NCBI GenBank assembly: GCA_053919585.1
Contig: CM132792.1
DNA from: Euprymna scolopes
Taxonomy: Eukaryota
Direction: 5' to 3' (one strand)
DNA length: 64,000 nt
Shown here: in pieces, positions 1 through 64,000 of the stretch
How positions within the stretch are numbered: position 1 is the first letter of the stretch
Layout: every line of letters starts with the position of its first letter
Notes under the pieces: generated by a model
Told to the model about the DNA's origin: nothing
The model's database searches: none
What the model saw: only the letters and a program-made list of their open reading frames with translations
Made by a program: the position numbers and the translations under genes

Positions 1-417
1 GCATCAGTTTAGGAGGGGGGGAGATTTTTATGGAATCCTGAACTGAGTCATACAAATATTCCAACAGTCTTTCCCAACCAGAGTCAAATCTGTTTCCATT
101 TTCTTTTGGAGCTTTACAGAGTTAAAATTGCAAGACTACAAATCAAAATTCCTTTTATGTAGACGCTCTCTTACAGATGTATATAAAAAAGATAGGGCTT
201 CTGCATTATTCCCAGTTTCTACTTGCCTACATAGAAATTGGACTTCAGTGCTTGCAAATGTTCATTCCAAGGGAATTTTGTGCATAAAACTTGTGTACAT
301 GATTTAAAATAAAAGGATTTAAAGTGAATCCAAATATAATGGTTTTGTACCAGTAACAATGCAAGGTTTTACCTTTCTTCAGGAAAAAAACCGATTACAA
401 TCTTTTTCATTGATAGT

Positions 418-3400
418 CCATTTATTTCGGGTTTGCAAAAGGGGTAAGTATTGGCCCTTCCACCGGTGCCAGAATGTCTGCGCCAAGTGTTGAACATTCC
501 TCCATTGTCACCGAGAAGCGTCCTTTATGTCAAAGCTGCCTAGAGGTGCAGGAACGGGTCCAGTCTTTTGGGTTAGGAGTATCGAAGGAGTCAAGGGGGC
601 TGGATGCTGTGGGTCTGAGGAAACTTGAATGAGAGGTCTGTTGTTGATAATTGCGGCCACTTCGGCTAAGAAGGTGGTGAGCACTTCATGTGTCAGTCTG
701 GTGCTTCCATGTTAGAGCAGCATGGAATCGAGGATTCTCTTGGCAATCCCTACCATTCTTTCCCACACTCCACCCTTGTGAGGTGCATGTGGAGGGTTGA
801 AGAGCCAGGAACAACCATGATCAGCGAGGTGTCTATTTACCGTGCTGGTATTCAGGTTGAATTCGATATCCAATTCTTTCCTAGCTCCGATGAAATTGGA
901 ACCTTGATCAGAACGGATGATCTTCACAGGACCCCGAATGGAAAAAAAAACGTCTGAGGGTATTTATCAAGCAAGAGGTATCCAGTGACTTCAAGTTTCA
1001 ATATGAACTGCTCTTGTTGACATGCACGTGAAGATCGCAGCCCACCTTTTGCTGTTGGCTAAGCCTCCCCTAGTTCGTCGAGACGTGATGAGCCAAGGCC
1101 CAAACACATCAAGTCCCACATTGGTAAAGGGGGTTTCAAAGGACAGGCGGTCCCTAGGTAGATCAGCCATCTTTTGAATTTGAGTAGGTTCGCAAAGCTT
1201 TCTACAAACTACACGGCAGTGTATAATCCTGCTTATGGGCTTCTTTCCGCCGACAATCCAGAAGCCGGCGGAACAGACTGCACCTTCTGTGAAGTGACGA
1301 CCTTGGTGGTGTATAAGCTGGTAGTGGTGCTTAATAAGCAAGACTGCTACATAGTGCTTTCCTGGAAAGATGAGGGGATGTATGTCGCTGTGATCCAGTG
1401 TGGCTTTACGGCTGCGGCCACCAACCCTGAGGAGACCTTCATTATCGATGAAGGGATCTAATTTGCGGAGTTGGCTGTTCTTGGGGAGCTCCTTGTTTTC
1501 AGGCAGGCAGGAGAATTCCAAGGCATAGATGTCTCTTTGGGCCGACTGGATGATTATATTAAACAGTTGCGCCAGTGCTTCTACTGGAAGTGGTCTTTTG
1601 CAGTAGTGCTAACCGTTACAGTCATCTGTGGTGTCGCTTATGTGGAACGACTGGGATATGTGGATCAAACGAGCGACTGCTTGTTTTACTGTTTTTCAAG
1701 TGGAGATCTTGTGAAGCGGTGGCCCTCGAGCCATACTGAAGAACAATGGGAGGCGAAAGCCGCTACCTTCGGCCGGATTTTAGTCACTTTCAGGATCCAC
1801 TAAGCAATGGGGTTTAGGTTCAGAACGGTTGAAGGTGGGCTTGGAAATGAATAGTGGTCCTTTAAGCCAAGCTGTGGTTGAAAGTTGGGTTGAAGGAATT
1901 GATCTAGTTCCGCTGTCGGCTGGGTTTCTATCTGTGGGCACATAGTGCCATTGTTCAGGCCGAGATGACTGACGGATGCGGCGCACTCAATTGCTGACAT
2001 ACACATAAAACCGACGCTGCTCGTTGCCGATATAGCCAAGGATCACTTTGCTGTCGGTGAAAAAGAAGGTGGAATTGATTTCCATGTCCAACTCTGAAAG
2101 GATTAGGTCGGCCAATTCCACTGCTAGGACGGCTGCACACAGTTCCAGTCTGGGTACTGATGTCCTTGATTGTGGTTCCAACTTGGTTTTACCCATAACA
2201 AAACCAACCTCACAGGAATCGTCGGAGTAGGTGACTCGCAGGTTATAGCCTTAGTTGACGCATCTGAGAAGACACACAACTGTCTGCATAGTGCTGTGGT
2301 TAGGGGTTTTGCGGTGTAAGTCCTTGGTATCTGAAGGTTGTGTAATTCTTGCAGGGGAATCGCGCCAGACAGTCCAAAGTTGTTCCTTCTGGGGGGGGGG
2401 TATCCCAATCAAAATCAGCAGATGTTAACTCCCCAAAATGAATTTGCCCTGGATAATGACTGGCGCCACAAGCCCAAGGGGGTCATAGAGGCTGTTAATG
2501 GTGGACAAAACACCTCTGCGTGTGTAGGGTTTCCTTTCTGGGGAAACATTGAAGGTGAAGCAGTCACTTATAGGGTCCCAATCGACCCCTAGACTGCGTT
2601 GGACAGGCAGCATATCCACATCAACATTCAAATCCCTGATGTCACTGGCGAGGTCCTAAGTGGGGAAGGCATCCAGAACCTCTTTGTGGTTGGAGGCTAT
2701 TTTGTGCAATTTCAAATTTGACTTAACGACTGTACGGGTTTTCCTCAGCAAGGAAATGGCATCCGCTGCAGTAGGCACTGATTTTAGTCCATCATCCACG
2801 TAAAAGTCTCTGCGCACAAATTGATTAACTGTAGGACTGCAATCGAGGTGTTCTCCAACCGACTTCCTGAGGCAGTATGTTGCCACTGTGGGTGAAGGAC
2901 TGTTGCCAAATACATGGACTTTCATCCTATACTCAATAACTTCTTTGTTGGGGTCATTATCCTTATGCCATAAGAACCGCAGAAAATTCCTGTGTTCCAC
3001 TGCTACAAGAAAACAGAAAAACATTTGCTCAATGTTGGCCATAAATGCCACCGCCTCCCTGCGAAAACGAACCAGTACTCCTATGAGGCTGTTGTTGAGA
3101 TCCGGTCTAGTTAGAAGAACATTGTTTAATGATACTCCGTGGTGTTGTGCACTGGAGTCAAAGACAACCCTTATTTTGTCTGGCTTTTTGGGATGGTAAA
3201 CGCCAAACATTGGCAAATACCATCTCTCCTCCTTGTCCTTGAGTGATGGAGCAATCTCAGCTTGATTGTTATCAAACATTCTCTGCATGAAAGAGTTGAA
3301 ATCTTTCTGGAGCTATGGTCTTTTCTTGAACTGCCGGGTCAAAGAGTTGAGATGACTCACTGCTTGCTGTCGGTTGTTAGGGAGTCGTGGCCAGGATGGT

Positions 3401-5735
3401 TTGAGTGGGAGAGGCGCCACCCAGCTGCCCTTGTCGTTCTTCCTTACTCCCTCTTCCATTAGATTGAGGAAGATTGTATCCTCTATGGAGTAGGCCAGTT
3501 GTTCATCTGCCTTGGTCAGCCGGAATACTGAGTTACCCAACTTAGTCTTGTGATGTTACTCCCTGGTTTGTTATGCGTTGGGGCAAGGCTCAAAGTTTGT
3601 TGGTCGGCTCCTTCCCTGGGTGTTGGTGAGGAAGGTGCTCACAGTATCAGGTTTGTGGGTGCGACCAAGGCACACATTGCCCACTATCACCCAACCCATG
3701 GCTAACTTCTGAGTGTAAGGTGCGTTGCGAGGGCCATTGACTTGGGAGTGGACCTTGTGCACGTCAATGATGTCGCGCCCCAGTAGCAGCAGGATAGAGG
3801 CTTCATGATCCAACTCCGGAATTTTCTTTGCCAGGAATCTTAAATGTTCGTGATGGCGCGCGGTTTCGGGTGTAGTAATTTCGGAACGGTTGTTGGGCAC
3901 CTCTGCACATTCAATGAGTGTAGGAAGAGGGAAACTGACACGTCCATCCAATGATTCAATTCGATATCCCTGAATTCTCCTTCCGACCATCTCCATGACA
4001 CCTGCACATGTTCTGAGTGAATAAGAAGAAGGTGGACCATGGATGTTGAATGTCGAAGAATTCAGGATGAGCAAGTGACTTATTGCTATGTTCGTCAATA
4101 ATGGCGTACATCCTTCGTCCTTCGTGTCTTTCTCCCTCAGGGTATACACGGACCAGACAAATCTTTGAACAGGATTTGGCGAACAAGTTATCACCACAAA
4201 CCTGTGTGCAGTGGGTTGTAACACTACTATTCTCCCCGCTGTGAGTTTGCATGGCTTCTGGCGTTGGAGCTTGTATATCGGGTTCAGGGTGAAGAGCGGC
4301 GTTGTGACTGTCACTTCCGCATTCAGAGCACCTCAGTTGGGATTGACAATTTCGATTGGTATGACCGGGAGAACAGCATCTGAAGCAATGGTTGTTTTGT
4401 CTTAGATAGGCCTGTCGTTCGGGAAAGGGTTTCTTTCTAAAAACCCGGCAGCTGCGAAGAGGGTGAGGCAGATTGTGGATGAGGCACATTTCCTTTACGC
4501 TCCTGGGTGCAACTTGAGTGTTATGTATGGAAATCTCTTTCCATGCTGAGGCTCCGAATCGGTCCATCTTCTCTGAAGACCAGGTGGTAGGCGTTAGACG
4601 AAAACTAGGGACGTTCTTGTCCTCTGCTTGTTGCTCGATAAATTTTGTGAACATGAAGAATGGGGAAAAAGGCACTTAGTGTCTTCGTTTGTAGGCAGTG
4701 CCATGGGAAGTCCTTTGGTCCTGCAGTGTGGGGGGAAGTTCGAGGAGGAGGTCGCTTAACTCCCTTAGCCGGAAGTAGTAGTCCCTGGTCACTCTTGGGA
4801 ACTTGTTCAGCCTTTCAAGGAGGGAGTCTTCTATGGCTTCAGGGGACCCATAGAACTTATCCAATTAACCAGCAGGTCCATTTCCTCACTTGCTGTCAAC
4901 CTCATGTCGAGGATGGAATTGCGGAAGGAGGTTCTCCACACCCTGTAATCTTTGGCTTTGTCCGAAAACTTCAGCATACTTGAATGGAGCAGCTCTCTCC
5001 TTACGAAGTACTACACCAACTGCCGAGAGTGGTCAGGAATATTTTCCGTGCTGCTTTCTGTATGTGGCTGTAGGTTTGCATGGGAGTTAACGAGGTTGCT
5101 CACATTTCTATACGATCCAGATGCTGAAACGGGAAGCTGTGTGGGTAGAGGAGTTTATGGAGGAGGTATAGCAGGAGTTTGCGCTGATTGCAAGTGGTTA
5201 TGTATCGTCAAACCAGCAACATACTCCCTCGTGTGCTGCATGGGGTCAGCAGGGGTCCGGTCGACGTGAAGAATGTCAGATCCTCATTCACTGTTGGAGA
5301 CATGCTCCTCGAAGGTCTGAATTGCAGCTTCTTTGATTACAATCTCCTTAGCAGCCTGTAGGGCCCTCTCTTCAGACTCCATTTTAACCCTAGCTTCTCG
5401 TAGTTGGTTTTCTCTTTCTACAAAGAGTAGACTGGCTTTAGCCATTTCGAGTTCAGCTCGAGCGACCAAAGCCTTTGAAGAAGCAGAGGAGACTCTGGAA
5501 TGCGCTTTGCTTGAGGTGGATTTTCCTGCCATAGCGTTGTGGTTGGGGTCTGGAGCTAAAATCAACAAAGAGTGGTTCGGTGCGAGACGAGTCTGCAAAT
5601 GAGAGCAGGTCTAGTAAGCGTAAACCAGAAGAGCAGTCGAATAGCGAAGCCTCAAAACTGGAACCACGTCAGCCAAGAGAAAAGACGGTCCTACTACATT
5701 CCTTTATGCCACGTGGAGACAATTGAGTTTTTTAC
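418..5735 (-). mobile_element. BEL/Pao LTR retrotransposon copy 1, internal gag-pro-RT-RH-IN region, frameshifted and 3'-truncated
   Basis: ORF fragments give Pao-type Zn knuckles (CLIHNLPHPLRSC, CFRCCSPGHTNRNC, CSECGSDSH), RT (KIRVVFDSSA, FYVDDGL), RNase H (FSDAS, PRLELCAA, FTDSK, NPAD) and integrase (HHQG..CRVVC, GLDVFGP, AVHIE, RSDQGSNF, GGVWERMV, FWHRWKGQYL). Domain order is BEL/Pao. Confidence 0.93.
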
Positions 5736-6171
5736 TGTGCTGCCCTCGGCAAAGTGCCTGTCGACACCTTGTTTCAGACAGCCAGTTAAACTCAAACCAA
5801 CCAAAAACAAAACAAACGCATTTTGTTGGGGGAAAGTACGAATATTTATTGATGATGAATTAGGTAAAAAACCCAGTTATGTTATCGGCATGAGGAGTGA
5901 GAAATCAACACATCCTTTCGTGCTGGCAAGCGAACTGAAAAGAACGCGGATTCGAAAGGCCCGCCAACAAGCGACTGAAGTCTCGTTGCGCTCTCGTTGA
6001 CAAGAATGGATAAAGAGAGTTATTTTTTTATAAAAATAACCAAAACAATACCTTAAGTTCCTTAAATAGAGATTTAGCGTGAAAGAAAGGAGAAAGAATA
6101 TTAAAAAAAAAGGGAAAGTTTAAGATAACGTCAAAGCAAACGAGAAGTCAAAGGTACGGTGACAAGTAACA
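5736..6171 (-). repeat. Probable 5' LTR of BEL copy 1
   Basis: Minus strand runs TGTTAC...GGGCAGCACA then GTAAAA. The same TTTTACTGTGCTGCCCTC junction occurs in BEL copy 2 at about 62795-62812. The outer boundary is inferred from a TG start. Confidence 0.6.
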
Positions 6172-9100
6172 AGATGTGGCATCCCCCAACAACGGATGTG
6201 GTGCCTCCCGGCCCCCCCGACACGGTCGCTACACCAGGAGCGTCCCCCATGGTGAAGAAGCAGAGGCCTGTTCCTGGTTGTTTTCATAACACTTCACGGT
6301 AAACAATATTCTTAGTATATGTTACACCATGCTTTCTGCCCTGATTATCATCTTTATGCTGTTACATTACCTTAAATTTCACACTGTGCTTAGATCGAGC
6401 TCTTGAACATGCCACATACAGTGTACCATGAGAAAATACAGGTTGTTGAACATATATACCAACCTTATCAAAAGTTTGGCCTTGTGCTTTATTGATGGTC
6501 AGTGAATATGCTAATCGTATTGAAAACTATCCGATGAAATGCAAACGGAACATTTGTATCACTTAGCTTTAACTTAATTCTTGGAATGATAACTGTGGAA
6601 CCTCTATTAGATCCATTAATTAAAATAGCAATGATGCTGTTTTGATGACATTCTTTTATTTTCATCCTAGTTCCATTACAAAGTCCTTGATTTATGGATA
6701 AATTTCACAGTAGCATTACTATTGCCCCTGTTTTCACATCAAGTCAGTGAGCATTCCAGACAGAGTTAATGAATTTATGAACTCGATAGGATAATTTTGA
6801 AGTTCAGCATCATCATTGGAGATGTAATCTGTACTTAAATATGTATTTATGCCTTCGGGAAGATTATTTAGAATTTCTTCATTTACTGTTAAACATTCTG
6901 TATTTTTGGAGTTATGATGATTCTATTTTCCATTTCTTGAGGGCTGCAATCAAATGTTTCTGAGATTAGAGAACCATTACATACCAAATCATCAGGAACA
7001 TCTATATCATCTACAGGAACGTCATTAAGACTGCTCATTAGTGTACTATTACCAAGATGAAGGAGCTATCTACAAAACTTGTGTTCATTTATGTTAGTTC
7101 TAACGTTTTGTGTTAGCTGTAATTGACTGAAATGATGCCCCAATGTGCAACTTTTAAGACAGGTGTCTATAATAGATGTAGGTGATCCATGTGGCACTAC
7201 TGGCAAAATTTGGCTGACGTCACCTCCAAGTATGAGAAATTTTCCACCAAATATTTTATCGTTACTCATATCTTGTAGACATCTATCTATAGCAAGCAGT
7301 GTATGATTAAGTATCATAAAAGCTTCGTCTATGATGAATACCTTTATCCTTCTCAAAAAAAGAAGCATGCTCTGATACAGGAGAAACGTTACAGACACTG
7401 GTTTCTGTCAGAGGTACAGGTAGTTTGAATATACTGTGGAGTGTTTTCTCTGAAGTTAGTAGCATAGCAGCAATGCCAGTCCATGCCGCAGTGGCGGTTA
7501 CAGTACTGCTGGAGGTGAAGTAATCATATAACATGTTGAATAACAAGGTTTTTCCTGATCCGGCTGGGGCATCTAAATAGAAGCAATTGTTGTTTTGGGC
7601 TTCTTTTTCAGTTGCCATGACAGCCTTGATGATAGTATTAAAGACCTCTAATTGTTCATTGTTTAGCAATTCAACATTAGACCGGTTTGTATTTCGAGTC
7701 ATATTATCTATTGAAGGATCACCTGTTGGTTCAGGTAAACTCATTGCCTGGCAAGAAGAACCATGCGCATTAAATATTGCTTTTATCAAATGAAGTGCAA
7801 TGTTTTCACATATACATTCATCATAAGCAGAAATGAGGTTTTCAATCATGCTCTGTTTATGGTTAATAAATAGTTGAAAGGCATCCACTGGATGATGATA
7901 GAGACAGCATTGCAAACATTCTACGTAGTTGTTGTGGCATTCTAAATGTAGCCGCTTCAGTAAGAACATTTTCTAATTCAGTATCATCTTGCAATAATCT
8001 AAGGCTGATGCAAGCTTCTCTAAATGTAGGGAATGTATGACTTTGGACTGTTCTCAAATCTTCAAATGACTTTGCTCCAAAGACATGAAGAAGCAGAATC
8101 CGTAGATAAAACTTTTCACCTTGGTTTGGTGAAACTGAATACATTCTTGTGATCAAATTACTTGACCGCTTTCTTTTAGTCCATTTTGTAGTAGTTTTGT
8201 TAAATACATAATGATGTGGAATATCACAGTAAAAATATTGGTTAGCAGTAATATCATTCTGATTTAGTTCAAACCAAGCAGTCAAATTTGTGTGACGTTG
8301 TGCTTGTTGAATTGCTTATTCAGCTTGATAATAAATCTGTTGCTATCCAGGCATGTGTACAGCTAAACAGTACACAACATGAGACTATCCATGCATTTTA
8401 TAGTCAGAAAGACGCCACATTGCTTCTGGAGGTGATACATATCTGCATGATAGATATTGCTTGACTTCATCTCTTTGTTCTGATCGCATTGTTTCTCCTT
8501 CATCGATATTAATAGATGAATCATGGTTATTAACCTCCATCATAGCACTATCATGTCCTTTATAAACATATTTAAATATGTATTTTATACTCTTGACTGA
8601 AGAGCAGATTTCTAAGTTAATATGAGCTCCAAAAAAAAAAAGATATTTTCTCAGAAGAAATTTGTTGAAAGGGACTATGTATCTATTATCAACAGTAAAA
8701 TTATCGACTTGAACTGAGTAACCATTATTTGCACGTTTGTAAGCCAGGTATCCATCAATGTTTTCTACTGTTTCTTCTCTAAATGCCTTTGGAAATTTCT
8801 TTTTGCATAATCCTTTACTCATACAAGGAGAATTAGTATTAACTGCACCACATGGGCCATGTAGCATTCAAGATTTAACTAAATCACGAAGCTCTGGATC
8901 TTCAGGTCCAGGTATTTCTGCTGACACAATTGCATCAATTTGTTGAACTGTTCTGATCTTATCCTGATCTCGCAGCATTATGATCATGTGGCAGTGTGGT
9001 AACCCTCTTTTGAAATTCAATAACATAAACATATGCAACAGGAGTTCCCAATACATGTCTGTCTTTAATGCCTTTCAAAAGTTCAGTTAGATGTGCATGA

Positions 9101-9761
9101 TACACACGTGATATTAAGTCAGGTCGATTTTGTGCAAGTTCTGATGACCCCAAGTTGTTTAATATTTTAGGACATCTTGGATTACATGTATAGGTAAGGA
9201 ATAGGTCTGCCTTTCCATATTTACAGAAAACTGCCATTGCATCTTGATACAGTTGTTGAAGATTCCTAGGACTTCCTGTAAATGAAGATGGTAGAATAAC
9301 TGGTACACCAGGATCGCCATCTTCATTCCTTGCTAAATGATCCATTAAGCCAGAATATTGAGCAGCTCTTAGTTGACTTTGATGGCTTTTAATGAAGTTC
9401 AATCTGCACCCTTCAACTTTCACATATGCATCAACGACATATTGTTGGAATAGTTTACCAGATCTATGGATAATACTGAATGAATCTCTAATTGCAAGGC
9501 GATAACTGTAATACTCTTGCATTGTCACTTTATTGCGAACTCTTGTTTGCTGTTCTGGCCTATGTTGTATGTTTATGTGCCAGCCTTGTTCACCATTTGG
9601 AAATAATATAGGATATATCATGGGGTCCAAGTGGCAAGACAGATAAGAAATTCGGTGTTTTGCACAGAAACTATTAGAGTAGAAAGCTTTCTGGCGGTTA
9701 GGGACCTCAACAGTGAAGGGGTGAGATTTTGTTGCTAAGCGGGTTTGTCGGGCATATGTAC

Positions 9762-9796
9762 CACAGTGGGCCCAGATGGCCAATGTTTGGAAATAG
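9762..9796 (+). repeat. Transib 3' TIR (outer, second family member)
   Basis: CACAGTGGGCCCAGA is a perfect 15-bp inverse of 13543-13557, followed by tggccaatgttt and GGAAATAG. Confidence 0.85.
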
Positions 9797-10242
9797 AGGT
9801 GAAGCATCATCACAAATGACTTTTATAAGATTTTTTTCAAAACTTTTGAGGCATATGATCAACTTGGGTTCATTTTAATTAGATTTTAACTGATATTTGT
9901 CTCTGAAAACAGTTCTGGGACCAAATTGACCTATTTTGGCTGTGTCACAAAATGTCGCGAATCTACCGAAATTTACTAAATTCAGAGAAATATTGAAATA
10001 GGCATTATTTCAGTTTGGATTGAGATAGGAAAGTGGTTGAGGGCTTGTTAGAAGCGTATGGCCAAGGAGAACATAATGGAAGCAATTCATGTTGAGCTAA
10101 TATACCAGTTTATGTATTGGCTTTTATAAAGTAATGAATCTGTCTGAAATTGTGTATTTCTGTTGAAAATTGCACAGGTAACAATACAAACATTATGTGT
10201 ATTATTGAATTTTCTCAAAACCTCACATAAAGATAATATAAA

Positions 10243-10320
10243 TTAATCAAGAAAAATGTCTTCAATAAGGCTTGCATACCAGTTCTTGGACAAGCCAAAC
10301 AACCGATTATGTGAACATAT
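10243..10320 (-). pseudogene. Diverged second copy of the Transib transposase C-terminus
   Basis: Minus-strand translation ICSHNRLFGLSKNWYASLIEDIFLD* versus IRSHGRLVGLPKRWYASLVEDIFLD* at the end of the main ORF. Confidence 0.85.
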
Positions 10321-10322
10321 GG

Positions 10323-10357
10323 CACACTGGCCCCAGATCGCCAAACTTTGGAAATAG
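10323..10357 (+). repeat. Transib 3' TIR (inner)
   Basis: cacactggccccagatcgccaaactttggaaatag aligns without gaps to the 9762 TIR. Confidence 0.75.
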
Positions 10358-10647
10358 AGATTAGGCGAAGTCTTACTTTGATTTTTCTGGCATTTTCTCG
10401 TTTTTTTTTGTTTTTCAGTTTTATACCCAAGTACAGAGTAACTAAAGCATATTTTGACTTAGAGAAAGTGTATAAAAGGATACAGGAACCAAAAATGCTT
10501 TGATTTTGTCTAAATTCACGAAATTAGGAGAAATTATAAAATTGGAGTAGTTTCGTTGACTCAACCGAGATAATTCAGTTTGTGTTATGTTTCTCATTCC
10601 ATACTGGCAGATAAGAATATAAAATAAAACAACAAATAAATCACCAT

Positions 10648-12798
10648 CTAGTCAAGAAAAATGTCTTCAACGAGGCTTGCATACCACCGCTTCGGTAGAC
10701 CTACCAACCGACCATGCGACCGAATGGTGTGATCGTCAGCTCCACATTCCGTGCAAAATTTTCTTGCCTGATCTGATCGTTCCAGTAACCTGGCCATTAC
10801 ATCAGTTAATTGGAGCAGTGGGTCAGTTTTCCTCGACAAGAACTGCAAGTAGTTGCGAATGTCTTTGTTGTTCGACTCTAAGCATTCCTCTGACAGACTT
10901 CCCAGTCCATGAGCATCATTTAGACTCATCAATTCTGTTGAATGATGAAGAGTCCCATGCAAGGTGTGATTCATCATGACCCATGGGAAGTTGTCACACA
11001 AATTGTATGAAGTCTGCTCACAAAGTTCTTTGAACTTCATCAGATCGATCTTACGTGACGACGACACAACCGATAGAACAGTGGAGAGCTGACGATGAAG
11101 GAGAAGCAGGTTTTCTCAGTGTTTTTCATCAACTAATTTTTCGATTGAAGCTAGAACTTCCTCTGAAAAGAAGCGACGGCCTTGTGGACCATTGGTTGAT
11201 GTCCCACCTTTTCCACCAGCAGAGTTGACTCTATCAAGATACAGGCCTGTCTCTGTGTAGATCGCTTTGAGAACTCGATCCTTCGCTCGACGGACAGGTT
11301 CACCACGAACGTCGGACCTCTCAATCCACTGTTGGTAGTCAGCATGGCACCGATACAAAACCTTCAGGAACCACATTGTTCCATTGATGTACGAATGAGT
11401 CACAGTGATGCTTGATTGGTCAGATGTTGTGAGTGGCTTCTTGGTTAATCCTTGACGAGTCTCAAAATCTCCTTGTTTTGCTTTGACTTTACCATTCTCA
11501 TCAACTAGTTCATTGTACAGCTCGAGAGAATTCTTTGCCGATCTGTTAATGGGAAAGCCCTCTGCAACCTTGGTTCTGTCAGTCCAATCAGCCTGTTTTG
11601 TTGTGCATAGGATGCAATCAGCCCCTCCCAACCCTGAAATGTCCCTTTTGAATTTCAGATCCTTCATTGAATCGTGTACTATGACATTCACATCATATCC
11701 TTGACCATCAGCAGTAACAAAAATTCCATCTGAAGCCAACTCTTGGCGTGCTTTGTCTGTAGTGGGAACGACCATATTAAGAAGATCTTCATCGGTCTCT
11801 TTCTCCCTGATCAAGAATAGTGGTCTTAATGTTCTACAGTTGTTTGGCGAGTGATTCTGCCACAGACAAAAAGAAGAACCGTCCTGGTAACGAGCAAGTA
11901 GTTTCAGTGGTGTAATGCCATACTGGAACATATTTTCAGTTGCGTCCAGCATACTTGTAGAGTTCCACACTACTTGTTGACCAGCATCGTCACATCCATC
12001 TTTAAACACCATTTCAAGGACACCATCTCTGCATTTATCTTTTATGATTTTCTTAGGGATCAAGGATATGATGGACTCGATCGTCATTTTCACTAGGTCC
12101 TTGTACTGCACCTGAACTCCACTGTCATCAAGAACTGGGGAGATACTGGGGCGGAGCTTTTTACGTCCCTCCAACAACTCATTGCTGGTTGGAAAATAGA
12201 TTCCCTTCGCAGCAAGTATGTGCCTCATCTTTCTCATTTGCTCCCTACTCAACGTTAATGAATGCATCAATGCAATCGCTTCATTGATCTCAAAGGAATG
12301 AATATCGTTCACATTGGACGAAAATATCTCATACCCAACTCGAGCTGTCTTCTTTTCCGATTGAATATTCACACGATGAATCATATATCCTAGCAACTGA
12401 GTGACTGAAAGCTCAGGACATTCCTTTGCAGCGTATTCTTCAATGTAGTCGAGCAGACCCTGTGTTCTTTCCTTCTGCATTCTCTCCCCTAAGTTGACAA
12501 AACTCTTCCTTTGCTTCTTTCCAACTTGTGGACAGTTCCCTTCCATTTCGATTTCTTCTTTCGATGCTTGAGCAAGGATTTCGGTGTTTGCTAGGCGTTT
12601 CTTTTTCAATCGTTTGAAATGGTTCCATGCATTCAAGAAGAAGCCACTGATTTCTTTGTTTTCGTGAAAACCATGAGTTTCTCTGAATTGGCGAAAGCAT
12701 TTGGCATATTCAGGTGGTTTGGTACGGCATAATGCAGCCTGACTAATGATGGCTTCGAAGACCTGATATTCTGTGGTGAGAACATTGTTGCCTGCCAT
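10648..12798 (-). pseudogene. Transib/RAG1-core-like DDE transposase, about 716 codons with one in-frame TGA at 11116-11118
   Basis: ORFs 11116-12798 and 10648-11067 are in frame (DEKH*ENLLLLHRQLSTVLSVVSSSRKID). Motifs KDGCDDAG, RPLFLIREKE, SMKDLKF, CILC, HSYIN, STNGPQGRRFF, HGTLHH and GSLSEECLESNNK match the order of the RAG1/Transib core (D600, E662, D708, C727/C730, H795, H937/H942, E962 in mouse RAG1 numbering). Confidence 0.9.
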
Positions 12799-13518
12799 CT
12801 GAATATGATAATTTCTTTTTTTTAAACTTCAGTTAACCCGATAATAACCTGTAATGAAGAAAAAAGCATAGACATTAACTGAATGGTCATATAGAATAAT
12901 AGAATACTCAAAATATTTGATAGAACATGTAAAAGCAAACTAAAACTTTGGCAAAATGCCCGAATTTGGTAATTTGGTCCCAGATCCCGGAAAAATGAAA
13001 ATTCTATTTGTCAGAAAAAAAATTTACTGCTAAGATTTACAAAACAAATTTGACATAGTTAGAAAGGTCTTAGGCTATATTTTTTGAAACATATATACTT
13101 TGATATGTAAATCTTAGCGGTTTTTGAGCTATTTGAGGAATTGAACAAAAAATAAATGACAATTTTGCTGAAACATTAAGGTAAAATTTCACTAAATAAG
13201 CTTTTATCTTATCAAAATTTCATCTATTATACCACAAACAAGACCTCTGTTAGAAAAAAAAGATGAATTTAGTTATACAAATTGAAAAAATAACATCAAA
13301 AAACCCATTATGGCATTTTATTTACAAATTCTGGCTTAGTTTATATGATAAGGTTCATATGTAGTCAAGAATATGATCTCGACACGATTTTGAATTTCCG
13401 CTAGGTTTGAGATAGCATAAAATCACTTCACGTGATGCTACAGACCTAATTTTTTTTTTTGTTTGTTCAGAAATTTTATTTACTTACAGAATTTCTATAG
13501 TTCAAGGTACATAAAGAA

Positions 13519-13557
13519 AGTTTTTTTTAGGCTATTTCCACCTCTGGGCCCACTGTG
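13519..13557 (-). repeat. Transib 5' TIR resembling a 23-RSS
   Basis: Minus strand reads CACAGTG ggcccagaggtggaaatagccta AAAAAAACT: exact heptamer, 23-nt spacer, 7/9 match to nonamer ACAAAAACC. Confidence 0.85.
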
Positions 13558-14984
13558 TTTTGGTTGAGAATGTGGGTAAACAATAATATCTCTGTTAGCA
13601 GATGGAGCACCATCCTCACCAACAAATACTACATCTATTTCGTTGTTTATTGGATTGTTAAATCTTTTGATATCTGGACCAGCGGTGAAATGCATCAAAA
13701 CTCTCCTTGGCTTTACATTTTCCCTTATAGCACGTGCTTCCTCTTCTAATTCAATGGCCCTCATATTTTTATAAGCTTGGGCATAAGGATTATTCTCCAT
13801 AACTGTAGCTATGGTTTCAAAGACACTTTAGATACATTTATTATTTTCTGGTAAATTACACCGGAGTTGATTTGCTTCAGATAAGTCCAAGATGTAAATC
13901 TGTCCATATTTTCTCTCTTTTTCATTATTTGGGTGCAGAGTACTGGAATAATGATAGGTTTGACCTTGTAAGCAAAAACAATAGGGGCCTCTTCCAGGAG
14001 GGCGGACATTATTTGCTCCAAATGATGCAAATGAAAGTGAATTGCGTATATTAGATCTGAAATTAAACGCTTCTTTGTCATTACCTTTGAGTAACCTTTG
14101 GAGTTGAGGATAATCTTGTAAGGGAGGAAGAGAAACTTTTCGTTTTTGACAACAATTCGATGCTTCTCCTCGAAATCTAAGTGCTCTACAAAATGAGCAA
14201 ATCAAACTCACGTCACCTACAAAATAATATGGGATATTTTGTCTTTCTGCTTCATTCATATTGTTTTTTCGTTCCCGTTGCCTAGTTCTTTCATTTTGCA
14301 GATAAAGTTGTCTGTCTTCAATCGTGTTATTTATTTGCTGTCTCAATATGTTTCTCCTTTGCAATCTGATATTATCCCTTTCTTCAGTTCGTAGCTGCTG
14401 ACGCCTTTGTCTTTGTCGTTCTCTTGTATCTTCCAATGTAGTGCTAGTGATTTGGTTCATTCTGTGTGAAAATTTAACTGGGCTTAATAAAAAAAAATTA
14501 TAAATAAAGATTTTGATACGAAAAATAAATGTTTCTATAAGGAAATAAAATTCAATATAAATGTTTTAAATGAGAATAAATATTTCTTAATGAAACCGTT
14601 TTTTATATTAAAAATCATTAGTGTGTAATTTTTCTAAGAGAGAATTTAAATCAATATTTTTATAATTTAGCTCTGTAAAAAGGATATCTAGGTGAATTAT
14701 ATAATAATAAATTATTTCCTCTCATAACATTTATTGGTGCTTCTACACTTTGTCGCCAAAAAAAAGGATGCCATGTTTTTCAGCGCACCTGCTGCCAGAA
14801 TCCAAGAATGACATTAGTATTTTAAACTGTAGAAACTATTTTATTTATTCAATAAATATATTGAAGTGAAAGTGTAGAAGAACCTATTTTTTGCTTTGAT
14901 TAAAGAACTGTACACGCTTTCCAGTTATTTCATGATTTCGTCTAAATCATGTTCAAGCTTGATTGAGTTCCTATGATCTTAATG

Positions 14985-16340
14985 GAAGTTTTGTTGTCGG
15001 ACGGGGTCCTTGTTTTGTCATGGACAGTCAAGTTATAATGTGCCAAGAAGTTGGCACCAAGCAAGGGTGTTTTGACGTCTGCTATGGTGAATGACCACTT
15101 AAAATCGTGCCTGAGGTTGATGTTCAGAATAGCTCCTTGTTCCCATAATTTTCTATGGTGGAACCATTTGCTGCTTGAAGTTTAAACGAGATCAGTTTCA
15201 GGGTAGATCTGTTGGTGTGTGGTATCACACTGATAGCAGCGCCAGTGACCACTAAAAATTTGAGGCCATTGTTACTGTTCCACACGTAGAAGAAACGACT
15301 ATGTAAATATGTATCGACAGGAATCATTGTTGCTGCTTGTTGGTCTGTTCGTTTCACTGGGTCCTATTGTGATTGCAGGGAGGTTGGTATTTGTGAGCTG
15401 GTCACTGAAGGATTGGTGGTACCAACTGTTGTTTGTGTAGGTTCTCCGTCCATGACTTGAGTAGTAGGTACAGCTTTGGTTCCGAGTGCATGATGCCGGG
15501 CTCTGCTGTCTCTGATGTAGGGAGAGTTTTAGGTCTCTCAACTCTGAGCCATCTCATCTTCCAGGCGTTGTGAGGTTTCTGGTGTAATTTTCAACCTGGT
15601 GAATCCTTTGGTGGGCCTGGGAATAAATTTTATCAACTGAATCGGCAACAATCTGAAAGGAGAGTTTCAACTGGTACCAAAGCCAAGACTTGAGTTATAT
15701 TTGGAAGTAGCTGATCCATCCATAGACCTTATAGGATGGGCCCTGCTATGGTGTTGCTCCCAAGGTGACTCTTCATCAGTCGTAGGAGCTGAGATGGGGT
15801 TTTATCACACAGAAAATAGGTCTGATGAGGTCTTTCTCTGAACATCCCGTTCGTTTGAGGATGACTTCTTTGAGAGAGATGTATGGGAAATGGTCCGGTG
15901 TGTTGAGAAGGATGTCTTCAACCACAGATGCTCGTAGAACTTGCACAACTGAGCCCTACTTAGTGTCTTGCTATGTAACCTTTCGGGCTGGAAAAATTGC
16001 TTTGGGTTGAATGAACCAACTCCTGGGATTTACCGAGTTGTATGGTGGTAATTGTATAAGAGGAACAGAGATATTTATCTCTGGTTCTGTGCTTTCCGTC
16101 ATCTTCTCCACTTAGCTGTTTTTCCCTGCCTGTGTCTAGAGATCACGTTGTGGTCATCACTTGTTACAGAGACGAGCAAAAGATAATAGAACTAATCGAC
16201 CGTACAACTAAGAATATTAGACACGAAGCAAAGGAAGGTAACAGCAAAGACAAAGAAGAAATGACAAACACAAAGTATTCGATTAAAAAGGGTGATACAA
16301 ACCGTCTCTTTTATTTACAAAGGCATAAGAGCGTATAGCA
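14985..16340 (-). mobile_element. Gypsy LTR retrotransposon remnant (LTR end, PBS, gag, protease)
   Basis: LPPYNSVNPRSWFIQ gag start, degenerate protease FLVVTGAAISVIP, degenerate tRNA-Trp PBS (TGATGACCACAACGTGATC) at 16141-16159, LTR from 16162. Homologous to 36225-37730. Confidence 0.82.
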
Positions 16341-17047
16341 AAGAAAAAATCTGAGATTGGGAGCTCGATATTGGTGGGCACTGGAAGGTACGTGTCAGCA
16401 GGCTGCTGAGCTGGTTGTTAGTGGGTCGCTGGAGTGAGAGGCTGGAGGCGCCAGAGCCAGACAGGTTCCAGTGGTCGAGTGGGCAGGCGTCTCAGAGTGT
16501 ATGCAGTGATTTGTTGAAGGTGGAAAAAGTTTCAGAAGTTAGCCCTGAAAAGAGCTGCTTGTTAATTTGTTGGGAAAAACTTTCGGAGGTAGTCCTGAGG
16601 TTTTTATAATTTATTTTCTGTAAAATTATAAACAAATTGGCATGAGACCAACTCAAAAAACGTGGATCTGTAGTCACACCTGTCACTATACCTTTTACTT
16701 TACTGGGACTGTGGTTTGGCAAGACTAGGATCTGCATAGGCAGGGAACACCTACTCTAACTTGGCTCTTTGTTTATTGATTGTTGATTAAGACAAGCTTG
16801 CTGTCTTAATCTATCTTCTGTCGAAAGCCACAGGATGTAATCTCTTATCAGTCCTGATCTTGACCATGAACTGGTGTTTTAAGAACACAACTAGATCTTG
16901 GTCTGCCCAATATTCAACCCTATGCTTCTCATTCAGTCTCGACGTCCACAACCATTCTGACTATGGCCAGGATCACAAGAAACACCATTTGATTTCTCCC
17001 CGTTCCATAGTAGTGTGGCTTGTGCACGACTACATCTTTTACACCTC

Positions 17048-17180
17048 AAATTAAAAAAACTAAAGTTCAAATTAAAAAAACACAACTTCAAATTAAAAAA
17101 CACAACTTCAAATTAAAAAAACTAAACTTCAAATTAAAATACACAACTTCAAATTAAAAAAATCCAAGTTCAAATTAAAT
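17048..17180 (+). repeat. 21-bp subterminal tandem array (AAATTAAAAAAACACAACTTC-like, about 6 units); inverted array at about 18500-18612
   Basis: Read directly from the sequence inside both Tc1 ends. Confidence 0.88.
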
Positions 17181-17210
17181 TAAAATTTTATTACATGATA
17201 GATAAACCAT

Positions 17211-18344
17211 TTATTCTCCAACAGGGAGGTCCTCTTCCCTGAGACATCTAGCGTGATGGCGTTGAACCCGATTACAGAATGCCTGAGACATGGCAGGAGT
17301 TACCACTTGGTAGGCTCGGTCGATGGCGGTCTCCACAAGACGAAGACGGTGCTCCACTTTTGTGATATCTTCCGGTTGTGGCACATGTATAACGCTCGGT
17401 AGATCCCTCTTGATGACGGCTTTGATGGCTGACCAGGCCATTTCGATGGGGTTGAGAGCCGGGCTGTATGGAGGCAAGCGAATAAACTCCACTTCTGCAA
17501 AAGCTGCCTGGTCGTGTAGTTGTTCCACTCGGGAATGGCACGGGGCGTTGTCAATTACCAAGGCTACCTGTCCGGCATCATATCCCATTGCGAAGACAGA
17601 ATTGAGTAGTTCTGCAACCCATTGGTTGACGTCCGGGTGCTTGTAGGCGCCACGCCTGCGGGTGAAGTTGATGAGTCCCTGTTGACTAATACCAGCAACC
17701 ATGTGAATATTTGGACCTTTCGAGCCTGGAACATGTAGCACCACTCTCTGGCCCCTCGCGGATCGTCCAACGGTCCGAGTACAAAATAAGTTCACGTTTG
17801 ACTCATCCAAATACACCACATGTTTACCAGCTCCCAATGCGGCCATAACCCTTTCTACATAGATACGACGTTTTACCTTATTCTCTGGAGTGTTGACATT
17901 CTCGGCTTGCTTGTGAACCCGTTTTACAGTGAAGAGTCTACCATCGAGATAGTTATTTATGGTAGTAACGCTGATTGGGGGGTTGATTCCATGCATCTCC
18001 GAAATCTTCAAGGCCAACTCCTTGAGAGTGATGGTAGGATCTTCTCCGATTATATCAAGCATGTTGTTGACCATGTCCGGATTCACTTTCCCATGTCGCC
18101 TTCCACCCCGCGGCTTATCCTCCACGTCTTGCCCCTTGGCCTGTTTATTCACCCAGGCGTACGCGGTGTTCCTATTTATCCCACAGTTCTCTGCGACAGT
18201 TGTCCAGTCCCTGCTATTTCAAGCGGCTTCCAGAATCCGACGCTTAGGAGAATTTCGATTGCGTTTGTACTGACCACGTACTGTGCCTCTCTTGACTCCT
18301 CTACTTGATCGCACAACTACCGGAGATCCATTGTTATTTTCCAT
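17211..18344 (-). pseudogene. DD35E transposase with one in-frame stop at 18219-18221
   Basis: ATG at 18344 is in frame with ORF 17211-18152. HTH-like N-terminus, YLDESN, IDNAPCH, LPPYSPALNPIE; 35 residues between the second D and E. Confidence 0.88.
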
Positions 18345-20119
18345 ATTTTAAATTATTGTAATGTTAATTGTTAGAAACTTTTCTTTTTTTATTGTTGCGA
18401 GCAACTACAAGTAATAGTGGGTAATTTGCATAAGTGATGTTATGCAAATTACCTTACAAAGTTTGAGTATGAATAATTCTAACATAATGTCACGTGCTTT
18501 TAAATTGAACTTGGGTTTATTTAATTTGATGTTGTCTTTTTTTAATTTGAAGTTTAGTTTTTTTAATTTGAAGTTGTGTTTTTTAATTTGAAGTTGTGCT
18601 TTTTTAATTTGAGGTGTAAAAGGTGTAGACATGTTCAATTGGCGAGAATGCTTGGAATCGATGTGAGCCATCATCTTGTTGACATACGTCCACTAATGAC
18701 AGAGTTCATTGCAATCAAAGAAACCGTGCTCCAGTGTTTCTTCTGCTGAGGTCCCGCAGCAGGGGCACTCAGGCCAACTCCTTAGTTTGGCACTGCATTG
18801 TATGGTGTTGAGGGGCAACGCGTTGGGGGATAGTTGCCAGGTCAGGGAGAATTTGGAGTTGTTTATTACTTCTGAGCTTAGCGCCCAGCACCATCGGAAG
18901 CGGATCTCCTCCGGCAACCCCAGACACTTGATGAGCAGGTCATTAGTGGCTCCCCTGACTAATTCCTTATGCAGCTGTTTTCTTGAAGCCCATGAAAGGT
19001 TGCTGGACCTAGGTGTCTTCTTGAACACGGCTCGGCATTCCCTGAAGAACTGCATGTCACCCGGCGGCCTTAAACACGCCTCAACCGTGTGGTCAAAGAT
19101 GAGGTTGGGAAATTCAGCCTTGACCATGAAGTCTCACACAGACTCTTCTATCAACGTTCAATTTGGGAAGGCCAGCCTTTCGGCGTCGCAATAACACATG
19201 AAGTTGAGCACTTCCAGGTCTCCTTTGGAGGTAGTCCTGATAAGGGCTGTTTAAACAATTACTGCTGCTGAGCAGTCGGCTGCCAAGCTCTGACGACTTG
19301 ATGGGGCACGTCAAAGTTGCGTCTGGGAAGACTCTTTGCTCCCCTGCCGAAAGCCGTTATTTAGTTCTCTCCCACTGCAAGAACTGTGACACCAAGGTTG
19401 GAAAGTTGAGATTGGGAAGTCAGTACCCCTGAGGAGATGCACTCTTACCTGCAAAAAATGCTGAGCATTTCTGGGTGAAGGCGCCTCAGGCGATTAGCAA
19501 TAAACTAGCCCATTCTCAAAGAGAAGGGAAAGCCTGGGAGGGTGGACCTCCTAGAAGTGCATAGAACTTTACTCCCACCACAAAATCAACAGAGATCGGA
19601 TCATTACAGGAATGGTCTAATCTGTTGATTTTGGGTGCCGAAGATAAAAATTCCCCGCCAAATCTGCATTTATGAAAAATTGTTTACTCAGCCGCAGTGC
19701 GCACAATACAAGAATAAATGACTAAAATTAATTTAAGCTGGTATTAATAATAGTCAATACAATCATTTTAGCTCGGAATTAAAGTCTTTTCTTTTTGTTT
19801 CATGGAGAACAGGTTGAATTCGTGTTATTTCTTTTCTTTTCTGTTCGAAACGAGAAAAGGGTTGTTACTATTTTTATTAAATGGTAGTAATAACGGTTGT
19901 CTACAGACAGGCGGCGTATACAAGATTGTTTACAAATGGCTGATGTAGTAAATACACATCACGACAGCCTAAGCTCCCCCTCTTCAGTTTAAAATATATT
20001 TTAAAATTATTTTATTGCTTTGAAGCAAATCGAATCTGTTTTTCTAAGCAATTTTATGTCAAAAATAGTAATATATCCAAAAATTACAAAAATTCATTGA
20101 GTATGATAAATTTTTACTA

Positions 20120-20205
20120 TTTTTCCACCTTAACAATCACCTTTTAAAATTACCTTTTTAGAGGTTTTCGAGTGTGCTGAAAACGAATATCACATTTAAA
20201 TTTGA
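20120..20205 (+). repeat. Lone sequence similar to the left end of the Merlin element
   Basis: gaggttttcgagtgtgctgaaaacgaatatcacatttaaattt resembles aggttttcgactatgctgaatacgaatatcgcattgaaattt at 48101. Confidence 0.55.
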
Positions 20206-21074
20206 TGCAAACAAAGAGTTATCTGGACATTAAGCAATGTTATTCCCTATGTTTAGTGGCCATTTGGTACACGCTAGCGTATGTGTGAACGAAACTGCAA
20301 GAAACTACACACAAATGCAGTTCTGGTGCATGCGTGTGTATATGGAACCGCAAGAAACAAATCGTTTCACATTGGAGATGGGGGGGGGGCACCATTGAAG
20401 AATCCCATCCATGTAAGGAAAGTTTTTTTTCTTACAATGTAACCCAGCATTGTTTTAATGCTCTTCCTTGAAGAAGAAAAAAAAATGTACCCCTTTTTTT
20501 TTTTTTTTTTTTTCTTTTTTTTTTTTTTTTTCTTTTTTTTTTTTTACGCCTTTAATATGAAAGAAGGAATTTTTAAAAGTAATAAAAACTAAAAAATTTT
20601 ATTGTGGAGGGATCATAAAATAAACACCCACTTCTTGGCCATGTAGTGGTCACCGAGACACATAAGCGTTAACATTTAACAGGTTTGCTGACGGTGGAAG
20701 GGGTGGGGCATAAATTCAAACCCTTTAAAAACATCGAAACACTTCAAACATTGGGGGGACTTTATAAATTCACCCCCCCCCCACTCCCACTCTGGAAAGG
20801 TCTTACTGTTAATTATTTCTTAATATTTGTAAGGCTATTAGTACAGAAAATATTACTAGGATGGACCTGTATAATGCACCCCCCCCTTTATTTTTTCTCT
20901 TCATCTTTTTTAAATTATTTTCAACGGATTGTTATTTATTGGACACTAGAGATGTCCAAATTTTTGTGTAAAATCACAGTTTTATGCATTATCAGCCATG
21001 TCATCAATCTAGGCGGGTCTTTATTTCTTTTTTTTTTTTTTTTTTTTTTTCTGGTGTTAACCAAAAGGAGAGAA

Positions 21075-21138
21075 AATAAGACTCTGAAAGTATGCGAGTT
21101 CTAAATAAGGGGACATCACTCAAGATGTTAACGGTTTA
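21075..21138. repeat. Short dispersed repeat, second copy at about 33045-33107
   Basis: Shared aagactc.gaaa..gagttc.aaataaggggacatcactca.gatgt.aa.ggttta. Confidence 0.7.
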
Positions 21139-21151
21139 ACACCCCTCCCCT

Positions 21152-21765
21152 TTAAACTTTACATTTTGATAGTTTTTTTGTGGCAATCAAGATATCATTA
21201 ACCCATAGTAAAATAATTATTTTATTATCAACTTTCACCAACATGCGTGGGTCAATAATGCTTTGGTTGAAATTTTCTTGCAGAAGTTCTTTGCTTAGTA
21301 AGTTGTTCCAATTTTTACCACTGTTGTAGTCCATACAGTGACTTATTTAATTCCAAACAAGTTTTTCCTTGCCTGAGACATTGTATCCTTCGGTTTGTTT
21401 TGATATAAATATCACAGTCTAGTTCGGCATTTAGGTATACTGATTTGACATCCATTTGGTGGATTATCAATCCATACTGCACAGAAAGTTGCCTTAGGAT
21501 TCAAATAGTGGTTATTTTTGTGGTTGGTATATATGTTTCATAATAGTCTACATCTTTTATCTGACTGTATCTCTTGGCAACATATCTAGCTTTGTATTCA
21601 TCGTTATTTTTATGTTTCTTACCACTCATTTACCACAAACTGCATTTTTGTTTTCAGGGATAATTGTCAGTTAAAGTATTGTTTTCTTTTAAGAAATCCA
21701 TTTCCTTCTCCATTACCCATTTCCATTTATCTGCTTTTGAGGAGCTTATGGCTTCATAATATGTG
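21152..21765 (-). mobile_element. Copia reverse transcriptase remnant
   Basis: YKARYVAKRYSQIKDVDYYETY, HQMDVKSVYLNAELD, LWVNDILI; heavily frameshifted. Confidence 0.85.
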
Positions 21766-22047
21766 ACATGAATAATTTTTGTTTCACAGGAATTTATACC
21801 TTCTTTATCATTTGGGTCATTTTTTTTTTTGACATAAGCTTTTCAATAAGTGGTGTTTTTTTTGTTTTTTTTCTCTTCTTGTCTCCGTGGCTACCTTTTT
21901 GTTTTCTCAACTGTCATTTCTCCTGTTACTCGCAGCAGTTATCTGGTCCCTAAGTTGGCTGTTGCTATTATCTAAATCTTTCTCGTAGGAATCAGAAAGA
22001 AATTTATTTGTTCTATCCCAATCGATTTCATGAGATTAAAGTTGGAG

Positions 22048-22048
<1 letters not shown>

Positions 22049-22087
<39 letters not shown>
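22049..22087. repeat. (TA)n microsatellite; others at about 27785-27801, 29063-29087 and 32845-32897
   Basis: Direct reading. Each sits at a Penelope-like element boundary. Confidence 0.95.
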
Positions 22088-22089
<2 letters not shown>

Positions 22090-22090
<1 letters not shown>

Positions 22091-24122
22091 TATTAATTAT
22101 ACAGAAGTTCAGAAAAACATTGGTACTGTCGGTTTCAAGCCCAACACAATGGGAAACTGTTAATGGTAACACGTAAATGATGTTCAGCTCTCGTCAGCCA
22201 TCTTATTTTCTGCCCTGGGGCAATTTTTTTTTACGGTCCGCATTTGTTTGTTTATATAATGATGTATGTTTTTATTTAACTATAGCTTATTCCTATCTGT
22301 ATATTAAATTTTAATCCAGTATGAATTTCCTACTTTTTTTAATTTTTTATTTAATGCATTTTAGTAATTATGTACTGTTTGTTTTGTTTCCGGTCTGCCT
22401 TCTATTGATTTTAGTTGGGGTAAGGGGGATAATTAATTTATCTTATCAGACTTCTCTTCCTTTTTTCAGTTAAGGAGAGATAACCCGTGTTTCAGTGGTC
22501 TAGGGGAGGTAACTAATCTATCTTATTTATTCTTTTAACCTTTTTTGTATTAAATATTATAATAGTTGAGGGTAGGTGTGTAATTTAATTCTAAATTCTT
22601 TTATATAACTGTGGAATGTATTTCAGGCAGTCTTATTCTTCATATATACTAATATTTATGCTTAATGTATACTGACAAATGTCTATATGTCTGTTACACT
22701 TTACTAGTTTATGCGTTAAGTTGGCTGCATCTGGAATACTCTTGCAGGACTCCTTTAGGTGGGGTCCTCGTTTATTGTTCTGTCTTCCTAGTTTATTAGT
22801 AGCGCTTGTCTCCTATGCAGACATCCTTTGAGTGTCTCACTGCGTACGTTCAAACAGGTCTTTTGAGGGTCATTAATAGCCTTTATGATGTGGTACTTCT
22901 CCGCATCACAAAGCGGGCATCATTTTGAGGCTGGTGAGTATGCTGTTTTTCTTTCTATGATCCTCCATTTGATGCTGAATTGTTTTCCTTTGTCTTTAAG
23001 CTGCCATACTCGGGCGGCTAAAGCTGTCTTTACCTCGTCTTTGCCCTGAAGGAACTGTTGTGGATGTAAAATCTCTGCTTGGACGTCCCTTTCGTCATCC
23101 CTATGTATGTCTCTGGTTTATCGTTGGTCTCATGCGTGAGTGTCGCTTCGTATACGAGGAATTTCACCTTGCATTTTCCCTCTAAAGGGCAATCTTCCCT
23201 GGATCTGCAAGAACAGTCCTCAATTTCATTTTCATTGCATTCCTTTGTGATGATCTTCTTTATTGATGGAATAGCTGACCTTCATCATGTTTCTATTGAA
23301 CAGTTTGTGCAGCTTATGTTGTGGAGGGAAGTTTCAGGAACAGGTGTCCTACTCGTGTTTTTGTGTTGAGAGAAAACGGAGGTGAGAACCAAATGATGTT
23401 CTGTCCCCTGTTGCGCCTGTCTTTTGTTAGCCGGTTTTGGGTTGGCTGGTATTTGATGCTTTCCGTGAATCCGCTTTTTTGGAGCGCTTCATTGTAATAT
23501 GGGGCTGCTTGGTTGAAGATATCGGCATTTGATGAGAGCGTGGAGATTCTTTTGCTGATATTGGCAATCATGTTTTTGAAAACTCTAGGGTGGTGACAGG
23601 ATTCTTTTTTTATGTACTGGAGTGTCACATTGGAAGGGTCTATGTGTCTTATTTAGATTTAGAGTTGTGTCTAGAAAGTCCACTTCGTGTAAGTTGGTGC
23701 TAATAGTTATCTTAAAACCGAGTTCATGAAATGTTTTGGTTAGATCCTTTCTAAGCTTATCTAGGCAAATCCCGTTGTGATCGTGTGAGAGACAAAGGCC
23801 GTCGTCCCTATACAGGCCGAATGTATGGTCTGGGAATTTTTTGTTTAGAGTCTCTAGTAGGAATAGGCCTATTAAGTCGCCGATGTCTGCAGTATCGTAG
23901 GCCCCCATTGCCATGTCAAATGGGTCTTCTGGGTTTTATTTTTTTTACCCAGATTTTCCCTTCATAGAATAAGAGGGTTTGCCTAGCATGCATGATGGTT
24001 TCTATTTCTATATTGTTAACGTTTTTGTATTTTGATGCGGAATTCAATGCTTTTTCTAGTGTGTCTTTTGTAATGGAGGGGTAAACTCTGTGATATCTAG
24101 TTGAGTGAATTTGTCCAAAGTT
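22090..24122 (-). mobile_element. Penelope-like element 1 (RT + GIY-YIG), 5'-truncated and decayed
   Basis: QLDITEF/YPSI, MGAYDTADIGDLIGLFLL, GLYRDDGL, VDFLD, IIWFSPPFS, YIGMTKGT. Confidence 0.88.
22118..22202 (-). ncRNA. Candidate type I hammerhead ribozyme at the 3' end of PLE 1
   Basis: tgg CTGACGA gagct..ggctt GAAA c-cgaca-g TA cca; stem I is short. Confidence 0.6.
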
Positions 24123-24590
24123 GTAGAGCAAGGGAAATTCATAGATCCTGCTCTACCCTGTCTAATTTTAGAAGGAACGTGTTGGTTTATACGAGTCCTC
24201 AAATGCAAGGAGGTCCGCCCCACGTAACCAGCGTCACACTGGCATGAAAAACTGTATACAATGTTACTATTGAGGACGTAAGGCAAACTATCCTTGCAAA
24301 AAGGAGGAAACGCAGGTCTAACAGTATACACTAACCGCAAGGAAACAGCATAAAAGCAATTAGTAATGCTTTTAACAATCTGTTTGGTTATTTTCGTGGC
24401 ATTATCCCCTATCCACGGTAATTTTAAGTAAACAGGGCATTTTAAAGGCCCGAATGGTTTAAGGGATTTAAAGTCAGCAACCTTTTTGTTTATACAATCA
24501 TCAATAAGGTCTAAAGGATAACCATTATTGATGAAAATATCCCTGATCTTGTCCAGTTCAGAGTCCAATTTAATAGGTGAGCAAATCATA
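24123..24590 (-). mobile_element. Penelope-like element 2 fragment (thumb + GIY-YIG), different family
   Basis: FINNGYP, YLKLPWIG, SNIVYSFSCQCDAGYVGRTSLHLRTRINQH. Confidence 0.85.
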
Positions 24591-24599
24591 TATAGTTAA

Positions 24600-27500
24600 A
24601 TAGAATTGTAGAAGGCAGTACAATACAGAAGTAACGGAAAGACACAAGCTGAAGCAGGTGAGAAATTTATTAATACAACTTATAAATACATGTGTACATA
24701 TTCATATTTCATATACGCAGTATATTTATATCTGCACAGTGGTCACCTGGGAAAGTCGGTCTGGTGGTATATCCGTGTAATATAATATTTCGAGAAAGAT
24801 CTCTTCGTCAGATATTTACTTAACTTTTGATAAACATGCTGTTGTAAGCAGTAACTATACCGCAGCAAATCATCGCTCGGAACTTGTGGGTAGTATATGG
24901 TTCGAGGGTTTTTTTTTCTCAATTCTTTATTTTATATTTCTAAATTATTTATTTTTATTATTTTATTTTATTTATTTGTTGTTGTTTTTTGTTTTATAGT
25001 TTATCTTTGGTTCAAACGCGTTGTTGTAAATAGTAACAGTATCGGGCTAAATAATTGTCCAAACCTGTTGGTGGCTTTTTAATTTAATATGATTGAGTTT
25101 GTTTTCCTTTTACTTATTTTTATTTCTAATTTATTTATTTTATTTATTTTTTAGTAGTTTATGTTTATATTGAGGAGATTTAATTAACTAATTTATTTGT
25201 TGTTTGTGTTTCTGCGTTCTGTTTGAGGTGGTGGGAGCGTAGACTTAGAATAAATCGGTTGGTCAAGGGAGACTACTTGATGAGTTGTTCTAAGGGGGAT
25301 AATCGTTACCGATACTTCTTCTCAGTTGCATTACTTTCTTTATGTATTTATTTGTTTGCTTATTTATTTTATTTTAGTGATATTATTCTCATTCTGGGGG
25401 TATTTTATTTAATTCGTTATGTAGTGTATATATACTCATTTATGGATTCTTGTATCTTTAATTCAATTATATAGTAACTATAATTATTTATTTATATATG
25501 CAATGTGTTATGACGAAGTGGTTAGAAGTTATTTTGAGAATTTTAGTAATTTTTTTTTTTTTAATTTTTTAAATAATGTATTTATTTATTTGAGTTAACT
25601 TGGATTTCTGTTTTTAGTGTATTATGTCTTATTGTTATTTGCGATTAATATTATTAGGTTTACTCGGAGAAATCAATTGGGTTATATTGGGCCATATAAA
25701 CTTATAAATTTGCATGAGTCATATACATGTAGCCGTGTAGCCAACATGCTCGCACTATCTAATTCATATCTTAGGCTTGCTATTTAATTGTTAAACATTG
25801 TTATTATTATTAATGTGTAGTAATCTTGACTAGGTATTGCTTATTTATTATTTTGTTGGTTTATTTATTTTGATTTATTTTAATTTAATTTTGGATTTAT
25901 TTTATTTTGTTTATTTATTTTTTAATTGTATTATACAATGGTGGGATGGTGTGAATTAAGTTAAGAATGAAGAGCCTAATTCATGTCGGCGATTAATCTT
26001 GGGATGTAATTTGGCAATCAGGATTGATTCTTTGATACGAAGGTTGCCAACATTGCGTTCGGTGGCTAAAAATATCTACTCTGATGGATTTGTTAGTGTT
26101 GCCGCATGTGTGAAGGTGTTTGCGAACAGAAGAGTATGTTTGTATGTGGTCTTTTACTCTAATGTGCAGGTGTCTCCCTGAGCTACCGACGTATGATTGG
26201 TCACAATTGGTGCACTGTAAGCGATATATTGTGTATGTACGGTGGCACATGTTAGTGGTGTTCATCGGGCAGTTAGTTAGGGTGCAGGGTACGTTGCTTA
26301 GGTGGGTTTTGCGTTTTAACAAATGCTGTCGTAGTGATGGCCCAGTGTGCATAAGTTGTATGTCTAGGCCTCTCTGTGTATAGCTTTGCAGATGGCTGTT
26401 GTGATCTTGTTGTTGAAATGGGGCAGCTTTAGAAAGCAGGTGTTAGAGGAAGAATGTTGCGTGCGTCTTCTAGATTTATTGAGGTTTTCAGTGGTTGGTT
26501 TTGGGTATCAATTGGTTTCTAGCACTTGGTTGAATTTATTTATGCAGGTATTTTTATCCGCTTCGTTGCTGCATTTGTTGCGGTTGCGCGCTATTTCATT
26601 CCTCGCATAGCTTATTTTAGCTTTACAGGGGAGGGCAGATTTATAGTGTACGAAGAGATCTCTACAGTCGGGTTTCTTGTAGAATTTGGTGGATATATTA
26701 CCGTCTTCGGAGATCTTGAGGTTGAAGTCTAAAAGTGCCAGGGATCCAGAGCTGTCGGGATGCTCGATGGTGAACTCGATGTGTGGGTCGGTGTTGTTAA
26801 ACATGTTAAAAATTGAGTTTGCGTCCTCCCGGGAAGGTGTTAAGAGGAGGATATCATCAATGTATCGCGTGAAGAAGGTGTAGGAGTAGCAGGCGTTGAG
26901 GGTGCGACGTTCGAGTTTGTCCATGAATGCGATAGCGAGTAGTCCTGACAGGCTGGACTCCATAGGCAATCCTGTGATTTGTATATATGTTGTTTGTATG
27001 TGAAGTAAGTGTTATCTATTATTATTTCTAGGAGGTCATGTATATCAGTTCCAGTGAGGCCAAAGCAATAGAGGTTACAGGACGAAATGCAGTCGGTAAT
27101 TATGTCAATTGCCGGGTATGCAGGGACAGATGTGTAGAGGGCGACGACGTCTAGGCTGAAGGCATATCTGTTGTGCTTGAGTTGTTCTGATGTAAGTGAA
27201 CGTAACCTAAAGATGACTTCATTAGAGCTGCTGACGTGTCCCGGGAAGGTTGGGAGAGGTGGTTTTAAGAGGTGGGAAAGAAGCCAGGAAATTTTGTAGA
27301 GTGGCCTTCTTCTTTGCTGGATACTATGGGTCTTATTTTGGTGGTGGGGCCTGTTTTATGGGTCTTAATGAGGTGGTAGAATGTGGGAAGCCTTCTGTTT
27401 CTTGTGGTGAAGTTGTGTCTATATTTTCTAGGGATGCTCTTTTTGTTGCAAATGTTGGTCCAGGCTATATTGATGCGGTGTTCTATTTGTATAGAGGAAA

Positions 27501-27780
27501 TGCTGTTAACTGGTGTGTATAGTGTCATCGCTAAGGTGAGAGAAAGCAAGTGTGTCGTATGTGGCCTGTGAGATCACACAAAATTCTTTCCCCTTGTCTG
27601 AGGGTAGGAAGATGAGATCTTTGTTTCTTAGGTTTTCTAGTGTAGTGCATTGCGATCTTGTTAGGTTGGGTATAATTTTATTCTCTTCGCGTTGTAGTAT
27701 GGAGAAAATATTTCATTTTAGACGTGTGAGTTTGATGTCTAATTCACTGTTATTTGGTGGTGGGTGTAACTACATCCACC
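24600..27780 (-). mobile_element. Penelope-like element 3 with long A-rich 3' region
   Basis: PTFYHLIKTHK..IRPIVS, SLDVVALYTSVP, GLPMESSLSGLLAIAFMDKLE, RYIDDI, LALLDF, IYRLQCTNCDQSYVGSSGRHLHIRVKDH; coding part about 25975-27720. Confidence 0.88.
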
Positions 27781-27855
27781 TCTTATATATATATATATAT
27801 ACGTAAATTGAATAAAATCACAACCTACATGAATATAAATTCACTTTTTTGGCGT

Positions 27856-27949
27856 TAAGCTCTTACAGCTGTTTCGTGAAAGGATGGACAATTACCTCTC
27901 ATCCATAGAACTGTAAATCTTCCATCCAGTCACTCCTCAGAGACGCTTA
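27856..27949 (-). ncRNA. Type I hammerhead ribozyme, PLE-associated
   Basis: taagcgtct CTGAGGA gtga..ggatgga..tccatcc..tcac GAAA cagctg TA agagctta: full core, stem I, extended stem II and palindromic minimal stem III. Confidence 0.8.
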
Positions 27950-28089
27950 CAACTATTCCCAACAAGTTCTTCAATCCGTTGTGAACACGTTTATTAATAA
28001 ATTAATAGTTTAACCCTTTTCTTTATTTTAAATTTAATACCGTCTTTTGGGGATTAGCATGGTTTTGTGAGAATTTAACGCTACAGCCT

Positions 28090-29030
28090 TTACCTACAAC
28101 GGCTTGCACAGTATATTTTGCGTAAATGTCAGTACAAATAAAACATTTTTTAAATAAATATATGTATTGTGCAACGCTATTTTTGAGGTTCCTTTCACAA
28201 TATTATTTTGATCCGTCAACAAGCTCGATATGTTCCTCTGAAGTCAATCTCAAATTTTATGACTTTTTATCATTTATAATATAGGTAGTAGCCACAAAAC
28301 CGACTAAAAGTTCCAAATTATCAGAAATAATGTGAGGATTTATTCCTACCTTGTATTAGGAATAACTGTTTTCTTCAGTCTCTATTTTTCTGCAGAATTT
28401 GGTATCGTGTTCTTTCTCCACCGAATTTACACCATCTGCTTTTATCAGTTTTTTGCAAAGTGATCATTTTTCTTGCACTGAAAACAGGGGGTGGGGGACT
28501 TTTTTGTATGAAGTTTTCATAATGGAGTCTTCCATTTTGGGTATCGTGTTTTCCTCATATGCACAAAGCAATGCCTTGAATTCCATCAGTCTGTGGTGTT
28601 TCTCTTTGCGTGTTGAAAGTAGATGGTAGTCCTTTTAATAGCATAGCTATTGCAAAGAATCTGAAATTGTCTCCCCACAATTTTGGCACGAATAATGTAA
28701 CCGATAACATCTTTATCCTTGTGTTTTTGAAGGGTGCAAAGTTCTGTGTACAAAGCAATAACTTTTGGCTTGCCTTGTGACAAGTAATGCTCTCTTAAAA
28801 TTTTTACTGCTTTTCTCCCATCTTTCGCGTCCCACATGATTAATGCCAAGCTTTTGTCGTCCAAAATTTGGATTAGTTCTCTGTGGTTTGATTTCATCAC
28901 CTTCCTTTTTTAACTCGGCTTTTAGTTTTAGCTTGTGTAGATGTCCCATGAATTTAATTTTGAACATCTCATAATCGTTTTCATCGCCGTCAAACATTAG
29001 TCAAAATAATGTGCTCGTTCCATAACCTGA
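28090..29030 (-). mobile_element. Copia gag/protease remnant with PBS; probably the same element as 21152-21765
   Basis: FDGDENDYEMF..KF and LDDKSLALIM..KDGRKAVKILREHYLSQGKPKVIALYTEL. CA|GGTTATGG at 29020-29029 resembles the copia half-tRNA-iMet PBS GGTTATGGGCCC. Confidence 0.78.
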
Positions 29031-29113
29031 TGAACTAAAAATGTTTGAATATATAGAAAAGCATATATATATATATATATATATATAGGAAATTTATTGC
29101 TGTGAGTCCAGAA

Positions 29114-29190
29114 TGAATTTACATTTTGTTTCCACTAGGAAGATATCCTCTGAAGATGAGGAGAGATCCGACCAGCTTCGTCAGAATTCA
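29114..29190 (-). ncRNA. Type I hammerhead ribozyme at the 3' end of PLE 4
   Basis: tgaatt CTGACGA a-gctgg..ctagt-g GAAA ca-aaa-tg TA aattca: perfect 6-bp stem I; the first pair of stem II is mismatched. Confidence 0.72.
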
Positions 29191-30132
29191 TAGATGGACT
29201 GAGCTTTAACACCAATAAGAATGGAAAAAATCGTTGTAGATGAAGGGGGGTTAAATTAGAAGGGGGGGGCGTTGGAATTTAAAGTAGGAGGAGTGTATAT
29301 AATGTTTATTATTAAATATTAATTATGTGTTTATATTTATAGACGCTGTTGTAATTTATAATGGTTTAAGTTTAAAACTTTGAAAAATACTAGTCCTATT
29401 GTATATATTTAGGATTTAAATTTTAAGGTGGAGAAATCAAATCTATCAAAGAATAAGAAATAGATGAGACCAGAACAGGAGCCAAAAGAGAAAAAGTTTG
29501 GTTGAAATAAAGTAGGCGATGGGGGTGGGGGAGAGAGATTAGGCGGACAATTAAAGTAGTATATAGCGATTAGTAGTTTTTTTTTAACAAATCACCATGG
29601 CAACTGGTTGCAAAGTCAGCATTGGCCTGCGTGGTGTGGTGGGAGGAGGAAGAATGGGTTGCATACGAGTTTAAAGCAATAGTGAGAGTGGTGTGTGTGT
29701 GGGGGGGGGTTGAATAATATTTTTTATTTTTTGAATTACCGGACGCTATGATTGAAAAAGGAAAAGAAAGGAAAATAGAAGAGGAGAAACTAAGGAATTA
29801 TACGTTACAGGGTTTTTTTTTAATAATATAAAAAAATGTAGGTAAGAATATCAGTAAATTAGTAGATATTTAACATATGAATGGGTAGTTAGTAAGTAAT
29901 AATAACCAAATAATAAAATAATAAATATATATAAAAAATTGTTTATGATAAGTAAATTGGTTACGGGGTAGTGGACAAGAAATAACCAACTAATAATTAC
30001 TAAGAAAAAATTAATAAACAGATGGGGGATTTAGAAATCAATAAAGAGTAAGATATAAATTATAATGTAACATAATAACTAGTTGATTAAAAGGTAATAT
30101 TAATATTATTAAGTAATAGTAAGATTGAAATA

Positions 30133-30328
30133 NNNNNNNNNNNNNNNNNNNNNNNNNNNNNNNNNNNNNNNNNNNNNNNNNNNNNNNNNNNNNNNNNNNN
30201 NNNNNNNNNNNNNNNNNNNNNNNNNNNNNNNNNNNNNNNNNNNNNNNNNNNNNNNNNNNNNNNNNNNNNNNNNNNNNNNNNNNNNNNNNNNNNNNNNNNN
30301 NNNNNNNNNNNNNNNNNNNNNNNNNNNN
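30133..30328. other. Assembly gap (196 N)
   Basis: Run of N. Confidence 1.
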
Positions 30329-32838
30329 ATAATTAAAGAGAATTAGTGAGAGGCAAATATAAGAAAATATAATATGTAGATGGTAAATTAAATAATTAGT
30401 TAACAAGTAAATAATAAACAGAAGAGCAAGTCAAAGGATACAGATTATGATAATGACGTAACTAAAACCCTAGCAATCAAATTAGCCAATAAGTAACGAT
30501 GAGGCAAGAACTCCGAGTGATTGGCAGATTATTAGGATAAACAGATTACTGATAGTTATGGGTTGTAAATGTGTGGTAGATAGGGCTATGGAGTCGTAGA
30601 TGAGTACATAGTATTCATGTTAAGGGACTGATACTTAAGAGAGTTAGGAGAGGTTTGGAAGGTATTGTGGGGGGTTAGGGAGGCAAATTTTTGGTGTGAG
30701 GAGGTGGTGTAGGGAAGTGAAAGTGGAAGCCGATTTATAGAGAAGTGAAGTGTGAAATGCGGTGTGTTAATTAAAGCCAGTGCTTGTGTGGTGTTATGAG
30801 GGGGAAGGAGGGTTAAGATGTGATTAGGGTTGGGATTTAAGCTTTAAAGAATGAAAGGAGGAGTGTTAGGCAAAGAGATACAGTTAACAAGTGGTGGGGA
30901 TAAATTGGTGGTGGTTGTGTGATGGGGTTCTTTTAGAGTGTATATACAGTTCCGGTTGTAAGTAGGGGGGTGTGGGATTAAGAATCAAGTGAGTTATGCG
31001 TTTCCTATAATTGGGCAATTACGTTATTGGTATGCAAACGGTATAGCATTTTATTTTAGGGGTGGGGTGGTTTATAGATATTGTTAGAAAGGTGAGAAGT
31101 TACTTAAGAGGTGGGATTTATAATGTTTGCAATTAAGTGAGGTTTCGTTTTTTTTTTTTTTTGTTTTTTTTAAGTCTGTCCCTATCTTTAAAGTTAGTAA
31201 TTAGTAATTTTTCTGTTAAGCATAGGTAACATGAGGAGTTTAGTGATTTACATGTACTAGATCTGTTCAGAATTCCCCAGCTAATAATTGGGGTGAGGTT
31301 GTTACGGGTAAGTAGTAGATAGTGGTTAGTTAGTGAAGTACTATTGGGGTGGTTGGGGTTATTTAGGGAGCATTTGTGTACTCTAAATCTGTCTTTGAAC
31401 GCAATGCTTGAGAGGCCAATGTAGAATTTTTCATTTTGTGGGTCTTCAGTGGGAGCAATAGTTGCTTTGTAAACTACATTAGTTGAGAGACAATTTTGTT
31501 GGAGTGGGCATTGGGCTTTGTTAAGGCAGTTACAATTATTTTGATTATTGTTATTATGGTGATTAAAACAATATTGTTATTATGGTGATTAAAGCAATAT
31601 GATTAAAAAAACAATAAAATACTAAAGTATTTTATTGTTTTTTTATTTTGTTTTTTAGATTAGTTGTGCAGTTTAATAGTGTTCTTATTAAAAAATTTAT
31701 GCAGGGAGGAAGTGATGGTTAAGAAGCATAAAGAATTTTTTACCTAATTTAGTTTTTATCATATTAAACCAGAGGACTTTGCGGGATCTGTTATTCTTAT
31801 TTGTATTATTGGATTTATTAGGGTCCAAGTATGTGATATTAGTGTTGGGGTATCCAGATTCCTTTAAAGTGTTTTCAAAGAAGGGTTTGTGTAGGTTAAA
31901 AATGCTGGGATTAGAGGAGTTTGTGCGAAGCCTTTTTTCTATTGATTTAGGGATATGTTTAATAATGTGTTTGGAGTGGTTAGACATAGGGTGTATATAT
32001 AATTTTTAGTGTATGGTTCGTAGGTATTATTAGGGAGGTTAAAAGTAACATCCAGAAAATTTACTATTTTTATGTTGGAAGTCACTTCGATCTTTAGGTC
32101 CATACTCTTCAATTCCCTGATGATGTTCTTTTTAATGCCTTCGCACTTTGGGCCGTTGGAGTTTTCAACAATGATGAGGCCATCATCTCTGTAAAGTCCC
32201 ACGTTGTTGTTGGAGATATACTTTGTAAGATTGTATAAGATGAAAAGGCCTAAGTCAGTGGCCTCAACTGCATCAAGGGCACCTATTGTAAGGTCGAAGG
32301 GGGTGGGTTGGTCTTTTTTAGTCCATTGAGAGTCTTGTCTTAGTAGGACAGTTTTACGGCATTTTATAATGAGGTTGGTTTCGAACGGTTGAATATCGGA
32401 GAATGTAGAAGCAAAATCCAAGACAATGTCAAAAAGGCGTTTGGAAATAGACGGGTAGTAGTTAATTATGTCAAATTGGATGAATGCAGCATTATTCTTG
32501 TTAGGGATCCTTTTGAACCAATTAATAGCGTCCTCAGTGTTAATCCACTGGGTTAGGTTGAATCTATTTTTAATTTGTTTATTAATTCTTTCAAGAATTA
32601 TCTTCCTGATTCTGCCAATTTCAGGTCTGGTGGGGTTAAGCTTGGTTTGTGGTCTGGTACGGAAGTTTTCTTTCTGGTCTTTGATGAGGAGGTATGCATC
32701 TTTAGTATTTAGCTTAGCTACTCTGTTGTTTAAGTTTAGAGTATCTGTGGTAATTTTGCTATTCATATTTATGTCTTTGATCATGTCGATATTTGATTTT
32801 TTGTAGATTGAGGCGAGATTATAATTTAAAAGTTTTAA

Positions 32839-32898
<60 letters not shown>

Positions 32899-33429
32899 CT
32901 ACACATTGAGCACTCGTCCGGGTTTTTTTCACTACTGAAGAAATATGTGTGTGTGTGTGGCGGTCAAAATATTAAGGAAGGTCCACACAACAAACAGGAG
33001 ATAGGTCTTTCAAGTTTTTATTTTTTGATAATCAAAATGAGAGGGAACAAGACTCCGAAATAAAGAGTTCCAAATAAGGGGACATCACTCAGGATGTGAA
33101 AGGTTTACCTTTAACATGACGCTAAAAAATATTTTTTAAAAATTGGAAAAACTTACTCAAAACTTCATATCGCAGAATATTGGAATTTTATTCTATTTAA
33201 ATCTTTTAAAAATTATTTTTTTAGAATTCTGTTTTTTTTTGGGGGGGGGGGGTTCTGTGATTTAATGTTGATTATTTTAAAACATAATATTGATTTAATG
33301 TTCATTTTTTTTACAACTTCAAGGTAAGTGATATAGATAATGGGTTTATATACAAATTTTAGGGCCAAAAAATATTACCACTTTTAATCATACACAAGTT
33401 TTCAAAATGAACATTTATTCCAAATTTTA

Positions 33430-34050
33430 TTCATGTTTCATAATGAATATTTAAAATTTGATGACAGTCTTCTCACTTTCTCTCCTTTCCTACACAGTTC
33501 AATAATTGATGACATGTTCAATCCACACTCATCTTCTGTGGATTACAACTGCAACATGCACATTGAAGTTTGTTTATGATGACATTGCCGCACATCTCTG
33601 GAATTTTTCAAATTTTCTGATTGGCTTTAATAGTCTGTGAGTTGTTGCAGTACACTCTCTCCTTCAGGTACCCCCATAGGAAGTAGTCTGTGGGAGAAAG
33701 ATCAGGAGAGTAGGCAGGCCATGCGTTGTTCGTGCACCGTAAGATGAGTCTGTCTCCAGGAAAGTACTCGTTGAGGAAATCCAGTGACACATTTGAGCAA
33801 TGTGGTGGCACACCATCCTGCTGATGTATGACATTACTCATATTGACTCCCTTCTTTCTCCTAAATGCAAGAATAAATTTCCTCAACATTTCTACATAAC
33901 AATCAGTGTTGACAGTCACTGAACGGCCACGCTCATCTTTGAAAAAGTATGATCCAATGATTCCTGTATGACCAATAGCACACCACGCAGTAACCTTTTC
34001 AACACTCAAATTCTGCTTATTAACATGTACATTGAGGTGGAAATATGCTT
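33430..34050 (-). mobile_element. Mariner-type (rosa/DD41D-like) transposase fragment
   Basis: KVTAWCAI..GIIGSYFF, HQQDGVPPH, WPAYSPDLSPTDYFLWGYLKERVY; 42 residues between the last two Asp. Confidence 0.85.
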
Positions 34051-34072
34051 CATCACTAAAAAAAAAAACAAA

Positions 34073-36222
34073 TCAATCATTAACTGTTTTCAGGCCCTGG
34101 AAACTCTTTGGTCCTTTAACTTTATGCAGAAGTATGCAGAGGAAATAGCATTCAAAATTAGTTGGATGGACAGTGTATACTCTGCCAAGTGCATAGGAAC
34201 TGAAAACATTTAACTGACCTTCAACTGTTTCCTTTTTGTCTACGTTTCCATTTCCTACGGGCATTGCCCCATGTATAGTATTTGGGTAGTTGATTATTAA
34301 AAAGAGTACATGCAAAATCATCCTCCCTGTAAAGTTCCCAAAAAGATATAAGGGTAGTTGACCTGGGAGCATGAAGTTGCTGTTCAACATTTTGTGCTAT
34401 TTCTGGATTAAAGTAAATTCTTTGCCCATTTTCCAGGTTTACATCAAGATGAATTACAGGAAGGTATCGTTCGTGAATAGGGAAGCTTAATAACTTCCAA
34501 ACAGTTTCATTACTACTAATATACCTGGCTTTCCTGTAACATTGGATTTCATCATTCTCATTAGCAATACCACACATAGCCATATCATTTCCTTTGTTAA
34601 TATACTTGCACACATATTTAATTAATTTAACACTGTTGCAAAATTCAACATTACTATGTGCATCAAAGGTCTTTGTGAGATTGGAGAATATGGTACAATC
34701 CATGAATTATTTAATTGAAATTCTAAATTTCCATGCTTGATGTTAACCTGGAAACCACCATTACCTGGTTTTCAGCGTCGGTACTTGGGGTATCCATCGT
34801 GACCCGTTTCAGTATCAGAAACTGCTTTGGATATCTTTTAGCACATTTGCCATCAGCCATGCTAGGAGATTTGGGGCTAAGGAGATCGCATGGACCATGA
34901 ACCATCTGGGTTTTAATAATCAGAAAGAGGACAGGATCATCCTCAGGATCAGGGAGCTCAGTACTGATAATTTTGTCAATGTAATTAGGCCTGATCTTAT
35001 CAAAAAGCCACAGTAAAATATGAGCATGGGGTAAGCCCCTTTTCTGCCATTCAATAGTGTACATGTAGCATTGGGTACGACCATATATTTGGTGATTATT
35101 TAAAAAAATAATAAATTTTTTTTAGTTTTTGATGAAAAACTCTGGCAATCAAATCCTGCTTTTGATGTGGTTCTTGCCCTGCAAACAAATAACACTTGAT
35201 TTCTTCCCATTTGGGATTGCATGTAAAGGTGATAAATGAATCAGATTTGCCATATTCCCTTACATAAGACATGGCGTCCTGTGTTTGTTCATGCCTATAA
35301 CGTTGTCCTCCAGTAAAAGTAGAAGGGAGAATCACTAATTTACCAACATTATTAATACTGTCATTAGCTATAGCATCCCTTAGATGAACATAAGAATCTA
35401 CTCTGAGTTTTGACTGATTTTGTCTTTTGTAAAGAAGTCTCTCAGTCTCCACTTTTGCATACATGTCCACCAGAAACTGCAGAAAAAGCTCTCTGTAATA
35501 TAAAGGATGATTAGCTGGGGCTTCTCTGAACATGATCATGTATGCATAAAAGTCCTTGGAAGATACTTTTTTGTTGAGGCTGATCTGACCATTATCAGGG
35601 ACCACTTGCATTATGTGAAAAGTATATTCATCCTGTCTTTCCCAGAAGATCAAGGGATACTGAAGGGCATTATAAGACCTGTGAGTTTCTATTATACGTT
35701 GTTTTCCTTTTCCTGTAGGGTTCAAGACAATATATATACAGTTACGTGGACTAATAACAATATCTCTGTAGTAGATGCCTCACCAACCATTAGTATGGCA
35801 ACTTCATTGGTAGTAAGTGCATCGTAGCGGCGTACATGTTCCCCTGCTGGTCTTCTTTCTGAACAAATAACTACACGGAAATCTCCACATTGAGCTTGCT
35901 GCTCCAAATCTGTTTTAAAAGCACGAATCAGGTGATTACATTCGGTAAGCATATACTGAAGATCGCTAACAATTTGATCATCAAGGTGCTGGAAAGTGTA
36001 ACAACATCGGTTACTTTGCTCTTGATAATCACTCATGAAATAAACCTGGAAGAAAGTGGGCTGTTCATTAGGCAATGGAGCTATTGAACCAATAAGGTGA
36101 TAAACCTGACCTTGTACTCTAAAGGTTGGCATGAAGCCTTCTTCAACAACTATTTTGTCAGCACCAAAAGAAGTTATTTGAAATGCACAATTATATTGCC
36201 TTATATTGTTAAGGAACAACTT
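34073..36222 (-). mobile_element. Helitron 2 Rep fragment
   Basis: FRVQGQVYH, YNALQYPL, ILPSTFTGG, FITFTCNPKW, IEWQKRGLPHAH, KYVCKYINKG. Confidence 0.92.
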
Positions 36223-37148
36223 TGATTGATCCTAGTTTTCATGTGGACGGCCAAATTGTAATGCGCCAATAAGTCGGCACCGAGCAGGGGTGTTTTAACG
36301 TTGGCTACGGTGAACGACCACTTGAGATCTCGCCTGAGGTTGATGTTCAGTGTCAAATCCTTCTTCCTGTAAGTTTCTATGATCGAGCCGTTTGCGGCCC
36401 GAAGTTGGAATGACGTGGGCTTTAAGACGGATTTGTTGTGGGGTGGGATGACACTGATGGCTGCACCGGTATCAACGAGAAATTTTAAGCAGTTGTTCCA
36501 GTCCCACACGTAAAAAAGACGACTGTACAATGGTGTACCAGCAGGGGTCGTCGCCGCTGCCTGCTGGCTTACTCGTTTCCCTGTCCCATTTGGTGTATGC
36601 AGGGAGGTCAACATTTGCGGGCTTGGTTCCCGAAGTTCTGGTGGTACCAGCATTCGTCTGGGTTGTTACTTCGTCGGCGGCTGGAACTGCGAGTTCTGGT
36701 GCGATCCCGGGCATGTAGTGGCGGGCTTCGATCCCGGGTGAGTGATGGCGGGCTTCGCTGCCTCTGGAGTGGAGATAACTTCAGATCTTTTAACTCTGCC
36801 CATAACTGAGCCATCTCCTCTTCGAAACGCCGTGCCAGGCTTTGTGGGCCGTTATCACCTTGGTGGACTCTTCGGTGGGTCCTTTCCACCTGGTGGACTC
36901 TTTCTTGAGTGTCGTCAGCTTGGTGGGCTCGTTCGTGGCTGTTGTCTACTTGGTTGACTCTTTCGTGTCCTCAGGAATAGATTTTGTCAGCTAAGTCGGC
37001 GACCACTTTCAAGGAGGTATCTACTGGTACCAGTGCTAGGGTGATGTAAGATGGTAACTGATCCATCCACAAGCCTCGGAGAATGGGTTCTGCCATTGAA
37101 ATAAGTTGTAGAGTCGATTGTCTCCGGACGACCGGCTACCGCAACAAG

Positions 37149-37166
37149 TGGTGACCCCGACGTGAT
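37149..37166 (+). promoter_or_regulatory. Primer binding site, tRNA-Trp
   Basis: TGGTGACCCCGACGTGAT just after the LTR end ..GCAACA; complementary to the 3' end of eukaryotic tRNA-Trp. Confidence 0.85.
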
Positions 37167-37586
37167 CTTTCGACACGGGCAAACGGCTGGCAGAGAAGAT
37201 GGCAGAAAGTGGAGACAATACGGAGATCCATGCAACAGCTCCATGCATCCAGCTCCCGCCATATAATGTGATTAATACCCGAAGTTGGTTCATCCAGCTT
37301 GAGGCTATCTTTGCGGCCAGAAAGATAGCACGCCAAGACGCAAGGTACGCCTCGGTGGTACAGGCACTACCGGCGAATGTGGTTGAGGAGGTAGAGGATG
37401 TCCTACTGAACACACCTGATCATCACCCATACAACCACCTCAAAGACGCCATCCTCAAAAGAACAGGACGCTCAGACGAGGAACTCATCCGAGACCTCTT
37501 CGCTAATATGACTCTGGGTGATAGGACCCCATCACAGCTACTGCGCCTTATGAAAAGTCGCCTGGGAGAAAATACAATGGCAGAAC

Positions 37587-37717
37587 CCTTTTCGTCTTTT
37601 AAACGATCAATCCGTGTCTGTCGTTTCTTCTTTGCCAGTTCACCGTTTTTCTTACTGCCAGTGAACTGGCAAAGAAGAAACGACAGACACGGATTGATCG
37701 TTTAAAAGACGAAAAGG
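37587..37717. repeat. Perfect 57-bp inverted repeat with 17-nt spacer
   Basis: 37587-37643 is the exact reverse complement of 37661-37717. Confidence 0.95.
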
Positions 37718-37952
37718 TCGTCCTTTTATTTCTGACAAAAAAAGGGGGGGGAACCTAAAAAAGTCAAAATTTCTAAGGGCCTAAGCAAAAATAGAAAAAA
37801 ATCTGTACCGGAAGTCGTCTGACATGCGCAGAGCGTTTGTTTTCATTTGTTTCTTTTTCAAATGCGAGAGAGAAAAAAGTAGAAACGAAAGCGATAAGAA
37901 AAAGGTAAACAAAGTGGAGGCGGGGATTTCTTTTGCACCGCGACAAACGTAA

Positions 37953-38025
37953 GTTTTTTTGGTATTTGTGCAGTGTGCGAACCATGCTGAAATAATGTTA
38001 TTTAGGAAGCTATTCTTAACATCAG
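37953..38025 (+). repeat. Dispersed AT-rich repeat, further copies near 38365, 41430 and 42643
   Basis: Shared ttttggta(t/c)tt.tg.a.t.t..ga.cca..ctg.aa..ttatttag.aag...ttctt.acat. Confidence 0.75.
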
Positions 38026-38926
38026 GAGGGGCTTGTTAACAAATCTGCACTTTCATGTAATAATTTAATAAAAAAATACCACAAAATTGCAATTTAACTT
38101 TGAAATCCTATCTGAAATGTGACATGTTGCGTACACTGCAAAAACACTGACTTTTCTTTGAAATTGATTGTATATCTAATCGGTAAAAGAATTAAAAAAA
38201 GATACATAGGTATTCCTTCGTATAGTTGAATTAATGTATGAAAAAAATCTGCATTATTTGTTTATCGAATCTATGAATAAATAACAAATATAGGTAGATT
38301 TTCGTAAATGTAATGTTATGTCCGAAAAAGAAAAAGAAAAAAACCATGCAATCGGAACATTACAATTTTTGGTATTTATGTAATGTACGATCCATGCTGA
38401 AAGAATACTGTTATTTAGAAAGTCATTCTTAACATAGGGAGTTATTTGGAGAAAATAAACTTATCTCCAGGAAACAGGTGTATTAATTTAACGTAAAAAT
38501 ATTTAAATATACTTACAATATTGTATTGTAATGTCGATTGTCACTTAAATCGATGCGGGGTGGATTAACAAAAACTTTTTATGAAGTTTATTCTATTTAT
38601 TTATTTATTTATTTTTTTTTTTTTTTTAGAAAAGTTTATTTATTTAATTTTGTTTTAAAAGTAACGGGCAAAAGAACGTCTGTTTATGTTTGATTGATCG
38701 CTTTCGTGTCAACTGATCATGTGTTGTAATAGTATTGTAACTATTTTGATTGTAAGAAGTAGCAGATGACAATCTGACTATTTTGGCAGAATTTCTGCAG
38801 TGTAGGAATCGAACCTGATTACAATTTTTTTTTATTTATTATTATTTTTTACAAGTGGTGAGTAGTTAGTTTGTTCTTGAAAATTGAAGACGTGATGACT
38901 GATATTGGAGCGGGTCGGGCGGGGCA

Positions 38927-40084
38927 TCACATCTCGTCCTGACCGAAGTGAAAATCCTGGTCCTCTGTCTCTGGCATGTTGTCGCCTGTTGTTGCGGCAA
39001 GTGCTTGTGTTTGGGTGCGGGGTGGGTAACGGTATCTGCAATTTTGCTTAAAGCAGGGTAGGCCTCTGAGGTATCTCTGGCATACAGGGAAACCTACTGT
39101 TGGTCTGCGAGCTTCTTGATGTTGATCGGTTTTCTTGTGTGCGTCTATAAAGTTCGAGCGATTGCGTCCACTAGAGTGAGTGTGCATGTTTGTTACATGG
39201 TGAGGCTTTCTTTGGCTCAGGTAATGCTCTTGAGAGAGAAGTGCGGAGTCTTGGGAAGTGGTGACATCAGATTTTATGCCGCGATCCAGGTATCGCTGTG
39301 CTTCCGCCGCTATACCAGTTGCCGTATAGTGGTTGTCCATTGTTCTGACGAGGTGAGGGTAGATGTTTGTGTTCCATGCTTTCACCTTTTCACTCATAAG
39401 CATTGCGCCTATGATTGATATGAGTCCATCAACGGATAATTCGTTGTTTCTGTCCTTTCTGTGTTTTGCCTTGATGTGGACGGGCGCTTCCCTGAGCGGG
39501 GTTTCGAGTCGACCGGCAAAATCTGTTAGTTTTTCGCCGTCATGTCGTTCTAAGTCCCAGGCCTTGTTTAGATGTTGGAAGGTGGTCATTTGGCTGCTGT
39601 GGGTTGTTAGTAGATACTCCTTCAGGTTGTTGAAGGTGGATGTGTCTTGTGCAGAGTCCAGCATTTGCTGAAATATACCCTGGTCCAGCATGTCTTTCGC
39701 AAACTTGACAAATTCGCCCTCCAGACTTGGGTATGTTGTTACCTCCGGTAAGACATGTATTGCATATACTTTGGTGAGCGCTGATATGAATTGGTTTACG
39801 TCCTCTCCAGGGCGGAAGGGCTTCTGTTGTCTCATGGCGTCCCGAATTGTTTGCTGGTGTATTAGCATGCTGTAGTCGCTGCTTGTGTGAGGGGTGGTAG
39901 CTGTTGTTATTGCTGTTGATCTCAGGGTGGTTGTCATGGCATCTATGTCATTTCGGATCTCCTGAAGTGCCTCTTCCGACGGTTGTGTTGAGCCTGTCCT
40001 CAGATTGAATAGCAGATGCTTCTGTTCTTTGATTAGTGTGAATAGTTCCGACCGCGTGAAACCCTCGTAGCTGTCTGTACTCAT
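38927..40084 (-). CDS. Intact 385-aa gag-like ORF of an LTR retroelement (probably Gypsy)
   Basis: Starts just after ..TAACA and a PBS-like CGGTGTCAGAG (40096-40106). Capsid-like ERHDGEKLTDFAGRLE; ends CQRYLRGLPCFKQNC..QDFHFGQDEM. Confidence 0.65.
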   Translation of the reverse strand: MSTDSYEGFTRSELFTLIKEQKHLLFNLRTGSTQPSEEALQEIRNDIDAMTTTLRSTAITTATTPHTSSDYSMLIHQQTIRDAMRQQKPFRPGEDVNQFISALTKVYAIHVLPEVTTYPSLEGEFVKFAKDMLDQGIFQQMLDSAQDTSTFNNLKEYLLTTHSSQMTTFQHLNKAWDLERHDGEKLTDFAGRLETPLREAPVHIKAKHRKDRNNELSVDGLISIIGAMLMSEKVKAWNTNIYPHLVRTMDNHYTATGIAAEAQRYLDRGIKSDVTTSQDSALLSQEHYLSQRKPHHVTNMHTHSSGRNRSNFIDAHKKTDQHQEARRPTVGFPVCQRYLRGLPCFKQNCRYRYPPRTQTQALAATTGDNMPETEDQDFHFGQDEM

Positions 40085-40485
40085 CTTGCTGAACGCTCTG
40101 ACACCGGTTGTTATAGAATAACACGAGCGTATGGAAGCAAGGAGAACAAACGAAGTAATTCAGTTTGAACCTTTATTGAGGGTCAAGGTGAATAGGTATA
40201 TATCTTCAATCAGAGCTGGAACGGTCAGCTGGGCGTTAGGAAGGCCGGATTAGGGATCCAGGTGTTAGAGAGGTTGGAGTCTTGGCCTGATCATGATCGG
40301 ACAGGTACAGGGGCCTAGATGCTGGTACGGTCTAGGGATGACGACCGGGACTGGAATAGGAGGAGTATCGCCACCGCTGTTGCCACTAAGGAGTCGCTGG
40401 GACGAGTTGGGGTTCACTGGTGGTATTCCTCAAGGGAACAAACAGTGATAGGTGACTAGGCACTTTTGAATTAACTGCTGTCGCT

Positions 40486-40625
40486 GAGAGGGGAACTGCT
40501 GCTGCTGCTGGAAAGAGTTGAGGGGAACGGCTGTGGCTGCTGCTGCTGCAAAGAGTTGAGGGGAACAGCTGTGGCTGCTGCTGCTGCTGGAAAGAGCTGA
40601 AGGGAACTGGTGTGGCTGCTGCTGA
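40486..40625. repeat. Minisatellite, about 4 units of 32-41 bp (GAGGGGAAC..(GCT)n..AAAGAGTT)
   Basis: Direct reading; lies in the presumed LTR upstream of the gag ORF. Confidence 0.85.
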
Positions 40626-41724
40626 TACCGTTAGCGAGGCGATCTGCTCTGGTCAGCAATCTGCTGGTAACTGCCTTTTTTCTCTGACGGTCGGCTTATT
40701 TATACAGCAAGTGCGGGCCTAGTAAGAAGCATAGCGGCTCCAGAGTCAAAATGGCCGTCATATTTTTTATTTATGTTAGTTTTTTGTAATCAACCACACA
40801 TCGGTGATTCACTTATTTGGAGGTATATTCAATTGTATATATCCAATCAAAGCTGTAAACATTGCGAATCAGTTTATGTAGGAATCACGTCGCGACCGTA
40901 CTCCGTGACCTAAATATTTATGTTTGAAGTACATGTGAGAGGGGTTGTCAGGTGTATTATTAATATTTCCACTCCTAATTTAGTTGACGCCGTTAATGTG
41001 TTTCCTGCCCGGATGATTTGCGGGTTATGCTGTTGATGTGGGAGTGGATGTGTTTTGACACCTCGATGTGTATTTAATACGGCTCTGAACATTTTGCCGA
41101 CAAACAACATTTGTCTCTGCGCCGCCATTGTTGATCCATCGTTCCTCCTCGTTCCGTGCTTTGTTTATGTAACTGTGTGGGGATTTTGCGATATAGCAGT
41201 CTTATCAACAAAAATAATTATTCTACTGTAAATGAAGTGTCGTAGTTAACTGAGCACGTGCATTTCTACAATAGATGTAAAATAGAAAATGCCTGATACA
41301 TTTTAATCGATTCTGTATATATTTTTTTTGTTTAGAAATAAACCTGTATTTTGAGATGGCAAAATGTGTGTGTTAAAAAAATATCAGAAAAATTAAAAAT
41401 AATAAAAACGCATGCAAGTGGGACGTTAGAATTTTTGGTACTTATGCAATGTACGAACCATACTGAAAGACTTATTTAGAAAGCCGTTCTTAACATGGGG
41501 AGGGAGGCTTTTTGACTATTTTGCACTTTCATGTAACACTATAATAAATAAAAAGGTACCATAAAAGTTTAATGTAACTTGGAAATCCTATCTGAATATA
41601 TAACACGGTGCGAACACTGTAAAAATAAAAAATGTTTCTTTGAAAGTAATAATTGTTTATCTCATCGGGCAAAGAATAATAACCAAAACATAGTATGTCT
41701 CTTTTATTTTAATTTTATTGAAGG

Positions 41725-42570
41725 AAAAAAAGAAAATAAAAGGGAAAAGATTGGGGTTTAAAGTTCAATTTCACTTGGTAACATAGACTGTTCATGTGAG
41801 CTTAAGACACACATAAAATTTGCTGCAAAATATACTTCTATCGTGCTAGCCCAAAGGCAGGATTAACTTTGTCGGAAGAGTATAAGTCAGAATAGAAAAA
41901 AAATAGAGAATAAAAGAACTTACTTAAAAAATATATTTTGATAGTTTAAAGAACAGAGAGAAATTATATAAATGTTCTTTTTCTTCTACTGCTGAATTGT
42001 CTCCCTGGGACTGTTTTTTTTTTTTTTTTTTGTTTTTTTTTACACACAACGCATATATATTTTTTATTGGCTCCTCGGATCGCTTCCAGACTCTGGTGTG
42101 CTTCTCATATAGAAGAACAGTAACAGTATCCTGTTTTCTTAGAATACTAAGCTTGTAGAAAGCGCTTTGTTCTAGTTCGTTGACTTAACAGCTTTTCATT
42201 TCGAACGTTAGAAGTTTTTTTCCTTGTGTTTAAACTTCTCACAATATTCTCTTGATTTGTAGACTTTTCTTTCTCTGTGCACATTTATCCTTTAAGGACT
42301 CACACGGTCCTCTTGTTTTCACTTGATTTTTAGGACTTATCTGTCCGAGTTCAGCTCAACAGCATAGGTCTGGACCGCTCGAGATCTCAGCTGCAACTAA
42401 ATTAATTTGGTTTGATTTGCAACCTTTTCTGACAAAAAAATCCCTCGTCCAATGGACACAGAAAAACAGTCACGTGTCAGCAGCAGCAGCAGCACTTCCA
42501 ACATCATAGAAGAAAGGGGCTGGGAAGAAGAAGGAAAGAAGAAAGAAATAGTCTAAAATAAATTCTGACA
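41725..42570 (-). repeat. Truncated solo LTR, diverged direct copy of 43630-44456
   Basis: About 850 bp of colinear similarity, both copies ending aataaattctgaca. Confidence 0.85.
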
Positions 42571-43075
42571 TTTTAAGGTAACGAATAAAATGCTTAATTT
42601 TCATAAAAATTAAAAGAAACACACACATTCAAAAACGTAAGAATTTTTTGGTATTTGTGCAATATATGAACCATGCTGGAATAATGTTATTATTTAGGAA
42701 GTCATTCTTTACATGAGGAGAGGCTTGTTAACAAATCTGAACGTTCACATAACAATTTTTAAAAAAGGTGCCATAAAAATAATGTAACTTTGAGATCTTA
42801 ACTGTCATGTAATACACGAAAAAAAAAAAGAAAGAAAAGAATATTTATTTGAAATTAAAAATTGTTTTCATCTTATCGATAAAAGAATACAAAAAAGATA
42901 TGCATGTATATTTGAATTGTTGTATATAATGTTTATAAAAAAAAAAACAATAAAAAAACGCACGCTATCGGAAACATTAAGCTTTTTAATGTTTGAAAGT
43001 GATATCTGGTTGTCTAATCGATAAATAAATCTTTTATCAGAGATTGATTGGTTATGTAATTTGCATCACTACTCT

Positions 43076-43205
43076 CTGAATATACGACAACAAAGTTTCC
43101 CTGAATATACGACAACAAAGTTTCCCCGAATATGCGACAACAAAGTTTCCCCGAATATGCGACAACAAAGTTTCTCTGAATATACGACAACAAAGTTTCT
43201 CTGAA
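43076..43205. repeat. 25-bp tandem repeat x5 (GAATATACGACAACAAAGTTTCCCT)
   Basis: Direct reading. Confidence 0.93.
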
Positions 43206-43533
43206 TGTTCCTTGTGGTTTCTCGCATGATTTTTAGGATTCTTTCAATGCTCTTCTGGCTGGTGTTTCTTTGTCTAAAACATAGATGTCCAACCAAATAT
43301 TAATGATCTGCAATTGGTTTGGTACTTCAGGGTTCTTGTTAACCAAGTCTTCTTGTGTAGCAAAGTGTTGGTAATTTTTTTTTGGTCATTGTATACTTAA
43401 TATTCTCTGAAGGAATTGTGTTCATGTCATCCACTTTCAAGCTTAGCTTGATGATTAAAGTCAAGTTAACTTTTGTAGAGGAAATAGTCTCCCACATAAT
43501 TGTTACATTTGTTTCTCAACTGTTTTGCTTTAG

Positions 43534-44456
43534 TGTCACAAATTAACTTTGTAACAGTTAATATCGACGTACATAAAACTTTTGCCTTGACTACTAATGA
43601 GGGATGAAAAAATAAAAACAATGCAATTTAAAGAAAAAAATAAATAAAAAGGAAAAGATTTAAATTCAAGTTCGCTTGGCAACATAGACTGTTCATGTGA
43701 GCTTAAACCCACATAAAATTTGCTGCAAAATACAGTCCTATGTTGCAAGCCCAAAGTCAGGTTAACTTTGTCGGAAGAGTATAAGTCAGAATAAAAAAAG
43801 AGAGAATAAAGAACTTACTTGAAATAGATATTTTGACAGTTTAAAGAACAGAGAAATTATTTAAATGTTCCCCTGTTTTTTACTGCTGAATTGTCTCCCT
43901 TGGACTGTATTTATTTTCTTTACACACCACGCATATAATTTTTTATCGGCTCCTTGTTAGGGGATTAGTTCCTTTTGTTGCAAACAGGGACTCTGGTTGC
44001 TTCCAGACTCCCAGCCGTACTTCTCACATAGAAGAACATTAACAGTATTTTTTCTTAGAACACTAAGCTGGTAGAAAATGCTCTGTTCTAGTTCGTTTTT
44101 CATTCCGAACGTTAGATTTTTCCTTGTGTTTAAACTTCTCTCAATACTCTCATGATTTGTAGACTTTTCTGTCTCTGTGCACCTTTATCCTTTAAGGACT
44201 CACATGGTCCTCTTTTCTTGTTTTCACTTGAGTTCAGCACAACAGCATAGGTCTGGACCCCTCGAGATCTCGGCTGCAACTAAATTAATTTGGTTTGATT
44301 TGCAACTTTTTTTGGCAGAAAAATCCCTCGTCCAATGGACGCACAGAAAAACAGTCACGTGTCAGCAGCGGCGGCTCTTCTAACATCATAGAAGAAAGGG
44401 GCAGGGAAGAAGGAAAGAAAGAGGAAGAAAGAAATAGTCTCAAATAAATTCTGACA
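43534..44456 (-). repeat. 3' LTR of BEL copy 3
   Basis: Purine tract GGGAGAG directly before TGTCAG on minus at 44456; distal end uncertain (43501 or 43534). Confidence 0.7.
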
Positions 44457-46530
44457 CTCTCCCGAACAAAAAAAGAAAAAGAAAAAATAAATCACTTTAC
44501 AGTCATTAATAGTAAACAAACTCGGGATTTTGTTCCTTAACAGATCTCCTAGTTCTAATAGGCTTAGAGCTCTTAATTCTATTATCATTCGTTTTACTGC
44601 ACGAATTCATCTCCTTATTAGGTTTCACTTGAAACGATTGAGAAATAGACAATTCAATAGGATACAGGTGTTTTATAGAATGCTCGTTATACGTTTCTCC
44701 CTTCTTGATCAAGGCAGAATGAACAATTCCGTCAGACCCCTGAGTAAGCTTAACAACTCTACCTAGCTTCCAATAAGGCCTAGGTTTGACGAGATTCTTA
44801 ACTAAGACAATATAATCAACCTTTATTTTGTTACTAAATTCTGTTTGATGCAAATCCTTAGACAATTCTCTTAGGCTTAGCAAATATTGCTCATACCACA
44901 ACGATTTAAACTTGACTAGGAGGGTCTCCCTACTTTTTTAAACTTTCGATTAAATTTATTCTATTTGGGGGTACTTCCAAAAAAGAGTCATCTTCAAGGT
45001 TTCCTGGAGAAAAACGCATAAAGGCACTAGGGGAGATAACTTCCAGAGAAGCATCATCGCTACATCGATAAGTTAATGGTCTATCATTTACAGATCTTTG
45101 TATGTCTGATAAAATAGTTTACAGTTGAAGATAATTTAACCTCTTGCGACCTATTGCTTTGAATAGACAACACTTGATAGTTTTTATTAGCCTTTCCCAT
45201 ATTGCGCCGAACCACGAAGAATACGAGGGAATTCTACAGTGTTTTATATTACATATATCCATATCTCCTCTAAATTCATCAGAAAGAAGGACTTTTTTCA
45301 CCAAGTCGCACTCAGCAACAAAGGATAATGCGTTGTCTAAGTATATGTATGAAGGCACACCATATATATTGAAAAACCTTAAAAAGACTAATACTTCAGA
45401 TTGGGTACTCATTTCTTCAACCAACTCTACATGTACAGCTCGCACACTAAGGAAGTGAAGAGTAATATGTACTTCTTTTTTACTTTACTACCGTCCTCCA
45501 CCCATAGGTGACCCATGAAATCTATACCCGTGTGGTAAAATGGTCTAATAAGATTGACTCTGTGCTTGGGCAGATTAGTCATCTTAAGATAACGAAAAGA
45601 CAAAGAATTAAACTTCTTACATATCATACAACTGGCAAGAACAATTTTGTTCTGCCTGGCCTTGGGTAACCAAAACCCAGAATTGCGTACTTTGTCAAGC
45701 GTGGCAGCAATTCCCAAATGCTTGCATTTTGTGTGACACTCCATCACCAACAAACTCGTTAAGTGGCAAACTTTACGTAACAGTATAGGATTTTTTTACA
45801 TCTTCAGAAAAATATTCAGTGTTTTCAATACGACCCCAACAACGTAACAAATCATTGTCGTCCAAAAACAGGTTCAACTTACTCAGCAACAGGGAAATTT
45901 TACACTCGTTTTTGCTTTTAAGAAAGCGTTTTTCTTCATCGAAGAACTCACTCTGAGTAGCCTTAATCAAATAGGACTTTGCCTCAGAGGAAAAATATAC
46001 ATCTTGCTTATCGCCCTTTAACCGGGCAATAAATTTAAACACGATCTTCAAGGTACCTATCAACCTTTTGAGAGAAGAAAATTTTTCTAACTCTATTACA
46101 CAAGGTGAGTTAGACTCCTTTTCCAAACTGGTGTACGCAGTCACCATGGTTCTACATTTGTTGCTAATGCATTCCAACTTATAGTCAGGCCACTTCAAAC
46201 TTCCTGTTTGCAACCAAGCTGGACCTTTCATCATCCAAAAATCTTTCTCCTTCTCAAACTTATTAGAGGAAACACCTCTAGTTAACAAGTCTGCAGGGTT
46301 CTCACTAGAACTCACATACTTGAACTTTAAAGTATAACCCTTGCAACTTATTTCATTTATAATGAATTTTATGCCTTTAAATGATTTCTAGTGAATTGGC
46401 ATTTTGTGATTTCAGGCAACAACCAAGATAATACTACTTGTACATCAACAGTAATGATAATTTCCCTAAACAGATTGGAAAACATCTTAATTAAAATAAG
46501 CACATGTTTAACTCCTAAGTATACAGCTAG
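44457..46530 (-). mobile_element. BEL/Pao copy 3, RNase H-integrase remnant (AT-rich, different family)
   Basis: ENPADLLTRG, H..H..C..C, GIDFMG, RAVHVELV, YLDNALSF, GAIWERLI, WYEQYLLSLRE, WKLGRV, HLYPIE. Confidence 0.88.
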
Positions 46531-46531
46531 C

Positions 46532-46882
46532 AATCAGGTGAACGTGGTGCCCATTCCGAACCAAGCTGTGGAAAAACTTGGTTAAGGTAGTCTCTTACTC
46601 TAGACGTATAATGTGGTGGTGCTCAATCCTGCTGAAAGAAATGTTCATCAAAGTCAGGTTTAGTTCTGAGTTGTGGTACTACTACTTCACAAAACATGTC
46701 CAGGTAGTTCTCCCCATTTACAGGTCCATTAAAAAAAAAAAAACAGGCCCAAGCTGATATGTAAATTAGATCTATACTCTGTGGAGTATTTTATATTGCT
46801 TGTACATTTTAATTAGCAAGTACCTTCAACGATATAAAATGTAGTTTAATAACTGTAAACCTACTTTTGGGTCCCCCTGTAT
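46532..46882 (-). mobile_element. Mariner transposase fragment with possible terminus
   Basis: Minus translation VNGENYLDMF..FFQQD*APPHY..VRDYLNQVFP..WAPRSPD; GGGTCCCCCTG-TA at 46870-46882. Confidence 0.75.
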
Positions 46883-48100
46883 ATATATATCATAATTTAG
46901 TAATTTATATTATGATATATATGTGTAAAATCATAATCTAGTAATTTAAATTTTATGTGAAATGGTTAAATTTCAAATCTAGAATTTTTATTACATGCAA
47001 GACAAAGAATACATTTCAATACGTATATTTCCTTAACCTATAGATTTTCGATGTTTACCCATCTCGTCAGGGGGAAAAAATATTAGCAAATATTATAAAT
47101 GGTTTATACCTAATTTGCTAAAAAGAAAATCATAATTAAGTTTTTAAATCGTAGAGTAAGGGAAATTAGATATTAGTTCAGAATAGAAAGGATATTGAAC
47201 TTCATATCCAAATGGTAAAAGTGAGAGTTTTTAGTAGCAGGGAGGTAAAAGGATCCAATGTGTATCGTAATTCTTCCAAGGCACCAAGTAACAATCCGAA
47301 GTAGGCACGATTCCTTGGTTTCTCCCTTGGTTAGATGAGATATCCGCTAAATATTTGATTATATCAATCCGGTGAAGATGGGTTTTTTTTTTTTTTTTAA
47401 TAAACATCTAATTTTTTATAGTTTTTTAATATATGTTTCATAATCCACTCCAAGTGTAATATCAATTTGTGAATAAAAACACGATTTTTGGAGACAGATA
47501 AAATAAAATCAATAAAATAAAAGGAATTGCTTAACAAAGCCAAGCAAAATAGACATTAAAAATGTCAGCTTTAGTGATTAAAATTATGTTTTTACTAAAG
47601 TATGTATGTGTGTGTGTGTAATTTCTTTTATTAGGGGTAAGCAGTTACATATGGTCGCTACAAATAGCCATCTGTTTCAGTCAAAGATGTGGAGGAGTGC
47701 TTTGTGGTTCAAGAGTATTAAGAAACTCAGTTGGATAATTTATAATCTCTTACTGCGAGCAAATGCTATCAAAAGAATTATATAATTTGTTTTCTTCTGG
47801 AAATCTATGTAAAAGCTTGTTATTCATTTCATTAAGTCATTTTTGGGTGCCAAAAGCGCTTGTTCACAGAGCCATTTGATATCCATATACTGATTATGAA
47901 GATTTGAAAAACTCTTGTAATCAATTCTTCCTCTGTTTGAAGTATTTGAAAGGGTAACTGAATTTTGTTATCGGAATCCTTTTCGAATAGGCCATCATCT
48001 ACTTTTAAAAGCTGAGTAAAAAATTCGTTTTTTTTTTTTTTTTTTTTTTTTTCCAGATTAGGTCCACCTCCACAGTTTTCTTTTAAATGACGGCTTTTAT

Positions 48101-49591
48101 AGGTTTTCGACTATGCTGAATACGAATATCGCATTGAAATTTTGCAGAAATAAGTAGTTCTCGAGATATAAAAAGTTGTATTAGGCATTGTGTTCTTCGG
48201 CGGCCATTTTTGTTACGCGCGAGCCATAAACAAATCTACTGAGACTGCCGCCTACCGGAAACACATTTCTGGGATTGCCCCTCCCCCTACCACGTAGCGG
48301 AAAAATCCACTGTTCTGAAAGTAATAATCATTGTTTTGTGGGTTTTTTTTTCCCCCAACCAATAATTTAAATGAAATATTGAAAATATAAATTTAATAAA
48401 ATTTTGGAATTAAAGCAACATTGGAGTTTTTATAAAATAGAACTTTTTTTTTTTTCCAAACAAATAAATAATTTAAACGAAAATCAACACTGAAAAGCGC
48501 CATGCGTTACTTTACTGCTCATGGTTCTCTGAACCATGTGTATACATTTTGGAAGCGTTGACTGAAAAACTTGTAGTAACTTCGACTTATCACTTTCACT
48601 TCTGATAAAGAGGTATCTAGCCAAGTACTGATTCATGTATTGTGATCGAATGCCAGGCCTTTTCACCCACTCTTTTAGGTCTCACCACAGGCGGTCAATA
48701 TTCTGTGTGTGAATATTTGGGTTTTCTTTATCGACGAAATTTTTTGAATGATTAACAATGTGGTGCGTATAATTCTGGCTGAAGTTATTGTAAGCTTTCC
48801 AGGAGTCGCTGTAGATAATCGAACCTGGTAGAACAAATTTTCTTATTAACCGACCAAGCGTCTCCTCGTTTCTTCGTTCATTGGGGCCTGTCAAAGCGAC
48901 CACAAAACGCTTTTTGGACTTTCTTTCGATGCCCCCAAAAAGCCAAATTTGACTAAGTGTTCTACCTCGGTTGTATTTGCTTCTCACGATTAAGGTTTCG
49001 TCAATTTCAACTTCAATATCTTGGCCTCCTATTGGGTCTTGATTTTGCAGCCAGTTACCGCAAACTTCAGAGCAGAAAGATCTCCAGTCAGCCAGTTACC
49101 GCAAACTTCAGAGCAGAAAGATCTCCAGTCAACAGCGGAACAGCTAGAGATGTCAAGATTTTCCATGACAGTTTTGTCATCCCACAGGTTACTTAAGAAA
49201 TGGTTAACAAATAGGATAATCTTCCAGCACTCCATGCGTGTTTGGTCCAGAAAAGTTCCTTTCGCATCGCTTATACTGAAGCCGCACTATTTTCTTTTTT
49301 TTTCTATATGGCTCTATACAATAATTGGTGCATCGCCATAAACATTTATCCTCCCTGTATGAACAAGGTTGCTTACATTTAGGGCATGTTACACTTTTTG
49401 ATAACACACCATGTTCTCTAAGGAAATTTCTACTCTTTTCTTCTTGTAACAGGAACCCATAAATTGTAAGAAAGTACTTGTTACAGCACATGTCACAAGT
49501 TTCTGTGGTAGAACTCATTGTCAGCTATTATTTTTATGAAAGAAAAAACAATTAAATTCTTATGATAAAAAATGTGCAAAAAATGTCCTGC

Positions 49592-49634
<43 letters not shown>

Positions 49635-49922
49635 AAGTGAACAAAAAAAAGAAATGAAATTCTTATAAAAAGAAAATGTGAAAAAGTGTTAGTGGTGTTC
49701 TGTATGAAGCGGTGTAACTGTTCAGGCCAAAAAATCTTTGGGGTGTGAATTTGGTTTATGCAGGCTTGTTTACGCATGCATGTGTACGTAAACAAGCCGT
49801 ATCAGATATTCTTGTGCACATGGCCATGTGAAATTCTATAATACAGGTCTTTTTTATCTCGCAAATTACTTTTTTCTTTAAAATTTAAATGAGATTTTCG
49901 TCTTCAGCATAGTCGAAAATCC
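48101..49922 (-). mobile_element. Merlin (ISXO2/IS1595-like) DNA transposon, decayed
   Basis: CPKC..WRC Zn ribbon, VEIDET..KYNRGR, WLFGGIER, IYSDSWKAY, VNHSKNFV, HTQNIDRLW, YLARYLF. Imperfect inverted repeats of about 65 bp at 48101-48167 and 49856-49922. No TSD found. Confidence 0.88.
49048..49129. repeat. Perfect 41-bp tandem duplication frameshifting the Merlin ORF
   Basis: cagccagttaccgcaaacttcagagcagaaagatctccagt x2. Confidence 0.95.
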
Positions 49923-50284
49923 AATTAAGTCACAATTTGTGGATTGTTCCTATTTACAATGCCTCCCCACGGGGCAGAGTCAGACACCAGGGTCGTTTTG
50001 TAACGTGGAGAAAAGGAACAAAAATAAAATTGTCTCAGTCGAAAAGGATTTATCCCCCACTGACAAAGAACAAGAAATTGAAATGCAGCATCTGAAGAAC
50101 AGATGGTATTTATTTGCTCCCCCACCGAGCAAATTAGGCACAAGGCCAATTTTTAATGTGAGGAGTGAAGGGAGGGGGAAGGGAAAAAGGGGACCAGCTC
50201 CCGAGAGGTGGGAAATGGAAGCTGGTTAAAGGTCAGGTATGTGGGGTTGCCCCCACATCTGGTTTTTGCTTGCAGTATCTGCCG

Positions 50285-50308
50285 GAACAGATACTACACT
50301 TTGATCTT
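50285..50308 (-). ncRNA. U2 snRNA 5'-region fragment (24 nt), not a full gene
   Basis: AAGATCAAAGTGTAGTATCTGTTC contains the U2 branch-point pairing region GTAGTA. Confidence 0.78.
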
Positions 50309-53300
50309 GTTTATATATTTTATTGCTTTTAAAAATTTTGAAAATACAATTAAGTAAAAAACAAAAGATTTTTAAACAACAAAATTAGGCACAAGGCCCT
50401 ATAAGAAATTGGGGAGGGGAAGGGTTCAGGGTCTTTGTGACTAAAGTGATTAAAAGTAATAAATGTAGACTTTGGAGTCTTACTCTTGACTGGCAACATT
50501 TACCAAAATACCTCAGTCACTCTATGGATCTTAATCTAACTAATAAATCCCCAACATTTCAGAATCAAAAACATATAATTTTTAAACAGTTGTCTGTGTG
50601 TTTGTGTATGCATTTTTTTTTTTTAATTTTGTGTGTGCGTGTGTGTGTGTGTGTGTGCATGTGTGAAAAAATAAAATTCAATTTCATTAGAAAATAAAAA
50701 GTTTTTGAATTAAGAGAAAGATTGTTCGTGGAGTGGGGAAAACTAATCAAGTGTTCATATCAAAAACAAAAAATAAATCATACTGTGTTGTTAATGAGGC
50801 CCCCCTGTACTAATCTAGGTGACCAGACCCCCACTGTTTTCCGGGGAACCGATCCCTAATGGGGATTGCGGAAAATACCTTAATGGAAGTGGGAGAAAAC
50901 AAAGTAACAGGTGGAGGGGGTTTGGAAGGTGACCTCTGAGTAGGGGAGTGACCGGGGATGTTGAAAAAACAAGGATGTGGCACAAAGGGAATGGGCAGAC
51001 TCAGAGGTTCTCTAGTACCAAAAAATAAAATCAGGAACAGGATCTCATTTGTACCACCAGTCAAGAGTCTTCTTAAAATGACTTAGCTAGAATCTGAGCG
51101 GGATGGGTTCCGAAGGACCCAGCATCGCCCGTGCCATGCTTAAGGAGGGAACACGTATTGAAACTTGGCTCCTCGACGGATGCACAGACTAGTGCTGTGC
51201 ACCCACCTTTTGTCAAATTCCACTCAAGGCAACCTCCTCCAATCGCATCTGATCTTTACTTTAAGCAAATGTTTAAAGTAAACGATCAGATCCCGATCCG
51301 GAACAGATGTCCCTTCGTGGACCAACTTGAGGTGCGTGATTCAAATCACCATGCGCGCTACTGCCAGGATCACCAGGAAAATCATTCTTTCATCCCTGGG
51401 GAACGGCGGCTCCATGTTGTACACAAAATAACCTTCGTCGAGATCGAGCGGACATTCGGCATCGATGCGAGCCGTTACCTCTCCGACGTACTCCAATAAG
51501 GGCTGGATCCGGCTGCAACTAAAAAACGCGTGCTGGATCGTTTCGGGCTCACGTTCGTCACAGCGCGGACAGAAGCCCCTCATATGTTCTTTATACCGGC
51601 AGAGTTTGTCGAAGGGGCAGCGCGTTTCGGACCAGTCTCCAGGTGAGGGAAAATTCCGAGTTGTTCAGAACCTCCCGTCCCGGCGCCCAACTCCACTGAG
51701 AACGGACAACCTCCATCGACCATCCCATCCGCCTACAAAGTGGATCCTTTGCGGCCCCCTCCACTAGGTCCCGTTAAAGTTTCTTTCTTGGCTAATCGAG
51801 GACACTAGTCCCTGGCAAAGCTCTAAGAGCGGTCCGGCATTCTACGACGACCTTCTACCGAGGGGTTGGGTTTGAGATTGGGAAACGAGTTCTCAACCAT
51901 AGGGCCCAAGCGAACGACCCAGGAAAGCCAATCTCTCGGCATTTCTATGACACAAGAGACTGGGCTGACCCAAGCCTCCCTCGCTCGGACTCTGGACACA
52001 GACCTCTCTGCAGACATAATGCTTACCATCGTTCCACAATAGTGAATCGAGGCGCCCTTACAAGCGGGTTAGTCGTTCTGCAGGGAGAGGAAGTACAGAC
52101 AATCGGTAAAGAATGAGCGGAAAGACGTATGTAGCACACGGCTCTGCCCGACCCTTCAAGGACAATTTCCTTCCAATCCAAGTCTTCACCGACGATTTGA
52201 CCTTGCCATATATTTCCGACCAATTCTTTTCAAGCTGAAGTCCCGGTCCAAACCAGACACCGAGAATGCGGACCGGTCCATCGGTCCAGCTGAAAATACT
52301 TGGAAGTGAGTTTACCCCGGTCCAGGCCCTCAACTGCAGGCCGACAGACTTGCTGCGGGTTAAGATGGCCCCTGTGACTTCTTTGTATCAAGCGAGCGCC
52401 TCAACCACCGCTTTGTCCTCTGCTGGCGTTCTTGCAGCAGCCTTTTCCTCTAGGTTGCCCTCGTGGGGAGGGGTCTCCACGGGCTGCGGCCCTACCTCTC
52501 CCTTCTTTTCCAGGGTTGCCGTGGGCTGCGGCCCTACCCTGTCGTCTGCTTCCTTCTTTTCCAGGAGCTGGGGTTTTGCTCCCTTTTCGGGGGATTCCTC
52601 TAGCGGGGCGATGTTCCGCATTGGGACCGGTATGGTCCGCCTGCCTGGCATCGTGGTGGTGGAACTACTGGCCGCTGACGTGGACCAAAGTGTAGCGGGG
52701 AGAAAAGAAAACCCAGGGGAATGGAGGGGGAGGAGCGGGCTCAGAAGAGATTAGTGTTTTTTATCTCCCCTCACAGGGGTGTCGGGTTAGCAGCTCGAAT
52801 CCCCCCGCGAGGGGGGAGAGCAGAGAAGAAAGACGCAGTGGGTGCTAGTGGGTCAGAGTTTCGCGTCGCAATTAAGAGAGAGAGAGGGGATAGACATCTC
52901 GGCCCACAGAGGGGAGCAGAAACGAAGGACCCGCCCTATCCCCACTAACTACCCAATGGAAGCGAGAAAGAGAACCTTGTCTGCTCGATCCAATGGGAGA
53001 GCAGCGAAAATAGACTCAGTTTTGGCCTGGCAGGTTAGAGTGCTGCTCAGGCAATTAAGTGGTGAGAAAGTAGACCATCCCCTTTCTCTTGAGGAAAGAG
53101 ACCGAAACGAAGAAAAAACATGCAAAACGGAAAAAACCAAAAGGAAGGTCTCAACTACCAGCTAGTGGTGTTGGTCCCGATATTCCAGTCTCCCAAAAAA
53201 GGGGATTGGTTTTCGGGTCCATGCTCCCACAAATGTTGAGTCGGTCCTTTAGGTCCTGACTCCCCAGAGAAGGGGGTCGGTCCTTGCTAACAAAAGTTAG

Positions 53301-53360
53301 TATGAAAAAACACCTTAACCTAGCCCGAGAGCCCGATGGTGGATTAAGTTTCGTAGCTGA
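50309..53360 (-). mobile_element. Tx1-clade LINE with internal deletion (ORF1 remnant, RT end, zf-RVT, 3' UTR)
   Basis: PVRILGVWFG, W..RKLSLKGR, CPRCDEREPETIQHAFFSC, ILAVARMVI; ORF1-like Pro/Glu-rich piece at 52388-52700 joined directly to late RT. Confidence 0.8.
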
Positions 53361-53374
53361 GAGAACAGATACTA

Positions 53375-54098
53375 AACTTATTAAATCCTTTATTCATGTT
53401 AAAAATACATTGAAAATCAACAATGAACAAAAAACTTAGGCACATGGCCAACTCAAAAGGAGGGATTGTGGGTGTCGTTGGTCATCCTTGTCACTCCAGA
53501 ACTAAACAAAATCAAAAAAGTAGGACCCTCCCAACCCCGTCTAGTTGATAGACTGCCCGTTCCACTAGGTTTGTAAAAGGAACCTGGCTTCTGCGGGTCA
53601 GTCTCTAAGTGGGGATACCCTCTAGATGGGGGTGAATGGAGAAAAGAAAATTTTGTGGTTAAGGAATGGGGGTTAGTTTATATTTCTTTCTCTCCAAGAT
53701 GAGTGAAATTTAGAGGAGGGGGTGAAAACAAAAGTTGCAAGAAAGAGGGGGTGGGGATCTTGGAGGCTTCCTAATCAGGGAGGGATGGAACACACAATCA
53801 GCTAGCTGAGAGGCTATTTGTTAAATTTTACTTTACGGAACTGCGCGTTCCACACCTAGGCATGGAACACATATTCAAATTTGGCTCCTCTTCGTACATA
53901 CAGACTTGCTACATGTATCCATCTTCTGTCAAATGCCGCGCGATACAGCCTTCTTCTATCACATCTGATCTTCACCCGTAGTTGGTGTTTAAAGAAAGTG
54001 ATCAGATCCTGATCAGAAAAAGACAACACTCCCCGGCAACCTTGCAGACGCGACGTCCAAATCACCATTCTCGCCACGGCCAGGATTGTAACGTAGAC
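53375..54098 (-). mobile_element. Tx1-clade LINE 3' end, cut by the hAT
   Basis: ILAVARMVIW..LITFFKHQLRVKIRCDRRRL..FDRRW, homologous to 51150-51370. Confidence 0.8.
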
Positions 54099-57000
54099 CA
54101 GGGGTCGGCAACCTTTTGTTTAGCGTGTGCCGACTTAGGGTTTCAAATTATTCAGCGTGCCAACATTTATTATTTATAACGATCAAGGTCAATATACCTG
54201 TTCTCTATATTTATTTCATAAAATATATAATAATGTCAAAGTTTATAAATAATGTGAAAAAACTGTTTCTGAAAAGTTTTTATTATTAATGGGACCCTTG
54301 TCCTTGCATGGTCTTTGCCAATTCCTCAATGTCGGGAACATACTTTGTAACTTTGAGCTTAACACAGTTTTCTGAATGTTCAGGTGTTAGACGACTTCGA
54401 CGTGGAGACAACACTGCTTTCATGTGAGAGAAAATTTGCTCACAAGAATAAGTTGAACCAAAAGCTGAGAGAAGAGCAAAAGCAATTTTCTTCAAACAGA
54501 TGAATGAGCTTGGGAGGGAGATCCAACAGTTCAGAATAGCACCAGACTTTTCAAAATTTTCATCTTCCAGAGACTTTCTTAGTTCAGCAAATTTTAATGT
54601 CCATATTTCTGAAGACCTAAATTCAATCTGTTGCATTTCAAAATCATCAATGTCCATCCAGCTAAAAAGTTCCAGTTGGGCATTTGTCAAATCAAGCATG
54701 TCGGGCTTAATCAGATATGAAAATAAGGATCCATGAATGTAGAAGTCCTGGCTTCGTTTTTCGAATTCTGCTTTGAGTGCTTTCACGTACTCCTGAAGCT
54801 CATCTGTGTTCACTTCGAATTGATTTGCATGATTTTTCACATTTGGAAAGTACTTAAATGCTTTGATGTTGATGTCACGGGTAAAAATGTCAAGTTTCAT
54901 TGTAAACGCTTTCCAATAGCTGAAAAGATCAAGGACTGTTTGTCCCTGTCCTTGTAATTTCAAATTAAGCTCATTCAAATGTGTGTTTATGTCGGTCATA
55001 AACATCAACTTCAACAACCAGCTTTCATCATTCAGCTGAGGGAATCGTTTCTGTTTTTCATCAAGAAACATCTTAATAGCCTCAAGACAACAAACAAATC
55101 TAGCTAAAACTTTGCCTCGACTAAGCCAGCGAACATTGTTGTATAACAGAAGATCTCCATATTCACACTCAACTTCTTGTAGAAGCGATTTGAATTGCCT
55201 GTGAACCAATGAAGAGCGAGAAATAAGAAAGTTGATTATCTCAACAACAGTTTTCATCACAGAGACCAAATCCAAAGACGAGGTCTTTGCACATAAGCCC
55301 TCCTGATGTATAATACAATGAAAACTTAACAGTTTGCGTCCAACATGATTTTCCAGAAGTTTTACAAATCCTTTCTTCTTGCCAACCATTGCAGCAGCAC
55401 CATCGGTTGTTACGCAGAATAATTTGTTCAAGTTAATGTCTTGTTTAGAAAAATAACCAGTAAATGCACACAAAATATCTTCTGCTTTGGTTGTATCATG
55501 AAGGGGTAATAAACAACACAACTCCTCATAAATGTGATTATTCTCGAGATATCTTGCAACCACTGCTAGGCGAGACGCATCGTTTACATCGGTGCTTTCA
55601 TCAAGAGCGACACTAAATACAAGGGATTGCTTTAATCCAGTTGTTTGCTTAGTTGTCACATTTTCAGCCAAGTCAGATATGCGCCTCTCAACTGATCTTG
55701 CAGAGACTGGTATTTCTCTAATTCGAGAGAGTATAATGTCCTTATTTTTTAAATCACGAAACAAAACTTCAGCACCACTCAAAAAAGCTTCTTTGATGTA
55801 TTCACCATCTGTAAAAGGTTTACCATTTAAAGCCACACACTGGGCTATTTTGTAACTACATTCAGTAGCTTTACTCTTCATTCCAACAGCTTGGCTCAAA
55901 ATAACAGTTTGTTTTTTGAAACCAGAAATAGCTTTTTTGATGGCTTCACCTTTTTCTTCTGAAGTTTTAAACTTAGATTGATGTTTGGTTTGAAAGTGCC
56001 TTTGTACACTAGATGTGCGACACACAACACTTTCGCAACAGAAAGCACAAACAGCACGATCCTTTTGTTCCACAAATCCATATTCTATTGTCCAATTGTC
56101 TTGAAATGGGCGATGATCAAGTTTTCTTTTCTTTTCAGTCATATCTAACAGCAGGGGTATTCTGAAAATATAAATAGGCCTAATTACGTAAACATCAATT
56201 ATGATATATATAAAATACCAAACAAATTATTCTTGCCTTTGCTGTGGGAGAACCAGGATACATTTTAATAAAAATTGTGGAGAAAAATTATGTACAGGGT
56301 GTCCCAGAAAAAGTCTAAAGGTTTTGATTAGCTCGAGCTAGGATCCTATTCGTGCGTGGCATTCACAATTTAAAAAAAATATTTCATCCACGTATTCCTC
56401 CAATCATACCATTTTGTTTAGTATGAAGATGATCGAAATTGCTCATCTCTTCTAATCCCAGTTACGAGCTTGAAAATTAAAAGTACAATTTCAAGAATTT
56501 GAAAGGCAATTATACCTTATCTTGTATTCATATTCTGACCACTGAACAATTCTGTAACTCTAGCACCCTTCCTAAATTTAACACCCCTCAATTTCAAACA
56601 GCAAATAAAATGTTTAAAATTAATAATTTTCAAAATTTTTTTAGCTCATTGTGTTTAGGAAAGATTTTTCTTAAAGAAAAGTAAAACTTTTTAAAATAAA
56701 ATCTCATAATTAATTTTATCGTAAAAAATATCACAAAAAAGTCAAAGCTTCCTTACTGCGCGTGAGCGTTTTCACGTAATAGTTTCAATTTCAATTTGTA
56801 AATTTGTAAATTCTTGAAAATTTTCTATGATTTTAAAAATCAATAATTTTTTTTCTATTCATCAAATCCTTTTCATTTTTTCAGATTTTATGTAAAATTC
56901 TACGCTCTTTCGAATGGAAATAAAATTATTTTCTGAAAAATTCATTTTCATACTTCTTTAATTTATTTTTACCCCCCCTCTGTCTAAAAGTATGAAAGTA

Positions 57001-58737
57001 TGAATTTCTATTAAAAATTCGTCTCGGAACACTCTAATTTATATCTTTATTTAAAGATCATAAAAAAATGAATAAAATAATGTGTTGTTTTTTTTTAAAC
57101 CTTTATCCCTTCATTTTGAAAATAAACGCTAAAGTTTAAAATATGTACATTCTTTTATTTTTTAAAAAAGATTTATGAGCTGTGTAATTTTTTTATTTTT
57201 ATCATGCTAAAAAAATTAAAGTTTCTTTAGTCTTTCCCTTAAAATTAAATTTGCTCTTTCGAAGATCTGCTAAAATAGCTATTTTATCTGTATCGGAACA
57301 CTTAGTAAATGTTACGAAAAAAAAAAAACCATGTAAAAATATTTAAAAACAAAAAAAAAATATAAACTGAAAGTTATCCCTTCTATTTATAATCATTATT
57401 TAAAGCTTAAAGTACTCACAACAAACATTCTCCTTTTTTCAAATAGAGTCCACATGTTTTTAATCTCTCTTAGAGCTGATGACAGATTTATGACAAGCTT
57501 AGTGAAAGAAAGGGTAAGTGGTAAGTTAGAGAGTTACAGTATAGGGAGATAACAAAAATGGAAGTTTGTTTTGTTTTGGTAAGCTTTAACCCCAAAATGA
57601 CCCATTGCCAGTCATCGTCTCTTCACAAGGGATGGTAAATAGTGTCATTTAGTGTGAAAAAAGGAGGGGTTTTACATATTGTTCCAGAACATTATAATCA
57701 TTTCTCACTCTTTCTCTCTCTTTCTGCTAAACGAACGACAGACAGACAGCCAGACAGATATTGAAAAAAAAATGACTACCAAAAAATAATTTGTTTCCTA
57801 ATAAGGTTTATCATATTTTGAATATGGTAGCATATACTTAGTTTCATTACAAAACTTAAATAATAATAAAAAGCTAAAAACAAAAGTTTTATAATTACAA
57901 ATAAAAATTTATATACTTTTCTTAACTTTTTTTCCGGCATTGTTTTTTTATTTGTATAAATATTAAAATAAATTTAAACAAAAACAAATAAACTCCATGT
58001 TACACGTGTTGTTATTATCACTGGTAAGTGTTTTATTTTAATTAAGATAATCATAGTCAAAAGATTTTTTGGTTTACATATACACTTTTTATAATTTCAA
58101 GTTAAATTTTATATACACTTCAAGGCATCCGTAGATTTCAAATGTCAGCGCTGCTGCTGATGTAAACAAAACTTCCGGCGATTCGTTGAAATTTTGGGCG
58201 GATTTTATCAACCTATCTCTGAAAATATTGCTTTAATTTCCAAATTTATGAATTCTTGATTATTTTTATTGTTGATTTTTGTAGAGGAATCATTCATTTA
58301 CTTAATGGTCATTTATTTTCGTCTGATAAGTTACTTTTTATATATTTATTAGATTTTTTTATTATGATTTTTGACTAAATTTTACATTTGCAACTCTCTC
58401 ACGCTACGTTGTATTTCATCTGGGTCGGTGAGACTGAGTCACCAGACTCAATTCAAAACGCATTTCAAAATTATAGTATCTGACAGAACATACTTTGAAC
58501 GAGCATGGAGCATCTAACGCCTACGGTTCGCACGGACAAAAATAAAACGCGTTTTCTTGTTGTGGGCATGCACTTAGGTGGCAAGAGTACGCAAGAGATC
58601 ACAGATATCCTCATAATTCCAAGGAGAACTGTTTCCTTTTGGCTGTATGAAGTTTAAAAGATTTGGAGGCTCGGCGTGCCATTAGAATTGCTTGGCGTGC
58701 CACCTGTGGCACGCGTGCCGTAGGTTGCCGACCCCTG
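54099..58737 (-). mobile_element. hAT transposon (Buster/SPIN-like) with perfect 16-bp TIRs
   Basis: CAGGGGTCGGCAACCT at 54099-54114 and its inverse at 58722-58737. Confidence 0.93.
54286..56142 (-). CDS. Intact hAT transposase, 618 aa
   Basis: BED-like CAFC..RHFQTKH, ALDESTD, VTTDGA, HCIIH, VRWLSRG, FGSTYSCEQIFS, RSRL. Confidence 0.95.
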   Translation of the reverse strand: MTEKKRKLDHRPFQDNWTIEYGFVEQKDRAVCAFCCESVVCRTSSVQRHFQTKHQSKFKTSEEKGEAIKKAISGFKKQTVILSQAVGMKSKATECSYKIAQCVALNGKPFTDGEYIKEAFLSGAEVLFRDLKNKDIILSRIREIPVSARSVERRISDLAENVTTKQTTGLKQSLVFSVALDESTDVNDASRLAVVARYLENNHIYEELCCLLPLHDTTKAEDILCAFTGYFSKQDINLNKLFCVTTDGAAAMVGKKKGFVKLLENHVGRKLLSFHCIIHQEGLCAKTSSLDLVSVMKTVVEIINFLISRSSLVHRQFKSLLQEVECEYGDLLLYNNVRWLSRGKVLARFVCCLEAIKMFLDEKQKRFPQLNDESWLLKLMFMTDINTHLNELNLKLQGQGQTVLDLFSYWKAFTMKLDIFTRDINIKAFKYFPNVKNHANQFEVNTDELQEYVKALKAEFEKRSQDFYIHGSLFSYLIKPDMLDLTNAQLELFSWMDIDDFEMQQIEFRSSEIWTLKFAELRKSLEDENFEKSGAILNCWISLPSSFICLKKIAFALLSAFGSTYSCEQIFSHMKAVLSPRRSRLTPEHSENCVKLKVTKYVPDIEELAKTMQGQGSH

Positions 58738-61700
58738 GTCTAGGACATTCAAAGGAAGGGTCAGAGATGAAACATGGTCCGTTAAGCCAAGCTGTGGTCG
58801 AGAGCTGGGTGGCAGGTACCGATCTGGTTCCGCAGTCAGCTGGGTTCTTGTCTGTGGGCACATAGTGCCACTGCTTTGGCTGTGATGAGCTGCGAATGCG
58901 TCGTACTCGGTTGCTGACGTACACGTAAAAGCGCCGTTGCTCATTGTTTATATAGCCAAGGATGACCTTGCTATCGGTAAAAAATAGGGTTGAGTTGATT
59001 TGGATATCCAGCTCCGAGATAACCATCTCGGCTAATTCTACTGCGAGGACCGCTGCACACAGTTCCAATCAGAGAATCGAGACCTCAGGTTGTGGGGCTA
59101 ATTTGGACTTACCCATGGTAAATTCCACCTCACAAGTGCCATCCGGGTAAAGGATTCTCAGGTAAGCCACTGCGGCTATAGCCTTAGTGGAGGCGTCTGA
59201 GAATATGCATAGTTGTTTGCAGAGAGCACCAGTTGGAGACCTACGAGTATAGGGTCTTGATATCTGTAGTTCCCGTAATGCTTGAAGGGAGTTGCGCCAG
59301 TTCGTCCAATGTTGTTCTTTCTGAGGTGGTAAGGGAGTGTCCCAGTCGAAACTGTCTGCCATCAATTCGCGCAAAATAAGTTTACCCTGAATGATGACAG
59401 GTGCCACAAAGCCGAGGGGATCGTACAGACTGTTGATTGTGGACAGGACGCCCCTGCGCGTGTACGGCTTCTTCTCTTGTGAGACGTTGAAACTGAAACA
59501 GTCGCTTTTTGGGTTCCAATCCAATCCTAGGCTGCGTTGCATTGGTATTGTATCTTCATCGAGATCTAGATCTCTGACACCAGTAGCGAGATCTTCAGAA
59601 GGGAAGGCATCGAGAACCTCTTTTCTATTTGACGTTATTTTATGTAACCTCAAGTTGGAGGCTGAGAGGGCTTTGCGCGTTTTTTTCAGCAGGGAGATGG
59701 CCTCTGCGGTTGTAGCCACTGACTTGAGACCATCATCCACGTAGAAGTCTCGCTGGATGTATTTAACAACTGCTGGATCATTCTCCCCCTCCACGGACTT
59801 TCTAAGACAATAAGTTGCCACAGCTGGAGATGGTCTATTTCCGAACACATGAACCTTCATTCTATACTCAATAATTCTCTGGGTTGGATCATTGTTTTTG
59901 TACCAAAGAAAGCGTAAGAGGTCTCGGTGTTCCTTCTTTACAAAGAAGCAAAAGAACATTTGTTCTATGTCGGCCATGAATGCCACAGGTTCTTGTCGAA
60001 AACGGAGGAGGACTCCGACTAAGTTGTTGGTTAGGTCTGGTCCAGTCAGCAGGTTCTCATTTAGGGACCTGTCCATATGTTGGGCACTGGAGTCAAACAC
60101 GACTCTTATCTTATGCGGCTTTTTGGGGTGATAAACTCCAAACATGGGCAAGTACCACATTTCTTTGTTGCTTGGCAGTGGAAGAGCTACCTCTGCCTGT
60201 TCCTTTTCGAATATTCCCTTCATGAAGGAGAAGAAGTCTTGTTTTAACTGTGGCTTCCTTTCGAACTGGCGAAGGAGTGAATGGAGGCGTTTAACAGCTT
60301 GAGGCTTGTTATTTGGTAATCGGCGACGGTATGGCTTGAGAGGAAGGGGTGCTACCCAACTACCATTGTCATCCTTTCTTACTTCCTCCTTCATGATCTC
60401 GATGAAGGTTTCGTCTTCTATTGAGTGGGTCAGCTGCTCGTCGTTTGCCGATAGTTGAAAGACTGAATGCCCCATCTCCGTTTTATGGAATGTGTCCTTG
60501 GCCTGAAATGAACAGGGGCATCTTTCAAAGTTGGTTGATCGACCACGTACTTCACCCTTGGTGAAGAAGGTGTTTACAATAGAGGGCCTGTGAGTTCCTC
60601 CGAGACACACGTCACCCACTATCACCCAGCCCATGTCTAGCCGTTGAGCGTAAGGTCCGTTCTGAGGACCATTAACTTGGGCGCGAACCTTGTGGACATC
60701 AATTATGTCGCGGCCCAAGAGAATCCAGATGGGAGCCGTGTCATCCAAATCCGGAATCTCTTCTGTGATGTGCGACAGGTGTTTGTGATAGCGAGCTGCT
60801 TCGGGTGTAGGGATCTCTGACCGGTTGTCTGGTATGTCGGCGCACTCAATCAGCGTAGGAAGTGGTAGATTTGATTTGCCGTCCAATGATTCTACCCTAT
60901 ATCCTTGCGCTCTCCTACCAGATGTTTCCGTGAAGCCAGCGCAAGTCCTCAGCGAATACGCCGATATGGGTCCGTTGTCGTGAAAGACTTTAAAGAATTC
61001 CGGATGTGCCATTGGCCGGTTACTGTGCTCGTCAATCACTGCATACATCCTTTTTGCCTTGACCCTTTGTCCTTCTGGGTAAACTCTGACTAGACAGATC
61101 TTTGCGCAGGAGCTCTTGTTTTGGTTTTTGCCGCATACCTCTGTACAATGGGTTTCGACATTATGTCTCTCCCCGCCGTGGTGAGGCATGGTGTTAGCAG
61201 GCGATGAGTTCTGCGCGGGACATGGATGAAGAACAGTGTTGTGTTCGTTGCTGCCACATTCTTCACATACACCGCCATGTTCGCAGTTCTTGGCCGTGTG
61301 ACTAGACGAGCAGCAACGAAAGCAGAGATGGTTTTGAACCAAATACGCCTTTCTGTCCTCCAGGGCTTTTTGTCTGAAAGCTCGGCAGGCGCTCAGTGGG
61401 TGTGGCAGTTTGTGTATGGGGCATGCCTCATTTATAGCCCCGGGTGTGACTTGGGTCTTGTTGATAGAGACGTGGTTCCTTCCCTTGGAATATCTCTCTA
61501 TCCTTCCGGTAGGGTGGGTCTCATCCTCGAAGCAAAAACCTGGGTCGTTCCGGTCGTCTGCTTGTTGTTCGACGAATTGTGCAAAGACCGCAAACGGGGG
61601 AAAGGGCACCTGGTGTTTCCGTTTAAATGCAGTGCCGTGGGTAGTCCACTGCTCTCTTAGGTTAAAGGGAAGCTTCTCTACTATGGACTTAAGGCCTTTG

Positions 61701-62800
61701 GCAGTGTCCAAGAGCCTCAGCCCAGGAAGTCCACTGTCATCCTTGGCAGCCTGCAGTTCTGTGAGGAGGTCACTAAATTCCCTCAGTCGATGGTAATCTC
61801 GGCCGATGCGAGGGAACTGATTTATTTTTTCAAAGAGGGAATCCTCAATGGCCTCCGGAGACTCATAACATTTGTCTAGGCGCTTCCAAATTTCCTGGAG
61901 ACCCTTGTCGGGATTGTTTATGTGGGCATTCCTCAGACGCTTTGCGTGTTGAGCAGACGCAGGTCCCAACCATCTCACCAGCATGTCCATTTCGTCGCTG
62001 GGTTTTAGTGTCACATCACCAAAGGAGTTGCAGAAGGAACGTTTCCAAGCTCTGTAATCCTTGGCTTGGTCAGTGAAATTCACCATGCTTTGGCATATAT
62101 GTTCCCGCATGGTGAAGTGGCGCATAATCTCTTTGGTGCTGTCACCATTTTCTGTGTTGACACGCTCCTGATGAGTTGGGTGATATATATTTAGACCTTG
62201 GCAGAAGGTGTCGGGAATTTCTTTTTGGGGGAGTTTTAGACATTCTTGTGTCTTAGGTGGTTCAAATGGTGCTGCTGTAGGTGACAGCATTTGTACTCCC
62301 TTGACTAGTTTTTCCACGTAGTCTTGTGTGCGCTGTATGGGGTCGGCAGGCTCTTGGTCGATGATAATACTGGATCTGCTAGATCCTAGGTCACTGGCCG
62401 CTCGCTCCGACCCAAGGAAGGCCCTGGCTGCAGCCTCCTTCATGGCCACCTCTCTTTCGGCTTCCAGTAGTCGTTCTTCCGACTCCATCTTTGCTTGTGT
62501 TTGAAGCCAAGCCTCCCTAAGCTTGTTCTGTCTGTGGGTGAACTGTAAATTGGTTCTGGCCATTTCTAGTTCTGCTATGACCTTAGATGAGGTGGTGGAG
62601 GAGGACACCCTTGAGCGAGTCCGATAGGAGGACGATGACCTTTTGTCCATTGCTGGGTAGTCCGATATCACACGTGTGTTCTAACACAGAATTTAGGAAG
62701 GGGTTGGCTGTGTAAAAGATAGAAGAGACGGTGTCTGGAACGCCGAAATTTAATGGCCCTGTATCCGCTTCTAGCCTGGAGCGAGTAACTAAAATTTTAC
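58738..62800 (-). mobile_element. BEL/Pao copy 2 (gag-pro-RT-RH), truncated at the hAT TIR; related to copy 1
   Basis: 1200-aa ORF 59069-62671 colinear with copy 1; continues in frame past a TGA into LELCAA..NPAD. Confidence 0.95.
59069..62671 (-). pseudogene. BEL gag-pol polyprotein with premature stop, integrase missing
   Basis: Three Zn knuckles, IDEHSN protease-like site, FYVDDGL, FSDAS; stop within the IPRLEL motif. Confidence 0.9.
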
Positions 62801-63229
62801 TGTGCTGCCCTCCCCAAAAATGCCATTGACATTTGGTTTCGACAGCCAGCATAAACTCGGAAACACCGAAAGAAAAACCAATTCCATTTATAGTGGAAAG
62901 GGAAATTTATTCCGGGAAACAATAATAAGTCACGTTGCGACGCAGAAGGAAAAAATAAGTAGAATAAAGAGAAGGAAAGAAAAGGGGGCTAGCTACATAA
63001 CACATGGAAAATTCGCGTACGGTTCTAAGTTAGTGGTTAATTGACAAATGGTAGAAAAAATATGAATGAATTAATATTGAACTTAATAGCAAAAATAGTT
63101 GGAGAATTGAAGTGAAACAAGACTTACTAGTTAATCTCACACTCAGGGTTGAAGAAGGAAGAAGCGCGTGCGAAGCTTCCAAGTTGCACTAGTTAAAAAA
63201 CCCGCGGAAGCGCCGGTCACGTGGAGACA
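62801..63229 (-). repeat. Probable 5' LTR of BEL copy 2
   Basis: TGTCTC...GGGCAGCACA|GTAAAA on minus; 429 bp versus 436 bp for copy 1. Confidence 0.6.
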
Positions 63230-63317
63230 ACGATCCTTATTATTTAAAGAAATAGAATGAATCTTTCGGAAATAGATTGTTAAGCTGAAGGGGAATTAAC
63301 GACAGAAAAAGCTTCAT

Positions 63318-64000
63318 TCATTTTTTTTTTTTAACAATAACATAATTCATCATTTCAGATATGGAGGAGACATTTTTCTTAAATGATTCAGCATAAGAAT
63401 TACAACCATCAACCAAATCAATTTCTTCTAGACGCCATGGTTTGAACAACATCAATAGATTATGAAAAAAGCGCTCTTTTGTCTCTGAAGTAAATTTCAC
63501 ATTTGGAGTTTCAACAACTTTTTCTTTAACTTTACAGAAATAACCAAAGTTATTTTTAAGTTTCATTTCATCACTTTGATCATTTATTTTTAAATATTTG
63601 ATTTTCTCATAATTTCTAGCAACATAATATAAGCTTTTGTTTTCCATTGAATCAGGTCTATTTAGGTACCATGTTTCAACCATATTGCCATAGTACAAGT
63701 CTGTACAATCAAAAGACAGATTATCTAATTGTTTTTGTGGCAAAAATCTACGGGTTCTATATTGAGGCATGGCTGCATCAACCCACATGACAATCTCAGA
63801 TGCTCCAAACAAATGGTGTCCCAACAACTTATCAGCTACTTCATAAGCCACTAAATCTTTTAGCTAGAAATGAAAGACCAGCATTTTTGTATTTACTATA
63901 AAGAGATTTAGAGTGGTCCAATGACCACACACCTACAGTCTCACCTTTTTTATATTTAGTTTGATAGTTGGTGATATAATGATTCAATACCATTGAACTT
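63318..64000 (-). mobile_element. Helitron2/Helentron-like RepHel linker fragment, running off the window
   Basis: VAYEVADKLLGHHLF, WYLNRP..ENKSLY, LLMLFKPWR resemble the post-Rep region of Helentron-type proteins. Confidence 0.6.

What the first reader, a model, noticed from the sequence alone, without database searches (positions are those of the whole stretch)
418..64000. Near-total orientation bias across all TE classes: candidate uni-strand, flamenco-like piRNA cluster
Seen: about 25 independent insertions (BEL x3, Gypsy x3, Copia, PLE x4, Tx1 x3-4, Helitron x3, Transib x2, Tc1, mariner x2, Merlin, hAT) all code on minus. The only plus-strand TE coding segment (37099-37588) is a local inversion inside a minus element. 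Known: cut-and-paste transposons normally insert without orientation preference, and Drosophila flamenco is a single-strand-transcribed locus of antisense TE fragments. Inference: a long + strand transcript here would be antisense to every element, i.e. a TE-silencing master locus that covers DNA transposons and PLEs, not only Gypsy. The low family redundancy also fits a trap model.
Basis: partly seen in the sequence, partly recalled or inferred. Interest (0 to 1): 0.88.

Follow-up and report, generated by a model that had tools for sequence, protein, structure and literature searches.

The report
Co-oriented transposon domain, candidate piRNA cluster
In a 5.9-Gb mollusc genome, a stretch of at least 184 kb holds transposons of nearly every class that almost all point the same way, which is what a one-strand piRNA (transposon-silencing) locus looks like, but no small-RNA data could be reached, so a giant intron of an ordinary gene is not excluded.

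Summary
In the window, 22 of 50 minus-strand ORFs hit transposon Pfam domains, against 1 of the 20 largest plus-strand ORFs. With 200 kb of upstream sequence added, the bias runs from about -120 kb to the window's end: 42 minus blocks against 3 plus (p = 9e-10). The 80 kb further upstream is balanced (7:8), so there is a left edge and the bias is not a uniform regional property. It covers LTR, LINE, PLE-like, Helitron, hAT, Tc1/mariner, Merlin, Transib and P elements, including very young copies. Poly-T against poly-A tails give independent support (31:11).

The interpretation stays untested. No small-RNA run was listed. PolyA RNA reads on a 6-kb unique stretch were sparse and showed no consistent strand. 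The downstream flank and any gene annotation were out of reach.

My odds: one-strand piRNA cluster about 0.45, intron or non-coding part of a long plus-strand host transcript about 0.40, other about 0.15.

The scan has flagged the same signature in at least nine other windows of this genome. One follow-up at another locus reached the same open verdict. If real, this is a new member of a known kind.

The parts
1..64000 (+). Right-hand 64 kb of a co-oriented TE domain of at least 184 kb (G000:C10, about 44.644-44.828 Mb). The inferred long transcript runs on this strand, antisense to the TEs. The right edge was not reached.
   Evidence: 42 minus against 3 plus TE-coding blocks from -120 kb to +64 kb, and 7:8 further upstream. 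Transcription itself is inferred, not shown.
2155..5544 (-). Decayed BEL/Pao-like element
   Evidence: tblastn similarity to the 1203-aa BEL ORF at 59072-62680. Its ORFs have no Pfam hit.
7069..9822 (-). Helitron Rep/helicase (Helitron_like_N and PIF1)
   Evidence: E = 2.4e-47, 8.2e-19 and 1.5e-19.
11119..12828 (-). Transib-type (RAG1-like) transposase, 570-aa open frame
   Evidence: PF12940 RAG1, E = 3e-09.
17214..18218 (-). Tc1-type DDE transposase
   Evidence: DDE_3 E = 5e-19, HTH_32 E = 4.7e-08.
18696..19133 (-). Non-LTR retroelement 3' part (zf-RVT)
   Evidence: E = 1.8e-05, below Pfam's cut-off.
24059..27011 (-). Retroelement pieces: weak GIY-YIG (24059-24595) and RVT_1 (26511-27011), PLE-like
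   Evidence: E = 0.006 and 1e-06. Other genomic copies are 88-94% identical.
30133..30328 (.). Assembly gap (196 N) in AT-rich non-coding sequence
   Evidence: The bias is present separately on both sides.
33611..34072 (-). Weak Tc1/mariner-type DDE remnant
   Evidence: DDE_3, E = 0.0033 (weak).
34726..35779 (-). Second Helitron Rep fragment
   Evidence: Helitron_like_N, E = 8.4e-39 and 1e-10.
36204..36665 (-). LTR-retroelement aspartyl protease
   Evidence: RVP E = 4.6e-04, gag-asp_proteas E = 7e-05.
37166..37717 (+). The only plus-strand TE-coding piece (DUF7041, gag-like). It ends at a perfect 57-nt palindrome (37587-37643 / 37661-37717).
   Evidence: E = 3.2e-19.
38930..40159 (-). 410-aa open frame of a high-copy family with no Pfam domain
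   Evidence: 39 or more copies at 87-94% identity.
44509..45795 (-). BEL/Pao integrase region (DUF5641, Integrase_H2C2)
   Evidence: E = 4.4e-11 and 2.2e-06.
48685..49095 (-). Merlin (IS1595-type) transposase fragment
   Evidence: DDE_Tnp_IS1595, E = 2.8e-11.
49945..52413 (-). 3' part of a very high-copy LINE (Tx1-like) family
   Evidence: other copies carry 421-739 aa RT-homologous ORFs on the corresponding minus strand. Weak zf-RVT at 51344-51664.
54094..58737 (-). Full-length 4.6-kb hAT element (646-aa frame at 54289-56226). It is 99.8% identical to a second co-oriented copy 100 kb upstream.
   Evidence: 40 or more copies about 100% identical genome-wide.
59072..62680 (-). BEL/Pao element with a 1203-aa open frame (Peptidase_A17)
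   Evidence: E = 9.2e-34.

Best explanation
The window is the right-hand part of a domain of at least 184 kb that is read as one long plus-strand Pol II transcript. That transcript is antisense to nearly every transposon in the domain. The most likely reading is a one-strand (flamenco-like) piRNA cluster. In that reading, the precursor is cut into piRNAs antisense to LTR, LINE, PLE-like and DNA transposons. Insertions that land antisense are kept because they add silencing guides. Sense insertions are lost or stay rare.

Shown: the co-orientation, its left edge, its spread over all TE classes and ages, and the single-copy nature of the locus.

Inferred: the plus-strand transcript, its processing into piRNAs, and the selection that keeps the orientation.
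For: - Orientation: 42 minus against 3 plus TE-coding blocks over 184 kb, p = 8.7e-10.
- Left edge: the adjacent 80 kb is balanced at 7:8, Fisher p = 2.8e-4.
- All classes: about 12 DNA-transposon insertions (Helitron, hAT, Tc1, Merlin, Transib, P element) are all minus, apart from one 264-bp plus-strand block at about -28 kb that resembles the Helitron seed.
- All ages: elements with open frames of 445 aa or more are 10 minus against 1 plus.
- Independent marker: homopolymer tails of 15 nt or more are 31 T-runs against 11 A-runs in the domain and 5:7 outside.
- Trap-like content: few repeats within the domain. Two currently active families each have insertions in or beside the domain. hAT has two copies where about 0.005 are expected, p about 1e-5. 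Gypsy has one copy inside and copies just outside the left edge.
- Magnitude: 42 of 45 has probability 0.013 if the antisense share were 0.8, and 1.4e-4 if it were 0.7. I took those shares from my own recollection of mammalian introns.
- Unique mapping is feasible, because most TE copies here are only 87-94% identical to their nearest paralogues.
- Rarity: the same signature was flagged in roughly 1-2% of the scanned windows of this genome. That is the order of genome share known for piRNA clusters, for example 0.27% in Lymnaea (PMC6128900).
- In Drosophila, strand-specific TE content alone predicts flam-like clusters with a true positive rate of 0.80 and a false positive rate of 0.011 (PMC11400887).
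Against: - No small-RNA library could be listed, so the defining product is unseen.
- On the unique 6 kb at 41500-47499, two polyA RNA-seq runs gave only 34 and 25 reads. Most matched only in part, and read direction was not consistent between the runs.
- The run with even coverage (X1) is probably DNA.
- No promoter, CpG island or tRNA marks the left edge.
- A long host-gene intron predicts the same orientation and the same PAS and 5'ss asymmetry. Its prior is higher, because introns probably fill a much larger share of a 5.9-Gb genome than piRNA clusters do.
- The Drosophila predictor is not calibrated for molluscs.
Confidence: 0.45

Rival explanations
1. The domain is one giant intron, or several introns with small undetected exons, or the body of a long non-coding RNA, in an ordinary plus-strand host gene. 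Sense-oriented TEs bring polyadenylation and splice signals that break the host transcript and are purged. Only antisense copies remain. No piRNA production is involved.
For: - Antisense bias of intronic TEs through purifying selection is well documented in mammals (PMC3088655; PMC3517506 and PMC1794541, abstracts listed).
- The plus strand has fewer AATAAA (257 against 332) and more strong 5'ss-like heptamers (25 against 11) than the minus strand, as expected for a productively elongated pre-mRNA.
- Low, patchy RNA coverage in oligo-dT libraries (X5 covers 20 of 30 bins) looks like intronic background.
- In a 5.9-Gb genome, introns of 100 kb or more are plausible and far more common than piRNA clusters.
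Against: - A 93% bias over 184 kb, equally strong for DNA transposons and for the youngest copies, exceeds what I recall for deep mammalian introns. P = 0.013 even at an 80% antisense share.
- Only about 1-2% of scanned windows were flagged, although a much larger share should be intronic. Ordinary introns here probably do not look like this. This rests on unchecked AI notes.
- No non-TE Pfam domain was found among the larger ORFs of the upstream 80 kb. Small exons would be missed by this test.
Confidence: 0.4
2. The co-orientation has no transcriptional cause. It is chance, orientation-coupled nested or site-specific insertion, replication-direction bias of integration, or an assembly effect.
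For: - Some elements are nested or stacked: a LINE inside an LTR element at -82 to -74 kb, and stacked LINE 3' ends at 50-53 kb. These events are not fully independent.
- The region looks like an insertion hot spot for active hAT and Gypsy families, so local insertion preferences exist.
Against: - Chance is excluded (p = 8.7e-10).
- The families are unrelated and use different integration chemistries: DDE, HUH, TPRT, integrase and GIY-YIG.
- There is no segmental duplication.
- The bias holds on both sides of the single assembly gap.
- To my knowledge, replication-linked orientation effects are small.
Confidence: 0.1

Closest known systems
Drosophila flamenco and flamenco-like unistrand piRNA clusters (PMC10643416, PMC10495008, PMC11400887)
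   Same: - Size of hundreds of kb (about 180 kb for flamenco, PMC6724695 abstract).
- Single-copy locus packed with fragments of many TE families.
- TEs almost all antisense to one strand.
- Contains recent insertions of active families.
- Has a sharp edge on one side.
   Different: - Flamenco is dominated by Gypsy-type LTR elements. Here about a third of the insertions are DNA transposons (Helitron, hAT, Tc1, Merlin, Transib, P), alongside LINE and PLE-like elements.
- No promoter, precursor or piRNAs have been seen here.
- The host is a mollusc with a 5.9-Gb genome.
Mollusc piRNA clusters described in Lymnaea stagnalis and Crassostrea gigas (PMC6128900)
   Same: - Same phylum.
- The Lymnaea clusters are TE-enriched (59% against 31% genome-wide).
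- They are enriched for Gypsy elements and DNA transposons such as hAT and Kolobok.
- They cover a small share of the genome (0.27%).
   Different: - Those clusters were defined from small-RNA reads. This locus is defined from sequence only.
- The passages I read report no orientation bias of TEs within the clusters and no cluster sizes of 180 kb or more.
Antisense retention of TEs in host-gene introns (PMC3088655, PMC1794541, PMC3517506)
   Same: - A long sense transcript.
- Depletion of sense-oriented LINE and LTR elements.
- Fewer polyadenylation signals on the transcribed strand.
   Different: - The mammalian bias is moderate and strongest near exons. DNA transposons were left out of that analysis.
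- Here the bias is about 93% over 184 kb, for all classes and ages.
- No exons were found.

Membership tests
Unistrand (flamenco-like) piRNA cluster | A large TE-rich locus whose TE fragments lie overwhelmingly in one orientation | tested here: met
   42 minus against 3 plus blocks over 184 kb. The window has 14 Pfam-verified minus places against 1 plus.
Unistrand (flamenco-like) piRNA cluster | A discrete boundary, with the bias not shared by the flanking sequence | tested here: met
   Left edge near -120 kb, with 7:8 in the 80 kb beyond it, Fisher p = 2.8e-4. The right edge was not reached.
Unistrand (flamenco-like) piRNA cluster | A long single-strand precursor transcript, antisense to the TEs, from a defined promoter | tested here: inconclusive
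   PolyA raw reads: 34 and 25 reads on 6 kb, mostly partial matches, with no consistent direction. Oligo-dT contigs cover 20 of 30 bins, but contigs carry no strand. No CpG island at the edge.
Unistrand (flamenco-like) piRNA cluster | Abundant 24-32 nt, 1U-biased small RNAs mapping uniquely to one strand | not testable with these tools
   No small-RNA (miRNA-Seq) run was listed for this organism.
Unistrand (flamenco-like) piRNA cluster | Holds insertions of recently active families (memory or trap function) | tested here: met
   hAT: two copies inside the domain, with 40 or more copies about 100% identical genome-wide. Gypsy: 35 or more copies about 100% identical, with one copy inside the domain and others just outside the edge.
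Unistrand (flamenco-like) piRNA cluster | PIWI dependence and loss of TE silencing when the locus is disrupted | not testable with these tools
   Needs experiments.
Host-gene intron with antisense TE retention | Flanking plus-strand exons spliced across the interval | tested here: inconclusive
   No non-TE Pfam domain in the larger ORFs of the upstream 80 kb. No splice-like joint in the 6 kb that was laid. Annotation look-up returned nothing. Downstream sequence could not be fetched. Small exons would be missed.
Host-gene intron with antisense TE retention | A bias of the size usual for introns of the same genome | not testable with these tools
   Needs a genome-wide TE and gene annotation. 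The only indirect hint is that about 1-2% of scanned windows were flagged for this signature.

The most novel reading that the evidence does not exclude
This genome carries a set of very large (100-200 kb or more) one-strand transposon traps. At least ten windows have been flagged so far. They would silence all TE classes, including cut-and-paste DNA transposons, Helitrons and P elements, and they double as insertion hot spots for currently active families. These would be the first flamenco-type master loci shown in a large-genome mollusc. The arrangement left of -121 kb, where TE blocks are mostly plus from -141 to -122 kb, leaves open a divergent two-arm layout.
Probability: 0.4. Interest if true: 0.6.

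Novelty: new member of a known kind. Interest (0 to 1): 0.42.

Why it matters
If small RNAs confirm it, this locus and its siblings in the same genome would give concrete coordinates for piRNA source loci in a lineage where I found no paper describing any. They would also show that the one-strand trap design known from Drosophila extends to DNA transposons in a 5.9-Gb mollusc genome with very active hAT and Gypsy families.

If the domain turns out to be an intron, it would show an unusually strong and fast purge of sense-oriented insertions of every TE class. That is itself a useful measure of selection on giant genes.

Either way, the co-orientation marks a germline-relevant transcription unit of at least 184 kb that can be located from sequence alone.

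Tried and rejected
Only 1.5 kb past the window came in through a search locus (L021). The right edge is unknown.
- Small-RNA runs: none was listed.
- Read laying (one call allowed) on 41500-47499. The polyA reads were too few and showed no consistent strand. X1, with 1.3 Gb of contigs and flat depth 5-7, is probably DNA and is no evidence of transcription. Oligo-dT contigs show only presence.
- Gene annotation through the look-up of encoding contigs: nothing on record.
- Rfam found only one marginal histone stem-loop hit and no snRNA. tRNA scans found none.
- CpG observed/expected and CpG-island scans showed no difference between the domain and its flank (0.68 against 0.69) and no island at the edge.
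- Segmental duplication as a source of false independence is rejected.
- The plus-ORF-rich block at 50-53 kb as a hidden plus-strand element is rejected.
- A host gene in the upstream 80 kb: the larger ORFs are TE-derived or have no hit.
- Base skews (AT skew -0.049 in the domain) follow from TE orientation, so I did not count them as separate evidence.
Full report
**Location and material**

The window is G000:C10:44764001-44828000 in a 5.9-Gb assembly of 925 contigs. RNA runs that share its words are labelled mollusc. I fetched the 200 kb upstream (L001-L020). All statements therefore cover -200 kb to +64 kb relative to the window start.

**The assembly gap**

The gap at 30133-30328 (196 N) sits in AT-rich, non-coding sequence of similar composition on both sides. 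Continuity across it cannot be known. The apparent ORF 30041-30430 that spans it is meaningless. The finding does not depend on the gap. ORFs of 150 aa or more are 2 plus against 15 minus on the left, and 4 against 11 on the right.

**Check of the observation**

- **ORF counts.** Stop-to-stop ORFs of 150 aa or more: 6 plus (984 aa) against 26 minus (7383 aa). At 200 aa or more: 0 against 15.
- **Pfam, minus strand.** 22 of 50 minus ORFs hit transposon domains at 14 separate places:
  - Helitron: 7069-9822 and 34726-35779
  - Transib/RAG1: 11119-12828
  - Tc1: 17214-18218
  - zf-RVT: 18696-19133
  - weak GIY-YIG: 24059-24595
  - RVT_1: 26511-27011
  - weak DDE_3: 33611-34072
  - protease: 36204-36665
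  - BEL integrase: 44509-45795
  - Merlin: 48685-49095
  - weak zf-RVT: 51344-51664
  - hAT: 54289-56226
  - BEL: 59072-62680
- **Pfam, plus strand.** Of the 20 largest plus ORFs, only 37166-37702 (DUF7041, gag-like) hit. It ends at a perfect 57-nt palindrome, which fits a local inverted rearrangement.
- **The 49.9-53.2 kb stretch.** This GC-rich stretch has more plus than minus ORFs and could have been a hidden exception. Five other copies of that very high-copy LINE family, aligned in the window's orientation, carry 421-739 aa RT-homologous ORFs on the minus strand. The window copy is therefore minus too.

**Extent of the bias**

I used the 31 ORFs of 250 aa or more in the 264 kb as tblastn seeds against both strands.

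- From about -120 kb to +64 kb there are 42 minus blocks and 3 plus.
- The plus blocks are two related LINE copies at -91.5 and -79.9 kb and a 264-bp piece at -28 kb. The LINE at -79.9 kb is nested in a minus LTR element whose 453-bp LTRs are 98.9% identical.
- Beyond -120 kb, with one Tc1 added by Pfam, the count is 8 plus against 7 minus.
- Binomial p for 42:3 is 8.7e-10. Fisher's test of domain against flank gives p = 2.8e-4.
- Pfam on upstream seeds adds Helitron, Merlin, LTR integrase, BEL gag, RT and a P-element-type transposase, all minus. Gypsy and LINE are the plus elements.
- Self-BLAST shows no segmental duplication. The only long repeats inside the region are a 4.6-kb hAT (two copies, 99.8%, both minus) and a 5.5-kb Gypsy.

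**An independent marker**

On the plus strand, T-runs of 15 nt or more outnumber A-runs 31:11 in the domain. The window alone is 9:0 and the flank is 5:7. Poly(A)-tailed elements that need not code are therefore also mostly minus.

**Age of the insertions**

Elements with open frames of 445 aa or more are 10 minus against 1 plus. The bias is not limited to old, long-filtered debris.

The hAT has 40 or more copies about 100% identical genome-wide, from 153 first-look candidates. Two copies in 184 kb are about 200 times the expectation, p about 1e-5, unless local hopping explains them.

The Gypsy family has about 2000 candidates and 35 or more copies near 100%. It appears three times within 36 kb at the domain's left edge. 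The region therefore accepts, or keeps, insertions of active families.

**What it is**

All classes share one orientation, although they use unrelated integration chemistries. That points to a property of the locus rather than of the elements, and the natural candidate is a long plus-strand transcript.

The plus strand has fewer AATAAA than the minus strand (257 against 332). It has more strong 5' splice-site-like heptamers (25 against 11). The flank is balanced on both counts. These follow at least partly from TE orientation, so they are not independent proof.

**Direct tests of transcription**

- No small-RNA run was listed.
- Two polyA RNA-seq runs gave 34 and 25 reads from about 1.5-1.8 Gb read. 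Most matched only in part.
- One of the two runs (X24) leaned to first-mate-on-minus over the BEL remnant. The other (X23) did not.
- An oligo-dT library's contigs cover 20 of 30 bins, several with no mismatch. Contigs carry no strand, and DNA carry-over cannot be excluded.
- X1 is probably DNA.

The locus is at most weakly represented in polyA RNA of unknown tissues, and the strand remains open.

**Two explanations survive**

*(a) A one-strand, flamenco-like piRNA cluster.*
- The size, bounded domain, all-class antisense content, low redundancy, capture of active families and unique mappability all fit.
- The 93% bias is higher than the moderate intronic biases I recall from mammals. P = 0.013 even at an 80% antisense share.
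- In Drosophila, strand-specific TE content alone predicts such clusters with a true positive rate of 0.80 and a false positive rate of 0.011 (PMC11400887).
- In Lymnaea, piRNA clusters are TE-rich, enriched for Gypsy and DNA transposons, and cover 0.27% of the genome (PMC6128900).

*(b) An intron or non-coding body of a long plus-strand host gene, purged of sense insertions (PMC3088655).*
- This has the higher prior in a 5.9-Gb genome and predicts the same sequence features.
- I found no exons and could not see the annotation. Small exons would escape my tests.

My odds are 0.45 for (a), 0.40 for (b) and about 0.1-0.15 for non-transcriptional causes.

**Earlier notes of this scan**

These are unchecked AI notes.

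- The preceding window was flagged for the same bias (s1-272036). I confirmed this myself.
- At least eight further windows on other contigs carry the same kind of note.
- One was followed up (s1-292367) and ended with the same open verdict.

The scan has therefore found this signature before on other DNA. About 1-2% of 702 noted windows were flagged. That frequency argues against a feature of ordinary introns and fits a special class of loci, but it rests on what first readers chose to write down.

**Verdict**

If true, this is a new member of a known kind. Small-RNA mapping and a look at the gene annotation would decide the question.

Noticed in passing
window 54094-58737 and L016 (about -45740 to -41095); other copies listed: A 4.6-kb hAT family has 40 or more copies about 100% identical across the genome, so it is probably still moving. 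On contig C5, five co-oriented copies lie 47-54 kb apart (60.54-60.75 Mb). That suggests a tandem duplication of about 50 kb or another co-oriented domain.
   Followed up: partly
L007-L008 (-129779 to -122401, plus strand) and L011 (-99460 to -93980, minus strand): A 5.5-kb Gypsy family with a 1425-aa open frame has about 2000 first-look candidates and 35 or more copies near 100% identity. At the domain's left edge, a full copy is followed head-to-tail by a 2.2-kb partial copy.
   Followed up: partly
window 37587-37717: A perfect 57-nt inverted repeat with a 17-nt spacer lies at the end of the only plus-strand coding piece. It looks like the breakpoint of a fold-back or inverted duplication.
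   Followed up: partly
L015:6150-6195 (minus), about -53.8 kb: A histone 3' stem-loop match just above Rfam's gathering score (35.1 against 34 bits), with no histone ORF beside it. It is probably chance or a captured fragment.
   Followed up: partly
L012-L013 (-82246 to -74411): A CpG-rich LTR element (GC 0.54-0.59, CpG observed/expected about 1.0) has 453-bp LTRs that are 98.9% identical. It carries a nested, oppositely oriented LINE with a 1032-aa open frame, which is one of the three sense-strand exceptions in the domain.
   Followed up: partly
L006-L008, -141 kb to -122 kb: Just left of the domain edge, TE-coding blocks are mostly plus: 5 blocks against 2 small minus ones. The locus could therefore be a divergent two-arm unit. 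There are too few independent events to test this.
   Followed up: no
L020:6582-9137 (minus), -3418 to -863: An 852-aa open frame with a THAP domain and a TNP-like RNase H N-terminal domain, that is, a P-element-type transposase.
   Followed up: no
window 38852-41199: A high-copy family (39 or more copies at 87-94% identity) has a 410-aa frame with no Pfam domain. It has an internal array of tandem repeats of about 90 bp, whose copy number varies between copies.
   Followed up: no

What the first reader, a model, noticed from the sequence alone, without database searches (positions are those of the whole stretch)
9658..9761. Transib mobilised through a cryptic CACAG end, capturing 99 bp of foreign flank
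Seen: the TSD TTTTG borders CACAGAAAC at 9663, not the true TIRs at 9762 or 10323, whose 5-bp flanks (TGTAC, TATGG) do not match. The Helitron frame is restored only with the 9663 boundary. The 99 bp between is neither Helitron nor TIR. Inference: the transposase cut at a heptamer-only cryptic site, analogous to RAG cleavage at cryptic RSSs starting with CAC, and transduced donor flank. Caveat: the direct repeat extends to 8 bp (GTGTTTTG) because GTG overlaps the TIR.
Basis: partly seen in the sequence, partly recalled or inferred. Interest (0 to 1): 0.72.

Follow-up and report, generated by a model that had tools for sequence, protein, structure and literature searches.

The report
Foreign 99 bp at a Transib end
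A young RAG1-like (Transib) jumping gene sits inside a Helitron with 99 foreign bases, a scrap of a very abundant repeat, wedged exactly where its enzyme cuts; this looks more like a repair patch added after a normal insertion than like mobilisation from a cryptic cut site, but the two are not yet separated.

Summary
TTTTG flanks 9663 and 13557. Removing 9663-13562 makes the Helitron protein align without a gap to eight homologues. Reads and contigs of other Helitron copies show that exact 3,900-bp skip, with a single GTGTTTTG.

Other family copies end at the CACAGTG of 9762 with unrelated flanks. The 99 bp is therefore neither Helitron nor a normal Transib terminus.

New here:
- 9666-9761 is an internal fragment of a very abundant repeat, with read depth about 1,300 against about 5 for the Transib.
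- That repeat's consensus reads GGA where the window has CAC (9663-9665), so the "cryptic heptamer" is not ordinary repeat sequence.
- The site has no TIR likeness beyond CACAG.
- One contig from another sample of the same species appears to join TTTTG directly to CACAGTG, skipping the 99 bp.

My best reading (about 0.55) is a canonical insertion, followed by a break at the transposase cut site that was patched with about 96 bp copied from elsewhere, most simply the flank of another Transib copy. Cryptic-heptamer transduction stays possible (about 0.2).

No donor locus was found, and no read confirms the window's own junctions. Earlier notes of this scan described this Transib family elsewhere, but not this feature.

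The parts
9658..9662 (+). Left copy of the 5-bp target-site duplication TTTTG (Helitron sequence).
   Evidence: Empty-site contig and reads carry a single GTGTTTTG.
9663..9665 (+). CAC, three junction bases that belong to neither the Helitron, the abundant repeat's consensus (GGA here) nor a TIR. CA is also what a 2-nt P addition to ...TTTTG would give.
   Evidence: (loose-end consensus before 9666; C>A at 9665 in every read or contig that covers it).
9666..9761 (+). 96-bp internal fragment of a very abundant dispersed repeat. It is about 17% diverged from that repeat's consensus in the one 30-nt stretch compared. The consensus continues beyond both ends of the fragment.
   Evidence: depth about 1,300 in X21 raw reads against about 5 for the Transib, with loose ends before 9666 and behind 9761; 25 of 30 matches to the consensus piece; no other copy in the window.
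9762..9796 (+). True outer TIR of the family, long type: CACAGTG (9762-9768), 19-bp spacer, TGGAAATAG (9788-9796).
   Evidence: Other copies end exactly here: L003 and L004 and the X13 contig.
9762..10322 (+). 561-bp tail of a related Transib, stacked outside the inner TIR. It is carried by all family copies seen, so it is part of the canonical element.
   Evidence: repeat families D5 and D7; L003 and L004 cover it; X13 contig 9762-13557.
10323..10357 (+). Inner, second long-type TIR (CACACTG, 19 bp, TGGAAATAG).
10648..12798 (-). Transib transposase, here split into ORFs of 560 and 139 aa and lacking 10 codons behind 10769. An intact relative, P0199, has 726 aa.
   Evidence: (Pfam RAG1, E 2.8e-9; 99.3% identity to P0199; 30 letters put in behind 10769 in the contigs of all three contig runs).
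13532..13557 (-). Right TIR, short type: CACAGTG, 10-bp spacer, TGGAAATAG.
13558..13562 (+). Right copy of the TSD TTTTG.
8959..9657 (-). Helitron Rep region downstream of the insertion (HRISYLS..., Helitron_like_N domain).
   Evidence: (PF14214, E 1.4e-47).
13563..14460 (-). Helitron protein upstream of the insertion, ending ..IIVYPHSQ; the next two residues, P and K, use bases of the TSD. It holds one in-frame stop (13801-13803).
7066..7969 (-). PIF1-type helicase pieces of the same, frame-broken Helitron.
   Evidence: PF05970, E 1e-19 and 8e-19.

Best explanation
**Model.** A canonical copy of a young mollusc Transib (9762-13557, long-type end on the left, short-type end on the right) inserted into a Helitron Rep gene and duplicated TTTTG. 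Later, DNA was broken exactly at the left TIR/flank border, which is where this enzyme family nicks and makes a hairpin on the flank. The break was resealed without loss of the element, but with about 96 bp of filler (9666-9761) and three junction bases (CAC).

**Source of the filler.** The filler is a fragment of a very abundant repeat. The simplest route is synthesis-dependent repair:
1. The cut TIR end invaded another Transib copy that sits inside such a repeat (next to TGTAC).
2. Synthesis ran about 96 nt out into that copy's flank.
3. The new strand was end-joined to the opened TTTTG hairpin. CA could be P nucleotides.

Capture of a stray repeat fragment or cDNA at the break is a less specific variant of the same idea.

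**Shown:** the boundaries, the foreign and repeat-derived nature of the 99 bp, the canonical family terminus at 9762, and the empty Helitron site.

**Inferred:** the order of events, the transposase as the source of the break, and the template.
For: - The insert lies exactly between the TSD and the first base of an intact, family-typical TIR. That is the only position the transposase cuts. Published basis: nick-hairpin cleavage at the heptamer border and an invariable 5-bp TSD for Transib (PMC4840297).
- A contig of run X1 (same species label, depth 12.4, similar to other single-locus joints there) joins 9662 to 9762 with 5 letters shared. This is the canonical TTTTG|CACAGTG form. No X1 contig shows the window's C at 9665.
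- The repeat's consensus reads ...GAGGGA up to 9665, so CAC mismatches it at 3 of 3 positions, while the 30 nt compared a few bases further on (9669-9698) match 25 of 30. This is as expected if CAC is junctional rather than templated.
- The right edge of the filler coincides with the TIR end. Copying from another element's flank explains this without any further coincidence.
- Filler DNA and SDSA-type patches within 3 bp of transposon ends are documented at transposon-induced breaks (PMC5023962).
- Weak: none of the copy's 6 private substitutions lies in the left 1,356 bp (P about 0.07). This is compatible with the left part having been recopied.
Against: - The X1 joint is a single short contig (28 letters on its shorter side), and the tool flags it 'between: not known'. 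It may not be a clean join, and it could come from a duplicated Helitron+Transib locus.
- CAC, the three bases every RAG-type enzyme needs, has only about a 1-2% chance of arising as random junction bases.
- No template locus (a Transib next to this repeat copy) was found.
- No read or contig in the four runs laid confirms either junction of the 99 bp as assembled. X21 was sampled at only about 2% of the run.
- There is no clear microhomology at either junction.
Confidence: 0.55

Rival explanations
1. At a donor locus the Transib lay inside a copy of the abundant repeat. The transposase paired the right TIR with a heptamer-only cryptic site (CACAGAA) 99 bp outside the true left TIR, excised the longer unit and integrated it into the Helitron, duplicating TTTTG. 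The canonical-looking junction in run X1 would then be a later 99-bp deletion between the two CACAG repeats.
For: - The TSD borders CACAG, which begins with the CAC that is indispensable for RAG and Transib cleavage (PMC4840297).
- The 99 bp ends precisely at a true TIR preceded by a plausible former TSD, TGTAC.
- The 5-bp CACAG repeat would allow microhomology-mediated deletion back to a canonical-looking junction.
- The family already moves with 561 bp of a relative's tail between an outer and an inner TIR, so outer ends can be used.
Against: - CAC mismatches the repeat's consensus (GGA) at all three positions, exactly where homology to the repeat stops.
- The site has no nonamer: 2 of 9 matches at 19-bp spacing and 5 of 9 at 10-bp spacing. 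It scores no better than 38-62% of other CACAG sites.
- Transib activity depends on the heptamer and is sensitive to nonamer position.
- It needs two rare events, cryptic transposition plus a precise deletion, to explain the X1 contig.
- No donor was found.
Confidence: 0.2
2. The 99 bp is not a germline feature of this locus. It would be an assembly or read-level artefact, or a variant private to the assembled haplotype with no mechanistic link to the transposase.
For: - None of the four runs laid shows the window's C at 9665. All 8 X21 reads and all 6 X1 contigs covering that place read the repeat's A.
- X1 seems to hold the junction without the 99 bp.
Against: - Overlaps of 3-5 bp cannot cause a misjoin in a long-read assembly.
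- The fragment is a diverged, specific repeat copy placed to the base between TSD and TIR.
- X21 was read at only about 2% of the run, and contigs drop rare variants, so absence proves little.
Confidence: 0.1
3. The 99 bp is ordinary Helitron sequence, or the normal outer terminus of this Transib family.
For: The 33 codons are open in the Helitron frame. The chance of that is about 0.2.
Against: - Homologues and empty-site reads lack it.
- L003 has an unrelated flank directly at CACAGTG, and L004 and the X13 contig end there.
- Its depth is more than 100-fold that of either element.
Confidence: 0.01

Closest known systems
Filler DNA and SDSA-type patches at transposon-induced double-strand breaks (rice and other grasses, Wicker et al. 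2016, PMC5023962). From my own knowledge: ectopic-template gap repair after P-element excision, and 'open-and-shut' joints in V(D)J recombination.
   Same: Unrelated DNA of tens of bp is inserted within 0-3 bp of a transposon end, and it has a source elsewhere in the genome. In an open-and-shut joint the element end and its flank are cut and rejoined with added bases.
   Different: Here the element was retained rather than excised. The filler may be the flank of a paralogous copy. The case concerns a Transib, for which my literature searches turned up no such natural footprint. The order of events is inferred, not observed.
Cleavage at cryptic RSSs by RAG, and pseudo-end use by other cut-and-paste transposases (my own knowledge; CAC requirement cited from PMC4840297).
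   Same: A CAC-initiated site outside the proper signal forms the boundary of the mobilised or joined DNA.
   Different: The CAC is not part of the repeat consensus from which the rest of the 99 bp derives. No nonamer is present, no donor is known, and a canonical junction form seems to exist.
Canonical Transib elements with asymmetric RSS-like ends (Kapitonov and Jurka 2005 and Hencken et al. 2012, as cited in PMC4840297; same family noted elsewhere in this genome by earlier findings).
   Same: RAG1-like transposase, CACAGTG termini, 5-bp TSD, and 19/10 spacing to a shared 9-mer.
   Different: This copy has 99 extra bases between its TSD and its long-type end, and it is damaged (10 codons missing, ORF split).

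Membership tests
Transib superfamily element | RAG1-like DDE transposase | tested here: met
   Pfam RAG1 PF12940, E 2.8e-9. Homologues carry PF26100 RAG1_RNase_H; 99.3% identity to the intact 726-aa P0199.
Transib superfamily element | Terminal inverted repeats that begin with CACAGTG-like heptamers | tested here: met
   9762 and 13557, with zero mismatches over 15 nt. Other copies end at the same bases.
Transib superfamily element | 5-bp target-site duplication directly next to both TIRs | tested here: not met
   TTTTG abuts the right TIR, but on the left it is 99 bp away from the TIR. This displacement is the anomaly under study. The element is still a Transib by its other features.
Helitron (host element) | Rep (Helitron_like_N) plus PIF1-type helicase on one strand | tested here: met
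   PF14214, E 1.4e-47. PF05970, E 1e-19. The copy is broken by frameshifts and by this insertion.
Cryptic-signal cleavage with flank transduction | The boundary base triplet CAC belongs to the donor flank | tested here: inconclusive
   The flank is a repeat fragment whose consensus reads GGA there. The specific source copy could not be found.
Cryptic-signal cleavage with flank transduction | The site resembles a transposon end beyond the heptamer start (nonamer at proper spacing) | tested here: not met
   12 of 35 matches to the long end and 11 of 26 to the short end. 38-62% of other CACAG sites score as well.
Cryptic-signal cleavage with flank transduction | A donor locus exists with the same sequence beside a TIR, or with an excision scar | not testable with these tools
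   No whole-genome DNA search of this species is on hand. The window, a metagenome scan and a protein word search were all blank.
Filler-DNA repair at a transposase-made break | The extra DNA sits at the enzyme's cleavage position | tested here: met
   It lies between the TSD and base 1 of the TIR.
Filler-DNA repair at a transposase-made break | The filler has a source elsewhere in the genome | tested here: met
   9666-9761 matches a repeat at a depth of about 1,300 in raw reads, and the consensus runs on at both ends.
Filler-DNA repair at a transposase-made break | An ancestral form of the same insertion without the filler exists | tested here: inconclusive
   One X1 contig joins 9662 to 9762 (depth 12.4, shorter side 28 letters, 5 shared letters), but it is flagged 'between: not known'.

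The most novel reading that the evidence does not exclude
A natural Transib transposase, in vivo, cut at a heptamer-only cryptic site 99 bp outside its own intact end. It then transposed the longer unit, carrying donor flank into a new locus. This would be an invertebrate counterpart of RAG cleavage at cryptic RSSs, and a route by which RAG-like transposons could shuffle host DNA.
Probability: 0.2. Interest if true: 0.7.

Novelty: new member of a known kind. Interest (0 to 1): 0.4.

Why it matters
This Transib family is young: copies differ by about 0.2%, and an intact 726-aa transposase exists. It has RSS-like asymmetric ends.

A locus where foreign DNA sits exactly at the cleavage border, possibly alongside a canonical form of the same insertion in another individual, is a natural record of what happens after a RAG-like enzyme cuts one end in an invertebrate germline:
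- If the repair reading is right, it is an in-vivo 'open-and-shut'-type joint with templated filler.
- If the cryptic-site reading is right, it shows off-target cleavage and flank transduction by a RAG1 relative.

Either outcome can be decided with existing reads of this species and a simple in-vitro cleavage assay.

Tried and rejected
**Readings rejected**
- The 99 bp is Helitron sequence. Rejected: homologues align without a gap when it is removed, and empty-site reads lack it.
- 9663 is the family's normal terminus. Rejected by L003, L004 and the X13 contig.
- A nested outer Transib begins at 9663. Rejected: there is no matching right end, and the Helitron resumes right after TTTTG at 13563.
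- The abundant repeat first inserted into the Helitron and the Transib then landed in it. Rejected: no repeat remnant lies between 13557 and TTTTG.
- The stacked piece 9762-10322 is a local nesting event. Rejected: every family copy seen carries it.
- A repeat subfamily reads TTTTGCAAAG, suggested by the C>A row at 9665. This is most likely an end-of-alignment effect of ordinary repeat copies, whose consensus has A there.

**Searches that gave nothing**
- The 99 bp against the window.
- Earlier findings searched by sequence.
- JGI metagenome scan for the repeat core.
- Rfam on 9560-9860.
- Exact look-up of the 284-aa ORF.
- Word search with the 52-aa peptide spanning TIR and repeat.

L001 (88% identical subfamily) lacks its ends and was of no use. 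The caps on the look-up of sequencing runs and read laying (one call each) prevented a second, finer lay on 9600-9800.

Full report
**1. What is in the sequence**

The window reads ...TTCGGTGTTTTG|CACAGAAAC... at 9651-9671 and ...GGGCCCACTGTG|TTTTG|GTTGAG... at 13546-13568.
- TTTTG occupies 9658-9662 and 13558-13562.
- A family-typical end lies at 9762: CACAGTG, 19 bp, TGGAAATAG.
- A second such end lies at 10323.
- The right end is CACAGTG, 10 bp, TGGAAATAG, finishing at 13557.
- The five bases before 9762 and before 10323 are TGTAC and TATGG. Neither equals TTTTG.

**2. The host is a Helitron, and the 3,900-bp cut restores it**

The minus strand carries Helitron_like_N (E 1.4e-47) and PIF1 helicase pieces.

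With 9663-13562 removed, the protein reads ..NRDIIVYPHSQPK|HRISYLSCHLDPMIYPILFPNGEQGW... Of 40 database homologues that match both sides, about 30 have no extra residues at the junction. Eight aligned together show no gap. The 33 residues encoded by the 99 bp match nothing, and hits to the 284-aa ORF stop at about 80% coverage.

At DNA level, one search shows:
- A 490-nt contig of run X3 and 8 raw reads of X21 skip exactly 9654 to 13555, with 8 letters (GTGTTTTG) fitting either side.
- Two more diverged Helitron copies also show one TTTTG.

The inserted unit is therefore 9663-13557 plus one TTTTG.

**3. The family's normal end is 9762**

The transposase is 99.3% identical to P0199, an intact 726-aa protein.
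- P0199's contig, L003, has 30 nt of unrelated flank (...GTCTCCA) directly before CACAGTG.
- L004 begins at CACAGTG.
- A 3,855-nt contig of X13 covers 9762-13557 exactly and then runs into a different right flank.

All of these contain the 561-bp piece 9762-10322. The 'stacked ends' are therefore an inherited part of the element, not a local event. The 99 bp is not a family terminus.

**4. What the 99 bp is**

Laying reads gave a depth of about 1,300 in the bin holding 9666-9761 for X21 raw reads, against about 5 along the Transib and 10-130 along the Helitron. The contig runs gave correspondingly huge word depths.

Hundreds of reads run on beyond both ends of the fragment with a common sequence:
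- ...GTTCGAGGGA before 9666.
- GTCGAGGGGGCAC... after 9761.

So 9666-9761 is an internal fragment of a very abundant dispersed repeat. In the one 30-nt stretch compared (9669-9698) it matches the consensus at 25 of 30 positions, about 17% divergence. The window holds no other copy. Rfam gives nothing. I could not identify the repeat family.

**5. The three bases CAC**

The repeat consensus places GGA at 9663-9665. Every read or contig that covers 9665 shows A, not C. Homology to the repeat therefore starts at 9666, and CAC is unaccounted for by Helitron, repeat or TIR.

Beyond CACAG the site does not look like an end:
- It matches the long end at 12 of 35 positions and the short end at 11 of 26.
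- 38-62% of the window's 120 other CACAG sites score as well.
- The nonamer matches only 2 of 9 at 19-bp spacing and 5 of 9 at 10-bp spacing.

Published work shows Transib needs the CAC heptamer start and is sensitive to nonamer position (PMC4840297).

**6. A form without the 99 bp**

In run X1 (same species label as the 2026 runs) one contig joins 9662 to 9762, skipping 99 bases with 5 shared letters. This is TTTTG|CACAG|TGGG, the canonical junction. Its depth is 12.4, like other single-locus joints in that run.

With k = 31, such a contig cannot arise from a 5-bp repeat alone.

Caveats:
- The shorter side is 28 letters.
- The tool marks it 'between: not known'.
- The locus could be a duplicate.

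No run showed the window's own left junction. However, X21 was sampled at about 2% of the run, and contigs drop rare variants.

**7. Mechanism**

Two models fit the anatomy.

*(a) Later filler.*
1. A canonical insertion duplicates TTTTG.
2. The transposase, or another nuclease, cuts at the left border. The flank end is hairpinned, as this enzyme family does.
3. The TIR end invades another Transib copy lying in the abundant repeat next to TGTAC.
4. Synthesis runs about 96 nt into that flank.
5. The product is end-joined to the opened hairpin. TTTTG plus CA would be a 2-nt P addition, and the C remains unexplained.

Filler and SDSA-type patches next to transposon ends are documented (PMC5023962).

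Weighing the two:
- Chance CAC under (a) is about 1-2%.
- Under (b), a usable CAC that mismatches the repeat consensus at all three positions is about equally unlikely.
- The X1 contig and the lack of any nonamer tip the balance to (a). Under (b) that contig needs an extra, precise CACAG-mediated deletion.

A weak further hint comes from the copy's private changes. All six private substitutions lie in 11118-13514 and none in the left 1,356 bp (P about 0.07). My estimates are 0.55 for (a), 0.2 for (b) and 0.1 for an artefact or unrelated private variant.

**8. Comparison and novelty**

The element is a Transib by transposase, heptamer ends and spacing. The same family has been described elsewhere in this genome by earlier notes of this scan, but not this feature. 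Its only failed family feature is that the left TSD does not touch the TIR.

The event is closest to filler-DNA repair at transposon breaks and to V(D)J open-and-shut joints. It is a new instance of a known kind of event, unless the cryptic-cut reading is proven.

**9. Limits**

- No whole-genome DNA search of this species was available.
- The single read-laying run used 153-bp bins.
- The donor or template copy, the repeat's identity and the allele status of the two junction forms remain open.
- Organism names were coded, so I did not try to name the species.

Noticed in passing
window 9762-10357: The 'stacked' second long-type TIR, and the 561 bp of a relative's transposase tail outside it, are present in every family copy seen (L003, L004, the X13 contig). 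The composite is the family's canonical structure, inherited rather than formed at this locus. It shows that an outer true TIR can carry a relative's fragment along.
   Followed up: partly
window 10769 and 11067-11118: This copy lacks 30 bp (10 codons) that the contigs of all three contig runs, and L002-L004, hold behind 10769. Its transposase is split into 560-aa and 139-aa ORFs, so it is probably non-autonomous.
   Followed up: partly
window 11118-13514: All six substitutions private to this copy (11118, 11268, 11375, 11987, 12847, 13514) lie in the right two thirds, and none in 9762-11117 (P about 0.07). This is compatible with the left part having been recopied from another copy.
   Followed up: partly
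window 9923 to 12446 (X21 reads); L002: The family has internal-deletion derivatives. L002 joins 11441 to 12932. Three X21 reads join 9923 to 12446 with 29 letters between them that form a near-perfect palindrome, a possible hairpin-type filler.
   Followed up: no
window 9300-13900, runs X3-X6, X11, X12: Runs labelled as several different organisms hold 70-80% of the sampled words. X3 carries a Transib contig with only 7 differences in about 3.5 kb, and a Helitron empty-site contig 98.6% identical to the window. These are either very close species or recent sharing of both elements.
   Followed up: no
window 17020-17207 and 18477-18638: Arrays of 20-21-bp tandem repeats in inverted orientation (up to 99% complementary over 73 nt) flank about 1.3 kb that holds a 313-aa ORF (17211-18152, minus strand). 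This looks like a transposon with repetitive subterminal inverted arms.
   Followed up: no
window 30133-30328: A run of 196 N (gap or masked). Left untouched.
   Followed up: no

What the first reader, a model, noticed from the sequence alone, without database searches (positions are those of the whole stretch)
10648..12798. RAG2-less transposase mixing Transib core motifs with a RAG1-like nonamer-binding segment
Seen: KQRKSFVNLGERMQKERTQGLLDYIEEYAAKEC..EAIALMHSLTLSREQMRKMRHIL..IYFPTSNELLEGRKKLRP (about 12148-12516). From my recollection of RAG1 it aligns in register with the NBD/DDBD ([69 protein letters not shown]). The core (GTSTNGPQGRRFF, VSSSRKID, RLLERSD) is Transib-type. There is no RING/ZnA region and no room for a RAG2L gene between the TIRs. 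Inference: possibly a lineage intermediate between Transib and RAG1L/ProtoRAG, nearly intact.
Basis: partly seen in the sequence, partly recalled or inferred. Interest (0 to 1): 0.88.

Follow-up and report, generated by a model that had tools for sequence, protein, structure and literature searches.

The report
Mollusc Transib transposon with RAG1-like NBD
This is a slightly damaged copy of a young, single-gene Transib jumping gene in a mollusc-type genome whose enzyme does carry a RAG1-like DNA-reading N-terminal segment, but that segment is common to many Transibs and this "intermediate" type was described in 2022, so it is a new member of a known kind.

Summary
On the minus strand, 12798-10648 encodes a 716-codon RAG1-like DDE transposase with one in-frame stop (11116-11118). 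The quoted motifs lie exactly at 12148-12516.

The element is 9762-13557. It has CACAGTG ends, a 5-bp TTTTG target duplication, no second gene, and sits inside a Helitron.

The RAG1-NBD resemblance is real. A profile of the N-terminal segment alone hits RAG1 NBD+DDBD (E 5e-8) and the isolated NBD crystal chain 3GNA (E 1.8e-4). A confident model of the window's residues 88-235 superposes on 3GNA (2.5 Å over 62 columns).

It is not a special mosaic. The same segment occurs across Transibs, including a moth relative of HzTransib. HzTransib itself lacks it.

The family also has the ZnC2 extension (α11-α12), a CxxC…H…H tail and asymmetric ends (9-bp offset). Together these define the "Subgroup I Transibs" that Tao et al. 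2022 already called intermediates between Transib and RAG1L.

Contigs from other sequencing runs carry a near-identical copy without the stop or the deletion.

The scan also noted a similar "mosaic" Transib elsewhere in this genome.

Verdict: new member of a known kind; interest modest.

The parts
9762..13557 (-). Whole mobile unit (3,796 bp): a Transib-superfamily DNA transposon with a single transposase gene
   Evidence: Perfect 15-nt terminal inverted repeat CACAGTGGGCCCAGA at both ends. Contigs from three other runs align across it and stop exactly at 9762 and 13557 (table 8).
10648..12798 (-). Transposase reading frame, 716 codons including one internal TGA at 11116-11118
   Evidence: Pfam RAG1 E 2.8e-9. 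tblastn of the intact relative P0001 covers residues 1-728 at 88% identity.
11116..11118 (-). In-frame stop (TGA). Contigs from other runs read CGA (Arg) here, at a CpG.
   Evidence: (11118 A>G in X1, X7, X8).
10769..10770 (-). Site of a 30-nt in-frame deletion in the window copy, removing 10 codons after RLLERSD
   Evidence: table 4: 30 nt 'put in behind 10769' in all three contig runs. The P0001 alignment agrees.
12304..12516 (-). NBD-like segment (residues about 95-165): basic KKQRK stretch followed by three helices
   Evidence: Profile A4 hits RAG1 at 5e-8 and 3GNA at 1.8e-4. Model of residues 88-235 has pLDDT 90. Top Foldseek hits are RAG1 chains with NBD; 3GNA gives TM 0.70 and 2.5 Å. 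VIA-align keeps a constant register offset of 293 to mouse RAG1.
12103..12303 (-). DDBD-like segment (residues about 166-232), shared with all Transibs including HzTransib
   Evidence: HzTransib residues 5-60 align here, and RAG1 DDBD aligns continuously with it.
11398..11577 (-). ZnC2 extension equivalent to RAG1 α11-α12 (residues about 408-467). Present here and in RAG1/RAG1L, missing in HzTransib.
   Evidence: The profile-to-HzTransib alignment breaks between profile positions 407 and 466 (HzTransib 237-257), but is continuous against RAG1 and BbeRAG1L. Occupancy table.
11980..12003 (-). KDGCDDAG motif with the first catalytic Asp (D270, equivalent to RAG1 D600). D271 is a private G-to-D change in this copy.
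11647..11673 (-). DSMKDLKFK motif with the second catalytic Asp (D380, equivalent to RAG1 D708)
   Evidence: Invariant column; alignment to RAG1; coordinates.
10864..10896 (-). LSEECLESNNK motif with the catalytic Glu (E638, equivalent to RAG1 E962)
10714..10755 (-). C-terminal zinc-knuckle-like tail CTECGADDHTIRSH (CxxC-x4-H-x4-H), a variant of the CCGHC/CTT1 motif of RAG1L and Subgroup I Transibs
   Evidence: canonical Cx2Cx3GHx4C in many related Transibs, and the CCHH variant throughout this family. The AFDB BbeRAG1L model aligns up to query residue 706.
13532..13557 (-). 5' TIR, short form: CACAGTG + 10 nt + TGGAAATAG
   Evidence: The same layout occurs in the intact relative L002.
9762..9796 (+). 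3' TIR, long form: CACAGTG + 19 nt + TGGAAATAG, a 9-bp longer spacing than the 5' TIR
   Evidence: The same layout occurs in L002.
10323..10357 (+). Second, internal 3'-type TIR (CACACTGGCCCCAGATCGCCAAACTTTGGAAATAG)
10246..10322 (-). Relic of a related transposase's last 26 codons, part of a stacked extra 3' end spanning 9762-10322
   Evidence: DNA alignment; tblastn 703-728, 65% identity.
9658..9662 (.). Left copy of the 5-bp target-site duplication TTTTG, separated from the TIR by a 99-bp high-copy repeat fragment (9663-9761) in this haplotype
   Evidence: An X7 contig joins 9662 directly to 9762, and an empty-site contig joins 9654 to 13555 (table 5).
13558..13562 (.). Right copy of the target-site duplication TTTTG
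   Evidence: Removing 9663-13562 restores the Helitron reading frame ...SQPKHRISYLS....

Best explanation
This is a recently inserted, lightly decayed copy of an autonomous Transib-superfamily DNA transposon of the Subgroup I type defined by Tao et al. 2022. It has a single gene and no RAG2-like partner.

Its transposase is a RAG1-core homologue with this domain order: a family-specific helical N-terminus, an NBD-like segment, DDBD, PreR, an RNase H fold with a DDE triad, ZnC2 with the α11-α12 extension, ZnH2, CTD and a CxxC...H...H zinc-knuckle tail.

Inferred mechanism, by homology with RAG, BbeRAGL and HzTransib. A transposase dimer pairs one short-spacer and one long-spacer TIR. The heptamer CACAGTG is nicked and the flank is hairpinned by the DDE site. 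The adjacent conserved GGCCCAGA is probably held by the C-terminal zinc knuckle. The distal TGGAAATAG box, at 10- versus 19-nt spacing, is probably read by the hinged NBD-like dimer. Integration makes a 5-bp duplication.

Shown here: the homology, the domain content, the TIR layout, the TSD, the empty site, and the existence of intact near-identical copies. Inferred: catalysis and which domain reads which TIR element.
For: Protein identity. Pfam RAG1 matches at E 2.8e-9. The family profile scores HzTransib at 3e-58, BbeRAG1L at 7.7e-42 and RAG1 at 5e-27. The AF2 model has pLDDT 86. VIA-align gives Z 31.1 to HzTransib (24% identity), Z 30.6 to RAG1 with NBD (model 91-690 = mouse 385-1007) and Z 28.4 to BbeRAGL.

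NBD. The N-terminal-only profile scores RAG1 at 5e-8, 3GNA at 1.8e-4 and BbeRAG1L at 3.5e-6. The domain model has pLDDT 90, and Foldseek's top 28 hits are RAG1 chains with NBD.

Subgroup I features. The α11-α12 extension is present. The zinc-knuckle tail is present. Asymmetric TIRs are conserved in a 62%-identical intact relative, L002.

Transposon hallmarks. 15/15 TIRs, TTTTG TSD, and empty-site and direct-junction contigs. Neither this copy nor L002 has a second ORF.

Family context. 5,639 representative proteins match at E<1e-3. The window's family is one well-supported clade (SH-aLRT 100) inside the α11-α12-positive radiation.

Literature: PMC9435367, PMC1131882, PMC10462144.
Against: No named Subgroup I, RAG1L or RAG1 sequence could be placed in my tree, so the Subgroup I assignment rests on the three diagnostic features, not on phylogeny.

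The GRP(R/K) motif of the RAG1 NBD is replaced by KKQRK in this family. The distal TIR box is not A-rich like an RSS nonamer.

The tail is CCHH rather than the canonical CCGHC.

The TSD is not directly adjacent to the left TIR in this haplotype; 99 bp intervene.

No transcription was seen in a polyA RNA run: zero depth over the gene (X21).

No activity data exist.
Confidence: 0.85

Rival explanations
1. It is a RAGL (ProtoRAG-type) transposon that secondarily lost RAG2L and the N-terminal zinc domains. On this reading it is a RAG1L derivative, not a Transib.
For: With the single window sequence, the N-terminal 560 aa hit BbeRAG1L (4.7e-8) and RAG1 (2.3e-6) but not HzTransib. It shares α11-α12, a CTT-type zinc knuckle and an NBD-like segment with RAG1L. 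Martin et al. 2020 (PMC7204232) raise the scenario that Transib arose by loss of RAG2L.
Against: With a family profile, HzTransib is the best PDB match (201 bits against 147 for BbeRAG1L and 98 for RAG1). Structure-based identity is 24% to HzTransib but 19% to RAG1/RAG1L, below the level Martin et al. 2020 use to separate Transib from RAG1L. There is no RING/ZDD. Dozens of related lineages and an intact 4.45-kb relative are all single-gene.
Confidence: 0.06
2. It is a distinct, undescribed lineage lying closer to RAG1L than any published Subgroup I Transib.
For: The family-specific combination (KKxRK basic patch, CCHH knuckle, conserved about 90-aa helical N-terminus) was not found verbatim in the Tao et al. 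supplement. The family is mostly known only from unannotated marine metagenome and assembly contigs.
Against: All its RAG1L-like characters are the ones already listed for Subgroup I (PMC9435367). In my tree it is one clade among several α11-α12-positive, CCGHC-bearing lineages, and others carry a more RAG1-like GRP/GRPRK motif than it does.
Confidence: 0.06
3. It is a domesticated host gene or a dead fossil, not part of a mobile family.
For: The window copy has a stop, a deletion and a G-to-D change beside the catalytic Asp. No polyA RNA reads map to it.
Against: The TIRs are intact and a TSD is present. Empty-site and alternative-junction contigs exist. Near-identical contigs (6 substitutions over 3.8 kb) that lack the stop and the deletion are assembled at high word depth even from low-volume DNA runs. 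This indicates multiple young copies.
Confidence: 0.03

Closest known systems
Subgroup I Transib transposons (Tao et al. 2022, Natl Sci Rev, PMC9435367; examples from Mnemiopsis, Pleurobrachia, Hydra Transib-9 and bacteria)
   Same: Single-gene element without RAG2L. Asymmetric TIRs. The α11-α12 region is retained in the zinc-binding domain. CTT1-type C-terminal zinc motif. NBD-equivalent N-terminal segment. Heptamer-like CAC... ends and a 5-bp TSD.
   Different: The host is a mollusc-type genome. The family has KKxRK in place of GRP. The knuckle ends in His (CCHH) rather than Cys. Spacers are 10/19 nt around a TGGAAATAG box. Phylogenetic placement among the named members was not tested.
HzTransib (Helicoverpa zea; PDB 6pqn, 6pqx and related; Subgroup II)
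   Same: Best sequence-profile and structural match for the catalytic core from DDBD to C-terminus (3e-58; Z 31.1, 2.8 Å over 470 residues). DDE triad. No RAG2 partner.
   Different: HzTransib starts at the DDBD, so it has no NBD-like segment and no N-terminal domain. It lacks about 40 residues of the α11-α12 region and has no CxxC...H knuckle.
BbeRAG1L of amphioxus ProtoRAG (PDB 6b40; AFDB A0A185KID9) and other RAG1L-B
   Same: NBD*-DDBD-core-CTT* order. α11-α12 present. CTT zinc knuckle. The structural alignment spans query 91-706. The TIR has a conserved block next to the heptamer.
   Different: RAG1L works with RAG2L and carries N-terminal zinc and RING domains. This element has neither. 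Structure-based identity is only about 19%.
Vertebrate RAG1 core (PDB 3gna for the NBD; 3jbw, 5zdz and others)
   Same: The NBD-like three-helix segment aligns in the same register (K98/R100, R109, K112, R114 of P0001 against mouse R391/R393, R402, K405, R407). DDBD, DDE core and ZnC2/ZnH2 are shared. The heptamer CACAGTG is identical to the RSS heptamer. Signal ends have spacer asymmetry.
   Different: No GRPR motif, no RAG2, no acidic CTT. The spacing difference is 9 bp rather than 11 bp. The distal box is not an A-tract nonamer. This is a mobile element, not a domesticated recombinase.
PflRAG1L-A (Martin et al. 2023, PMC10462144)
   Same: Carries both an NBD and a CTT zinc knuckle, together with asymmetric TIRs. 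This suggests two possibly redundant DNA-binding modes.
   Different: PflRAGL-A has RAG2L, an NBD with GRPR/K and an A/T-rich nonamer-like box. It belongs to the RAG1 clan.

Membership tests
Transib superfamily | RAG1-core-like DDE transposase with conserved D, D, E | tested here: met
   Pfam RAG1 E 2.8e-9. HzTransib 3e-58. Z 31.1. D270, D380 and E638 lie in invariant family columns aligned to RAG1 D600, D708 and E962.
Transib superfamily | TIRs beginning with an RSS-heptamer-like CAC(A/T)GTG | tested here: met
   CACAGTGGGCCCAGA at 9762 and 13557, a 15/15 match. CACTGTG/CACAGTG in L002.
Transib superfamily | 5-bp target-site duplication | tested here: met
   TTTTG at 9658-9662 and 13558-13562. 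The Helitron frame is restored on excision. A contig joins 9662 directly to 9762, and an empty-site contig exists. In this haplotype a 99-bp repeat fragment separates the left TSD from the TIR.
Transib superfamily | Single transposase gene, no RAG2-like gene | tested here: met
   No other ORF of at least 80 aa in 9762-13557 or in the 4.45-kb intact relative L002.
Subgroup I Transib (Tao et al. 2022) | Asymmetric 5'/3' TIRs | tested here: met
   The TGGAAATAG box starts at position 18 in the 5' TIR and position 27 in the 3' TIR. The same 9-bp offset is seen in L002.
Subgroup I Transib (Tao et al. 2022) | [quoted passage not shown] | tested here: met
   Alignment to RAG1 and RAG1L is continuous here, while there is a gap of about 40 residues against HzTransib. 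51 of 51 profile positions are occupied.
Subgroup I Transib (Tao et al. 2022) | CTT1 (CTT*/CCGHC-type) C-terminal tail | tested here: met
   CTECGADDHTIRSH at 10714-10755. Close family members P0053 and P0061 have the canonical Cx2Cx3GHx4C. This copy has a variant ending in His.
Subgroup I Transib (Tao et al. 2022) | Groups with named Subgroup I members in a phylogeny rooted on bacterial Transibs | not tested
   The reference sequences exist only as text in the paper's supplement and could not be brought into the scripts. A scan of bacterial genomes found no relative. My tree holds only unnamed representatives.
RAGL transposon / RAG1L | Convergent RAG2L (kelch, with or without PHD) gene inside the TIRs | tested here: not met
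RAGL transposon / RAG1L | N-terminal non-core region (C1-C3 zinc motifs, RING/ZDD) | tested here: not met
   No Pfam zinc or RING hit in the window protein or in 7 relatives. No conserved Cys/His in the first 100 alignment columns.
RAGL transposon / RAG1L | Core identity to RAG1/RAG1L above the Transib level (Transibs <22%, Martin et al. 2020) | tested here: not met
   Structure-based identity is 17-22% to RAG1 and 19% to BbeRAG1L, against 24% to HzTransib.
RAG1-type nonamer-binding domain (NBD with GRPR/K) | Three-helix NBD fold N-terminal to the DDBD, homologous in sequence | tested here: met
   3GNA at E 1.8e-4 and RAG1 at 5e-8 with the N-terminal profile. 3GNA gives TM 0.70 and 2.5 Å over 62 columns. 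HMMER and VIA-align give the same register.
RAG1-type nonamer-binding domain (NBD with GRPR/K) | GRPR/K AT-hook-like motif | tested here: not met
   The window has GKKQRK, and the family consensus is KKxRK. GRP or GRPRK is present in other Transib lineages such as P0115, P0169, P0176 and P0196.
RAG1-type nonamer-binding domain (NBD with GRPR/K) | Binds a distal nonamer and enforces spacer asymmetry | not testable with these tools
   Only the conserved distal box and the 9-bp asymmetry are seen. Binding needs biochemistry.

The most novel reading that the evidence does not exclude
The intact, near-identical copies seen in other individuals may form a currently active Subgroup I Transib in a mollusc. 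It would use both an NBD-like hinged dimer, reading a distal TGGAAATAG box at 10/19-nt spacing, and a CTT zinc knuckle. That would make it a natural, experimentally tractable stand-in for the RAG2-independent ancestor (pre-RAGL0) postulated by Tao 2022 and Martin 2023. No Subgroup I enzyme was found among solved structures in my PDB searches.
Probability: 0.3. Interest if true: 0.55.

Novelty: new member of a known kind. Interest (0 to 1): 0.3.

Why it matters
The origin of V(D)J recombination is usually traced as Transib, then the RAGL transposon, then RAG. The steps before RAG2 was acquired are known only from sequence comparisons. The only Transib enzyme with a solved structure (HzTransib) is of the derived Subgroup II type. 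It lacks the NBD, the RAG2-contact region and the CTT zinc knuckle.

This locus adds a young, apparently still intact Subgroup I family from a mollusc-type genome. One large survey found a single Transib across bivalves (PMC10294476). The family has clean asymmetric TIRs, a TSD and an empty site. That makes it a practical candidate for testing three questions:
- whether an NBD-like domain already read a distal TIR box;
- whether it already enforced end asymmetry without RAG2;
- whether NBD and CTT binding modes are redundant.

It does not change the current evolutionary model. It fits it.

Tried and rejected
1. Scan of 185,579 bacterial and archaeal genomes for relatives, to root a tree. Ten pattern matches, none confirmed.

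2. Contig L001, which encodes the 88%-identical intact protein. It has no recognisable TIR and diverges from the window beyond the 3' UTR, so it was useless for end analysis. L003 gave no TIR pair either.

3. Exact-motif search of the Tao et al. supplement for this family's peptides. No hits. Only general architecture could be compared by eye with two ctenophore Transibs.

4. Placing RAG1, RAG1L and named Transibs in the ML tree. No tool returned them as usable sequence ids, and I did not type long sequences. The tree is therefore rooted arbitrarily on the α11-α12-less group and says nothing about the relation to RAG1L.

5. Expression. PolyA RNA raw reads (X21) give zero depth on the gene. The 'metatranscriptome' contigs (X8) end exactly at the TIRs and look like DNA carry-over, so transcription is not shown.

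6. The Liu et al. 2019 HzTransib paper is not held. HzTransib's lack of an NBD is taken from my own alignments.

7. Considered and rejected: that the NBD similarity is chance (E-values), and that the 99 bp at 9663-9761 is necessarily flank captured through a cryptic end. It is a fragment of a repeat with word depth about 2,000 times that of the element, and one contig lacks it.
Full report
**What is in the sequence**

On the minus strand a single reading frame runs from the ATG at 12798 to the stop at 10648-10650. It is interrupted once by TGA at 11116-11118.

A script places them at the stated coordinates: KQRKSF at 12499-12516, RKKLRP at 12148-12165, GTSTNGPQGRRFF at 11167-11205, VSSSRKID at 11044-11067 and RLLERSD at 10771-10791. 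Pfam's RAG1 recombinase model matches residues 241-481 (E 2.8e-9, above its gathering score). No zinc, RING or other N-terminal RAG1 domain is detected.

**The element and its insertion**

The gene lies in a 3,796-bp unit, 9762-13557, bounded by a perfect 15-nt inverted repeat, CACAGTGGGCCCAGA. Its first seven bases equal the RSS heptamer.

Both ends carry a second conserved box, TGGAAATAG. It starts at position 18 of the gene-proximal 5' end and at position 27 of the 3' end, a 9-bp asymmetry.

The element interrupts a Helitron protein-coding frame. TTTTG occurs at 13558-13562 and at 9658-9662. Removing 9663-13562 restores ...SQPKHRISYLS....

In this haplotype 99 bp (9663-9761) separate the left TTTTG from the TIR. 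Laying public contigs on the region shows three things about this stretch:
- it is a fragment of a repeat with word depth about three orders of magnitude above the element's;
- one contig joins 9662 directly to 9762;
- an empty-site contig joins 9654 to 13555.

So the insertion is a normal Transib-type event with a 5-bp duplication.

Inside the unit, 9762-10322 is a stacked extra 3' end. It comprises a TIR, a UTR and the last 26 codons of a related transposase. A second 3'-type TIR follows at 10323. Contigs from other runs stop exactly at 9762 and 13557, so the composite is the repeated unit.

Nothing of RAG2L size is encoded.

**State of the copy**

The closest database protein, P0001, is 728 aa, intact and 88% identical.

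Contigs from two DNA runs and one RNA-library run of the host carry an element differing from the window at only six substitutions over the 3.8 kb, plus small indels. In these contigs the stop codon reads CGA (Arg), 30 extra nucleotides fill a 10-codon gap after RLLERSD, and residues 271, 475 and 511 read G, T and E.

The window copy is therefore a decaying member of a very young family whose majority form is intact. It carries a stop, a 10-codon deletion, G271D beside the first catalytic Asp, T475M and E511K. Two of the four coding substitutions are at CpG.

PolyA RNA reads gave no coverage, so expression is not shown.

**Is the N-terminal segment RAG1-NBD-like?**

Yes, on four lines of evidence.

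1. With the single sequence, HMMER already paired GKKQRKSFVNLGERMQKERTQ with the zebrafish RAG1 stretch [21 protein letters not shown], but at only 2 bits.

2. A profile of the N-terminal segment alone gave significant hits. I built it from 54 Transib segments with the window's residues 88-235 first (alignment A4). Results:
   - RAG1 over NBD plus DDBD: E 5e-8;
   - the isolated NBD crystal chain 3GNA: E 1.8e-4;
   - BbeRAG1L: E 3.5e-6;
   - HzTransib: E 2.5e-8, but only for the DDBD part (its residues 5-60).

3. An AlphaFold model of the window's residues 88-235 is confident (pLDDT 90). Its 28 best Foldseek matches are all RAG1 chains that include the NBD. It superposes on 3GNA at 2.5 Å over 62 columns (TM 0.70 by target).

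4. The full-length model of P0001 (pLDDT 86) aligns to NBD-containing RAG1 chains from residue about 91-100 onward with a constant offset of 293 to mouse numbering. This is the same register as HMMER's. It places K98/R100, R109, K112 and R114 of P0001 opposite mouse R391/R393, R402, K405 and R407. The mouse numbering comes from my knowledge of the NBD literature.

The GRP(R/K) motif itself is not present in this family.

**Is that unusual for a Transib?**

No.

An exhaustive profile search finds 5,639 representative proteins at E<1e-3. I aligned 43 long representatives to the family model. The motif (GRP)-x-K-x-F-x-D-L-x2-R-x-K-R-x-R-T and the following helices appear in lineages of both structural types. 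Several carry a literal GRP, and one (P0115) carries GRPRK. One of the α11-α12-less, HzTransib-like proteins that has the segment is from Manduca sexta. HzTransib is simply a short form that begins at the DDBD.

The literature already says this:
- Kapitonov & Jurka 2005 reported that the terminal motifs of the RAG1 nonamer-binding region are conserved in Transib transposases, and that some families have 12/23-like ends (PMC1131882).
- Tao et al. 2022 found an NBD equivalent in both Transib subgroups (PMC9435367).
- Martin et al. [quoted passage not shown]

**What kind of Transib is it?**

The family profile scores HzTransib best (201 bits, 3e-58), then BbeRAG1L (147 bits), then RAG1 (about 98 bits). 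Structure-based identity is 24% to HzTransib against about 19% to RAG1/RAG1L.

Three features differ from HzTransib and agree with RAG1/RAG1L:
- About 40 extra residues lie between the CxxC of ZnC2 and the ZnH2 helix. They align continuously with RAG1 α11-α12, the RAG2-contact region.
- The C-terminal CxxC-x4-H-x4-H knuckle is the canonical Cx2Cx3GHx4C in close relatives.
- The TIRs are asymmetric. The asymmetry is conserved in a 62%-identical, intact, 4,452-bp single-gene relative from a Tara Oceans metagenome (L002).

These three features are exactly the diagnostic characters of the Subgroup I Transibs of Tao et al. 2022. [quoted passage not shown]

I built a maximum-likelihood tree of 77 representatives, excluding the α11-α12 columns. 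The nine α11-α12-less proteins form one clade. The window's family is one well-supported clade (SH-aLRT 100) among several α11-α12-positive, knuckle-bearing lineages.

I could not include named RAG1, RAG1L or published Subgroup I sequences. The assignment therefore rests on features, not topology.

**Mechanism**

Shown:
- homology of every RAG1-core subdomain;
- an intact DDE triad in this copy (D270, D380, E638);
- RSS-like heptamer ends and two conserved TIR blocks at unequal spacing;
- a 5-bp TSD and an empty site;
- absence of a RAG2-like partner.

Inferred by analogy with RAG, BbeRAGL and HzTransib:
- a dimer synapses one short and one long end, nicks at the heptamer and hairpins the flank;
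- it integrates with a 5-bp stagger;
- the CTT knuckle clamps the heptamer-adjacent GGCCCAGA block, as CTT* clamps TR2 in BbeRAGL;
- the hinged NBD-like dimer reads the distal box, so the 9-bp offset plays the role of the 12/23 difference.

The last two assignments are untested.

**Verdict**

The interpretation as a new intermediate is only partly supported. The element is a member of an already described class, and the 'RAG1-like' segment is an ancestral Transib character, not a mosaic.

What is modestly new:
- the host: a mollusc-type genome, where one bivalve-wide survey found a single Transib (PMC10294476);
- the family-specific variants (KKxRK basic patch, CCHH knuckle, 10/19 spacing);
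- evidence for intact, very young copies, which would suit biochemical study.

Another note of this scan describes a similar 'mosaic' Transib elsewhere in the same genome.

Noticed in passing
window 9663-9761: A 99-bp piece between the left TSD and the TIR belongs to an extremely abundant repeat. Its word depth is about 90,000 against about 47 for the Transib in run X1. Reads run on into other sequence at both sides. One X7 contig lacks the piece and joins TTTTG directly to CACAGTG, with CACAG repeated at both borders. It may be a later insertion or filler rather than flank captured through a cryptic end.
   Followed up: partly
window 9762-10357: Stacked extra 3' end: TIR, about 480 bp of UTR and the last 26 codons of a related (65-80% identical) Transib, followed by a second 3'-type TIR at 10323. 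Contigs from other runs show this composite is the repeated unit, so the family propagates with two nested 3' ends.
   Followed up: partly
window 8959-9662 and 13558-14460 (minus strand): The host of the insertion is a Helitron Rep/helicase-type ORF. Its frame (...IIVYPHSQPK|HRISYLSCHLDPMIYPILFP...) is exactly restored when the Transib plus one TSD copy is removed. Empty-site copies exist in other runs.
   Followed up: partly
window 10648-12798: Runs labelled as six different coded organisms (A-F), plus 'mollusc metagenome' and 'invertebrate metagenome' RNA libraries, hold about 90% of the sampled 31-mers of this gene. Either these are close congeners or the same species under several labels, or the element has spread horizontally very recently.
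   Followed up: no
window 12535-12798 (residues 1-88): A conserved, confidently modelled helical N-terminal domain of about 90 aa precedes the NBD-like segment (pLDDT 74-93). It has no Pfam match, no conserved Cys/His, and no counterpart in the RAG1 core or HzTransib. Its function is unknown.
   Followed up: no
window 11118, 11268, 11375, 11987, 12847, 13514: All six substitutions that distinguish the window copy from the majority contigs are G-to-A or C-to-T in the window copy. The four coding ones are all non-synonymous and move away from the family consensus, and two are at CpG. This fits deamination decay of a silenced copy.
   Followed up: partly
L001 288-1282 versus window 12813-12971: The 88%-identical relative from a metagenome contig has about 1 kb between the conserved 5'-UTR block and the start codon, where the window has about 160 bp. 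This is an indel of about 840 bp in the 5' non-coding part of the family.
   Followed up: no
L002 108-112 and 4565-4569: In the intact Tara Oceans relative the 5-bp flanks are AGGCA and TAGCA (3 of 5 identical), so the TSD there is imperfect or the exact end is offset.
   Followed up: no

What the first reader, a model, noticed from the sequence alone, without database searches (positions are those of the whole stretch)
13519..13557. Asymmetric RSS-like TIRs: a 23-RSS-like 5' end and a 9-bp spacing offset
Seen: the 5' end is CACAGTG + 23 nt + AAAAAAACT (7/9 to ACAAAAACC). All three TIRs share a second box, GGAAATAG, lying 11 nt after the heptamer at the 5' end but 20 nt after it in both 3' ends. 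Known: Transib TIRs resemble RSSs, and 12/23 spacers differ by about one helical turn. Inference: a bipartite, asymmetric end-pairing rule. The 3' ends have no convincing nonamer at 12 nt, and the A-run could be chance in AT-rich DNA.
Basis: partly seen in the sequence, partly recalled or inferred. Interest (0 to 1): 0.75.

Follow-up and report, generated by a model that had tools for sequence, protein, structure and literature searches.

The report
Asymmetric two-box ends of a Transib transposon
The two ends of this mollusc-type Transib (RAG1-like) jumping gene carry the same second recognition box at two distances from the cut site, one DNA turn apart; relatives with different boxes keep that offset, but the design was already described for Transib and RAG-like transposons.

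Summary
On the minus strand the 5' end (13557 downward) reads CACAGTG, 11 nt, GGAAATAG, 3 nt, then an A-run. This fits heptamer + 23 nt + AAAAAAACT. The 3' end (9762 upward) reads CACAGTG, 20 nt, GGAAATAG, with no A-run. One correction: the third "TIR" at 10323 is an internal relic present in all fetched copies (at least 26) and never used as an end.

Genome-wide, the 15-nt terminus and the box occur only 3 nt apart (60 hits) or 12 nt apart (44 hits). Every convergent pair I could score by eye joins one of each. Most copies have 5-bp target duplications.

Relatives at 43-58% protein identity keep a 9-10 bp offset even where the box differs (AGACACTA, TGGTAAAACTC, TATTTCGT). One clade has the long spacer on the gene's 5' side. 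An A/T-tract about 23 nt from the heptamer marks 9 of 10 short-spacer ends.

So the bipartite asymmetric design is under constraint. A pairing rule is inferred, not shown. The design is published (Kapitonov and Jurka 2005; Tao 2019, 2022; Martin 2023), so this is a new member of a known kind. Earlier scan notes cover neighbouring features of this same element in my own window, not other DNA.

The parts
13519..13557 (-). This is the short-spacer end: heptamer, TR2-like block, box, A-tract.
   Evidence: One search gives the sequence. Similarity among at least 26 copies stops exactly at 13557. Contigs of three other runs break at 13557.
13551..13557 (-). Heptamer CACAGTG, the predicted cleavage site at the 5' end.
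   Evidence: It is conserved in all families examined.
13543..13550 (-). Heptamer-adjacent block GGCCCAGA (TR2-like). It is identical at both ends.
   Evidence: The first 15 nt of the two ends are identical. The block is kept in relatives down to 43% protein identity.
13532..13539 (-). Second box GGAAATAG, 11 nt after the heptamer. With the preceding T it is a 9-mer, TGGAAATAG, 10 nt after the heptamer.
13521..13528 (-). A-tract: A8 in this copy, A9 in the family consensus. It starts at position 30 of the end, 22 nt after the heptamer.
   Evidence: Other runs show one more T at 13520. A run of at least 4 A or T starts at position 29-31 in 9 of 10 short-spacer ends, against a background of 0.10.
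9762..9796 (+). True 3' terminal inverted repeat, read inward. This is the long-spacer end: heptamer 9762-9768, GGCCCAGA 9769-9776, 12-nt insert 9777-9788, box 9789-9796.
   Evidence: (similarity among copies stops at 9762), and (contigs of other runs start at 9762).
10323..10357 (+). Internal relic of a 3'-type end (CACACTG GCCCCAGA ... GGAAATAG). It differs at 2 of the first 15 nt. It is carried inside every copy and never used as an end.
9762..10322 (-). 3' tail derived from a related family (B-like). It includes a scrap of that family's transposase C-terminus at 10244-10322.
   Evidence: repeat D1; families L059, L067 and L068 align to this tail directly after their coding region.
10648..12798 (-). 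Transib (RAG1-like DDE) transposase. In this copy it is split into two ORFs (11116-12798 and 10648-11067) and lacks 30 nt at 10769.
   Evidence: Pfam RAG1 E 2.8e-9. PDB hits BbRAG1L and RAG1. Profile hit to HzTransib E 4e-52. Intact relatives are single ORFs of about 728 aa.
13558..13562 (.). Target-site duplication copy TTTTG next to the 5' end.
   Evidence: The empty-site joint 9654->13555, with 8 ambiguous letters, appears in runs X6 and X4.
9658..9662 (.). Second copy of the TTTTG target-site duplication. It is separated from the 3' end by a 99-bp foreign filler (9663-9761).
   Evidence: One search shows the filler is a very abundant repeat (depth about 46,000 against about 70).

Best explanation
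These are the two ends of a young, single-gene Transib DNA transposon (window 9762-13557, minus strand, 3796 bp, 5-bp target duplications). Its ends are built from the same modules in different registers.

Both ends start with the cleavage heptamer CACAGTG and an adjacent conserved block, GGCCCAGA. A second recognition box, (T)GGAAATAG, follows after 2-3 nt at the 5' end and after 11-12 nt at the 3' end. That difference is one helical turn. At the short-spacer end an A/T-tract fills the position that the box occupies at the long-spacer end, about 22-23 nt from the heptamer. This is why that end looks like a 23-RSS.

Most likely mechanism (inferred):
- A transposase dimer nicks at the heptamers as RAG and HzTransib do.
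- The C-terminal CxxCxxxxHxxxxH knuckle clamps the heptamer-adjacent block, as the CTT* of amphioxus RAG1L does on TR2.
- The N-terminal basic motif plus three-helix NBD-like module reads the distal box.
- Because the boxes sit one turn apart, the productive synaptic complex contains one short and one long end. This would be a 12/23-like preference without RAG2.

Shown: the architecture, its strict bimodality, and its conservation with changing box sequences. Inferred: which protein part reads which DNA module, and that pairing is actually asymmetric.
For: Element limits:
- Similarity among at least 26 copies (96-100% identity) stops exactly at 13557 and 9762.
- By my count, 21-22 of 24 paired copies have perfect 5-bp target duplications.

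Bimodal spacing:
- The pattern CACAGTGGGCCCAGA-N{0,30}-GGAAATAG has 104 genome hits and 0 control hits.
- The gap is only 3 nt (60 hits) or 12 nt (44 hits).
- About 31 convergent pairs lying within 5 kb, tallied by eye from the list, are all short/long.

Conservation:
- Four families in this genome are 66-80% identical in coding DNA and very different just beyond the ends (my reading). All keep the 11/20 design.
- Metagenome relatives at 53-58% protein identity keep it too (L071, L072, L073, L082).

Changing box, constant offset:
- L077: box AGACACTA at 7/17, target duplication GAGCT.
- L078-80: box TGGTAAAACTC at 19/10.
- L083: box TATTTCGT at 23/14, target duplication CGGGT.
- Each has a shuffle frequency of at most 18 in 4000.

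Polarity:
- The two families with the long spacer on the 5' side form one clade with SH-aLRT support 99.
- So one end of each type is kept even when the orientation to the gene flips.

A/T-tract:
- It starts at position 29-31 in 9 of 10 short-spacer ends and 1 of 12 long-spacer ends, against a background of 0.10.
- In L078 it travels with the short end although that end is on the gene's 3' side.

Protein:
- Pfam RAG1, and a profile best hit to HzTransib.
- A conserved basic motif K-(K/R)-R-K-S-F followed by three helices. These superpose on mouse RAG1 residues 400-452 (the NBD) at rmsd 2.1 A, 23% identity, Z 4.5.
- A conserved C-terminal CxxCxxxxHxxxxH motif.

Precedent:
- ProtoRAG prefers its asymmetric 5'/3' ends (PMC8289069).
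- AanRAGL has two elements with 4/13 spacers (PMC9435367).
- PflRAGL-A has heptamer, TR2, a spacer with 10-bp asymmetry, and a nonamer-like tract (bioRxiv 10.1101/2023.08.20.553239).
Against: - No biochemical data exist for this family.
- The short/long pairs within one family are inherited, so they are not independent tests of a pairing rule.
- NBD homology is weak. The sequence profile gives E 1.1, Foldseek gives nothing, and the VIA match has Z 4.5, tied with unrelated rows.
- For invertebrate RAGL enzymes with a CTT* knuckle, the published view is that the terminal 15-17 bp dominate and asymmetry matters little (PMC7204232).
- Several metagenome contigs (L073, L078, L079) show no matching target duplications.
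- The A-run varies in length (8-10) among copies, and L083 has no run of 4 or more at position 29-31.
Confidence: 0.7

Rival explanations
1. The asymmetry is tolerated but not required. The transposase needs only the terminal 15-17 bp (heptamer plus GGCCCAGA) and perhaps the box at any nearby distance. The 9-bp difference is a frozen indel with no pairing rule.
For: - PMC7204232 argues that CTT*-bearing RAGL enzymes rely on the terminal 15-17 bp and are relatively insensitive to asymmetry.
- This family has a CTT-like knuckle and a 15-nt terminus identical at both ends.
- The pairs seen are inherited, not independent.
Against: - A 9-10 bp offset recurs in lineages whose boxes are unrelated in sequence, and after a swap of polarity.
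- Only two spacing classes exist genome-wide.
- The sequence beyond the box diverges freely between families while the box and its spacing do not.
Confidence: 0.2
2. The ends are a literal 12/23 RSS pair. The 5' end is a 23-RSS with an A-rich nonamer, and the 3' end is a 12-RSS.
For: - The 5' end has a perfect consensus heptamer and a 7/9 nonamer at 23 nt.
- It fits the published Transib consensus CACAATG-23-AAAAAAATC (PMC1131882).
- The A/T-tract position is conserved.
Against: - The 3' end has no A-rich nonamer at 12 nt (1/9 by my count) or at 23 nt.
- Only 1 of 12 long-spacer ends has an A/T run there.
- The element shared by both ends is the GGAAATAG box. By that box the 5' end is the short partner.
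Confidence: 0.05
3. The A-run at the 5' end is not part of end recognition. It is a slippage-prone homopolymer in AT-rich subterminal DNA, or an element of transposase expression.
For: - Its length varies from 8 to 10 among near-identical copies and from 4 to 9 among families.
- Subterminal DNA is 66-71% AT.
- L083 has no run of 4 or more at position 29-31.
Against: - A run starts at position 29-31 in 9 of 10 short-spacer ends, against 0.10 expected.
- It is almost absent from long-spacer ends.
- In L078 it stays with the short-spacer end on the gene's 3' side. That argues against a promoter role.
Confidence: 0.25

Closest known systems
Transib terminal inverted repeats (Kapitonov and Jurka 2005, PMC1131882)
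   Same: - CAC-heptamer ends and 5-bp target duplications.
- A consensus of heptamer + 23 nt + A-rich nonamer (AAAAAAATC), which the 5' end here matches.
- Some published families (Transib5, Transib2_AG, TransibN1-3_AG) have a 5' end like RSS12 and a 3' end like RSS23. By the shared box, the polarity here is the same.
   Different: - Here the element shared by both ends is a G-rich box (GGAAATAG), not the A-rich nonamer.
- The A-tract is confined to the short-spacer end.
- The spacers to the box are 11/20 rather than 12/23.
- The heptamer-adjacent 8 nt are strongly conserved.
Subgroup I Transibs and AanRAGL (Tao et al. 2022, PMC9435367)
   Same: - Two conserved elements separated by spacers of unequal length. 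AanRAGL has 4/13, the same 9-bp difference.
- Subgroup I Transibs are all reported with asymmetric ends, a CTT1 knuckle and an NBD-equivalent.
- The family here has a C-terminal CCHH knuckle, an NBD-like segment, and about 55 residues that HzTransib lacks.
   Different: - Membership of Subgroup I was not established. The family profile scores HzTransib (Subgroup II) above BbRAG1L.
- The word 'mollus' does not occur in that paper's main text. Its supplementary species table was not checked.
- The sequences of the boxes differ.
PflRAGL-A ends (Martin et al. 2023, bioRxiv 10.1101/2023.08.20.553239)
   Same: The organisation is heptamer, conserved adjacent block (TR2), a spacer with 10-bp asymmetry, and a distal element. 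It is paired with a protein carrying both an NBD and a CTT zinc knuckle.
   Different: - PflRAGL-A carries RAG2L, and its NBD has GRPR/K. Here there is no RAG2L, and the basic motif is K-(K/R)-R-K with no GRP.
- The distal element in PflRAGL-A is AT-rich at both ends.
ProtoRAG ends (Tao et al. 2019, PMC8289069)
   Same: Bipartite conserved elements (TR1 and TR5) with a spacer of fixed length. An experimentally shown preference for the asymmetric 5'/3' pair.
   Different: The spacers are 27/31 (a 4-bp difference). RAG2L is required. The distal element is unrelated.
Vertebrate 12/23 recombination signal sequences
   Same: The heptamer is identical (CACAGTG). The signal is bipartite, with about one helical turn of difference between partners. 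The 5' end formally scores as a 23-RSS (7/9 nonamer).
   Different: - There is no A-rich nonamer at the partner end.
- The offset is 9 bp rather than 11.
- The spacer next to the heptamer is conserved.
- The ends belong to a mobile element in a genome that the earlier scan note (s1-254969) and the mollusc-metagenome labels of two RNA runs describe as mollusc-type.

Membership tests
Transib superfamily | RAG1-like DDE transposase | tested here: met
   - Pfam RAG1 PF12940, E 2.8e-9.
- A profile of 25 relatives hits HzTransib 6pqn at E 4e-52, BbRAG1L at 2.6e-34 and RAG1 at about 1e-22.
- Invariant acidic residues lie in the conserved motifs KDGxDxAG, DSMKDLK and SEExLExNNK.
Transib superfamily | 5-bp target-site duplications | tested here: met
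   - By my count, 21-22 of 24 paired copies have perfect 5-bp duplications.
- Several diverged families do too, as do L077 and L083.
- The window copy has TTTTG on both sides, displaced by a 99-bp filler.
Transib superfamily | Ends starting with a CAC heptamer resembling the RSS heptamer | tested here: met
   CACAGTG is at both ends in nearly all families examined.
Transib superfamily | Single gene, no RAG2-like partner | tested here: met
   - ORFs of at least 80 aa inside 9762-13557 are the split transposase plus two shorter ORFs nested within its coding region.
- L078 has one ORF of at least 90 aa in 5.9 kb.
Subgroup I Transib (Tao 2022) | A pair of asymmetric ends with two conserved elements | tested here: met
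Subgroup I Transib (Tao 2022) | CTT1 (CTT*) zinc-knuckle tail | tested here: inconclusive
   A conserved CxxCxxxxHTxRSH motif is at the C-terminus (C694, C697, H702 nearly invariant). The last ligand is H rather than the C of CCGHC. It was not compared directly with CTT1 sequences.
Subgroup I Transib (Tao 2022) | Alpha11-alpha12 region of the zinc-binding domain retained | tested here: inconclusive
   Profile positions 414-469 have no counterpart in HzTransib. They lie within the stretch that aligns with BbRAG1L. No structural check was made.
Subgroup I Transib (Tao 2022) | Closer to RAG1L than Subgroup II Transibs are | tested here: inconclusive
   The single ORF hits BbRAG1L best, and HzTransib is not among its hits at E up to 0.01. 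The family profile scores HzTransib higher. No joint phylogeny with reference Transibs was possible.
12/23 RSS pair | A-rich nonamer 12+/-1 nt from one heptamer and 23+/-1 nt from the other | tested here: not met
   The 5' end has a 7/9 nonamer at 23 nt. The 3' end scores 1/9 at 12 nt (my count) and has no A-tract at 23 nt.
RAGL transposon | Convergent RAG1L and RAG2L genes between the ends | tested here: not met
   There is no second large ORF outside the transposase coding region.
RAG1-type nonamer-binding domain | GRPR/K minor-groove motif followed by a three-helix dimerising module | tested here: inconclusive
   - Three helices at residues 103-163 follow a basic K-(K/R)-R-K-S-F motif.
- They superpose on mouse RAG1 residues 400-452 at rmsd 2.1 A, 23% identity, Z 4.5.
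- There is no GRP. The sequence profile is not significant (E 1.1), and Foldseek finds nothing.

The most novel reading that the evidence does not exclude
The short-spacer end is a dual-register signal. It carries the shared box at the '12' position and an A/T-tract at the '23' position. The transposase has three DNA-reading modules: a winged-helix-like N-terminus, an NBD-like three-helix module, and a C-terminal knuckle. On this reading, a RAG2-less Transib already enforces a one-turn asymmetric pairing rule by a mechanism distinct from nonamer reading. The family would then be a tractable, probably still active model for how the 12/23 rule arose.
Probability: 0.2. Interest if true: 0.6.

Novelty: new member of a known kind. 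Interest (0 to 1): 0.35.

Why it matters
The origin of the 12/23 rule is debated. One view derives it from RAGL-A ends. The other is the 'Transib seed' idea.

This family adds a clean natural data set:
- A young family of at least 26 near-identical copies, nearly all with intact 5-bp target duplications.
- Presence in runs labelled as several organisms.
- Many diverged relatives in marine metagenomes.
- A one-turn offset between two copies of a box that is kept while the box sequence and even the polarity change.

The family has many copies whose ends are intact, and intact 725-745 aa relatives exist, so a pairing rule without RAG2 could be tested directly. As a genomic finding it is a well-documented example of a published design, not a new principle.

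Tried and rejected
- I treated the 10323 sequence as a third functional end and rejected this. All fetched copies carry it internally, and none ends there.
- I looked for spacings other than 3 and 12 nt between terminus and box. There are none within a 0-30 nt gap.
- I tried to fetch about 30 solo ends to look for short/short or long/long elements. I did not try another route.
- A full-text search for the 12-nt terminus string found only an unrelated aptamer paper.
- The N-terminal profile against PDB was not significant for RAG1. Foldseek on the N-terminal model gave no match. Only the wide VIA search placed RAG1 NBD residues 400-452 on model residues 107-160, at modest Z.
- No ends were found in contigs L070, L076, L081 and L084, and no 3' end in L074-L075. 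These contigs probably stop short of the ends.
- The krill record gave no DNA.
- Raw polyA RNA reads (X21) barely cover the element, so no transcription start could be placed relative to the A-tract.
- The other five GGAAATAG matches in the window are unrelated background.

Full report
**Observation.**
On the minus strand the end at 13557 reads, going inward:
- CACAGTG (13551-13557)
- GGCCCAGAGGT (11 nt)
- GGAAATAG (13532-13539)
- CCT
- eight A (13521-13528)
- CT

This can also be parsed as heptamer + 23 nt + AAAAAAACT (13519-13527), which is 7/9 to the RSS nonamer.

At 9762 (plus strand, reading inward) CACAGTG is followed by 20 nt and GGAAATAG (9789-9796). At 10323 CACACTG is followed by 20 nt and GGAAATAG (10350-10357). 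A 12-nt spacer at these ends gives no A-rich nonamer.

The heptamer alone is at chance level in the window. The shared second word at an offset of 8-11 is not: it appeared in 3 of 4000 shuffles for the window pair.

**What the element is.**
The ORFs between the ends encode a RAG1-like DDE transposase:
- Pfam RAG1, E 2.8e-9.
- PDB hits to BbRAG1L and RAG1.
- A profile of 25 relatives hits HzTransib at 4e-52.

The window's genome (5.9 Gb) holds at least 26 copies at 96-100% identity. Similarity between copies stops exactly at 13557 and exactly at 9762. So the mobile unit is 9762-13557 (3796 bp).

The 10323 'TIR' is internal to every copy. It differs from the functional ends at 2 of the first 15 nt. 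The terminal 561 bp (9762-10322) are the 3' tail of a related family, including a scrap of that family's coding C-terminus. The family is therefore a composite that now uses a relative's 3' end. This agrees with an earlier scan note on this window.

By my count, 21-22 of 24 paired copies have perfect 5-bp target duplications. The window copy has TTTTG on both sides, but a 99-bp foreign filler separates it from the 3' end. Contigs of two other runs show the empty Helitron site.

**Is the asymmetry constrained?**
Genome-wide, the 15-nt terminus followed within 0-30 nt by GGAAATAG has 104 hits and no control hits. The gap is 3 nt in 60 hits and 12 nt in 44 hits, and never anything else. Tallying the list by eye, about 31 convergent pairs lie within 5 kb, and all join one short and one long end.

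Four families in this genome keep the same 11/20 design with 5-bp duplications. They are 66-80% identical in coding DNA, and by my reading their sequences are very different immediately beyond the ends.

Sixty-eight protein relatives were found, mostly single ORFs of 700-750 aa on marine-metagenome contigs. Contigs that contain ends show the following:

| Locus | Protein identity | Box | Spacer 5' / 3' | Note |
|---|---|---|---|---|
| L071 | 56% | GGAAATAG | 11 / 20 | |
| L073 | 53% | GGAAATAG (3' end GGAAATAT) | 11 / 20 | |
| L072 | 58% | GGAAATAG | - / 20 | 3' end only |
| L082 | 48% | GGAAATAA | - / 20 | 3' end only |
| L074 | 45% | GGAAATAG | 11 / - | 5' end only |
| L077 | 46% | AGACACTA | 7 / 17 | duplication GAGCT |
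| L078-80 | 43% | TGGTAAAACTC | 19 / 10 | long spacer on gene's 5' side |
| L083 | 45% | TATTTCGT | 23 / 14 | duplication CGGGT; long spacer on gene's 5' side |

The offset stays at 9-10 bp while the box is replaced. Each such match is rare in shuffles (0 to 18 of 4000).

In a quick maximum-likelihood tree, the two families with the long spacer on the gene's 5' side form one clade (support 99). The GGAAATAG/short-5' state occurs in two distant clades. One end of each type is thus retained through box turnover and a flip of polarity. That is what a requirement for one short and one long end predicts.

**The A-run.**
Its length varies (8-10) among copies, and the family consensus is A9. Its position is conserved. 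A run of at least four A or T starts at position 29-31 in 9 of 10 short-spacer ends. The per-window background is 0.10, and only 1 of 12 long-spacer ends has such a run.

In L078 the tract goes with the short-spacer end even though that end lies on the gene's 3' side. This argues against a promoter role.

At the long-spacer end the box itself occupies positions 27-35. Both ends therefore have about 35-38 conserved bp, arranged as heptamer-block-box-A/T-tract or as heptamer-block-insert-box. The insert is partly conserved. Together with the start of the box it often forms a CCAAA(N)TTTGG palindrome (my reading).

**The protein side.**
Relatives share these features:
- A conserved basic motif, K-(K/R)-R-K-S-F, followed by three helices.
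- A conserved C-terminal CxxCxxxxHxxxxH knuckle.
- About 55 residues that have no counterpart in HzTransib.

The N-terminal model is confident (pLDDT 88.7). Its helices at residues 107-160 superpose on mouse RAG1 residues 400-452, the nonamer-binding domain, at rmsd 2.1 A and 23% identity. The Z of 4.5 is tied with unrelated rows. The sequence profile (E 1.1) and Foldseek do not confirm this match. Residues 1-85 resemble winged-helix domains at Z 5-6. So an NBD-like reader of the distal box is plausible but not established.

**Comparison with what is known.**
- Kapitonov and Jurka (PMC1131882) gave the Transib consensus end as CACAATG + 23 + AAAAAAATC. They noted families whose 5' and 3' ends resemble RSS12 and RSS23.
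- Tao et al. showed that ProtoRAG needs bipartite ends and prefers its asymmetric ends (PMC8289069).
- Tao et al. also reported that Subgroup I Transibs all have asymmetric ends, with AanRAGL spacers of 4/13 (PMC9435367).
- Martin et al. described heptamer-TR2-asymmetric spacer-nonamer ends in PflRAGL-A (bioRxiv 10.1101/2023.08.20.553239).
- Yakovenko et al. reviewed 12/23-like Transib ends (PMC8355894).

The present family fits this framework. By the shared box its 5' end is the short (12-like) partner. The 23-RSS likeness of the same end comes from the extra A-tract. It is not a literal 12/23 RSS pair, because the partner end has no A-rich nonamer.

**Mechanism and rivals.**
The most likely mechanism is as follows. 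The heptamer is nicked. The C-terminal knuckle clamps the adjacent block, as CTT* does on TR2. The N-terminal module reads the box. The one-turn offset favours a complex with one short and one long end.

The main rival is that the asymmetry is tolerated but not required, as proposed for CTT*-bearing RAGL enzymes (PMC7204232). The repeated retention of a 9-10 bp offset argues against this, but only an assay can decide.

**Limits.**
- Solo ends could not be inspected.
- Several metagenome contigs lack matching duplications.
- RNA reads gave no transcription start.
- Subgroup placement was not resolved.

Noticed in passing
window 10323-10357: An internal 3'-type end with the correct box and spacing but two changes in the first 15 nt (CACACTG, GCCCCAGA). 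It is never used as an end in at least 26 copies. It acts as a natural 'mutant' suggesting these positions matter, or it records how the composite arose by read-through to the next 3'-type end.
   Followed up: partly
window 10769 and 11067-11116: Other runs carry 30 extra nt after 10769 that the window copy lacks. The window's transposase is also split into two ORFs, whereas relatives are single ORFs of about 728 aa. This copy is damaged.
   Followed up: partly
window 9663-9761: The 99-bp filler between the 3' end and the target duplication is an extremely abundant repeat. Its contig word depth is about 46,000, against about 70 for the element, in the same run.
   Followed up: no
window 9762-13557 (whole element): The element is held at 0.86-0.92 of sampled words in runs labelled as six different organisms (A-F) and in mollusc and invertebrate metatranscriptome runs. 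The holders could be close congeners, or the element could have spread horizontally. Relatives at 43-88% protein identity are common in marine (including Tara) metagenome contigs, and one is in krill.
   Followed up: no
P0001 residues 1-85 (equivalent to the N-terminus of the ORF at window 12544-12798, minus strand): The confident model of the N-terminal 85 residues resembles winged-helix DNA-binding domains (histone H5 globular domain, E2F, ORC; Z 5-6). This may be an extra DNA reader upstream of the NBD-like helices.
   Followed up: no
window 9777-9790 and the long-spacer ends of L058, L071, L072: The 3'-specific insert is not free sequence. Together with the start of the box it forms a CCAAA(N)TTTGG palindrome, perfect in several families. 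TGGCCA or TCGCGA palindromes lie just before it.
   Followed up: no
window 13545-13552 and 9767-9774: Positions 6-13 of both ends form a perfect 8-nt palindrome, TGGGCCCA, spanning the heptamer/TR2 boundary.
   Followed up: no
L083 335-4770: This family's box ((C/T)TATTTCG) is close to the reverse complement of GGAAATAG (CTATTTCC). The box may be read in the opposite orientation in the clade whose polarity is swapped.
   Followed up: no
window 8385-9657 and 13558-14460: The Transib sits inside a Helitron Rep/helicase reading frame (Pfam Helitron_like_N, E 2.4e-47). Other Helitron copies in other runs show the uninterrupted site.
   Followed up: partly
L003 (G000:C5:132159797): Another copy shares with the window copy the A8 run, the CAAAA duplication and about 10 nt of similar 5' flank. 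Its 3' flank is different and it has no filler. This could reflect a target preference or a related insertion history.
   Followed up: no
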